52,029 nucleotides of DNA from Neoconidiobolus thromboides FSU 785 (Eukaryota; Fungi; Entomophthoromycota). The notes beneath the pieces are model-generated. The model did no database searches. It worked only from the letters and a program-made list of their open reading frames with translations, and was not told where the DNA came from. This document shows, piece after piece, positions 1 through 52,029 of this stretch. The stretch covers positions 1 through 52,029 of the forward strand of contig MU626398.1 of assembly GCA_025603075.1 (NCBI GenBank). The letters run 5' to 3'. Each line of letters opens with the position of its first letter. Within the stretch, counting starts at the first letter, position 1. The position numbers were made by a program, and so were the translations under genes.

Positions 1-83
1 ATAGAAATAAAAAGCTTGAGATTGATTGTTTCTGAACTCGAAAACACAACAACTTAAGTGATTGTTATGTTATAATCAATCAT
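1..83. repeat. Dispersed repeat, copy 1 (runs off the window start); partner at 34231-34313
   Basis: Manual alignment to 34231-34313 gives 11 mismatches in 83 nt, e.g. gagattgattgt...aacacaac.acttaagtgattgttatgttata.tcaatcat. Confidence 0.85.
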
Positions 84-227
84 GGCACTAACAAAATAAT
101 ATTTGATACAAATAATACCATTTTTATTTAAAAAAGTTATTATTTATTATATGAAAAAAATGTTTTTAAAAAATAAAGTTAAAATAATCAAAAATAAGCA
201 TAATTAAGCTTTTTATATTAAATAAGT

Positions 228-326
228 GGGGATGTATTTTTATGTTTAACAATTTTACTAACAAATTTTCCACTTAAATAGTGCTTAAAAAACGGAAAAA
301 GTAATGAAGTCAAAACAAACGCTCCC
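228..326 (+). mobile_element. ~99-bp MITE-like element, copy 1 (TSD AAGT)
   Basis: GGGGATGTATTTT...AAACGCTCCC, flanked on both sides by AAGT (224-227 and 327-330). Confidence 0.85.
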
Positions 327-564
327 AAGTATCTCTTGCTTTTTTTGTATTAATAAAGTAAATGGTTAGGAATGATAGTCAATTGTAAAAAATTATTAAA
401 TCAAAACAAGCTTTAACTTATCAAAATATATTTTTATTATTAAACAAAATATTTTTTAATATAAGTATGAAATTTCATGCTTAATAGTATACACCAATTA
501 AGCAGACTATGTGGCTAAAAAGATCTATGTTGATAATAAATTATAAAAAACTAAAAAACAATAT

Positions 565-663
565 GGGGGTGTTTTTTTTAGTTTCATAATTTTTTCTGTT
601 TTTAAACACTATTTGAGTGGGAAAAAGTTGTTAGTAAAATATTAAGCAAAAAAATACATCCCC
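565..663 (-). mobile_element. ~99-bp MITE-like element, copy 2 (TSD ATAT)
   Basis: Reverse-orientation copy GGGGGTGTTTT...AATACATCCCC, flanked by ATAT at 561-564 and 664-667. Confidence 0.85.
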
Positions 664-1476
664 ATATAATTAAAAAAAAAAGTTTATTGAAATTAATTAT
701 AACAAAAGTTTTAAAAAAGCCATTATATAAAAACTATATTATTAAATATAAATATTAAAATATTAAAATGATATTTTTAGAATTAGGAAATAAAGAACTT
801 TAAATTAATTATATATAAATTTAAAATACATTTAGTTTTAGTAACAAAATCATTCAAATTAACATAAATTTATTGTATAAGTTATAACTAAACTGATTAT
901 AAAAATGCAATTATCTTTATAGCTAGTTTAAGTAATTATAATATAATTAACTATTAAACTAATAGAATGATGCTTTGTAACATTATAAAAAATATTACAA
1001 AAAATCATAAATAAATTAAAAGTAGAGGATGTAGAGCTTTTTATATTTATCCTACATATTACCTTTTTTTATAATAAACATTATTTTTGTTTAACTTTTG
1101 AATTTTATTATCTTTAAATTACTATCATTATTACATTTGCTAAAAAATAACGAAATTACTTATTAGATATTACAATTTATATTTTTTATTTATTTCATAA
1201 AGATTAAACTAAAAAAATTAATAATATTACCAAAGATAGCAAAAGTTATAAAAAATACATCAGTTAAAATAAACCAGATAAAGCAACTCTTTATTAGTAA
1301 TATTAGTAATTTCAATAAAATAAAGAGATGTAACTCAACTTTACTAAAAACATTTTTATTACAAATCCAAAATTAGTTAAAATACTAGCCAAATCGCAAA
1401 GATGAGAAAACTTTTTTAAAAGAGAAGGTTTAAATAAAAATAAGCTAAATAATTAATTCAAATGCCACTTCGAACC

Positions 1477-4146
1477 TTAACTCTTCTGTACCACTGACGT
1501 TTCTAATTTCAAATCCACTTGTCTCACTTTTTCTTCACTTTCTTTATCTCCCTTCATCCTCACTCCACTTTCATCATTACCAACTATTGCTTCAATTTCA
1601 CTCCCATTATACTGACCCATCTGCCTCTGCCTACTTGACTTTTTCCTAACTGGTGTATTTTTTTTAATTATATGGGTTGCTGTTGCAATATTTGTTTTAT
1701 AAACTGAGCTCCTCTTATTGAAGCCTTCATTTAATTTATCTGTGCCCATATCGTCATCGATTTCCGATTGCATTCGATTGGTTTGGTATTCATTATAAGT
1801 CTTTTCTTTTTTTTCTCTCTTCTTTCTTACAGGAACAACGATATGGGACTGGGTGTGTGGGATCCTTGGTATTTTATCGTTAGAATTAGAGGAGGGTAGC
1901 TCAGTAGAATATTTTTTATTATAGGGAAATGGTAAGGATTGTCTTTTGTTGTCCAAAGTTTGATGTGAAATACGGCGCGAGATCTTCAAATCTAAATCGG
2001 AGAGATCACTGGTCCTTCTAGGGTCTAAAGTGGTGCTCGTCCTCAGCTTTAATAGCTGCTCTTTATTTATGAAGGAGGATAGCGGTCGGTCATCTTCATC
2101 TTCATTTTTCTCATTTTTCTCATTCTTCTTCAAAGGTCTTATTTTTGTTTTTAGTTTCCTTTCTGGGGTTTTTCCTTGTGTTTTTTCTTGTGTTTTTTCA
2201 GTATGGGTTAATATTTCATTTAAATTTTCCTCTAAGTCATTGTTTTTAATTTTCTTCTCAGTTATTCTTCTTATCACAATGGGTGGCTCTGTGGGCGGAG
2301 GTGGTAGAGATATTGTTGGCTTAGGTGGTAATATTTGATTGACCTCATCTAAACCAGGAGTTGTAAAGTTATCGTTATCAACGATTATTTCCTCTTCCAT
2401 TGTTTCGCTTATTTGGCTTTCATCTCTTATTTCTGTTAAATTAGTTTCATTTGATATTAATAATGATTCGCTTAAAATATCCTTATTTATCACCTCTTCT
2501 TCCATTTGATTTATTACTTGTTCACTTTGGTCTATTTTTTTATTACCTTCATCCTCTTCCTTATTCATTCTTTCGCCATTGATCATTAATAAAGGAGATG
2601 CTAACGATTCCCCTATATCGTTTTTAGCCGTCAAATCCTTGATGTGATTGTTTCCATTCACTTGCTTATCAATTTCTTCATTCAAATACCGATCTTCTTT
2701 GGATTCATTTAAATCAAAATTCTGATAACTTTCGCCAAGCATATCTTCAGGCGTAAGTGCTGCTAACTCAGAGTCAATATCAATCGATAGTACTGAATTT
2801 TGGTCTTCATAGTCTATTGATTCAACTTCCTTTATTTGATTCCTAAATTTGTTAGCTTCTTCCCTTGTGAAACTTATGTATGGCTCCGCATCTAAATCTT
2901 CTGGTTGTAAATTGGCTAGTTCTGAATCAATATCTGGTAAGTCTAAACCTGCTTCTAAATCTAAGTTTAATTCATCGCTTTCTTGATTGACATTTTCTTC
3001 TTTTTGTACGTTTGGTAGAGGCAGAGAAAAAGAGGATGAAGAGGGTGATAATGCCCTTGGTGATCCTGAGTTGATTTCCGGTGAAAATAAGCGACTTCTT
3101 AATTCAGCTCTAGAATTATGATCCTTCGGCGAACTTGATGGTAGTGAGTTTAATGAGTGTATGCTTTTTGGAGAAACACTATGTTCATTATTGCCTTGCG
3201 GCAGTCCTCTAAGCGAAGAAAACTTGACATTACTTTTTTTATCCCCATTCAATGCCTCTCTATCCTCTATCATAATTGTTGGTTTATTACATGTTTCACT
3301 AACTACCGGCATTAAATTCAATAGTTCGTTTTCAGCCAACCCAGAGTCTTCTTCTTCCTCTTCACAATTTAACCATTCCTCCGAACTGCGTTCTATTGAA
3401 CTCGAGCGGGGCTGCTTCGGACTCGATTTTGAACTAAATTTAAATAAATCACGTACAAAGTTATAAGAATCTGAACGTCGCTTCTCTTTGCCTTTTTTTG
3501 AGCCTATAGAATCCATCGACCGCCTTCCGCTTTCGTTAGCGGAACTATACTCCAGCTCTGAAGTGGCACTCGAGGTCAGAGAAGTAGTTGAGGCATGCCT
3601 TGGTGAATATGGGCAAGTTTCTAACAACGCTTGAGAAGCGTTTTTTTTGAACCAGTTTAATACTTTATCCAAATGCTTCACCCTGCCCTCCAGTGTATCT
3701 TTATCTGTCTGTAATTGGCTAACCAAAGTATCTTTGGTTTGTACCACTTTTTTCAAGGCGTCCACACTTAGTTTGCAATGCAATAATTCTCGCTTGAAGT
3801 GCTTATTTTGTTCGGTTAAGTAATAATTTTCAATCTCTACCTTTTCCAAGGATACCTGATTTGGTAAAACCTCCGGTAAAGCATTATCCGATGAAGCATT
3901 GGATAATACAGAATTAGGACTCTTTAATGGAGATGGTAGAGACCTGGCCGGTGATAAAGGTGAAGATATCTGGGGGCTGGTTGGTGAATTTATTGGTGAT
4001 GTGATTAAATTGGCACTGTCTCGATTGATATCTTCATTTAATAATGTTTTTAACTGTTTTTCAAATTGGGGGTCAAATGTCTTTGAATTATCTTTCTTTT
4101 TGTCTTTTCCTATACCCATTTTAAGCTTTGACATCTTAAAGGTCAT
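1477..4146 (-). CDS. Hypothetical ~889-aa low-complexity protein with an N-terminal coiled coil
   Basis: Uninterrupted 902-codon ORF whose first ATG is at 4146 (MTFKMSKLKMG). S/E/K-rich and disorder-like, with a heptad segment YYLTEQNKHFKRELL...LDKVLNWFKK. Probable 5'UTR intron 4167-4213 (GTAACT...TTTTAG). No family recognised. Confidence 0.8.
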   Translation of the reverse strand: MTFKMSKLKMGIGKDKKKDNSKTFDPQFEKQLKTLLNEDINRDSANLITSPINSPTSPQISSPLSPARSLPSPLKSPNSVLSNASSDNALPEVLPNQVSLEKVEIENYYLTEQNKHFKRELLHCKLSVDALKKVVQTKDTLVSQLQTDKDTLEGRVKHLDKVLNWFKKNASQALLETCPYSPRHASTTSLTSSATSELEYSSANESGRRSMDSIGSKKGKEKRRSDSYNFVRDLFKFSSKSSPKQPRSSSIERSSEEWLNCEEEEEDSGLAENELLNLMPVVSETCNKPTIMIEDREALNGDKKSNVKFSSLRGLPQGNNEHSVSPKSIHSLNSLPSSSPKDHNSRAELRSRLFSPEINSGSPRALSPSSSSFSLPLPNVQKEENVNQESDELNLDLEAGLDLPDIDSELANLQPEDLDAEPYISFTREEANKFRNQIKEVESIDYEDQNSVLSIDIDSELAALTPEDMLGESYQNFDLNESKEDRYLNEEIDKQVNGNNHIKDLTAKNDIGESLASPLLMINGERMNKEEDEGNKKIDQSEQVINQMEEEVINKDILSESLLISNETNLTEIRDESQISETMEEEIIVDNDNFTTPGLDEVNQILPPKPTISLPPPPTEPPIVIRRITEKKIKNNDLEENLNEILTHTEKTQEKTQGKTPERKLKTKIRPLKKNEKNEKNEDEDDRPLSSFINKEQLLKLRTSTTLDPRRTSDLSDLDLKISRRISHQTLDNKRQSLPFPYNKKYSTELPSSNSNDKIPRIPHTQSHIVVPVRKKREKKEKTYNEYQTNRMQSEIDDDMGTDKLNEGFNKRSSVYKTNIATATHIIKKNTPVRKKSSRQRQMGQYNGSEIEAIVGNDESGVRMKGDKESEEKVRQVDLKLETSVVQKS

Positions 4147-4497
4147 CTTCAAATTCTTATATAAGGCTAAAACGGGAGTGAGCAACGTTATATGGGGATG
4201 TAGTTAAAGTTACCTGAGTGAAAAGATGAAAAAGGCTGACTGAATTAATTAGTAAAAATGAACTCTTGCCTTTCTTGGTTTAAATTCAAAATGAACTAAA
4301 CTGTTGAAGTTTATTAAAAATGATTGGTTCAGCCCGATCATTAGTGATTAAATTGTTTTTTTTATGAAATTTTTGGTGGATTTTTGGTTATTGGCGGGTG
4401 TTTTTTTAAAAATTCCAAATGAGTGGCATAAAGTTTTAACATTTTGAATCTTAAATGTTTAAAGTTTAAATCAATATAACACTTTTAAAAGCCATAT

Positions 4498-4589
4498 GGG
4501 GGTGTTTTTAGTTTCATTAATTTTTCGATCTTTAAGCGCTAGTTAAGTGGAAAAGCTATTAATAAGATTCTTACAAAAAATACATCCCT
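4498..4589 (-). mobile_element. MITE-like element, copy 3 (degenerate)
   Basis: ATAT|GGGGGTGTTTTTAGTTTCATT...AAGCGCTAGTTAAGTGGAAAA...AAATACATCCCT|ATAA; the right TSD is imperfect. Confidence 0.8.
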
Positions 4590-4855
4590 ATAATATACTT
4601 TCATCGCTACTGGAATTTTTGAAAATGTAAATGCACTGTTTTTTAAAACAAATTAATTGTCCAAGCCTAAGTCTTTTGAAAAAAAATATTAATTGTAAGA
4701 TATTTTAGGAGGACTTCCACTCATTATCAATGATAATAAATAAAAATACCCTTATCCTAGTACATTATCTATTTTATTGTTTTTCTCTTTAGTAAAGCTT
4801 TTAGAGAAAGAAGCATAAGTTTTTACATTTTGCTAACTTATCTTTATTATTATAT

Positions 4856-4947
4856 GGAGTGTTTTTGACTTCATCACCTTTTTATCTCAAGTGCTATTTG
4901 AGCGGGAAAATTGTTAGTAAAATTCTCAAACACAAAAATACATCCAC
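4856..4947 (-). mobile_element. MITE-like element, copy 4 (TSD ATAT)
   Basis: ATAT|GGAGTGTTTTTGACTTCATC...GTGCTATTTGAGCGGGAAAA...AATACATCCAC|ATAT. Confidence 0.85.
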
Positions 4948-5663
4948 ATATGCTTATAATTTATAGTGTTTAAATAATAATAAAATAAAGTATAACATCC
5001 TAAAAAATCATCATCAATTATTATGAATCGGGCTAGATTTCAAGCTATTTAATTTTAATAAAAGTAAATAAAAAATCATTAATTTATAATTATATAAACA
5101 TTTCTATATACATTGAAATTTAAAAGTTGTTTTTGATTTATCCTTCTCAAATGTTAATTTTAACATATTTAGTGTTGTACACTATTATAAAAAAGCTTTT
5201 TAAATATAAATTAAGATGATTTTTTGGTTTTATCTAACTAATAATCATTTATATAGTATAAAGTTGCAACAAACTATTACTAAATATAAGATTTTTTAAA
5301 CCAATTGTATATTTGAATTTAAGATCTTGATCATTTTTATACAATATAAAATTCAAAAACAATAATTGAATTTTTAACAAAAAACACATATGAATTTTCA
5401 GTATAGAAAAAATTACTAAAAACATCTAGACAGCCTTTGACAGTGTTAAATTGCTTTTAATACCCTCCCCCAGTTAGCAGGGACTTGTTAGGACTACTAT
5501 ACTATGTAGCCATTTTAAGTTCTGACTATTTTATGAATTTTTCTGAAATTTGCGATTCAAATTCAGCTATAAATTATTTCCATTTTATTGTGTCTTAAAA
5601 TTTTCGTCATTTTAATAACTCAATTTTTTATTTACTTTAGCTTTAGATCAACAAATACTTTAA

Positions 5664-7758
5664 ATGATGAGTACAGTTAATAACCATGAAGTTTTAGATG
5701 GATCCAATAAAAATGTTGATATATGGTCTTCAATTTTAGACTCGGTTGCCCTTACTAAAATAACTCCGGTTAAAAATGTGTTCTTGTTAGGTAATATAAT
5801 TTACATTTATAATTGCTTAATAGCTTTAAATGAGTATCTGATTGTTATTAATGATGGTTGCTTATGGGACTTTAGTGACTTTAGCTACTTGGTTTAAATT
5901 AATACATAATAAATAAGGTTATTTATATAATTAAATAGGAGAACCAAACTCCGGAAAAACCACCTTTTTGAATTTTATGAAACATGAAAGTCGGGTTAGA
6001 GATAAACCTGTTACTAAAGGAGACCAGATTTTAAATACATATGAAGATGCCCCAGCCACCACTTCTGAAGAAGATTTTTTTAAATATTTAGATAAAAACC
6101 CAGCATCAACAAAATTAGCATATACACACTCATTTGTTGAACTAAAAGATGAAGAGTCAGATGGTAATTGATTATTTAAACCAAAGTTCATAACAATTAA
6201 TTTTAAAAGATACAATGGCGAGATTGAATTTATATCAGCTGTCAGAACATGACCCCAAGTTACATGAACTTGTCAATTTAAGCTTGAATTATCACACGTA
6301 TAAAGATTCTATTGCTTTGATCTTCTTAGACTGGTCAAAACCTTGGGAGTTTATAAATCAGCTCATCAAATGGTTAAGAGTTTTAGAGATAGCTTATTAT
6401 AATGCTTTAGACCATGGAGGTGATCCTCGTACTATAAATGATCCAAATAGATGGACTCAAGGAATTGCACATTTGGATGAATTAAAAGAAAGATGTAATT
6501 CAATCATTATTTTTAAATGAAATCTTTATTTATTTATTTGTCTAGTGGAGCTATTTTTAAGCGAATCAAAAGAACAAAGTAAAACCCCCCAACCTGATAA
6601 TGGAGAGGAAAGCAATGATACAAAAACTAATAATGGCTCTTTAATTCCTGAAGGATGCCTTACTAGGAATCTTGGGCTTCCGATTTTTATAGTTTGCACA
6701 AAGGTATTTATATATTTATAATAATATTATTTATTGATTTCAATAGTCAGATAAAATTAAACAAGTGGTTCGAGATGCTGAGCTAAGCGAGAGACATTTT
6801 GATTTTATTCAACATTCACTCAGGGCTGTTGGGTTGATGTGTAATATTAGTCTTAATTGTTTTAATCTTTAAACTGACCTTTTTAGATGGTGCTAGTTTG
6901 ATTTATACATCTACTCTTCGCCCAGATTCATTTTCCTTATTGAGAAATTACCTTTTATACCGCCTGTTTTCTGTAACAATATCCAATACGAATCAAAGTA
7001 CAGATCCTTCTAATACTCAAGCACCTTCTACCTCCATCCTTCCATCCTATTTAAATCATTTTAAAGTAAAAGGACGTTTTATGGAAAGAGAAAGAATATT
7101 TATACCAAGTGGATGGGATTCTTATAACAAAATTCGGATCTTAGATTCTAACTTTGATTGTGAAGCAGTTCAAGAAGGAACTGCGATTGACCTTTACAAT
7201 GAACTTTCATCACATCTTCCAGCTCATCATTTAGCTAAAGTGAAAAAAGAGGAGGATGAAGAAGAAATTATGTCTTTTAATGAAGCTTTTTCGTCAATGA
7301 TACCACTTCCCTTTTCATCAAAAAATGTAAGCTTGATATATTGATAAAAATTGACCTAACTCTTTTTTAGAAAGATTTGGAAACTTCTTATATTATTCCA
7401 GAACCTGAGCAACAATTTTTGGCTGCTCATTATGCTATGTTCCAAGGACTTGATTCTTCTAATTTTTTCAAAAGTCAAATGCCATATGTTGGTACCGTAG
7501 GAATGGTTGGAAAAGGAGAGCATACTGTAAGGATTAATTTAAAAATATTCATGCAATTATTAATATTTGTTTAGAATACCACTGAGTCAAAAGTAAGAAT
7601 ATCATTTTTTTATAGTTAACAGAATCAAAGCTTAAAACCTAAATAATATATAAAATTTAAATTTTATTTTTTAGGTTGATACAGGTACAACAGAAAGCGC
7701 AGCTTCTGGGAATTCCTTCTTCAAAATGTTAGCTATGAAAGATAGTTCTAATAATTAA
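5664..7758 (+). CDS. DYN3: Cytoplasmic dynein light intermediate chain (9 exons)
   Basis: Spliced by hand: 5664-5790, 5939-6163, 6210-6494, 6546-6703, 6747-6840, 6887-7326, 7371-7526, 7575-7592, 7675-7758, all with GT-AG introns and consistent phases. DLIC motifs: IWSSILDSV, GEPNSGKTT, FLDWSKPW, PEGCLTRNLGLPIFIVCTKSD, YGASLIYTS, IFIPSGWDSYNKI, and C-terminal NSFFKML. Confidence 0.92.
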
Positions 7759-8403
7759 AAAAGTTAGCATACATAACTTAGCATACATTTTATTGGATGC
7801 GCGATATTTTGATTCATAAAAATTAATTATATAAAGTGGGGTATATAAAATCAGTAACTTGGTTTCAGTTTTTTTTGTAATAAGTTTAAATTATTTTTAT
7901 AATTGTTCATAAAGCCTTATATAATGTTTAAGTTTTATTTAATCATAAATTAATATATTGATATAGTTTTAGTAATCTTTACTAATGAAATATTGTGTTA
8001 AGTAATTCTTACAATGAGAACATATTCCCTGTTCAGTATGTCCACTTTTAATGTAGACTAAAATTTTAAAAATTCATTAGTTAAGTTTAGAATGAAAAAA
8101 CATGGCTACATTTTGGAGCAGATATTTCTGAATATGAAGAGTAATATTTTAATTAACATGGTCTTAAATGAACTTCTTAAAAGTAACTACAACTGAGTTA
8201 ATTGAATTTCATCTAGTAGAGACCTTTTCAAAAGATTGACGATAGCTATTAAAAGTGATACATAACTCAAGTTGTAAATTAGACTCAAACAGGAATAGAA
8301 TTTTAATTGCAAATATTAAGAGTTAAAATTGTTTGTCGTAATTAGTCCGGTTTTAAATCATTGAAAAATTAAGTTCTATTTTTGAAAACTTTTATTTTTT
8401 AAA

Positions 8404-11388
8404 ATGTATTTGAAAGACCAAATTAATGAAAGAAAAGTCAATGAGATAATAACAATAAATAAGTAACTAGCTTTAAATATAAAGATGTTTAAATTAACTG
8501 ATTTGTATTAGTTTTGATTGTTTATTTAAAAGGGAGTTGGCAGCAATAAAATTCAATTTTGAAAAGGTCCATTTGGAAGATATACTGATTAAAGTCAACG
8601 AATTAAAGGTAAATCCTATGATACTAATCCCAGTTATTTTTTTAATGTTAATATTATATTCAGCAATTAAATCATCCAATATTCAATCAAATAATTGATA
8701 TTATTGTTTGTAAACAAAGTAATCTGTTAAGCCAATTTCATTATGTTTAACTTAATCTTTATCTATAGATAACCAAATAATAATTATACAAGAGTATAAC
8801 AATTGTAATGACGAGAATACCAAAGAAAAAAATTTAATATCGATTAATAATGAAATTGAAGAAGAAGAGATTAAAAAGATAAAACTATTATTTTTTCAAT
8901 TAATTAATGGCATTTCGTATTTAAAAAATATCAATATTATTTCCTTTATTGGTAACTTGAATCCTAAAACAATCTATCAATACAAACTAAATATTATAAA
9001 TGATAATAATAGCGAGGTAATCTAATGATAACATGATACTTGTATTTGCTAATTATATTTATTCAAGTAGTATTTAATTAAATTACCCTATTTTTATCTA
9101 AACTATTTATCTAATAATGGATTATTATTCAATTATGAGCATACGTAACTAAATTTATTAAATGCAATTAAAAGCTGACTAACAGTTAAATAGGGATTTA
9201 TATTATTGTTCGCCAGAATATTTAGTAAGTATATTAAGAGAAGAAAAGACTATTATATTGGATGAAAGAGTAAGTATATTATATAATACTATCATGTTTA
9301 GAACTAACTAATAAATAAATAGAGTGATTTATGGAGTATAGCTATAGTTATAATTGAAAAGATATTGAGAAAGGAAAAGATTATTCAAGACTATCTAATT
9401 TATCACAAAAGTCAATCAATTACTACTATCCAAGAATATTTTGTACAATTACTAAACTTGTTAAAAGATAAAGAGGAATATCAACTGTTTATACAATTCA
9501 TTGAAAATAAAATAGTAAATATAAATAATGAAAAGAATAAGTTATTGGAATTTTGGTCAATTATTAAACCATTATTGAATTTAGATGTTAATCATCGTAC
9601 TTCAATCAACTCGTTAATAACATCTAATTATTTTGCAAATTTCAGATTAAAGTTATTACAATTTGATTTGTATTGTAATGAAATTGAGTATTATCAAAAG
9701 AATGGATTAAGTAAGGACTATAATACCAATTTAATAGCATTAAGTGAAGCTTATTATCTATTCAAAATTAATAACAATGACAATAATAATAGTAATTATA
9801 ATAATTCAATTGAAGACAAAATACAATACTGCACAATAAATAATAATGAAATGAATAGTAAAGAGTATAGAATCATACAGTTAGTTAATAAGGAAATTGT
9901 CATAAACAATGATGATAATGATAATTATAAAAAGAACGATTTTTTATTCTTTAAGTTGAATACAACATTTGATGTCAATAATACTAATTCAAGGACCTTA
10001 ATAAAATACAAAAAGTTAATACTAGAATATCCAAAGAGTGCGTCAATAATTAAGCAAGAATATTACAATAACAATCAACAGGAAGAGTTGATTAAAAAAT
10101 ATTATTGTGGAAGATTATGGGCCAGTTTGTTAAATATCAACAAGGATTTTGAAACGGAATATTTTAATCTAATAAAATATTTACCTTTTTTAGAGGAAAA
10201 GCAAATTTTAATGGATCTACCAAGGTGCCATAATTATCATGCTTTGTTAAACTCAAAGCTCGGTCAATTGAAACTAAAATCCATTATCAAGTCTTTCCTA
10301 TTCAATAATCCTAATTTCGTTTATTGGCAAGGTAATATTAATAATAATACTATGATGTGAATAGTATTATTTACTATTTATATAGGTTTAGATTCAATTG
10401 CAGCTACATTTTTAACTATTAATTATATGGAAGAAGCAATAAGTTATAAGAGTATGGAGCAGTTTATTAAAAAGTATTTAAGCAATTTATTTTTAAAAGA
10501 AAACAATCAAATATTAAATGAAAAAATGGATCAGATGGAATTATTATTGAAATATTTGGATCCTACTTTGGCTAATCATCTATCTCATATTGAATTAGAG
10601 CCTAAATTTTATTCGGTTTCTTGGTTCCTTACTTTATTTACTCGTAAATCTTATTATTATTACTATTTTTATACATATTAATAATTTATTTAGATGTATT
10701 TCCATTTGATAAGATTTATCAACTGATTAGTAATATCTTAAAATATGACCCAGAATATACAATCTATTTAGCCAGTACAATATTAATTTATTACAAAAAG
10801 AAATTACTAAAGAAGAACTTTAATGAAGCAATTCATTTATTTTCTAATAATTTAAAGGACTTAGATTTAGGTTGGATATTAACTCAGTCTACGTATTATT
10901 ATGATAAGTATTTGATTACGTTTCACAATAATATTCAAAATCAAAATCAATTTTTACCTTTTAATCCAGAACTACCTTTCCTAGATTTATCCGATTTAAC
11001 CCTTCCAACTATTAACAATAATAACATTTCACAATTAGAATATCTACTACTTGATTGCAATAAAAGTGTTGCATTGAATAAAGATAAAGAAACAATGGTT
11101 GAACAGCCTGTACATTATAAAAATAGCATTATCTATGATCCAGAGGATGATTTAATTAGTCTAATTAAGTTTTTAAGTTTCAAAAGTAAACTTAAGACTG
11201 TTATCTTAAGTAATGATTTAGAATATTCTACTAATTTGATTCATCATTTAATCAAACACCAAGTACCTTTCGTTGGTTTACCTTTAGCCTTACCTCAAAA
11301 TTGTAATTGTAATCCTGGCTTCATTGGGGGTTCTGGGGCTAAAAAGGAAAAGCCAAATGGCTTTAAATCCTTATTTTGTACCTGTTAA
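8404..11388 (+). CDS. TBCK: TBC1-domain-containing kinase-like protein (pseudokinase + Rab-GAP TBC + rhodanese-like)
   Basis: Spliced 5' exons 8404-8462, 8512-8608, 8664-8718, 8769- are in phase. Kinase-like segments: ELKQLNHP, FFQLINGISYL, YYCSPEY, SDLWSIAIV. TBC motifs: ILMDLPRCH, YWQGLDSI, FYSVSWFLTLFT, HVFP. C-terminal rhodanese-like region LLLDCN. Internal exon boundaries are approximate. Confidence 0.82.
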
Positions 11389-11442
11389 AAATGGAAAATA
11401 AAAATTCACCATGTTTGTTATTTAAGATTTTAAATAGTATAT

Positions 11443-11541
11443 GGGAGTGTTTTTTTTGGCTTCATAACTTTTTCCATCTTTTAAACGCTATTTGAGTGGA
11501 AAAATTATTAGTAAAATTCTTAAATACAAAAATACATCCCC
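11443..11541 (-). mobile_element. ~99-bp MITE-like element, copy 5 (TSD ATAT)
   Basis: ATAT|GGGAGTGTTTTTTTTGGCTTCAT...ACGCTATTTGAGTGGAAAA...AATACATCCCC|ATAT. Confidence 0.88.
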
Positions 11542-11800
11542 ATATCTTTTAAATTTCATGTTATATAGGAAGTGAGCAAATGAACAAAACAAAAAATAAA
11601 GTTCAAAGTATCTTCGATTAGTTCTTTATCTTTAATATGTTTATCGTATATCTAAATGTTTTTAGAGGTCTGCATCTAAATTCATGTTGCCCCTCTTATT
11701 ACTGTGACTGATATCTTATTCACTTAAACTCAGTTGATCAATTCCTTCTTACTACCAACTTTTCGTTTATTTTTTCAACAATTCAGTTATCCTGATTTAG

Positions 11801-12050
11801 CTATACTAAACTTGTTTTTACCTCTGAATACTTGTTTTCCACTATAGCCTTTTTTTTAATGTCTTTTGGCTCAGTGTAAATTTTATTTGCTTCTCCCAAC
11901 GATTTCATTTTTGGTTATGATTTTTGACTCCTGACAATATTTTGGATTAAGCCTTTTAAAAACCATTACCAACCCCTCTTTCTGTAATTCTTCTAATCTT
12001 TTCTTTAAATTGTTTAAATAAAAATCTTCTCTAAATCTAGGCCTTTTGAA
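11801..12050 (-). pseudogene. Frameshifted relic resembling the EN-RT linker of a non-LTR retrotransposon ORF2
   Basis: Two frames joined by a +1 shift in an A5 run near 11910: FKRPRFREDFYLNNLKKRLEELQKEGLVMVFKRLNPKYCQESKIITK / MKSLGEANKIYTEPKDIKKKAIVENKYSEV*. Similarity judged by eye only. Confidence 0.4.
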
Positions 12051-12707
12051 TTACCTTTATCTTCATGTTGAAAATTACTATTATTATAATATTTACAGAC
12101 ATCTTGTTTATAGAGGTATTTAATACAAAGACTTGGTTTAAAATAATAATTATTGAATTAATGGTTTACTGCCAATAATACTAGCTGTATACTTTTCTTT
12201 TAAGAAATATTATCATTATGCTTCTTTTTTTTCTTCATAATATTTAATAAAAAAAATTAAACTAGCATTATCATAGAGTTAACAGGCAAACTGAAAATAT
12301 CTTTAGTTATATACTATATTTCTTAGTTGACAAGTTATGGTCCTATTAATATTTAATCGTCTTCATTTAGTTGTCATAGTCATAATATAGCTATTGTTTT
12401 ATTTATAATTTAAAGATAAAACTTAAATAAATGCACTATTTTTGTTTTTTATTTTTAAATTACAAATAAAACAATAATACTTTTACATAGTTGAATTTAT
12501 ATTTTATTGAAATTATTAATATTACTAATAGTGATTTGTTCAATCATTAAACCTCTTTGAACTTACAAACATTCTTTTTTTTTTGGAAAATTATTTCATC
12601 CCAGGCCAACCAATCATTTCTCTCTGGAATGCCCGCAGTAATTTTTAAAAAAACCATACATATAAAAGATTAATTTGCTAATTGTTTTCTATTCAAAGCC
12701 AAAAAAA

Positions 12708-14224
12708 ATGAATAATATTACTACCACTCAATCCCCCCATGGCGCCTTATTTACCTGTCTAACTTGTCAAGTAGCTTTCCATGATGCTGACCGCCAGCGT
12801 AGCCATTACCACAGTGACTGGCATCGATATAATTTAAAACGTAAGGTGGCTGAGTTACCTCCAGTAAGCGCAGATGCGTTTGCAACAAAGGTTTTAGGTA
12901 GGTAAAAAATAGTAGTTTTATTATTTATCCTTTATGACTATGTGAGGATTTTAAACTGATGTACTTATTATAGAAAAAAAGAACCAGCTAGATGAAGAGA
13001 ATGAAGTTAGTGGTTCAATGTACTGCTTAGCTTGCCGGTAATAAACGTTTTATTTAATTAAGAGTAGTTCTAACTTTTTATTTTAGCAAGGACTTTGGAA
13101 CTGAAAATGCTTATAATAACCATATACAGTCCAAGAAACACAAAGAGAACGAGACCAAATTTAGTAAGTAGATATGTAAGGTGTCGGCTATAGATGTTAA
13201 ATATTTGCTTTTAGATCAGAAGCCTATTGAAAGTAAAAAGAAGGAAGCTGAAGATAATGAATCTGAAAATCTTGATAAAGAAAAAGAAGAGGACTTAGAT
13301 GATGAAGAGAAGTTACTTAAGCTTATTGATGATAAAATTAAGCGAGCCGTTAGATTATCTGAGGTAGACTGTATTTTCTGTAACCACAAATCAGAAGATT
13401 TTGAAGGGTAAGTTAATATTTTGTACAAATAGATGACAACTAATAGTTATTTTTACATAATAGCAATATGGAGCACATGTCGATAGCACACAGTTTCTTT
13501 ATTCCAGATATTGAGTATTTGGTGGACCTTAAAGGGCTGATCAAATACTTGGGTGAAAAAGTATCGATTGCCAACGTGTGTTTGTATTGTAATGGTAAAG
13601 GAAGAGAACTTAAAAGTTTGGAAGCAGTCAGAGGCCATATGGTAAGTTATTAATAGTAATAGAATAATAATGTATCAATAACCTTTTGTAGATTTCCAAA
13701 GGACATACAAAAATTGCATATGATTTAGAAATGGATATTTTAGAAATATCGGATTATTATGATTTCTCTAAGTCTTATAATGATGCTGATCAAGTTGATC
13801 CAGATGCCGAATTAAGTGTCAAACCTGTTGCTGGAGGGTATTTTATAATATACTTTATATAGTAAATAAACTAATGAAATTGTTTTATAGTGTTGAATTA
13901 GCTGAGAACGAAATGGAATTGATCTTACCCAACGGAGCTCGAATTGGTCATCGATCAATGGCTCGTTACTATAAACAATACATTCGACCAATTGATGAAC
14001 AAGAGGAAAGAGGCATGAGACGCTTGATTGAGAATGGTACTAAACATACTAATCAACCAATCTATGAAGCCAGAGGGCGTCGATTCCTTATTACCAATGG
14101 AGAAAAGGATAAATTTAATAATAAGCAGATGTTTAAAGATAAAAAATTACATGATCATTATACCACAAGGGTTGGGATCAATGCTAACAAACTTCAACGT
14201 CATTTCAGAGAACAAATATTATAG
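12708..14224 (+). CDS. REI1: C2H2 zinc-finger pre-60S maturation factor REI1/ZNF622 (multi-exon)
   Basis: FTCLTCQVAF...RSHYHSDWHRYNLKRKVAELPPV, CIFC, HMSIAHSFFIPDIEYLVDLKGLIKYLGEK, CLYC, HMISKGH, ELILPNGARIGHRSMARYYKQ; GT-AG introns between the ORF pieces. Confidence 0.93.
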
Positions 14225-14310
14225 AGGATTCACTTTTTGCTTATTAAAATTTATATTATATGATCATGTTTTACATTTTTTATTATTATGTTATTAAGTA
14301 GTTGTTGCTA

Positions 14311-14447
14311 AAAGGGTATTAAACATAGTAATCAACAGAACTATAGGCCTACAGGACACTTCAAATTCTCATTACCAATGGAGAAAAAGATAGATCTGGT
14401 ATAATAGATTTTTTAGACTAAGAAATTATATAAGTACTATCCGCAGG
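14311..14447 (+). pseudogene. Decayed tandem duplicate of the REI1 last-exon segment
   Basis: ggtattaaacatagtaatcaac...attaccaatggagaaaaagataga...aagaaatta aligns with REI1 ~14036-14170 (ggtactaaacatactaatcaac...attaccaatggagaaaaggataaa...aaaaaatta); frameshifted. Confidence 0.7.
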
Positions 14448-14617
14448 ATTATAATTATTGTTGTAAAACTTTGATATCATTTCAAAGGTCTGGTACTATA
14501 TGGGCTTAGTTTATAAGTTTACACTTAAATAGATATAGTAATTATATTTAATTATAAAATGCTTATTATGAAACAGTTATTGATAAAAAAATAAACTAGA
14601 ATATATCAATAAGGATT

Positions 14618-16053
14618 TTAATCTTTAATAGAACACCAATCAATTTCCTGTCTGTTATGTTTTTTAAGGTATTCATTTGCCAGTTGAAAATGATTGCAGC
14701 TGAAAAAACCTCGACTAGCTGATAATGGGGAAGGATGGACACCATTTAAAATTAAATGTTTATTCTAATAAAATGGTGAAATAAAATAAATATATTGAGT
14801 TGTATTATGTTAATAAACTTAATCTTTACCTTATCTACTACCTTACCCTTCTTTTGAGCATAAGAGCCCCACAAGATAAATACTAAATTGCGATTGTTTT
14901 TATTCAAATAATTGATAATTGCATCTATTTATAAATTAACAACATTATAACCATAAAAATTTTCATCTTACCTGTAAACATCTCCCATCCCTTGCCAGCA
15001 TGAGAATTAGCATTATGAGCTTGCACCGTTAAAGCAGCATTCAATAATAATACTCCTTGATTTGCCCACGCCTCTAAATAACTGGAAAGGGAAATTGATT
15101 AATAATGCAATATTATATAGTCAACTCACCCATGTTTAGGAATAACAAAATTGGGATACTCATTCTTTATCTCTTTATAAATGTTTTTTAAGGAGGGTGG
15201 GATAATAATGCCTTTATTGACACTGAAACATAAACCTGATATTATATTAGTAAATTAAATGTAACTTTATTCTATCTTTTATTACCATGCGCTTGATTGT
15301 CATTATGATAAGGATCTGATTTGTAAAAGAACATTAATGGCTCATCTTCTTATTAATAGTATGATATTTTTGCTTACCTTGCCCAATAATTACCACTTTC
15401 ACTTGCTCTAATGGTGTAAATCGGCTCCATGAATATATTTGGGCTTCTATGTTATAATATGTTAATAATTTATGATATATTTATTAATAAACAATTTACC
15501 TGGTGGAAACACCTTTTTACCATTCTTTTTTTCATCTAATAGGAATTGCTTTAACTGATAATATTAATTTTCAAGTGTTTACTCTTATTGATATCATTAC
15601 TTTTAAAAAATAAGGCTTTTGAATCTCTTTGATTAGCACTTTGAGCCAGCTTGGTTCCATTGTTGTTAACTCTAGCTGTAACAAATCTTTAACTTCATCA
15701 GAGAGTTGAGCTAAAAAAATTAGGATTTTCTAAGTTGACACTATTTCTTATTACTTTCTAACACTTTGTCTTCTTCTTTTGTATTAATTAGTTGTTCTAC
15801 AAGACTGATATTAAAATTGGTTTTTTTATGATATATTTTTTTATTTTATTTACCCCCATTTCCTTCTTTAGTATCGCTTTTACCACCCTTTACACCAATT
15901 TCGTTTTCTTTATCTTCACTCTTACTTTCATTCACTTTGTCATCTATTCGATTAATGTTAACACTTAACTTATAATACAATCGGTCCATTACTCTTTTTT
16001 ATCTTAGGTATCCGAGTAAAAAACGACTCGATAGGTGGTTGACGTTTTTCCAT
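14618..16053 (-). CDS. UNG1: Uracil-DNA glycosylase, family 1 (11 short exons, absent from the ORF track)
   Basis: Spliced translation: [12 protein letters not shown]...MEPSWLKVL...[44 protein letters not shown]...[10 protein letters not shown]...[15 protein letters not shown]...[12 protein letters not shown]...[12 protein letters not shown]...[19 protein letters not shown]...IDW. Catalytic GQDPY and HPSPLS motifs are intact. Confidence 0.95.
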
Positions 16054-16516
16054 TATTTTTTTATTTATTTATTATAATAAAAACAAGAAAAAAAAATGAA
16101 CTTTGAATTTTTCAATTTAACTTGTAATTAATTTTCATTGGTAAATTAAATTTGAAGTTTGTTAAATGAAATGATTTAAGACAATAATAATACATTTAAT
16201 AAACATACATATATATTATCACCAAGCGTTAGTATTTTACTATGCAATGAAAAAGTAGCACTATATTATAGTAGAGATGAAAATAATATAGGTCTTTATC
16301 CAATTTAAGTATTTTAAAATTAAAATTAAAATAATTTTAAATTAAAATGAAACTACTATTAAGGAATAAACAAATAAAGAGATATAATTTATCAACACTT
16401 TTATTGATATTACAAGAACACATTTATTTATTTGCATCTTTATTCTGTTAATAACACATATTAATATTATATGCATTCAATATTCATTAATTAAATTATA
16501 AAATATTTAAGGATAT

Positions 16517-16554
16517 GGAGATGTTTTTTTTGGTTTCATTTATTTGTTCATTTT
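16517..16554 (-). mobile_element. MITE-like element, half copy
   Basis: ATAT|GGAGATGTTTTTTTTTGGTTTCATTTATTTGTTCATTTT matches one end of the family, then diverges. Confidence 0.55.
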
Positions 16555-17130
16555 ATGTACCAAAAATGTTAAACAATTTGTAAACTAAATTTATTAAGTG
16601 AATATATTCAACTATTGAATAAAAATTTAAAAAAACGTTTATGATCTATTTCAGTATATTTAATCAGATATTAAAAGCATTATAAAGGTAGCATTGAAGT
16701 TGCTCAAATAATCCAAACGTAATACGGAACTTTACAAAATGTTATATTAATTTATTTCTACTATACATAAAGCCATTTGATTATTAATGTACTTTAAATA
16801 AGCAAAGTCTATTAATGTTCCTACAAAATAAATCGACATTTTATTACAAAATCCTTTATATCTTTACCCAATATTAAGCTTGTCTATTTTGACTTTTTTG
16901 ATGCCATAACTCAATATTGTTTTACTTGTCTATTAAATAATGTTTTCCTTATTTTTTGTGTTGAATAAAAAAAACTACCTAATAAAAAAGAAGTGAATTT
17001 AGTTACAATACATCCATTATGACTCCTTAAAATCCATATGAAAACGTTAATAAAAGGCCTATTAAAGCTTTTATTTTATAAATAACCTCAATATATTTTA
17101 GTTTTATTGAAAAAGTTAAAACTAATCTCC

Positions 17131-17506
17131 TTAATCGAAGAGACCGAAGCCCATATCCTAAAAAAAATTAGTATAAATCAAGACTAAGAAAATACAAACT
17201 TACACCATCAGATTCTTCTTCTTCTTCAACCTTTTCTTCGGCCTTTGGAGCAGCGGCAGCACCACCAGCGGCAGCACCAGAGGAAGCAGCACCAGCAGCT
17301 GGGGCTGAACCAACGGAAGCAAGTTTTGGAAGACCTTCAGCAATGAGAGCATTGACATCTTTACCTTCTAATTGGGTAAGAAGGGCAGTGAGACGTTCTT
17401 CTTCAGCATCGATACCGACGGAAGAGAGGACAGTCTTGATGTCAGCAGCAGTTGGGGCAGTGTTACCACCGAGTTGGAGAAGAAGGTAAGCAGCAATATA
17501 ACGCAT
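17131..17506 (-). CDS. RPP2: 60S acidic ribosomal protein P2
   Basis: [15 protein letters not shown]...; exons 17506-17204 and 17157-17131 give the canonical C-terminus [14 protein letters not shown]. Confidence 0.97.
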
Positions 17507-18460
17507 TTTTACTATAATTGGAAGTTAGTCTTTGGTCAATGGTAAGAATCGAATCTTTTTAAAAAGTTGTTATGCATCTGTTGTAAAGATTAAGGGTAGC
17601 ATCCATCCCAATATCTGTTAGTTGTTGTTATGTTATGTTGAAAGTTGTCATAAGTTGCCATGTTGCTTTAGTATTTATTGTATAAACCTACCTTATTGAA
17701 AAAGAAAGGGATACTAAAAAAATTGGATCAAATAAATACTTACATGTTAGTGGTCGAATAAAACGTTTTCTCGTAAAGTAATTTAACTCTTGTAGAGGAC
17801 AATACGCTCAAAACGCGATTACTTAAGTAAGAAGGTTTTTTATACTCGCTTTTTGCTATTATTTCTATCGATTTCGGTGCGTAGTCCGAAATTATTACTT
17901 CGGCTCCATTTATTGGCCCAATTTTTTTTAACTCGTTTTTATTTTTAAATTTTGATATTTGAAATTAGTACAGATAAACTTTGAAAGTTATTATTTTAAA
18001 ACGTTAATAGCATAAAATGAAATTTTAATATTAAATTTATGATAAAATAACTCAACAACGTATTATCATATAACTATATAAGTTTGATAATAACCTTTAT
18101 TTAGCTCTATTTTTTGAAAAATTACTTAAAATTGTAACAATCTCTAAACAATTGCAAAAGTTTATTTTTAAATTATACAATTGAATTAAATTATTAGTTA
18201 TAGATAGGCATACTTTATAAATGTTTAATCCACTTAGACTAATTTGTTTATTTGAATCATTATACTTCTCAAATTAACATAAATTATGATAGTAAGTACT
18301 TTAAATTCATTTTTATTCCTTTAAAATTCTAACATTTATAAAATCAATAGTAATCAACATAAAAATTTATATCATAAAATAATCGTTAATTTTTATGTTA
18401 AAATTGAATTAATTTTGAGTTTCTACTCAATGAAAGTAATCAGTTTAATTCTAAAACTTA

Positions 18461-20077
18461 TTACATTGTTTGTCTCACTAATTCCATAATCTTATAACCA
18501 TTAGTTAATGGATTATCCATTTCTTTTTTAGTTTTAGTAATAACTAACACATAACGTACACTTTCAATTTGATCCTAATTAAAAAACACAAATCATTTAT
18601 ATTTTAAAATAAAGTTAAAAATGAAATTACCTCTTTACCAAATACAATTTCCTTTGATTTTTTATTACGGAACAACACAACTTCTTGAGTATCAAATGAT
18701 ATTATGATCACTGGAAGATCATCGTTGTCTTCTAATATTTTAATTGAATGTACCTATAAATTCTATAAACACATGTTTTCTAAAAAAGAAACTAAACTTA
18801 CTTCAACCCTTCTAAGGTCTAATATTTTAGCATCTGATACTAATCCTTGCTGAACTTGAGAATCAAAGGTAGCTTTCAAAACATTAAATGACTAAAGAAA
18901 ATTAATAAATAAATAGTGTAATAACAACTAGACTACTTACAGCTTCAGAACACCATTGTTTTAAAGCTAATTGATCTCCATTTGAATAAGCATCTAAAAA
19001 TTCAGGAATGATATATTCTCTACAATCCTTTAAGAAAGATTCAATAGTAAACGTTGGATCAACAGTGAATCGAATGATATTAATTGCTTTAGCTTGTTCA
19101 GATTCAGCAAATAAGCCAGACATCTTTTCAGTGATTGCGTCTTTAATATCTCTAGTATAACTTACAAATGAATTGTCACTTTCATCAAAGTTCTTTTTCA
19201 TTTTAAATAATCCTATTATTGTGAATAAAAGTCGATTTTAGGTATAATAATAAATTTACCTTGTACTAAGCTAGAATCCTCTTTAAACTTACTCCAAGAC
19301 TCTTTCCAAGCAGAATCTTTATGTAAAGTAACATTGCTTCCTGCATTAGGATCCTCTTGAACCAATTTAGCATTGGCTTCTTGCTGCTTAATCCTTTGAT
19401 GTAATTTTTGTCTAATAATTTCTCTACTCTCTTTATCTTTAAAACCTCCATACCTGCTTGCGTCTTCTGAAAAGCTTTCTACTTCTTCTTTTACTGCTTT
19501 ATAAGCCGCTGTCTTTCTTATTGGTTCGGTAGTCTTATTGATTGCGTCTGCTACTTTGGCCATCTATTATACTATTTAATACTGTTATTGTTAAAAGTAG
19601 AAAAGTTACTCTTTCACGGTATGCTTTGACGTATTCACTTTCGTTTAATTCTTTCAATACTTCATCAACGGATTTACCGACCGAATCAGCATATTTTTTA
19701 ACTTCGACTAAAGCCTCTCCTATCTTTTTAGTTGCTGCACTTTCGCTTACATCACTCTAAAATTAATTTGTTTTAAAGGTACTCAAATAAACAAAATTAA
19801 AGTTTACCTTTGCTTTAGAGAAAGCTTCTTTAGCCTTACGTAAAGCTTCTGAGTCGCCGATTTGTTGGGTAGTATCTTGAATTTGCTGTACATTTTTATT
19901 AAGCTCTTTATCCTCCTTTATTTGCTTTTTGACGGAGTTTATAAAAGCACCAACAAAACTTTTATCGTTAATTAAGGCTTGGTGACTTGTGGTAAATTGT
20001 CGTCCAGTTCTTACAATTGCTGTGTTTAATGGCACTCTATTTTTTAATTTAAATCCTTGGCTGACTAGTCTATACAT
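18461..20077 (-). CDS. TIM44: Mitochondrial import inner membrane translocase subunit Tim44 (multi-exon)
   Basis: Presequence-like N-terminus; FINSVKKQIKEDKELNKNVQQI; RYGGFKDKE; LHKDSAWKESWSKFK; DPTFTIESFLKDCREYIIPEFLDAY...LKQWCSEA; last exon DQIESVRYVLVITK...NGYKIMELVRQTM*. Confidence 0.93.
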
Positions 20078-20551
20078 CTTATGCTTTCTATTATTATTAA
20101 AAATTAACTTCTTTTAAAAAGGATTATAGTTTTTCAAAAGAAAACTATCTGATAAATAGCAATTTCTTTGTTAAGCCAATAAAATCGAATCAAATTTATT
20201 AGCTAGGAAAAAGCTTAATTATTATTCGAAAATTTGATTGTTGAAATTTATTAATTTCGATAATTATGCTTCACTCACAAATTAGAGAATATTAATGTTA
20301 GAAATTTATAGTAAATTCTAGATACTTAAAAATAAAAATGTCAAAAGCTCTCAGAGCTATTTTTGAACATGGAGATGAGCTCCAATCTTTCAGTTGAGTA
20401 GCAATATGGTGGTATCTATGATACTCGTCCTAAGTTGTATATTTATAATAAAAGCATTTTATCAATCAAAGTATCAACCATTATGTTATTTTATATGTAA
20501 ATGTCTTGAATGTTTAATATTTTATCCATTTTTTTATACAACTTAAAATAT

Positions 20552-20645
20552 AGGGTTATTTTTTTGATTTCGTTATTTTTCCATTTTTTAGGCGCTATTT
20601 GAGTGGAAATATTAGTAAATTCTTAAACAAAAAAATACGTCTCCC
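20552..20645 (-). mobile_element. MITE-like element, copy 6 (TSD ATAT)
   Basis: ATAT|AGGGTTATTTTTTTGATTTCG...GGCGCTATTTGAGTGGAAA...AATACGTCTCCC|ATAT. Confidence 0.82.
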
Positions 20646-21131
20646 ATATGTCCATGTTTTATATATAAATTTGATGATCTTTCAAACTTAAAGGAATTAA
20701 ACCAAGTAGAATATAGCCACTATTACATTTAGTTATTGTATAATGCAACTCTCAATAAAAAGAGTAACCAGATTATATATACTTTTTTATAGGCCAATTT
20801 GATTAATTAGAGTCTTTTTTAGTATAAGCTCCGTTTTATTGAGATACATTAAATGGATTTACTGATAGTATTAAATTTGATTTTATCAAGTTTCATTCAA
20901 TAGAGTTTTTTTGAAATTGTGATTGCTAGAAGCAATATATAATTGACAATATAAAGTCGGCTATAAATAAGGTTCTAATTTTACAGATTCAAAAAATTAT
21001 ATCGCAATAAAATTGCTTAAGATTAAGCCCAAGCCAGTGAAAATAAAAAATAAATATGCTTGGGTAGAACCAAAAGTAAAGTATTTAATAGCCAAATAAC
21101 ACCTTTTAATATATAAAGATAGACTTCTAAA

Positions 21132-21229
21132 GGGGATATTTTTTTTAGGTTCATCATTTTTTCCATCTTTTAAGTGCTACTTGAGCGGAAAAATTGTTAG
21201 TAAAATTCTTAAACAAAAAATACATTCCC
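21132..21229 (-). mobile_element. MITE-like element, copy 7
   Basis: GGGGATATTTTTTTTAGGTTCATC...GTGCTACTTGAGCGGAAAA...AATACATTCCC|ATAT; the left flank (TAAA) does not match. Confidence 0.82.
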
Positions 21230-21892
21230 ATATAGTGTTTCTGATTTTATTTTTAAATAATTTTAAAGTTTTTTGAACAATTAGCATATTTCTATTCCTT
21301 AATGTTTGTACAGTTTAGCTACTACTCATGTCAAATTTTAAAATATTTTAGTTTAGATTACAGTTTTTGTAAAATTTATTAAATTATGTTATTTTTATAT
21401 AATTTTCAAATAGCAACATTTTTACTTTTTTATCTTTTTAAAATTGAATTTAAAATATATAATGAACTTAATTTATGAAAAAATTCAAAATTTTACCCTA
21501 AACTTTAACTCGTAATAAATCATTAAGTAAAGTAACTTCCGAAAACAACAAACTAGATAAGAAACCCCTATCTATCTAATATTACTTTTATGACTATAAA
21601 AGAAATAATTTATATTTCGTTTTTAGAGTACTTGGTTACAAATGACCTTGAAACTCTATTATCCAAACCTGTTCCTTAATTTCTGGAATCAACTTTACAA
21701 CTTCAAATAAATTTCTCCATTTTCTATAACGATTATCCGAATCCACCAATAAACTTTCGCAATAACTAAGCTAAACTTGAATGCTTATTAATCCCAACAA
21801 TAAAAAGAACTAATAAAAATAATATGCAATTTGAACTTAAATTTTGTCCGATAATAATCAACAGCTAATACAATCAATAATCAACCGACGCT

Positions 21893-22817
21893 ATGGCCTT
21901 ACAGAGCATGTACCCATTCTATGGGATTTTATATTTTCTCACCCATCCCCAATTATGGCGAGAAGTATTTTGTGGTATGTTACTTACCTTGGCAGTCAAC
22001 ATAGGGGCTTTAGTAGGCTTCTCTTTTGTTATCAAGCCCACTGTGGATGCATTATTTCATGCTGGATGTGCATTATGGGTATCCTATTTAATTGCTATAC
22101 CATTGTATTTTATAGAAGTAGCTATTGTAGCTTTATTATTTGTAGCTATTTTTTTACCCATCTTGATAGAAAATATCTTTTTAAAAACAATTGAGCTAAA
22201 AGGTTACAAAGAAAGCTTGATGGATAATTATGCTCCTAATATGGATTATCAAACCTTTTTAGCGGGTATATTTTATGGTTTGGTACAAGTAAGTGTGGCA
22301 TTGCTTTGTTTACCGTTAAATGTAATTCCTATTATTGGTAAGTAATTTACTTATTTCTATTTTTATATCAATTAACTCTCTTCTAGGTACTGTTATGTAC
22401 TGTTATTGTACAGGAATCATTCTAGCCTGGGGATATCGAATTCCAGAGATGCTATATTATCGAGGTATGACATTTTGGGAAGGTAAAGAATATGTGATGA
22501 ATCATTTGAACCAATTTGGTTCTTTTGGTATGGTAGCTACTTTTCTGGAATTAATTCCCTTATTTAATTGGTTTTTCATCTTTACTAATTCTGTGGGAGC
22601 GGCTCTATGGGCTGTGGATGAATATTTAAAAGATTCGAAGAATGGAACGTATTATAGTTATAGGAAAGATAGGCTCACGACAGGAGATAGTAACATGAAT
22701 AATGTAGGGAATGGAAGTAATATAACGGGTTATAATAGTAATGGAAATGAGGGTGGGAATGGTAACGAAGTTGTAAATAATAACAGTAGAAAACAAGCGA
22801 ATGTTAGTATGGTTTAA
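21893..22817 (+). CDS. EI24/CysZ-like multi-pass membrane protein (2 exons)
   Basis: Exons 21893-22337 and 22387-22817. YPFYGILYFLTHPQLW, LCLPLNVIPIIGT, FGSFGMVATFLELIPLFNWFFIFTNSVGAALWA are typical of fungal EI24-domain (Lds/Rrt8-like) proteins. Confidence 0.8.
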
Positions 22818-22869
22818 AATTTAGATTTTTATTAAATAAAAGACATCCATGTTTTATGTAAATTCCATT

Positions 22870-23591
22870 TTATTTGCTTTTCTCTGAGATGTAAGTATCT
22901 AATAGAGTATGGATGTATGTTAATAAAGACTAATTGGAATAATAATAATAATAATTAGTAATAAAATAAAATTAGTAGAATCCAGACTTACATCTAAATC
23001 ATTAGGTAAATAATCCGATTGTAATTTAATAAGATCAATATCTAACTCTTCAGGTAATGTATGATGTAATATTTTTGATAAGGAAAAGTCAAAGAATAAA
23101 TAATAAATATTGGAAAAACAATAATTATTAAATGTATCTATTCGATAACCTAATAATTTTAAATCTTGTAATAAAAAAAAAGAGCGTCCACTTAATCGAT
23201 AGCTGGTAAGTTTGGGCTCATATTGTTTTAATTGTGTTTGATGTTCTTTTAATTGTTGGATCTATTAAATGAGTTAGTATCAAGGTTGAGAAATAATAAA
23301 ATTAGATTAATTACTCTTCTTAAATCAATTTGATTTGGTTTCATTAGATGCTGGCTAATTTTTTTAATTTTAATCATTATAATGTATATTAGTAATTATC
23401 AACTATCTTACTTTTCAATATGACTAACTTCTTCATCAATTAAATGAGTTAATACTTTTTTTTTATGTTGAATTAATTGTACTATATTAAACAATAAAAC
23501 AAATATCAATATCAATATTATAATAAAAATCAATATAATAATTACATTCTTCTTTTAATGCCTCAATTTCTTTTATTAATTGTGGATCCAT
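22870..23591 (-). CDS. MCM21: CENP-O/Mcm21-like kinetochore protein, ~161 aa (5 exons)
   Basis: Exons 23591-23546, 23481-23412, 23354-23315, 23261-22992, 22929-22870 are all in phase. N-terminal coiled coil, then YRLSGRSFF...LGYRIDTF...YYLFFD...ILHHTLPEELDI...YLPNDL, resembling the CENP-O first RWD domain. Family call by motif recognition. Confidence 0.62.
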
Positions 23592-23855
23592 TTCTTTTAT
23601 CTTTTTAAAATAAAATAAATCAAAATCAAATAAACTTTTATTTTTGATTTTTGATTTTGGCTTCTTTATTCTTAGAATTTTATTCATGTTAAAAGTTCAA
23701 CTATTTGAAATTATTCATTTTATTAAGAACAATTAATAGTTTCCATTGTTTATTTATTTCTATTTATATTACGTTAGCAATTACTATATAGCTCATATTT
23801 ATTTTACAATATATAAACTTAACTCACCCAACTAATCCAATTATTTCATCTATTA

Positions 23856-24563
23856 ATGTTCAAAAAAAAGAAGGCTCCCAAAGATATAGATGCTATTCTA
23901 CTCAGCTACCAGGACTCTGTAATCCGTTCTGTGGATCTCGCTAGCTTATCCACTAACTCCTGGATAACTGATTCCATCATCCATTTCTATTACACATATC
24001 TAGAAGCTACTTCACCAAGTCCTGAGATTTCCCTTCTCTCACCTAGTATAATTCATTTGTTTTTAATGTTAAATCGTAACCATACCTCCCATGAAGAATT
24101 GATAACTATTCTACCAAGGAGTCTTGTAACTTGTAATTTTTTATTTTTACCTATTAATAATCATCGACAAATAACTACAGGGGGTACCCATTGGTCTTTA
24201 TTAATCTATTCTAAATTAGATGAATGCTTTTTTTATTATGATTCTTTGAGAGATTCCAACTATCATTATGCAAAAGAAGTAGCTAGTTATATTATCAAGT
24301 TATTAAATGTCAAATTATGTAAAATCAGATGTATGAATACGCCTCAACAATGGAATGGTAGTGATTGTGGAGTTTTTCTATTGATTTTAAGTGAAATATT
24401 GTATTTTAGACTAAGACAAGTAATATTGGAAGGTTTATTAATTAATCCAGGATTGTGGTCTGTAGATAATGGAATTATTTTAAATCCTACTGGACAAAGA
24501 GAAAGGATTAAAGGATTGATTTATCATTTGATGGAAAATAAAAATAATCCAAAAGGCCAATAA
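23856..24563 (+). CDS. SENP8: NEDD8-specific protease SENP8/NEDP1 (Ulp1-family cysteine protease)
   Basis: LLSYQDSVIRSVDLASL...WITDSIIHFYY; FLPINN...GGTHWSLL; FFYYDS; PQQWNGSDCGVF (His/Asp/Cys triad). Confidence 0.92.
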   Translation: MFKKKKAPKDIDAILLSYQDSVIRSVDLASLSTNSWITDSIIHFYYTYLEATSPSPEISLLSPSIIHLFLMLNRNHTSHEELITILPRSLVTCNFLFLPINNHRQITTGGTHWSLLIYSKLDECFFYYDSLRDSNYHYAKEVASYIIKLLNVKLCKIRCMNTPQQWNGSDCGVFLLILSEILYFRLRQVILEGLLINPGLWSVDNGIILNPTGQRERIKGLIYHLMENKNNPKGQ

Positions 24564-24642
24564 AAAATAAAAAATAGAAAAATATCCAAATAATAAAATA
24601 TAGCCAACATTCTATTCTTTTTTATTTCTTGAATATCTTTTT

Positions 24643-24951
24643 TTACCATTGAGCCTTTTGTACTCCTGGTAAGTCTCCGCGTAAAGCATTTAAACGAAAT
24701 TGAAATCGACACATTTTAAAATCAGATAAAATACCTCTGCCTTTACCAGTTTCAACACATCGATTTTTTATATTAGTTAAACGTGCAGGGCGAGCAATAG
24801 AATTTAAAGCTAATTGAGCTTGATATCTTAATTTCAAGCTATTTTCTTCATTTCTTGTAATATACTTAAAACTTTGTCTTAAAATCTCATAACTAGCAGT
24901 TAATTGTCGGTTACGTAAATCGCGGATAACGCGCACATTGAGATGTTGCAT
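24643..24951 (-). CDS. MRP2: Mitochondrial ribosomal protein uS14
   Basis: VIRDLRNRQL...RYQAQLALN...IKNRCVETGKGRGILSDFKMCRFQFR...GDLPGVQKAQW*. Confidence 0.95.
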   Translation of the reverse strand: MQHLNVRVIRDLRNRQLTASYEILRQSFKYITRNEENSLKLRYQAQLALNSIARPARLTNIKNRCVETGKGRGILSDFKMCRFQFRLNALRGDLPGVQKAQW

Positions 24952-25072
24952 GGTGACCCTTTTTTATTTATTGGGAAATTAAATAAAATTTGAAAATTGA
25001 AATTGAAAATTTAGATAAAAATGGGATTTGTTTTTTATTTTAAAAATTGAAAAATTGGCCAATCAAGTATAG

Positions 25073-26585
25073 TTACTCTTTCAGTAATAATTCTTTTTGA
25101 TAAAGATAATAATTTTTACGTAGTTTATCAATATTTAATAATTGATTTAAATAATTATTAATTGATAATTGAATCTTTTGATTATTTATCTTACATAATT
25201 GTTGATAGTGTTGGTACAATAACAAATAACTATTCAATGGCCCTAAAATAAAAAGGAAATTATCATTGTTATTGATTGAATTTAATAAAATAAAAATACT
25301 TACATCTAGCTTCTGGTTCTAATTCAATTAGTTCAATTAATTGATTTAACTCATTTTCAACTATTGGAATTAATTTAACTGATAACTTATTATTTTCACT
25401 ATAATCAATATGCTTAATTATAAATTGATTAAATTGATGTTGATTTTTAATATTATTTAACTGTAATTCATAATCAATATTTTGATATTGATTGTTAACA
25501 AGATTCTTGTTTTCAAATGTTATATCTTTAAAGGCAATTTGAATGCTGATTTTATTAAATTGATTAATATCTTTTATATTTAATAATGGCAATTTCCAAT
25601 AATTTGAATATTCTTTAACAATAATGTTATTATTATACTTTACCCAGTTCTCTGTTGTTAACTGGAGCTTTTCATGATTAATAAAAACCATTGGAATACT
25701 CTCAAATTTCATATTAAAATTACATCTTAGATAAATAAACCACTGATTTTGATTTAATACTAAATATACATTTAATTTAACTTTTTTATTTTCCTCTGAT
25801 AATTCATCCATTAAATTGAAGTAATAAATAAAACTACTTTGATCTTCAGGATCCGTATAAAATGCATTTTTAACTAATTTCAATTCATTATCCATTTTCA
25901 TTATCTCTTTAATTTTATTCTTATCTTCTTCATTCACTTCTCCTTCTTTAATTGCTATATCTTCAACTTTCTTTTTTAATTGAATTCTATAATGCCATGC
26001 ACTAGCATTCGAAAATGAGGCCTTTATCTTTTCTCCAGTAAATTTCCATTCTTCTAACAATAATTCCACTTTATCTTTCTTTTCTTTCATCAAATGTAAC
26101 AACTTGGCTACTATTCTTAACCTATAATTCCAACCATGGAAATTTCTAGCATCTTTATTTAACATGAAATTAATTAATTGTAATTCTTTAAAATAATTTT
26201 TATATGTGTTTAAAGTGTCTAAAATATAACTTCGATGATTCCATATCCAATAAGTTTTGGGGCGTAATTGAAAACAATCTTGAGTTAATTTGAGTTCTTC
26301 CATAGAATTAACTAGATTCTTGGGGATGGATCGACGATCGTTCCATAAGGTATAATAATCTGGGTTTTTTAAGAGGAGCTGGCTATTGAGTAAGAGAAAC
26401 TTTTCCACTGTTGATGGTTCCAATTCTTTATTACAAGAGATTGGGAACAACTGCTGTTTTATTAATTCATAGTTATCAAGCTCTAATTGATAAGAATGAA
26501 TTTTTTTTTCTTCTGATTTTTTTATGGCTGTTAATTCAGCATCTGTATAAGTTACTTTCTTTTGGCCGTGTAAACCGTATGACAT
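25073..26585 (-). CDS. BET4: Rab geranylgeranyltransferase alpha subunit (2 exons)
   Basis: PPTA repeats NPDYYTLWNDRR, PKTYWIWNHR, DARNFHGWNYR, FSNASAWHYR, AFYTDPEDQSSFIY. The intron 25303-25243 joins to ...ARWPL...LLNIDKLRKNYY...*. Confidence 0.92.
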
Positions 26586-26778
26586 TGTCGATTGACCTTA
26601 TAAAATGAGTTTATAAAAATTAAAAAATGAGTTTAGTTATGACTTTAAATTTAACTAGTAATTAGAACCAATAAGATCTTTGATAGATATTCAATTTTTT
26701 ATTAATTAATCAAAAAAATCAAAAATCAAAAATTCATATATAAAATATAATTTATTTAACAACTATCATAAAATAACT

Positions 26779-29700
26779 TTACTCCCCATAAACAATTTGA
26801 TTCATTGTCTTTTTAGCAAATTCACTTCTAGGCTGAACTCCATTTGTCCAAAGTTTTGTTTGATATCTAGCTGTTACAATTAAAATATCTAAACCATCCA
26901 CAACTTGAATGTTATCTCCATATTGATTCTCTACTTTACTTGTTTTTCCTTCTGAATATTTAGCATAAGCTAATTTAACTAAAATACCTTTATTTTCTTT
27001 AAACACTTGTTTTAAAAAGGATTCATTAACGACCTGACTATCACCAGGTAAAGTGTCTACTATAGTAACAATATTATGATTATCTTGTTGGATTAATTCG
27101 TCCAATTTCTTTTGTCCAATAATTGAAACAAATTTCAAATTTTCATCCACTTCCTTTCTTAATTCTTCTACTCTTTCTAGGCTACGATTGTATACAAAAA
27201 TAGTTTCAAAATTCAATTGATTTAAAGCATAAATAGCTGCTCTTGAAGTACCACCAGCACCTAAGATAATGGCTGATTTCTTTTTTGTTAAGGCATTAAT
27301 TTCCAATAATTTTTCACTTAATAAATCATGAATTCCTAACCAATCAGTATTATAGCCTTTTAGCTTACCATTTTGTCTAATTACTGTATTAACTGCTCCA
27401 AGGCTTTTTGCAATTGGACATAATTCATCTAAATAAGGAATAATTTGTACTTTGAATGGGATAGTAACACAAGAACCACCAAAATTATCTTGTTTTAAGA
27501 TATTATTGACTTTTTCAATATCATCTGTTTGATGACGATGTAATTCATGTGGATAACCTAAACTCTGAAATACAGCAGTATGAAATTGGGGTGTAGGTGA
27601 GCTGGAAATTGGATTACCAAATAAGTAATATTCTTTTTTAGTTAAACTACCGAGTTGATATTGTGTATTTAATATTTCTTTAGAACTTAATTGACCTGGT
27701 GCAGCTTTTGAACTAAGTTTGGGATGAGTTACCGGGGTAAGATAGGGATTTAATACACGTGTAATTTTACCCTTCTCTCCCATATTAATAGCAATTAAAG
27801 GAGTTGTATTTGACTTATTATTATAATATTCATTTAAAAAAGTTAATAATTTTAAATTGTATTGGTGATCTTTTGCAGTTGAAATTAATTTAACAATATC
27901 ACCATAACTTTGCCCCTTTTTGATTAAATCCGTTACTGCAGTAGTATCCCATTCTAAATTACCTGAAAGATCATGATAGGATGCTAATATCAAACTATTA
28001 CGTTTGTTTTGTTGAATAGATTGATGAATTTGATTATTGAAATTTAATTGCAAATCAATTACTTCACATCCTAATCTTAATCCTAATTCTGATAATTCTA
28101 ATAACTGATTTACAGGTAAATCATCTGGTAAAGAGCCACCTTCATTAATTGTACGTAAAGTATAGATTATTGGATAATCAATCAATTCATATTTTAACAA
28201 ACTAATTTGTTGAATAATATAATCTTTAGCTAATTGGAATTCATTAGTACTATTTAAATCCTTATCTTTAATTAATTGATCTACTCGTATTTCAACTGCA
28301 TGACTGCCTTCTGCAATTTCTTTAAGATCCGTCAATACTTCTTTAACATTGGAATTATTGATACAAACAAAAAATGAGTTGGAATTTTTATTAATGTTTT
28401 TAACTGGATTTTCTATTTTACCTTGTAAGAATTGAATAAATTTAGTGAATTGATTCTTAACTAATTGAAAATGTAATTGTTGACTATTGTTATTGACTTC
28501 TTCTTTTGAAATAGAAACAAATTCATGACTACTACATTGTTGATAATAAGGTAATCTTCTTAAATAAACATCTTTAATTGATTCTTCATTAGAATAGTTA
28601 GGTCTGGTACTATCCACATTTAAATAAGTTTCAATATCATTAATATCTCTCTTTAAAAATAATACCAATCCACCCTTCTTTTTATATTCCAATAACAATT
28701 GACGATTCTCTTCTAGTTCCACAATACCGCCACCACAAGAAATAACTGTATTTTTACTATATTTATTAAAACTATCTTTTACTAATTGGGCTTCTAATTG
28801 ACGAAATTCTTCCCATCCTTTTTCAGCTACTAATTGTTTGACTGGTACTTTGTATACTTTTTCAAATTCATAGTCTAAATCTAAAAATTGATAGCCTAAA
28901 TCATCTGCTAAATATTCTCCTAAGGTGGTTTTACCCACTCCACGCATACCAATTAAAATTATACTTTTATTTATATCTACTTGATTAGAATGAATATCAT
29001 GATGAGGCTGAATATCATACCCTGATAATGGTACATTTAATAAATGTCTTAATACATCCCACCATCCTGGATATGTTTTTTCAATACATCTTTTTTCTTT
29101 AATTATAGTACCTGGTACTTGTGTACCAATTAATGAAAAGGACATAGCAACACGATGGTCATCATAGCAATCAATGCCATCAACAGGTAATTTTAAATCA
29201 CTTAATTTAGTACCATAAATAGAAATACCATCTTCTAATTCTTCACAATAAACACCAAATTTAGCTAATTCTGTTACCATAGCTAATATACGATTACACT
29301 CTTTTACTCTTTGATTAGCAATACCTGTAATGTTTGTTATAAATTTATCAGTTGATTGATCGGTTGGATGTTTGGTAGCAACAGCAGCTAATACTGAGGC
29401 AGTCAAAAAAGCATCCGTCATAGGCTCCATATCGATTTGAGGTAAACAAATCAAATTTCCTGGGGCTGGCCCCTTTACTGTAGTTGTCATTGAAGTTTGG
29501 GTTACTTCACAGCCCATAGGTTTTAATACATTTAAGGCAAACTGAGCATCTCCCTGTAATGAATCATAGCCTAAATTATTTACTTTAACAGTAGTACCAG
29601 TGATAGCAGCTAAGGATAATGGATAAGTGGCTGAGCTGGCATCTCCTTCAACTAAATAAGTTGATGGATTGATATATTTTGAACTTGGGATAAAATATTC

Positions 29701-31605
29701 ATTAGTGGATTTACGTTCAACATTCACACCAAATTGTTTCATCATAGAAATAGTCATATCAATATAAGGTTGAGATATAACATGACCACCAACTAACTTT
29801 AAGGTTACTCCTTCTTTTGTATAAGGGGAGGATAGCAATATAGAAGATACATATTGAGAAGATATATCAGCAGCTAATTCAATGACCCCTCCTTTTAAAC
29901 CTGAGTTTTTACCAGAAGACTCAAATTTCAATGGAAGACAACCTTCTCCTTCTAAATAATTAATTTGACAACCATTGTCTCTTAATGCATTAACTAATGG
30001 TCCAATTGGTCTTTGTTTCATACGTTCATTACCAGTTAGTATAATAGAACCTTCATCTGCTTTTACTGAAGCACAAATAGTAGTAAGGAATCGAACTGCT
30101 GTACCAGCATTGCCTAAATAAATAGGTTGGTTAGGTACTTTAAAATTAGCTGGACCACCACAACCATGAATAACTAAATTTTCTCCACCATCTTGAAATT
30201 CATATTGTACATTTCCTAATAATCTTAAAGCTTCTAACATGACTTGGGTATCATCCGAATGTAGTAATCCACTTAATTTGATTGTTCCTTCACCTAAAGC
30301 AGCTAATAATAAAGCTCGATTGGAGATGGATTTAGAGCCAGGTACACTAACTTCGCTATATTGTTGACTATCTAAGGTTTCTTTTAGATTTATTTGTATA
30401 CCATAAGACATGGCACGAATTAATTCTTCATCATTAACGAATTCTGGATAGGGATTAGTGGTACCTCCTATTTCTTTTAATAAAACAATTCTCTTTTTAC
30501 CAGCTACATTCTTTTTATCTAACTTAATAATATTCATTAATTTTTCAACATTTAATTGTCTCTGAGAATCACTTAATTTATTTTTTAATATTGAATCATA
30601 AACTGATATTGGCAAATTATATAATTTTAATACTCTACTTAATCTAGCAATAGTAACTTGGTTAATATGCCCTAATGAACGAGCAACTTCAGCTTCTTGG
30701 ATCATACCAATAGAAACACATTCACCATGTAGAAGTGATGGAGATAATATAGCTTCGATGGCATGCCCAATCGAATGACCAAAATTTAGTAAACCTCTCA
30801 AACCACTTTCTTTTTCATCTTCAGTTACTACAAAGGCTTTAAAACGAATAGAACTTAACACTACCTTTTCCAATGCTAATCTGTCCACTTCGTTTACATT
30901 TTCTTTATCTACTACTAACCTTTGAATACTTTCAAACTGCTTTTCTAATCGATTAAATTCTTCTGCATCCGCAATAGCAGCTGTCTTAATGACTTCTGCC
31001 ATTCCATTAAAAAATTCTCTTTTAGGTAATGTTTGTAAATATTTTAAATCCACATATACCCTTAATGGTTGCCAAAAACTACCAATTAAATTTTTACCTG
31101 AAGGCACATCAATAGCTGTTTTTCCACCAATGGAAGAATCGACCATAGCTAATAATGAAGTAGGTAAATGGACTACTGGTACACCTCTCATAAAAGTAGA
31201 TGCCACATAACCTACTAAATCTCCAATAACACCACCACCGAGCCCAAGGAGTAATGTATCTCTGGTACATCCAATACTGAAGAGATAATCTTCGATTTCT
31301 GCTTTATATTTTCTACTCTTACTTTGTTCACCAGGGGATATAATATATTCATAAACCTTAATACCTTTTGGGGATAAGCTATTGCTAAGTTCAGCCTTCA
31401 ATTCAGTTAAATGTAATTCTTTCAAATGAGTATCGGTGATAATGACCAATTTACTGAATTTGGAAATAGTAGGCAATTCATTGGCAATATGGTTGGTAAT
31501 ATTATAACCTAAATGAATACTATCTTTTCCTAGAATAGATACCTTTGTTAAGTTGTTTTGTTTGACGATTGGAGCCAATTGAGTATTTGAAATGGGACTT
31601 AGCAT
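26779..31605 (-). CDS. ARO1: Pentafunctional AROM polypeptide (DHQ synthase, EPSP synthase, shikimate kinase, type I DHQase, shikimate dehydrogenase)
   Basis: Intronless 1608 aa: GGGVIGDLVGY, MVDSSIGGKTA, PGSKSISNRA, RVKECNR, CYDDHRVAMSF, GMRGVGKTT, EIRVD/ASYHD/IVKL, VTIPFK/GYNTDW/GAGGTSRA. Confidence 0.98.
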   Translation of the reverse strand: MLSPISNTQLAPIVKQNNLTKVSILGKDSIHLGYNITNHIANELPTISKFSKLVIITDTHLKELHLTELKAELSNSLSPKGIKVYEYIISPGEQSKSRKYKAEIEDYLFSIGCTRDTLLLGLGGGVIGDLVGYVASTFMRGVPVVHLPTSLLAMVDSSIGGKTAIDVPSGKNLIGSFWQPLRVYVDLKYLQTLPKREFFNGMAEVIKTAAIADAEEFNRLEKQFESIQRLVVDKENVNEVDRLALEKVVLSSIRFKAFVVTEDEKESGLRGLLNFGHSIGHAIEAILSPSLLHGECVSIGMIQEAEVARSLGHINQVTIARLSRVLKLYNLPISVYDSILKNKLSDSQRQLNVEKLMNIIKLDKKNVAGKKRIVLLKEIGGTTNPYPEFVNDEELIRAMSYGIQINLKETLDSQQYSEVSVPGSKSISNRALLLAALGEGTIKLSGLLHSDDTQVMLEALRLLGNVQYEFQDGGENLVIHGCGGPANFKVPNQPIYLGNAGTAVRFLTTICASVKADEGSIILTGNERMKQRPIGPLVNALRDNGCQINYLEGEGCLPLKFESSGKNSGLKGGVIELAADISSQYVSSILLSSPYTKEGVTLKLVGGHVISQPYIDMTISMMKQFGVNVERKSTNEYFIPSSKYINPSTYLVEGDASSATYPLSLAAITGTTVKVNNLGYDSLQGDAQFALNVLKPMGCEVTQTSMTTTVKGPAPGNLICLPQIDMEPMTDAFLTASVLAAVATKHPTDQSTDKFITNITGIANQRVKECNRILAMVTELAKFGVYCEELEDGISIYGTKLSDLKLPVDGIDCYDDHRVAMSFSLIGTQVPGTIIKEKRCIEKTYPGWWDVLRHLLNVPLSGYDIQPHHDIHSNQVDINKSIILIGMRGVGKTTLGEYLADDLGYQFLDLDYEFEKVYKVPVKQLVAEKGWEEFRQLEAQLVKDSFNKYSKNTVISCGGGIVELEENRQLLLEYKKKGGLVLFLKRDINDIETYLNVDSTRPNYSNEESIKDVYLRRLPYYQQCSSHEFVSISKEEVNNNSQQLHFQLVKNQFTKFIQFLQGKIENPVKNINKNSNSFFVCINNSNVKEVLTDLKEIAEGSHAVEIRVDQLIKDKDLNSTNEFQLAKDYIIQQISLLKYELIDYPIIYTLRTINEGGSLPDDLPVNQLLELSELGLRLGCEVIDLQLNFNNQIHQSIQQNKRNSLILASYHDLSGNLEWDTTAVTDLIKKGQSYGDIVKLISTAKDHQYNLKLLTFLNEYYNNKSNTTPLIAINMGEKGKITRVLNPYLTPVTHPKLSSKAAPGQLSSKEILNTQYQLGSLTKKEYYLFGNPISSSPTPQFHTAVFQSLGYPHELHRHQTDDIEKVNNILKQDNFGGSCVTIPFKVQIIPYLDELCPIAKSLGAVNTVIRQNGKLKGYNTDWLGIHDLLSEKLLEINALTKKKSAIILGAGGTSRAAIYALNQLNFETIFVYNRSLERVEELRKEVDENLKFVSIIGQKKLDELIQQDNHNIVTIVDTLPGDSQVVNESFLKQVFKENKGILVKLAYAKYSEGKTSKVENQYGDNIQVVDGLDILIVTARYQTKLWTNGVQPRSEFAKKTMNQIVYGE

Positions 31606-33171
31606 ATTGATAAGTTGATAATGATATAAATAATTGAGGTTATTTTATTTTATTTGTTATTGTATAAATGTGTATAGCTTAATAATCGTCTTTTTTAAAT
31701 AGTCAATAATGACAATTTTGATAAAAAATAATAGGTGAAAAATGATTGCATTTTATAATTTTATAATTTTCTTTTATAGGTGACGAGTTATGAGTAATCG
31801 TTTATTTTTTTAATGTTAAGATTATTGGCTTATGTGAGAATTGTTAGTTTAGCCTTATCTTTAAATTAATTGTTTAAATATGCCGATAAGTGTAGTATAT
31901 TATATTACATTGTATTCTATAAGGTTATATATTATAATTACAATGAAGATTTAGCCTTAACAATTGGATTAAATAATTTTTAATATAATGTTTTTTTTGA
32001 AATCGTTGTTTTTTTTCCATTTAGCCTTATTTTAATACAACAAATGGATAGTATTAGAATACTCAATTAGCTTAGGGAAGTGCTGGATGTAAACTTTTAG
32101 TGGTTTTAAGCGAATTAAAGTTATTGATAAAAGGATGAATTAAGATGGTTGAAAGTTGATAGTATGTTATTATAATAAATAAATATCCTTATAATAACAA
32201 GAAAGTGAACTCTGAGCCATTTATAAAAGAGTTTATTTCTTATTTTAGTAAATTTAATAAAAGGTTAAATATTCGTCTTTTTTGTAATGAGACAAAAGTA
32301 AATGTTAAAGCACTAATAAATGATTGTTGTACGATTGGCTTATTTTTACAATACACTAACTTATTTTATCAATTTTAATAATAAGTATAATAATCGATTT
32401 GGTTAGACATATATCTTATTTACCTCGTATGCCGATTTTAATCTGTATAGCCATTATATCATCATTCTTGTTATTTTAAGTCAAGTTCTGTTGATACAAT
32501 CTCTAATCTCAAACTTTATCACTTCTTAAAGTTGTATCCTCAACTTTTTTTATAAGTATTATAGGCTAAATCTGATATTATAAAAGCTAAATTAAACGAT
32601 TAAATAATGGTTAATAGTTTAGATAAACTAGGATGTCTCAAAAAGATGTTTGATGCGTGGAGACTTCCAGAGGTAAGAAGATTAAAGAAACGCTTTTTAT
32701 GAAAGTGTTTTGATGATTCGATATAGGTTTACATAGGAACTGCTATAAAAGGTAGGTTTTTTTCTTTGTGACGATGATCAAAGATTGTAGAATATATTTG
32801 ATAATGGTCATGCTTTAACCTGCTAATAATGCTACTTTATGATATTATCAATACATTTTCATTTGAGTAAAAAAAATTGTGACGTTAAGTAATAGATAGT
32901 TGAATCATTAATATTAATAAAAACATCCAAAATGTTAACATTGGTCAACTAAAGATAGTTTAATATAAAATTAATAAACCCATGCCATTCAAATTTTAGT
33001 AAAACAATATAATATTATAACTAGCTATTGAGTAGCAATAATTAATTTTATTAATATGAAAATATTAGAGTAGTTGCTAAAACGAAATAGATAGTCTAAA
33101 CAGGTTTTTCATAGCATTGATTTTTTGGAAGTTATTAGCAGTGAGGATATAGATATGTAATATTAAGATAT

Positions 33172-33269
33172 GGGGATGTATTTTTTGTGTTTAAGAGCTT
33201 TCTAATAATTTTTCCGCTCAAATAGTGCTTAAAAGATGGAAGAAGTAATGAAGTCAAGGAAACATCACC
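33172..33269 (+). mobile_element. MITE-like element, copy 8 (TSD ATAT)
   Basis: ATAT|GGGGATGTATTTTTTGTG...CCGCTCAAATAGTGCTT...AAACATCACC|ATAT. Confidence 0.87.
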
Positions 33270-33657
33270 ATATTTTTATCTCAAAATGTTTTCATTTTTT
33301 AATATACATGTTGTTTTTAATATCAAAGGGAGTCGAAAGAGTTAATAACCTACCAAAATACTTTCAACTGACAAATAAAAGTAATTTGAATAACTTAACC
33401 TGAAATAACAAATATTTTTGTAGTTTAATTTTTTTAAAGTTTTATATCACGCATAAGTTGTATTTACTAAAGCTTGATAACTATGCTAAACTCTTATCTA
33501 ATGTAAGATATTTATATTAGGGTATTACAAATCAATCAAAATAGCATAACTATAACTTAAATAAAAACTATATATAAAAAATATTACAATATAAGTAAAA
33601 GCTGATTTAGAAAAGTTAGTAATTTATTTAAAAAAAGCTAATTTTATTATCTCTATT

Positions 33658-33749
33658 GAGGATGTATTTTTAAGAATTTTACTAACAAATTTTCCACTCA
33701 AATAGCGCTTAAAAAACGGAAAAATAATGAAACCAAAAAAAACATCTCG
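33658..33749 (+). mobile_element. MITE-like element, copy 9 (in tandem with copy 10)
   Basis: GAGGATGTATTTTT...CCACTCAAATAGCGCTT...AAACATCTCG|ATAT; the ATAT at 33750-33753 is shared with the next copy. Confidence 0.85.
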
Positions 33750-33753
33750 ATAT

Positions 33754-33851
33754 GGGGATGTATTTTTGTATTTAAGAATTTTACTGACAATTTTTCCACA
33801 TAAATAGCGCTTAAAAAATGGAAAAATAATGAAACTAAAAAAAACAGCCCC
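33754..33851 (+). mobile_element. MITE-like element, copy 10 (TSD ATAT)
   Basis: ATAT|GGGGATGTATTTTTG...AAATAGCGCTT...AAACAGCCCC|ATAT. Confidence 0.88.
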
Positions 33852-34230
33852 ATATCTAGATTTATTATTATCTAGTGAGGAATCAGTACTTAGTGATTAG
33901 AGTCAAAAGCAGTTCTTACTTGATTGGGTAGCCGTAAGTTGAAAGCTCTTGATTTATGTGACTAAGGTAGACTTGAGTTATGAAGAATAGCATGTAATAT
34001 GCTACAGATTATGTAAGACAAATATAATGGATAATACTACTGTAAAATCTACATAAAATGCTAATAGAAAGATTTAATGAGTTTATTAAAGGTGTAATAT
34101 CAAAGAATAAATCAACTAAAAAGCCTCGAGCTATTATGGTGAAGAATCCCTTTTATACTCTACCAAGTATGGATGTCAAAATGAGAGGATAATATCCTTC
34201 GGAATTACATGGCAGAAATTCTCATATCAA

Positions 34231-34313
34231 ATCAAAACAAAAGGCTCGAGATTGATTGTGCCTGGACTCGAGAACACAACGACTTAAGTGATTGTTATGT
34301 TATAGTCAATCAT
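34231..34313. repeat. Dispersed repeat, copy 2; partner at 1-83
   Basis: About 87% identical to 1-83 by manual alignment. Confidence 0.85.
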
Positions 34314-34348
34314 AAAGTTGACAAAGCGATATTTCACAACTTATATAC

Positions 34349-34446
34349 AAAGGTGTTTTTTTGGTTTCATTACTCTTTTTATTTTTTAAGTATTATTTAA
34401 ATAGAAAGATTATTAATAAGATCATTAAATAAAAAAATACATCTTC
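34349..34446 (-). mobile_element. MITE-like element, copy 11 (heavily decayed, head-to-head with copy 12)
   Basis: AAAGGTGTTTTTTTGGTTTCATTAC...AAGTATTATTTAAATAGAAAGATTATTAATAAG...AAAATACATCTTC is colinear with copy 5, with many G>A/C>T changes. Confidence 0.75.
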
Positions 34447-34450
34447 ATGT

Positions 34451-34549
34451 GGGGATGTATTTTTGTGTTTAAGAATTTTACTAACAAATTTTCCGCTTAA
34501 ATAGTGCTTAAAAAATGGAAAAAATAATGAAGTCAAAAAAAACACTCCC
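34451..34549 (+). mobile_element. ~99-bp MITE-like element, copy 12 (TSD ATGT)
   Basis: ATGT|GGGGATGTATTTTTGTG...CCGCTTAAATAGTGCTT...AAACACTCCC|ATGT (34447-34450 and 34550-34553). Confidence 0.9.
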
Positions 34550-36627
34550 ATGTATTAACTAATTATTCTTTTGATTATATTTGTTTCTGTCATTTCCATT
34601 TTTATTGTTGTATATAATTTATTAATAAATATTTCATTCTCATAATACTTTATTTTTATTATGCTTTGTCTTTGTAAATTGAAATTTATTTTAATTATAT
34701 AACTCAAAGTTTATCAGTTATCAGCTTTATCCAAAATTATACTATTGCATATAATAGTTGTTTTCAAATAAAAACATAATATTCTATTATGTAAATAAAA
34801 TTTAAACAATATGTATATTTTCAGTTTTTTATTATAAAAAGCTTTTTACTTTTTTAGCTATATTAAAGCTTTTATATTATAAGTAAACAAAATAGTCTCA
34901 TATTTCTTAAATTAAATATGCACGTCCAATATTAAAATATAGTTAAAAATATTACAAACAAAAGTAGAGTATAAAGTGCTATAAAATCAAATATAGATCA
35001 AATAGGCCTTTTAATTCAAAAAGTTATAATAGTAAATAAAAACTACCATATAAACCCATATGTACCTGCATATTATATACAATTCTATAAATAAAACTTA
35101 GTAATCAATTATAGTTGAATTTTATATGATTTTCAATTTTCAATTTTACTTTTTATTGCTGTTTACTTAATACAATCTTGTTTAACATCATTAGTTATTA
35201 AAGAATTATAAAAATATAATATTTTGTAGATTAATACATACAAGTTTAAAATTAAATAATTTTAAAGTGTTTAAATTGACTATAGAATATTTCCTAAAAT
35301 AAAAAAGATTATTTTCTTTAAATTAGCTTCTAAACCTATTAAAATAAATTACTGATAAGCAAACTGATAAAACATTATATTCGTTTATAGCTATTTCCTA
35401 AAACTCATTATCAAATATTTTGTTTATATTATATGATTTAGTTGTTTGCTTTTTATCATACAACTATAACGATAAGTTTATCCAAGTAGTTGGTATTAAA
35501 CTTAAAACGTTGATAAAATATAAATCAATTTAATCTAAAGATAAAAATTAAGATAATAGATATCTTTCAATGTTTTTATTTTTATCTTTTTTTTGAAAAA
35601 TCAAGTTAAACAGCATATTGGGAATTTATTAAATTATAAATAGATATTGTTTTAGCAAAAAATCATCGGATATATTTTTCCTGTTATTTTCATTAGATGA
35701 TATAATTCTAGTAATCTGTAAGGGATACAAACCCTTATCATTTTCTTTTTAAAAGGAAGCATAAACCATAGTTTGATTGTACTGAATGATGAAATAGTTG
35801 GTGTTTTTTAAGGGATGGAATTTACTATCTTTCAAAGATAAGATCCTTATTTTTTATAATTAAACTATAAACTAATTAGTATACTATTAACAGTAATAAA
35901 ATAAATAAAACAGCATATATTTTATATGAGAGAGAGTAAAACCATTTTATTAATAAATTCGGATTATTGTATAATGTCCTTCTTTTTAACTGAGGTATAA
36001 TTATAATTAATTCACGATAATTATCTATTTTTTTCGGTTGAAATTGATTCACCCCTGTAATCTGGAAAAATAAGAATGATCTTGTTATTGGCTTAAACTA
36101 ATACAGATATCCTCTTTTTTCCCACGGTCATACTCCTAATAGTTACTTAGTCTATGCAAAAGCCAATAATTAGCATTGACTTTATTATTAAGGGAGGACA
36201 ATCAAGTTACGAAAAAGTCCAATTAAATACGATAGATGGATCATTTATTACAAATCAGCAATCGCCACTTGATCATTTTCAGATATGATTGGTGGATCCG
36301 AAAAGATAAGATTTAACTTAAATTTTTGTGGTGGAGTTTGTATTCATTCACTAAATCAATTAAAATAACTAAAGGATGGTTGGTTATTCCTTGAATGACG
36401 GAAATAGGCCAATTAAATCTAAACTGCCTTAAGGGATATTATGATGAAAAAAATTTCCCACGGTAAAAAGTATAAAAGGATGGCTATAGTCATCTTGTTA
36501 CCCTTGATTAAATTAACAGGATATTCAATTACACATTTTTTAAAAAAGTATCAAACTTTTAATTTTATTTACTCAATCGTAGCAGATAATTCAATCTTTA
36601 TTTTTTTATTTTATTTTTATATAAACA

Positions 36628-39600
36628 ATGACTTTTACTGTTCATAAAAAATTTCTCGGTAAATTGGTTCTTGTTTTTGTATTTCATGTACTAATTTTAA
36701 TTTAGGCGGTAATTCTGTTGAGATAGCACGTAGTGGTATAGTAAGTGACTTCGTAAAAAAAAACGGTGGTCATACTGTTATCACTAAAGTTTTGATTGCA
36801 AATAATGGTATTGGTGCAGTCAAAGAAATTCGATCCGTACGCAAATGGGCTTATGAAACCTTTGGAAATGAAAGAGCCATTGAGTTTACTGTTATGGCCA
36901 CACCTGAAGATTTAAAAGCAAATGCTGAATATATTCGTATGGCTGATCAATATGTTGAAGTTCCAGGGGGCACTAATAATAATAACTATGCCAATGTTGA
37001 ACTTATTGTAGATATTGTTGAAAGAACTGGAGTCCACGTAAATTTTATCTCATTTTATTTTTATTGTGACTAATTTAGTTTTCAATTTTATAGGCTGTTT
37101 GGTAATTATTACGAGTTTTATTTACTTTCATATATTAACTTCATTTTTATTTTTCTTAATCTAATTTAGGGCTGGATGGTAATATTTTTTTTGTTTTATG
37201 ACATTACGTAAGCTAATTGAAAATTAGGGGTCACGCTTCAGAAAATCCTCGTTTACCAGAATCATTACAAAAAAGCAAAAATAAAGCCGTTTTTATAGGC
37301 CCTCCAGGATCTGCCATGCGCTCTCTTGGTGATAAAATTTCATCCACCATCGTTGCACAATCTGCTGATGTACCTACATTAGGTTGGTCTGGGTCCCATA
37401 TCTCAGAAACTGCTGAAGATGAAAACGGCCACATTACAGTACCAGACCATGCCTATTCTCAAGCATGTGTTACAAATGTACAGGAGGGTTTAGAAAGAGC
37501 CAATCAAATAGGTTATCCTGTAATGATTAAGGCTTCTGAAGGTGGAGGCGGTAAAGGTATTCGTAAAGTCGAAGATGAAGAGAACTTTAACCATTGTTTT
37601 AACCAAGTGTTAAGTGAAGTGCCTGGATCGCCTGTCTTTATTATGAAATTGGCTGGAAATTCACGTCATTTAGAAGTCCAACTTTTAGCTGATCAATATG
37701 GTAATGCTATCTCAATCTTTGGTCGTGATTGTTCAGTTCAGCGTCGTCATCAAAAAATTATTGAAGAAGCTCCTGTTACCATTGCTAAACCAGATACATT
37801 TGAAAAGATGGAGAAAGCTGCAGTGAGGTTAGCTAAATTAGTTGGCTATGTTAGTGCTGGTACTGTTGAATATCTCTATTCTCACTCTGACGATAAATTT
37901 TATTTTCTTGAACTTAATCCAAGGCTTCAAGTTGAGCATCCTACCACTGAAATAGTATCTGGTGTCAATCTTCCAGCTGCACAACTTCAGGTTGCTATGG
38001 GCTTACCTCTTCATCGTATCAGAGATGTTCGTCTTCTATATGGTGTTGATCCTCATGGAAATACACCTATTGATTTCGACTTTGCCAACCCTAATTCCCA
38101 AGAAGTTCAGAGGAAGCCTGCTCCGCAAGGTCATGTAATTGCAGTACGTATTACCGCTGAAAATCCTGATGCTGGATTTAAACCTAGTGGTGGTATAATG
38201 CAAGATTTAAATTTCCGCTCTAATACTAACGTATGGGGGTATTTCTCCGTTAGTTCAAATGGTGGTCTTCATGAATTTGCTGATTCACAATTTGGGCATA
38301 TTTTTGCTTTTGGTGAAAATCGTCAACAATCTCGCAAAAATATGGTTGTAGCATTAAAAGAACTTTCTATCCGAGGTGATTTCCGCACTACTGTCGAATA
38401 CCTTATTCGACTTCTTGAAACTAATGAATTTACTGATAACACTATTAACACTGGTTGGCTTGATACCTTGATCTCAGCTAAGCTTACCGCTGAACGTCCA
38501 GACACCACTCTAGCCATCCTTTGTGGTGCAGCTTATAAAGCTCATACTGCTAATGAAAAACTCCGTAACGATTTTAAGACTTCATTGAAGAAAGGTCAAG
38601 TTTTAGCCAAAGATACCCTTAAAACAACTTTCCATATTGATTTCAACTATGAAGGATCTCGTTATAATTTCGTATCAACTGCTTCTGGTCCAAATAATTA
38701 TAACTTGTTTATAAATGGTTCGAAAGCCCAAGTGGAGATAAAGAATTTATCTGATGGTGGTTTCTTAGTACTTTTAGATGGTCGCAGTCATACAATCTAT
38801 TGTCGTGAAGAAGTAGGAAACTCTCGTATTATGATTGATGGCAAAACCTGTTTACTTGAAGAAGAGAACGATCCAACTCAACTTCGTTCTCCTTCGCCTG
38901 GTAAACTTATTCAGTTCTTGGTTGAATCAGGTGATCATATTAATGCTGGTCAAGCTTATGCTGAAATTGAAGTCATGAAAATGTATATGCCTTTAGTTGC
39001 GACTGAAAATGGTACAGTATTATTTACTAAACAACCTGGTTCCACTTTAGAAGCTGGTGATATTCTTGGTATATTGACCCTTGATGACCCTAGTCGTGTA
39101 AAGCATGCTACACCTTTCACTGGCCAGCTTCCAAACTTAGGTTCACCACATATCCAAAGCAATAAAGTACACCAAAGATTAAGAGAAACCCTCCAAGTAA
39201 TTGATTGGGCGCTTAAAGGATATGATAATCAAGCTCTCCTCCAAAGCAACATCAAAACGTTGTTTGAGCTCTTAAGAAACCCAGAGCTACCATACTTAGA
39301 ACTTAATGAAGTCCTTGCTTCATTATCTGGACGTATTCCAAGCGCATTAGATAATCAATTACATGACCTTCTCGAGGATTCCAAATCTAAAGATCGTGAT
39401 TTCCCAGCTGCCCAATTACGCAAGATTACAGATGATTTCATCAAATCTGTACAACCAGGATCCGATCTCGTTAAACTTTTAGCTGCAATTACTCCAGTAT
39501 CTAAAACCATCGAAGATTATTCTGAAGGATTAGCTTATCATGAAAAACATGTTGTAAGTCAACTTCTCCAAAAATACTACAGTGTAGAACACTTGTTCGA

Positions 39601-42600
39601 CCAACCCAACTCTCGTGAAGAAGAAGCTGTATTAAAATTAAGAGATGCAAATAAGGAATCACTTGACGAAGTTGTTGATACTGTTCTTTCTCATGCTCGT
39701 GTAGCTGGTAAAAACAATCTCATCATTTTGTTGCTTAGTCAAATCAACTTTGAGAGCTCAACCGATAGCGCTAATTGCATTTATACACCAGTTCTCAAAA
39801 ACTTGGCTTCATTAAGTACTCGTGGAACCGCAAAGGTAGCTCTTAAAGCTCGCGAAATGTTAATTCATTCTCAATTACCATCTTACGAAGAACGTTACAA
39901 TCAAATGAATACCATTTTACTTAACTCTGTAACTATGAGTTATTATGGTGGTGGCTGTGATCTTCGTTCTCCATCATTTGATACCTTAAAAGACTTAGTG
40001 GTAACCAATTTTAATGTTGAAGATGTACTCCAAAACTTTTTCTTTTCTGAAAATCTCTATCTTCGTATGGCTGCGATGGAGGTTTATGCACGTCGTTCTT
40101 ACCATGCTTACGAAATCCTCGAAACTAGCCATCATTTTGATGAAAATGAAAATGAAACTCCTATTTTAGAATGGAATTTCACTTTACATGATTACTCAAT
40201 TGATTCATTAAAAGCTAGTGGCTTGTTCTCACAAAGTAAGAGAGCTGCATCTATTTCCGATTTAAGTTATATGGTCAAAAATATCGAAAAGCTTCCTACC
40301 CGTAAAGGTGTGATGGCTACCTTCGATACTATTGACGAGATCCCAGAAAAAATTGCAAGGATTTTCTCAGTTTTCCCGATCATTCAACAAACAGATGATA
40401 GTCTAAATAATGACGATAACTTCCCCAACGTTTTGAGTTTAGCTATTAAATCTCAATCGCCATCTGAGGATTCTAAGTTTGCTCAAGCTGTTCGCTCAAT
40501 TTTAACTCAATATGCTTCTGAGCTTCGTTCTCGTGGTATTCGTCGTGTTTCTATTGTTACTGTTCGTGACGGAAAACAACCAGGTATATTTACCTTCCGT
40601 GAAAGAGAAGATTACAATGAAGATCAAACAATTCGTCACATTGAACCTGCAACAGCTTATCAATTGGAGCTTTCTCGTATGTCCAACTTCAATCTTACTC
40701 CATGTTTCATTGAAAATCGACAATTACATGTTTATTATGGTACTGGTAAAGATAATTTATCTGATCAAAGATTTTTCGTTAGAGCTCTTGTCAGACCTGG
40801 GCGTCTTCGTTCAACCACTCCTACTCAAGACTATCTTATCTCTGAAGGTGATCGCCTATTAAGTGATGTCCTTGATGGTCTCGAGCTTTTATCATCAACT
40901 CATCCAAAATGTGATTGTAACCAAATATTTGTAAGCTTTATCCCAACTTTTTCATTAGAACCGGAAGAGGTTACAGCTGCTCTCCAACAGTATATTTTAC
41001 GCCATGGAAAGCGTCTTTGGAGATTACGTGTAACTGAAGCTGAAATCCGTTTCACTATCCGTAGTCGAAAATCAGATGGCCCATTAACACTTCGTTTCTG
41101 TATTAACAATGTTTCTGGTTATGTACCAAATGTTGAACTTTACGTTGAAACTAAAAATCAAGAAGGGGTCACTATCCTTAAATCATTCACTGGTTCCCCA
41201 AGTACTCTCCACCTTCAGCCAGTACTTACTCCATATCAACCCAAAGAATGGCTTCAGCCTAAACGTTATTCCGCTCATATTATGGGAACTACTTACGTTT
41301 ATGATTTCCCAGAACTTTTCCGTCAAGCTTTAAGTATTCAATGGAGTAAATTTGCTGAAACAAACCCAGATGTTATTATCCCAGCTATCCTTCTTAAAGA
41401 GAGTGAATTGGTATTAGATGAGAATGGTGAGTTGCAAGAATCTACTCGTCCTGCCGGATCTAATACTTGTGGTATGGTAGCTTGGAAGTTTGTTTTATAC
41501 ACTCCTGAATTCCCACAAGGACGTGAAGTTATTGTAATTTCTAATGATATCACATTTAAGATTGGTTCCTTTGGTCCATCTGAGGATTATCTTTTCTTTA
41601 AAGCTTCTCAGTATGCACGTAAATTCGGAATTCCTCGTGTCTATTTATCTGCCAATTCTGGTGCTAGAATTGGTTTAGCTGAAGAAGTTAAAGGGCTCTT
41701 TAAAGTTAAATGGAACAAAGCAGATGATCCATCAAAAGGATATGAATATTTGTACCTTACTCCAGAAGACTATAACGCTCTTAATGGAGAACGTCGTCGT
41801 AGTGTAAATGCTACTCTTACCGAAGATGAAGGAGAAAAACGTTATGTTATTGATGATATTATTGGACAAGCTGATGGTCTTGGTGTAGAATCATTAAGAG
41901 GTTCTGGTATGATTGCTGGTGAAACTTCTCGCGCTTATGAGGATATATTTACCCTCACTGTTGTTACTTGCCGTTCAGTAGGTATTGGTGCTTATCTCGT
42001 ACGTTTGGGACAACGTACTATTCAAAATGAAGGCCAGCCAATTATCCTTACTGGTGCTCCAGCTCTTAATAAAGTCCTTGGTCGTGAAGTATATAGCTCC
42101 AATTTACAACTTGGTGGTACTCAAATTATGTACAAGAATGGTGTTTCTCATTTGACTGCTGAAAATGATTTAGACAGTGTTGATAAGACCCTCACTTGGT
42201 TAAGCTATGTACCCAAAGTTCGTGATGGTGCCTTGCCAATTCTTAAGGTTAATGATCCGGTTGATCGTACTGTTGATGTTGAACCAACTAAAGGAACTCA
42301 AGATCCAAGAGATTGGATTACTGGCCACCCTTCTACAGATAAACCTGAAACTTGGGTATCTGGTTTCTTTGATAAAGGTACGTTTAATGAAACTTTATCT
42401 GGATGGGCACGTACTGTAATTACTGGTCGTGCTCGTTTAGGAGGTATTCCAGTAGGTATTATTGCTGTCGAAACTCGTACTGTAGAGCATATCATTCCAG
42501 CTGATCCAGCAAATCAAAATTCTGAAGAGCAAACCATGATTGAAGCCGGTCAAGTATGGCATCCAAATTCTGCTTACAAAACATCTCAAGCAATTAAAGA

Positions 42601-43510
42601 CTTTAACAATGGTGAACAACTTCCATTGATGATCTTTGCTAACTGGCGTGGTTTCTCTGGTGGTCAACGTGATATGTATTACGAAGTTCTTAAATATGGG
42701 TCTTATATTGTAGATGCTCTCACTCAATATAAACAACCTGTATTTGTTTATGTCATTCCAAATGGTGAACTTCGTGGTGGAGCTTGGGTAGTCTTAGATC
42801 CAACTATTAACGAAGATATGATGGAAATGTATGCTGATAAGAAATCCAGAGCTGGTGTACTCGAACCAGAAGGTATCGTTGGTATTAAGTTCAGAAAACC
42901 ACAGCTCCTTGAAACTATGGAGCGTCTTGATTCAATCTATAATGAACTCAAAAAGAAACTCAAATTATCTAAAGATGATAAAGAAACTGCCGAATTACAA
43001 GCTCAGATTACAAAGAGAGAAGAGTTACTCTTACCAATTTATAATCAAGTAGCTGTTCAATTCGCTGATCTCCATGATCGTTCTGGCAGAATGAAAGCTA
43101 AAGGAACCATTCGTGAAGAAATTGAATGGAAAACTTCACGTAGTTACTTCTACTGGCGCTTACGTGTCCGTTTAGCTGAAGAAAAACTTTACAACGACGT
43201 ACTTAAAGTCAGTCCTAAATTTTCTCGCCAACAACTTAAAAAGACTTTTGAACAATGGTATACAAGTAGCCTAAATGTTTCAAATACTCCAATCAATGAT
43301 GAAAGTTTGGCTAAATTCTTAGAGTCTGCTCCAAAGGGTGATTTCTTATCTCGTATTGGAAAACAATTATCTGAAAAGGTTGCTGAAGAGTTGCTAATAA
43401 CTGCTGAACAATTCCCAGAAGCTGCTATGGATGGGTTTATTAAGGTGTTTGAAAAACTTACTCCTGAAGCAAGAAAAGCTGCTTTACAGAGATTAGCTTC
43501 CTTAAAATAA
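36628..43510 (+). CDS. ACC1: Acetyl-CoA carboxylase (BC-BCCP-CT), ~2220 aa, 5 exons including two micro-exons
   Basis: Exons 36628-36658, 36706-37037, 37094-37101, 37170-37178, 37228-43510 total 6663 nt. They restore [14 protein letters not shown]...VHAVWAGWGHASENP. Biotin site EVMKM; CT motifs NSGARIG and GVESLRGSG. Confidence 0.98.
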
Positions 43511-43884
43511 TTTTAATCTTCTCTGCTCCATATTTCAACTGCTACTACTTTTTTATTTTATGAATTAAATATATATCCCGTTTTAAACATTATTTTTTTT
43601 TCTTGAAAAGTTTATAGACCTTAATTTTTTTCTGAAAATTAGAAAACTATGTGAAAGACCAAAGAGGTAAAGTATTTTGAAGATATTACTTATTAAAATA
43701 TTATATCAATTAGTATATTGTATTAAAAGTAACTTTATCTCTATTTTACTATTTATTATTTTTACTATTTTTATTTATATTATATTTGATTATTATTTGA
43801 TTATTTTTTACTATTTTTATCCACCATGGAATTTAAAAAACGTTTGGGTAAATTCTAAAACTAAAAATGTCCATGATACAGCTT

Positions 43885-44034
43885 CTGCAACTCTACTGTG
43901 ATCTAATTTGTGAGATTTTTAGTGTCATTCATTTATTTGTCTAATTTTTTAAAGTCTCAATTCTAGTTTCTTCTTGATTTTGGCAAAGGTTTATCCTTAA
44001 ATGAACAATTAGTCAAATCACAATAGAGTTGCAG
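43885..44034. repeat. Short imperfect inverted repeat (18-bp arms)
   Basis: CTGCAACTCTACTGTGAT (43885-43902) versus ATCACAATAGAGTTGCAG (44017-44034): 17/18 complementary. Confidence 0.7.
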
Positions 44035-44724
44035 CAATTGCAATAGTAACAAAAAAGTTCAAGCTGTAAATCAAAATACTAGGTGATTTATCAGTTGACC
44101 ATTAAACTAATATAACCATTGTTATATAGTTGTTCTTCATAGAACCTTTATATTACTATAGCTTTTATTTTTTAATATAATAATATTTTCATTGACTTGT
44201 TGCAACTTTGTATTTTGAGTAATTAGTGCCACAAAATTAAATAACTACTTAACATTTGTCAAAGGAAACATCGTAATAGTATTTATATTATGAAGTTTTA
44301 TTATGAGCCAAGGGATTAGCTTTAGAACAAGTTATATCTAATCAAATTACTTTAGGCGTTTTGCGATTTTAATTGGAAAACCCGAAGGTAACTCTTTTAA
44401 GAAATTATTTGACTTTACATTATATTATTGTTATAATCAAAGTAAAAATGTATACTAATTTTGTATTGCTTGATACCACTTGAGATCTCTATAAATAACA
44501 AGTTACCAAGAAATCAATAAATTATAAGCAAAATATCGTTGAATATAGAATAATAATGATAGTTTATCCCTAACTTAATCTCTCTAGAAATTTTATAAGC
44601 ATGAAAAGAGGCCAATTGCAGGATTTGAATAATTATAAAATTCGATAAGTTTCATTTGTTCAAAGTGTGCAAATAGAAGCTTAAATTAAGTTGATTTAAA
44701 ATTACAGCACTCATTTTTTAGATA

Positions 44725-46425
44725 ATGACTAAACAAACTTTACATGAAGACATAAACAAAAAAGAGAGTGAAGAAATACAATTCAAATATTTTGTGCCTT
44801 TAAATAAGAGACCAGTCAAATCAAAGCCTATTTGGAAGAAGGATGGAAAGCATAGTACATTTAAGGTTGAAATTTCTAGACCTGAAGACAATCAAAAAGA
44901 TATACAAAACATGAAAAATAAAAGCCTCAAACTTGTATTCTCTCAAAAAAATGTCAAGGTGATAACAACTTTACCCAAAAGTATGAGTGCTACTATAAAC
45001 AATTGGAAGGCTATTTCAATGTACCAGTCTATGCTTAAAGCTCAGCCTACAACTAAAGATCAATTATGGGTTCGAAAAGATGGGACTTTTGACTACTTTG
45101 GATGGAGCCCACTTGGACATATCATTGTAGCTTATTTATCAGTCCACTTAAAAGTCAAAAAGGAAAAACAAGTAATAAGTATAAATTTAGATAACTTTCA
45201 AAAGGAACAAGTGGTGAGGATTATACGCGCCAGAGATTTAAGTAATGATTGGTTTGAAAATCTTGCTATTGATGCTTACTTTGAATATTTTCACTATTAT
45301 TTACCAATTGTAGAAGAAGAAAGGGTTCGTATAAAAAATAACTCTTTACTAAAAAGAGTCGTCATATCAATAGGCTATAACTATATTATAAACAACAAAT
45401 TACAAGACGAAGTTTTTAATTTACTAGATGCTGCTTTGTTAAATATGCTAAGTAAATACTACTTTGTTCCAAACATTGATACAGTTACTTCCCTTATACT
45501 TATATCCAATTTTCAGGCATTAAGATTTCATAGGACAAAAGTTTGGATTTATATAAATAGCGCAATCGGCTTAAGTTGTCTACTTGGATTAAACAGGCCA
45601 TCTCCGAAGATGTTGAAGCTTTCAAAATCTCAGATAAGGCACCGTTGCCACCAATGGTGGACTTGCTGTATACAAGACAAAGCTTTCGCTTTAACCTTAA
45701 ATAGGCCCATGTCAATTTCTCCAGATGGCTGGCGTATTCCATATCCTAAATACGAAATTTATAAAAAGCAGCCCCATTTTCCGGATTATCAAGCAGAAAA
45801 AGAAATCAAACACTTTGCTTCTTTAGTTAATTTGAAAGGAATGGCTCAAATATCAGAAATAGGAGGAATCATCAAGCTTGAGTTTAATTCAGACAAAGCA
45901 AAATCAAACCTACTTGAAAGAAAATTGGAGCAAATTTTAGCAAAGCTACAATTATGCAAGAGCCTGTATGTTAAAGAAATGACGGAAGTTTATTGTAACC
46001 AGCCTAAATGGGTGTTTGATATCTGTCATAAGTTCCTACTATCGCACTCTATAATCCATAATGATATAGTAATTGAAACTATCAATTCATTCAATCGCAT
46101 CTGTGGTGCTGAAATGGCAAAAAAATATGAGAAAAAGTATCTTGAAGCAGCTGCTTCTGTAATTATAGCTTGCGAAAGTTTAGGAGAATCATTTTTTAAA
46201 TATGGTAGGCTATTTAGGTTTATATGCTTAAGTACTGCAACGGTAGTTTTTGCTAAAAAATTCTGCTATGAAGATATAGGGAAGAAAGACGAAAACATTC
46301 CATTTGATGTACAGAGTTATCTTAAAAAAGGGCTTGTGATACTAGAAAAATCTAAAGTATACTATCCAATTACCTCCTATGCTTTAAATTTAATTTATTC
46401 TTTACTGAAACCCAACAAAAAATGA
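44725..46425 (+). CDS. Fungal-specific transcription-factor-domain (Fungal_trans/MHR) protein with no Zn2Cys6 cluster in the ORF
   Basis: AIDAYFEYFHYYLPIV, TVTSLILISNF, WIYINSAIGLSCLLGLNR, RCHQWWTCCIQDKAFALTLNRPMSI; intronless 566 aa. Confidence 0.85.
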   Translation: MTKQTLHEDINKKESEEIQFKYFVPLNKRPVKSKPIWKKDGKHSTFKVEISRPEDNQKDIQNMKNKSLKLVFSQKNVKVITTLPKSMSATINNWKAISMYQSMLKAQPTTKDQLWVRKDGTFDYFGWSPLGHIIVAYLSVHLKVKKEKQVISINLDNFQKEQVVRIIRARDLSNDWFENLAIDAYFEYFHYYLPIVEEERVRIKNNSLLKRVVISIGYNYIINNKLQDEVFNLLDAALLNMLSKYYFVPNIDTVTSLILISNFQALRFHRTKVWIYINSAIGLSCLLGLNRPSPKMLKLSKSQIRHRCHQWWTCCIQDKAFALTLNRPMSISPDGWRIPYPKYEIYKKQPHFPDYQAEKEIKHFASLVNLKGMAQISEIGGIIKLEFNSDKAKSNLLERKLEQILAKLQLCKSLYVKEMTEVYCNQPKWVFDICHKFLLSHSIIHNDIVIETINSFNRICGAEMAKKYEKKYLEAAASVIIACESLGESFFKYGRLFRFICLSTATVVFAKKFCYEDIGKKDENIPFDVQSYLKKGLVILEKSKVYYPITSYALNLIYSLLKPNKK

Positions 46426-46803
46426 TCATTATTAATTTGCTTATCGCTATTGCCAAGTGTAAATATATATCCTCTTTTTATGTATAACTATTATAACTTT
46501 ATTAATAAACACCCTTACTTTTAGCATCCATTTAAAAATAAAAGATACTCTAATTTTGAACTTGTTTAATAGCGATTTAGAAATATGTTAGCTGTTATTA
46601 CTTTCAATTATACATAATAGCTTTATACTTTTAAGTAGATATTACCAAACATCTAAAAATAATATTTACTGATATCTAATACTTCATCCATTCTCAATTC
46701 TAATAAATTCATATACTCTTGAATTTTTCTTAAATTATTTGCAAAATATGCAGCTATTAATTTTAAATTTTGGTTCATTTGATTTTTGATCTTTTCGAAA
46801 AAA

Positions 46804-49800
46804 ATGGGTAAAAGTGCACCAAGTGGAAAAGAGAAAGGTGGTAAATCATCGGCCTTAAAGCGTTTGAAGGCTAGTTTAAAGGAAGCTGGAGTGATAGGGC
46901 CTGGAGGAAGGAACCGAGGGAGTCAAACCAAGAAACAGAGACAATCTTCCAACACCTTAGAGGCTGGTAAAAATAAAAAAGGGGAAAAGTTATCCTTAAT
47001 TAAAGACGCTTTCAATCCGTTTGAAATCAAAACATCCAAAAATAAATATGAGATTATTGGAAGAAGTGTAAAGGGTGTAAGTGGGAGACCAACATTATCT
47101 AAGCAGGTAGGAATCGATAATCGTAAAAAAACGTTATTGAAAGAGTATAATAATAAAAATCGAACTGGTACCATCATCGATAGACGTTTTGGTGAAAATG
47201 ATGCTACAATGACCCCAGAAGAAAAGATGTTGGAACGTTATACCAGGGAAAAACAAGTAATTTACTTTATAATTAACAAACTAGAAATTAATTTTATTAG
47301 AAAAAAGTTCGAAACTCTTCTGTTTTTAATTTGGAAGATGATACTGAGTTACAGTTGACACACATGGGCCAATCTTTAGCCGAAATAGATGATTTTGATG
47401 AACCTATACCATCAGATGAAGATGATATTGGTGGCATAGATAAATATACAGTTCATAACGCTCATTTTGGTGGTTTTGACCCAGAAAAAAGTGAACAGGT
47501 ATAACATATATATGTATTTATTTTATAATTAAATCTTTTAGGATGATGGAAGACCTAAATCAAAAGCGGAAGTCATGAAAGAAGTTATAGCTAAAAGTAA
47601 ATTCTATAAGGTATAAAAGATATTTTTTACACACGATCATTTATTTATAATTATTTTAGCATGAGAAACAAAAGTTGAAAGAGGATGATGAGAAAATCCG
47701 TCAAGAATTAGACAATGAGTTAGACGATATCAAATCATTACTGTTTTCAGCACAGCCATCAGAACCAGCAGTTAAACGTAAGCCATTAGAATCCCAAAAC
47801 TCGATGTTTAAAGTAACTTTTAACATTATTTTTTCAACCCGTTTTTAATTAATTATAATAGAAAACGAGTATTTTTAGTAAAAATGAAAATGACACTTTT
47901 GATGAAAATAGACCTGAAGATTATGATAAATTTGTTAGAGAATTAGCTTATGATCAAAAAGCTCAAGCCACTGATCGTACAAAGACTGAAGAGGAAGTAG
48001 CTTTAGAAGAAAAGATTAAATTAGAAAAAGCAGAGGTAATTAATATTAAAAATGATTATATTTTATTTTAAATATTTATAGCGTCATCGTTTACGTCGTA
48101 TGCAAGGTCTTGATTCTGAAAGTGAAGATGAAGGCATCAATTCTCGTAAAAAATCTCGTCGTGCTGGTCAAGGTGATGATCTTGATGATGATTTTGTAAC
48201 AGAGGAAGATGGTACTTTTGGTCTAGGTGAAGGTGTAAAAATCAGAGAGATCAACCCAAGCCAAAAAGATGAAGAGAATGACGAGAGCGATGATGAAGAA
48301 GAGACAGGAGATGAAGAAGAAGAAGAGGAGGAAGAGGAAGAAGAAGAAGAAGAAGAAGAAGACTATGAAGAAGAAGAGGAGGAAGAGGAAGTTTCCGACC
48401 AAGGCTCTGATCTTGAATCTGATCTTGAGAATGACCAATCAGTTAATAACAATGATCAGATAAAGAAAAAGCATAAGGTGGACCCAAAAATTAGTGAAGA
48501 AGCAGCGAAAGAATTACCTTATACCTTTCCTTTACCACAAGAACATGAGTCATTAATTAACTTGGTTGGAAAAAGAGACGTTAAAGATCATGCGGCATTC
48601 TTGAAGCGTGCTAGAGTATTATATCATCCAAAACTTGGAGCAGAAAATAAGGAAAAAATGGAAGTATTCCTTTTGGTGATACTAGAACATTTGGTTTACT
48701 TAGGAGATGATGAAGAATCATTAAACAAAGAACTCATAAATGTATATATGAAAAACTTTGTCGAATTGGCTATAATAATCCCAGATATTGCTTCAAAGGT
48801 TAGCATAAAATTCCTAAATGAAGTTCATGAAGAGTTTAAGGATCAGTTAACTCAAACAAGCCGAAATCCTTCTACTCCAAGCCCAGGGCAGCTTTTGGTA
48901 TTCTCTGTATTTACTCAACTCTTTTCAGTATCTGATTTTTACCATGCTGTTATTTCGCCCATGTTACTTTTATTTGGGCAAATGTTGCTTCAAGTTGACA
49001 TTTTATCACCAATATGCTTAGCTAGATCCCTTTACATCATTGGTCTTTTTTATGAGGTATTTTTTTAAATATTATTACAACAAAATCTAATTTTCCAGGT
49101 TGTTTCAAGCTCAAAACGCTTTGTCCCAGAAGCTTTAGGCTGTTTATACACTATTTTAGCCTTTGTTGCTCCAGAAGATACAAGAAAATCTATTGAAGCT
49201 ATGAATGACGTGTTTTTCAATCGATTCCAAATTGAAAATAATAATCTTTATAAAAAGTTAAACAAGATTACTAAAGAGGTGTATTCCAAATTTACATTCT
49301 CTGATGGTGATAGTGAAGCATTGAAATACAAACTAAAGTTTAGCGAATTATCGCTCGATACCAAAGATCCTCTTGTTTACTCTACGGAATTTATGTAAAG
49401 AATTATCTATTTTAAATAGCTTTTATTAATTATTTTTAGTACAACTTTATTAGTAGTGACATTAAGAAATGTTAAAAAATTCGCAGATTTGAACGGCCAT
49501 CACTCTGGTCCATTGACTGGTTTCCCAGAAGCTTTTGAATCTTTTATAAAGATTATTTCTAAGTTTGAAGAATCAACTCAAGTATCAGATGACCTTAAGG
49601 TAAATAGCTATTTTGATTATTTTGGTAAAAATCAAATTCAAAAATTAATTTAAATTAGACTTTAATTAAAGGCCATAAAGAACATGTCCAAACTTATATT
49701 ACCCGTTGTTTGAGTTCCCGCCGTCCACTTCAATTACAAAATCACAAAGCATTGGCCATTAAAACCTTATTGCCTAAATTTGAAGCAGAATACTCATTGG

Positions 49801-50054
49801 ATAAACATTATCTTCCAGAAGATGAGAATAAAGAGCTTACTAAACTACGCCGTCAACATAAACGTGAATTTAAGGGAGCAATAAGAGAGTTACGTAAAGA
49901 TACTCAATTCTTAGCTAGAGAAAAACTAAAGAATATCAAAGAGAAGGATGCTGCTTATAAAGAAAAGATTAAAGGCATTATGGGCGAACTTGCTAATAAT
50001 CAAGGTGATGAGCACAAGTTTAATTATGAAAAGAAATACAAGCGTGGGAAATAA
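46804..50054 (+). CDS. NOP14: Nucleolar protein 14 (SSU processome, multi-exon)
   Basis: FNPFEIK, RKKTLLKEY...IIDRRFGEND..MTPEEKMLERYTREKQ, LTHMGQSL, HNAHFGG, KSKAEVMKEVIAKSK, YDKFVRELAYDQKAQATDRTKTEEE, acidic tract, LPYTF, RRPLQLQNHKALAIKTLLPKFE, KREFKGAIRELRKD. Confidence 0.95.
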
Positions 50055-50569
50055 GGTAGTAAGTTAAGGTTTTGTAATATCATTGATGAAAAAAGATGGA
50101 TTGAATCGATTTTTCGTTTTTCGTTTTATTTGAGTATAGATATTAATAAAGAGTATAGAATATATTTATAAATTGTTTATACCATATTATATTAGTCTTT
50201 CCATTGTTTTGACTGTAACCAATAAAACGTTTGATCTTTGATAAATACTTAGTACCATGCTATTGTAGTAATGTCATTTGTATTCGATTCAAATTATTGC
50301 TTATGGCTGTTTGTAGTTAGTCATAAAACCATTCAAAATTTTTAAATAATAATTTAGAAATAGCTATATTCTAGCATAGTTTAAAAGTCCTGTCTCATTA
50401 TAGTTATATAAAATTAAGTATTAATAAACATTAATTTTAGTTTACATTTTATTTATTATTACATTGAGAAACAATAGCCATATAAATCCACAGTAATCTT
50501 TCAAATTATTCATTTCCCTTTAAACTATCTTTATTTAATAAACTAAACTATCAAAATAAACCTTAACTC

Positions 50570-50851
50570 TTAGTTTCCAACCTTAACTTTTTTACTACCA
50601 TCATCCGTAGGTGCCATTTCAATTTGAGCTAAGTATTCTTCTTCGTCCTCTTCGTCCTCTTCAGCTATTTCGTCTACTTCTTTTTCAACTTGGTCAGGGG
50701 ACTGGTTGATTAATTCGGTAAGTTTATCATTAATGAGTTTTTGAAAATTGAGTATTGAAGTCACGTTGCCCTCGTCTTTGCTTAAAGTTTCTTCAATTTG
50801 GAATTCTTGGTCTTCATCACCAGCACTAACCTTGTATATGGCTTTTAACAT
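50570..50851 (-). CDS. GON7: Small acidic protein, GON7 (KEOPS subunit)-like
   Basis: 93 aa: MLKAIY...F...SILNFQKLINDKLTELI followed by an acidic tail, resembling the Gon7 pattern (L.A.Y...LQ..IN..LT..M). Motif-level similarity only. Confidence 0.45.
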   Translation of the reverse strand: MLKAIYKVSAGDEDQEFQIEETLSKDEGNVTSILNFQKLINDKLTELINQSPDQVEKEVDEIAEEDEEDEEEYLAQIEMAPTDDGSKKVKVGN

Positions 50852-50909
50852 TTTGGATTGAAAGTTGAAGTGAAGTGGAAGTTCTGATTTTGATTATCAA
50901 ATACCATTT

Positions 50910-51218
50910 CAAAAAACTTAACACAACCCAGTATGTGCTATTTTGGATTGAAATTTTGCAGACTGTTAGTTATTAATGATAATGATTAAGTTTTACAAAA
51001 TGTGTTTTTCAATACATATCACATAGTTTAAAACTTCAATATTAGCAACTTAGTTGCTGAATTAAAAAGTAAACAAAAATAGTTCAAAATTTTAAATGTA
51101 TTAACCTTATTATATTTTCAAAATACGTTTTGTAAAACTTAATCATTATCATTAATAACTAACAGTCTGCAAAATTTCAATCCAAAATAGCACATACTGG
51201 GTTGTGTTAAGTTTTTTG
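50910..51218. repeat. Long perfect inverted repeat (91-bp arms, 127-bp spacer); foldback/MITE-like
   Basis: 50910-51000 is the exact reverse complement of 51128-51218 (checked base by base); it extends imperfectly to 50905/51223. Confidence 0.95.
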
Positions 51219-51562
51219 GAATGATGTCTATTATTTTTAAAATTTTTGTCAAATTAAGATAAAAAATATTTTTACAAGTTATATGGAAAATCTAATTTTT
51301 GAATACTGAAAAACAGTTTTTCAATATTTTAATCTTAAATCCATCCAATGCCATAATTTACAAATAAATCAAAGTAATAATCGACATTCAAAGTTAGAAT
51401 GTTCAAATCAAGAAACTAAATATTTATATTCAGTTTGAAATAAAAGTAAATTTAAATGTTATTAAAATGAAAAAACAAAATTAAATGTTATATTTGTTTA
51501 TTATAAGCAGCCAAATAGATTATCTACAGTTAAATATGGAAAGAAAAAGCTTCAAGCTAGAT

Positions 51563-52029
51563 TTAGATATCCCAGTCTTCTTCATCATCAGACAAAGCGA
51601 CACCATTCTTCTTAGCAGCCTTCTTCTTCTTATCTAAAGCTTTCTTTTCTTTACGAGAAAGCTCCTTCTTTGGTTGTTTGACCTTAATTTCATTACCAAA
51701 AGCATCCTTGACAGTTTCAACAACCTTATGCTCAAGCTTCTCTTTAACAGCTGGTTGTTTACCACCTTCAACGGTAAGTCTACCATTATCAACAAACCAT
51801 TTTTCTGGACATAATTTAACGAATTCAGTGTTATGGGTAATCATGATAACACCACCTTCGAAACAGTCCATAGCATTGGCAAGAGCACCAAGAGAATCAC
51901 GATCCAAGTAATTGGTAGGTTCGTCCATCACTAATAAATGAGGATGATCCCACATAGCAGCTGCTAATACAACCTTGACCTTTTGACCTCCAGAGAGACC
52001 ACGAATACGAGAGTGAGTAGCAAATTCAG
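51563..52029 (-). CDS. YEF3: Translation elongation factor 3, C-terminal part (gene continues beyond the window)
   Basis: HSRIRGLSGGQKVKVVLAAAMW..PHLLVMDEPTNYLDRDSLGALA...GGVIMITHN (ABC2), then KDAFGNEIK and a lysine-rich tail ending SDDEEDWDI*. Confidence 0.92.
   Translation of the reverse strand, partial: EFATHSRIRGLSGGQKVKVVLAAAMWDHPHLLVMDEPTNYLDRDSLGALANAMDCFEGGVIMITHNTEFVKLCPEKWFVDNGRLTVEGGKQPAVKEKLEHKVVETVKDAFGNEIKVKQPKKELSRKEKKALDKKKKAAKKNGVALSDDEEDWDI

Follow-up and report, generated by a model that had tools for sequence, protein, structure and literature searches.

Tc1/mariner-type (Stowaway-like) MITEs with a TA duplication are represented in fungi by the 98-bp "guest" of Neurospora and by mimp of Fusarium. 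Other DNA transposons are recognized by their own signatures: TGT...ACA termini in Ginger elements and TTAA targets in piggyBac and Kolobok. According to PMC3845634, Sola1 and its MITEs have 4-bp AWWT/AWDT duplications and GG-initial terminal inverted repeats (TIRs); the duplication is called there "a hallmark of the Sola1 transposons" (citing Bao et al. 2009), and Ginger2 MITEs are described as preferring the 4-bp AT-only target TATA. In fungi, Sola has been found in Rhizophagus irregularis and as single occurrences in Dikarya, and no Sola was detected in the sampled Zoopagomycota, namely, two Basidiobolus, two Conidiobolus, and one Kickxellomycotina, a set that did not include Neoconidiobolus thromboides (PMC5751038). 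The genome of N. thromboides is mostly nonrepetitive, with 13.5% repeats, and its description does not mention MITEs (PMC11105155).

The window analyzed here (52,029 nucleotides) is the entire scaffold MU626398.1 of the N. thromboides FSU 785 assembly (GCA_025603075.1). In this stretch from an insect-pathogenic fungus, we found a repeat family of 12 full copies and one 38-bp half copy, which corresponds to a density of about 1 copy per 4 kb. A profile HMM made from the copies gave exactly 12 full matches in the window (nhmmer E values of 1.5e-26 to 2.8e-15); in a control, five Markov-simulated windows gave 3, 0, 0, 0, and 0 matches at E<=10. Seven copies are on the plus strand and five on the minus strand. 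Their bodies measure 91 to 102 bp around a 99-bp consensus, a short and uniform length in the range of MITEs (<~800 bp), and they are noncoding, with stop codons in all three frames of the consensus strand. The TIRs are imperfect and about 15 bp long, reading 5'-GGGRRTGTWTTTTT at both ends; the termini are GGGAGTGTTTTTTTTG and, from the opposite end, GGGGATGTATTTTTGTG, and 12 of the first 15 positions are complementary between the two consensus ends. Identity to the consensus ranges from 72 to 92%, and pairwise identity among copies ranges from 62 to 93%. The original prediction of a very small nonautonomous TIR family with 12 full copies and a half copy in both orientations was thus confirmed, its numbers by nhmmer and local alignment and its MITE nature by TIRs, duplicated flanks, size, and copy number. 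The family is a real and very abundant MITE and, as such, an ordinary kind of element.

Six copies carry ATAT on both sides of the body. These are found at 561..667 (body 565-663, 99 bp, plus strand, 68.7 bits in nhmmer), 4852..4951 (body 4856-4947, 92 bp, plus strand, 73.0 bits), 11439..11545 (body 11443-11541, 99 bp, plus strand, 88.6 bits), 20548..20649 (body 20552-20645, plus strand, 64.1 bits), 33168..33273 (body 33172-33269, 98 bp, minus strand, 77.4 bits), and 33750..33855 (body 33754-33851, 98 bp, minus strand, 81.1 bits). The copy at 11439..11545 is 92% identical to the consensus and lies 55 nt beyond the end of a TBCK-like ORF, and the copy at 20548..20649 has A in place of the first G of the G-run. 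Two further copies have other matched flanks: 224..330 (body 228-326, 99 bp, minus strand, 86.5 bits, 89% identical to the consensus) is bordered by AAGT at 224-227 and 327-330, and 34447..34553 (body 34451-34549, 99 bp, minus strand, 87.7 bits, 91% identical to the consensus) by ATGT at 34447-34450 and 34550-34553; the closest relative of the former is the latter, at 93% identity. The flanks are imperfect in the four copies whose bodies start at 4498, 21132, 33658, and 34345. The first of these (4494..4592, body 4498-4588, 91 bp, plus strand, 66.9 bits, 75% identical to the consensus) has ATAT on the left and a degenerate right flank (TATA/ATAA). The second (21128..21233, body 21132-21229, 98 bp, plus strand, 78.4 bits) has the unmatched flanks TAAA and ATAT, and the third (33654..33753, body 33658-33749, 92 bp, minus strand, 71.2 bits) has TATT and ATAT. 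In the fourth (34345..34450, body about 34345-34446, plus strand, 52.4 bits), the right flank is ATGT and the left end is decayed; with 72% identity to the consensus, it is the oldest copy. The half copy (16513..16554, plus strand) consists of ATAT followed by consensus positions 1 to 38 (16517-16554), at which point it is truncated. It had no nhmmer match at E<=10, but its local alignment score was 46, and none of 1,500 random segments of the window scored above 33. No other solo termini were found in the window.

A perfect 4-bp direct repeat abuts the G-run and the C-run in 8 of the 12 full copies, and a 5-bp repeat does so in none, so that the duplication is of fixed length. The chance identity of two 4-mers at element spacing in the window is 0.009, and the four positions beyond the 4-mer repeats agree at chance level only. 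Read in element orientation, the perfect flanks are ATAT six times, ACTT once, and ACAT once. Since the pairs ACTT/ACTT and ACAT/ACAT differ from ATAT, the flanking 4-mers derive from the duplicated target rather than from the element itself. Thousands of further copies in the genome gave a loose-end consensus with ATAT beside both termini, in all four sequencing runs consulted. The flanks given in the original prediction, AAGT around the first copy, ATGT around the twelfth, and ATAT around most others, hold, with six ATAT pairs. Its exclusion of a strict TA target also holds: the flank centers are CT/CT around 228-326 and CA/CA around 34451-34549, and a strict TA target of the Tc1/mariner/pogo kind is therefore rejected. 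The TTAA target of piggyBac and Kolobok is rejected as well, with TTAA flanks in none of the copies. As to the claim of a true 4-bp duplication, the duplicated flanks are there, and a 4-bp A-N-N-T duplication is their simplest reading, next to a 2-bp alternative with T...A termini; the choice between the two lengths rests on few data because only 2 of 12 copies have nonpalindromic flanks (ACTT/ACTT and ACAT/ACAT).

All 13 copies lie clear of annotated genes, in a window of which 37% is intergenic, and 9 of the 13 lie within divergent promoter regions. The copies are thus all intergenic, as had been predicted. In four DNA runs (X1 to X4), the summed contig depth over the copies was ~6,000 to 9,000 times the unique depth, a figure that is an order-of-magnitude guide only. 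The aligned contigs numbered from 8,570 to 15,147 per run, with 15,147 in X1. Because of this depth, the copy number is placed in the thousands, in agreement with the genome-wide abundance proposed earlier; together with 13 copies in 52 kb, it gives the high copy number typical of MITEs. Logan contigs terminate within copies, and the MITE is therefore a likely cause of assembly breaks.

Two nested insertions were observed, a head-to-tail dimer (33658-33851) and a tail-to-tail pair (34345-34549), and the partners within each pair have exactly one 4-mer in common; the nesting lends indirect support to mobility. In the dimer, 33658-33749 is the older partner, and its right flank is the left ATAT of 33754-33851, which is 92% identical to the consensus; in the other pair, 34451-34549 sits inside the flank of the oldest copy. 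Because contigs of the four runs break inside copies and match across copies, a check for empty sites was usable only at 33172-33269. At this position, X4 contig record 27 restarts exactly at 33270 and is 98 letters shorter than the window, whereas a second X4 contig (record 26) and those of X1 to X3 extend into the copy. The copy is probably absent from one X4 haplotype; since the adjoining haplotype segment is too diverged to align, the 98 missing letters only probably correspond to the MITE. At least one copy thus looks polymorphic. The family is mostly old, with 72 to 92% identity to the consensus and copies that are common to the four sequenced samples.

We inspected the window and several databases for a partner and for relatives. 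The eight longest ORFs of the window had no match among transposase families, and none of its intergenic ORFs of >=60 aa looks coding. The 902-aa ORF at 1477-4185, located between copies, was rejected as a partner, as it encodes a disordered protein without transposase features. A second dispersed repeat is present at 5-104 and 34235-34334 (82% identical) and had been considered as the possible 3' terminus of a mobile ORF. Its 50-aa frame gave no transposase lead: among 1.84 billion proteins, the only matches were two TPR proteins and one cytochrome-b5 repeat protein, all three of them unrelated repeat proteins, at 32 to 44% identity. For ARO1, the nearest relative was 51% identical (Massospora), and the ARO1 cluster had one member; the ORF spanning the MITE dimer had no protein matches, and the Fungal_trans gene matched only itself. 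These three protein searches returned no N. thromboides locus other than MU626398.1. Outside the species, a 25-base word of the family was absent from metagenome contigs, and shorter words occurred at 6 metagenome loci and 5 viral ones, but the MITE profile matched none of these.

Taken together, we favor, with slightly better than even confidence, a reading in which 99-bp MITEs are mobilized in trans with a 4-bp A-N-N-T duplication by a partner that is most probably of the Sola type. Each copy would be a noncoding 99-bp offshoot of a DNA transposon of the cut-and-paste type. A transposase from a gene at another place in the genome would bind the imperfect TIRs of ~15 bp, excise the element, and insert it at A-N-N-T (mostly ATAT) through what we infer to be a 4-nt staggered cut, the repair of which would leave the 4-bp target-site duplication. 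Every insertion would make two new ATAT sites at the element ends, so that younger copies could enter the flanks of older ones; such a renewal of target sites would explain both the dimer and the tail-to-tail pair. The family has risen to thousands of copies and persists only between genes. The partner is most probably a Sola-type (Sola1-like) DDD transposase, as judged from the target signature: duplications of the AWWT type were found six times as ATAT, once as AAGT, and once as ATGT, if the 4-bp reading is preferred to the 2-bp alternative. A more far-reaching proposal, which we regard as tentative, is that of a Sola1-type nonautonomous family in Zoopagomycota, a phylum from which Sola is not known, with 6,000 to 9,000 copies that would be haplotype variable, may be active, and may have rewired many promoters. 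On the scale of this proposal, the family would make up 2 to 3% of the DNA of a compact genome of ~25 to 29 Mb, or an average of one copy per intergenic region.

It is rather unlikely, but deserves consideration, that the MITE has a true 4-bp duplication and a partner other than Sola, namely, a Ginger2/TDD-like, a Chapaev-like, or an unclassified lineage. The superfamily is judged here from the target signature alone, and Ginger2 MITEs too favor a 4-bp AT-only target, TATA (PMC3845634). According to the Repbase terminal rule, TSDs must be of equal length and positions 1 to 11 may contain at most one mismatch (PMC4455052); the termini of the family match the single Sola1_NA reference terminus, GGACCGTTTAT (PMC3845634), at only 4 of 11 positions and thus fail to align with it. 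Against such a partner, the signatures of Ginger, piggyBac, and Kolobok do not fit GGG...CCC ends combined with ATAT, ACTT, and ACAT. Less probable still is a 101-bp element (5'-TGGG...CCCA-3') with a duplication of 2 bp (mostly TA, but CT and CA in two copies), a preference for an A..T context, and a non-Sola partner from a superfamily with 2-bp duplications (relaxed Tc1/mariner/pogo, ISL2EU, or Mirage type). In the intact copies, T always precedes the G-run and A always follows the C-run; being complementary in every one of them, these two bases could belong to the TIR, and the empty site is a single A-N-N-T under both the 2-bp and the 4-bp model and so does not discriminate between them. 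However, the 101-bp element needs an additional rule by which L-4 is strictly A and R+4 strictly T, as in 8 of 8 intact copies, in a window in which A and T amount to ~35% each, whereas the 4-bp model explains the outer A and T without an extra assumption. Furthermore, 2 of 10 non-TA duplications are far too many for Tc1/mariner/pogo, of which, to our knowledge, TGGG termini are not typical. It is very improbable that the family is a dispersed functional sequence propagated in some other way (such as a small RNA gene, regulatory module, or protein-binding site) and not a mobile element, since its exclusive location between genes, with 9 of 13 copies in divergent promoter regions, is outweighed by the two orientations, the inverted-repeat ends, the duplicated flanks that differ between copies, the nested insertions, the thousands of copies, and the pairwise identities of 62 to 93%. 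In particular, no RNA gene is indicated, since there was no Rfam match, no tRNA gene, and no consistent fold signal, the fold energies of three copies being not or only weakly better than those of shuffled sequences (z of -2.2, -0.2, and +0.9).

Returning to the preferred reading of a MITE with a 4-bp duplication, a 99-bp family at thousands of copies would represent a sizeable and so far undescribed part of the repeat fraction. It is almost confined to promoter and terminator regions and could influence gene regulation. If the partner is Sola, this rare superfamily, known among fungi from Rhizophagus and single cases (PMC5751038), would have a wider range there, and the family would offer a short and well-defined substrate for studies of Sola transposition; if it is not, the finding amounts to routine transposon annotation.

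How does the family compare with known systems? (i) With guest and mimp, it has in common a length of ~100 bp, short TIRs, AT-rich targets, and TA at the center of most flanks; it differs in that CT or CA is central, and duplicated, in 2 of 10 copies and in that the repeat is 4 bp in intact copies. (ii) As in Ginger2 nonautonomous elements, the target consists of four A/T bases, but it is ATAT, or A-N-N-T, here and TATA in Ginger2, and the ends are GGG...CCC, in contrast to the TGT...ACA of Ginger. (iii) The Sola1_NA MITEs of Bombyx mori, Rhodnius prolixus, and Heliconius likewise have a 4-bp target with an outer A and T, and their TIRs, like those found here, are GG-initial with a T-rich stretch; both families are high copy, noncoding, and AT rich (PMC3845634). 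Unlike Sola1_NA, which measures 194 to 709 bp with TIRs of 28 to 36 bp (PMC3845634), the present family has a length of 99 bp and TIRs of ~15 bp, and its host is a zoopagomycete fungus. (iv) The survey of fungal Sola (PMC5751038) counted transposase-bearing copies and not MITEs. If the Sola label is right, the family would belong to the same rare superfamily as the Sola of Rhizophagus irregularis, in an early-diverging fungus.

The short repeat with GGG...CCC ends is a MITE, since it consists of short non-coding units with inverted ends that occur in both orientations and in thousands of copies, show a fixed-length duplication, nest in one another, and survive in intergenic DNA. A repeat search of the window sorted its copies into direct and inverted families. 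Single-sequence nhmmer retrieved 12 copies, and a profile made from the aligned copy bodies recovered the same 12 (E values, 1.5e-26 to 2.8e-15); in five windows simulated with the same first-order composition, it yielded 3, 0, 0, 0, and 0 matches at E<=10. The half copy (16517-16554), the only solo terminus found in the window, corresponds to consensus positions 1 to 38 with a local score of 46, the best of 1,500 random segments scoring 33. The original prediction of 12 full copies and a half copy in both orientations was thus confirmed in every particular by profile search and local alignment. The bodies measure 91 to 102 bp, with a majority consensus of 99 bp whose two ends, GGGAGTGTTTTTTTTG and GGGGATGTATTTTTGTG, are complementary over 12 of their first 15 positions; a further inverted pair (TTTTTCCA...TGGAAAAA) lies inside it. 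Since identities range from 72 to 92% to the consensus and from 62 to 93% between pairs (median, 75%), and departures from the consensus are mostly transitions (104, versus 49 transversions), the family is of mixed ages and for the most part old.

With the element boundaries placed at the G- and C-runs, 8 of the 12 copies are flanked by a perfect 4-bp direct repeat and none by a 5-bp repeat, the next four positions outward matching at chance level only; the probability that two 4-mers at this spacing are identical is 0.009 in the window. Six copies, including 33754-33851, have ATAT on both sides, one has an ACTT pair (plus-strand AAGT, 224-227 and 327-330), and one has an ACAT pair (plus-strand ATGT, 34447-34450 and 34550-34553), as had been claimed for AAGT and ATGT. 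Because ATAT is palindromic, such a flank alone could in principle belong to the element; duplication of target DNA is proven by the two nonpalindromic pairs (ACTT/ACTT and ACAT/ACAT). The proposed MITE nature with duplicated flanks is well supported. Formally, the element could instead read TGGG...CCCA, in which case the duplication would be 2 bp long, preferentially preceded by A and followed by T. Both models predict an identical empty site; the 4-bp model is the more economical of the two, as it accounts for the outermost flank bases, A on the left and T on the right, in each of the eight intact copies. Copies 228-326 and 34451-34549, which alone have duplications other than ATAT, are mutual closest relatives (93%) and rank among the four copies nearest the consensus; they may form a young subfamily with looser target choice. 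Bases diagnostic of these two are GACTTCATTA and AAGCACTATTTAAG.

Two nested pairs were observed, in each of which the younger MITE occupies and duplicates the 4-mer flanking the older one. Along the plus strand, the first pair reads copy 33658-33749, ATAT (33750-33753), copy 33754-33851, ATAT, and the second reads copy 34345-34446, ATGT, copy 34451-34549, ATGT. Identity to the consensus is 92% for the younger copy 33754-33851 and 91% for the younger copy 34451-34549, and 87% and 72% for their respective older partners. The pairs show that the flank of the MITE is itself a good target, and nesting of this kind is expected if A-N-N-T sites are cut with a 4-bp stagger.

The intergenic location claimed for all copies was borne out: all 13 lie clear of annotated genes, and only 37% of the window is intergenic. 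Random and independent placement would give this with a probability of ~3e-6, a figure that is too small given the clustering of the copies. Three divergent promoter regions hold nine of the copies, and the remaining ones sit behind 3' ends, one of them just 55 nt downstream of a stop codon. Such a distribution is typical where selection purges insertions from genes.

To the extent of 70 to 96% of sampled words, positions 31000-36999 are present in four DNA sequencing runs (X1 to X4), with unique-sequence word depths of about 446, 28, 44, and 47, respectively. In bins containing the MITE, depths reach 1.8 to 2.7 million (X1), 130,000 to 200,000 (X2), 186,000 to 298,000 (X3), and 188,000 to 289,000 (X4). 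The resulting ratios of ~4,000 to 7,000 per 200-bp bin, or ~6,000 to 9,000 corrected for the MITE share of the bin, give an order of magnitude only, as summed contig depth is not copy number; they agree with the window density of one copy per 4 kb across 25 to 29 Mb and with the thousands of copies originally extrapolated. In each of the four runs, the unmatched flanks of other copies, which number in the thousands, have the consensus ...ATA before 34450 and AT... behind 34551, which makes ATAT the genome-wide majority flank at either end. In X1 to X4 alike, contigs stop inside copies 33172-33269, 33658-33749, and 34451-34549, insertions that the runs thus have in common. Differences between runs in this region are overwhelmingly transitions. 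X4 (organism C) shows two haplotypes here, with an alternative letter at half depth at many sites, and the sample looks heterozygous or heterokaryotic; one haplotype is 14% diverged from the window across 32485-32879. One X4 contig (record 26; depth, 23) enters copy 33172-33269. Another (record 27; depth, 24.5) aligns over 32485-32879, picks up exactly at 33270, the first base past this copy, and is 98 letters shorter than the window, the copy body being 98 bp. Record 27 probably represents an empty or excised site, a reading limited to probable because the intervening segment is too diverged to align. That the repeat is an RNA gene is argued against by the lack of Rfam matches and tRNAs and by the fold energies of three copies, which are inconsistent relative to shuffles (z of -2.2, -0.2, and +0.9).

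Scaffold MU626398.1 (GCA_025603075.1) spans 52,029 bp, the entire window, with a G+C content of 21 to 38%. It is annotated with ordinary housekeeping genes (ARO1, ACC1, DLIC, Tim44, EI24, ribosomal proteins, a Nop14-like protein, and a Fungal_trans factor). The gene previously read as TBCK-like (8404-11388) seems under-annotated; the gene table has a single 81-aa product here (8404-8698), and long ORFs (331 and 158 aa) run on to 11388. An intronless minus-strand ORF (1477-4185; 889/902 aa) is bracketed by four MITE copies. It matched no Pfam family, its predicted structure is of very low confidence (pLDDT, 0.41), and its product is probably an intrinsically disordered, lineage-specific protein. 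A 319-bp foldback at 50905-51223 has two 104-nt arms, 97% complementary and 111 nt apart, with ends (CCATTTCAAAAAACTTAACAC...) that bear no relation to the MITE. This foldback may represent either a different, long-TIR MITE or a palindrome within the promoter of a 103-aa gene. A second dispersed repeat (5-104 and 34235-34334, extending over about 33990-34340) has copies that are 82% identical, their similarity stopping at ...GATATTT; the scaffold begins within this repeat. Its contig depth is ~50 to 110 times that of unique sequence, with 20 to 30 variant contigs per run. The idea that it is the 3' end of a mobile ORF is unsupported because its 50-aa frame matched only three unrelated repeat proteins (two TPR and one cytochrome-b5 repeat).

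We found no description of this MITE family in the literature, nothing relevant on Sola together with Conidiobolus in full texts, and no copies elsewhere in word scans of metagenome and viral contigs. Repeats make up 13.5% of N. thromboides, and the comparative Entomophthorales paper that gives this figure is silent on both MITEs and Sola (PMC11105155). Among cut-and-paste transposons surveyed across fungi, Sola was reported in Rhizophagus and single Dikarya cases only, with none in the Zoopagomycota sampled (PMC5751038).

A search of the eight longest ORFs in the window for transposase families found none; the 902-aa ORF located between copies is putatively disordered, and no coding-like intergenic ORF of at least 60 aa was found in the window. 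By its target signature, Sola1 is a plausible and the best available superfamily reading, since the flanks exclude TTAA and strict-TA users and Ginger2, with its TGT...ACA termini, prefers another target. That preference is TATA (PMC3845634). The flanks rule out piggyBac and Kolobok, which require TTAA, as well as Tc1/mariner/pogo elements with a strict TA target, in line with the earlier exclusion of a TA duplication. Repbase places non-autonomous elements by equal duplication length and termini alignable over positions 1 to 11 with at most one mismatch (PMC4455052); the MITE matches the single published Sola1 terminus compared at 4 of 11 positions and thus falls outside this rule. With this terminal mismatch, no transposase seen in the window, and the 2-bp alternative, the target signature is the basis of the Sola1 reading. 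PMC3845634, citing Bao et al. 2009, reports as the hallmark of Sola1 and Sola1-derived MITEs a duplication of 4 bp whose outer bases are A and T. Sola1 MITEs target AWWT in Bombyx and AWDT in Rhodnius, and their TIRs begin with GG (PMC3845634).
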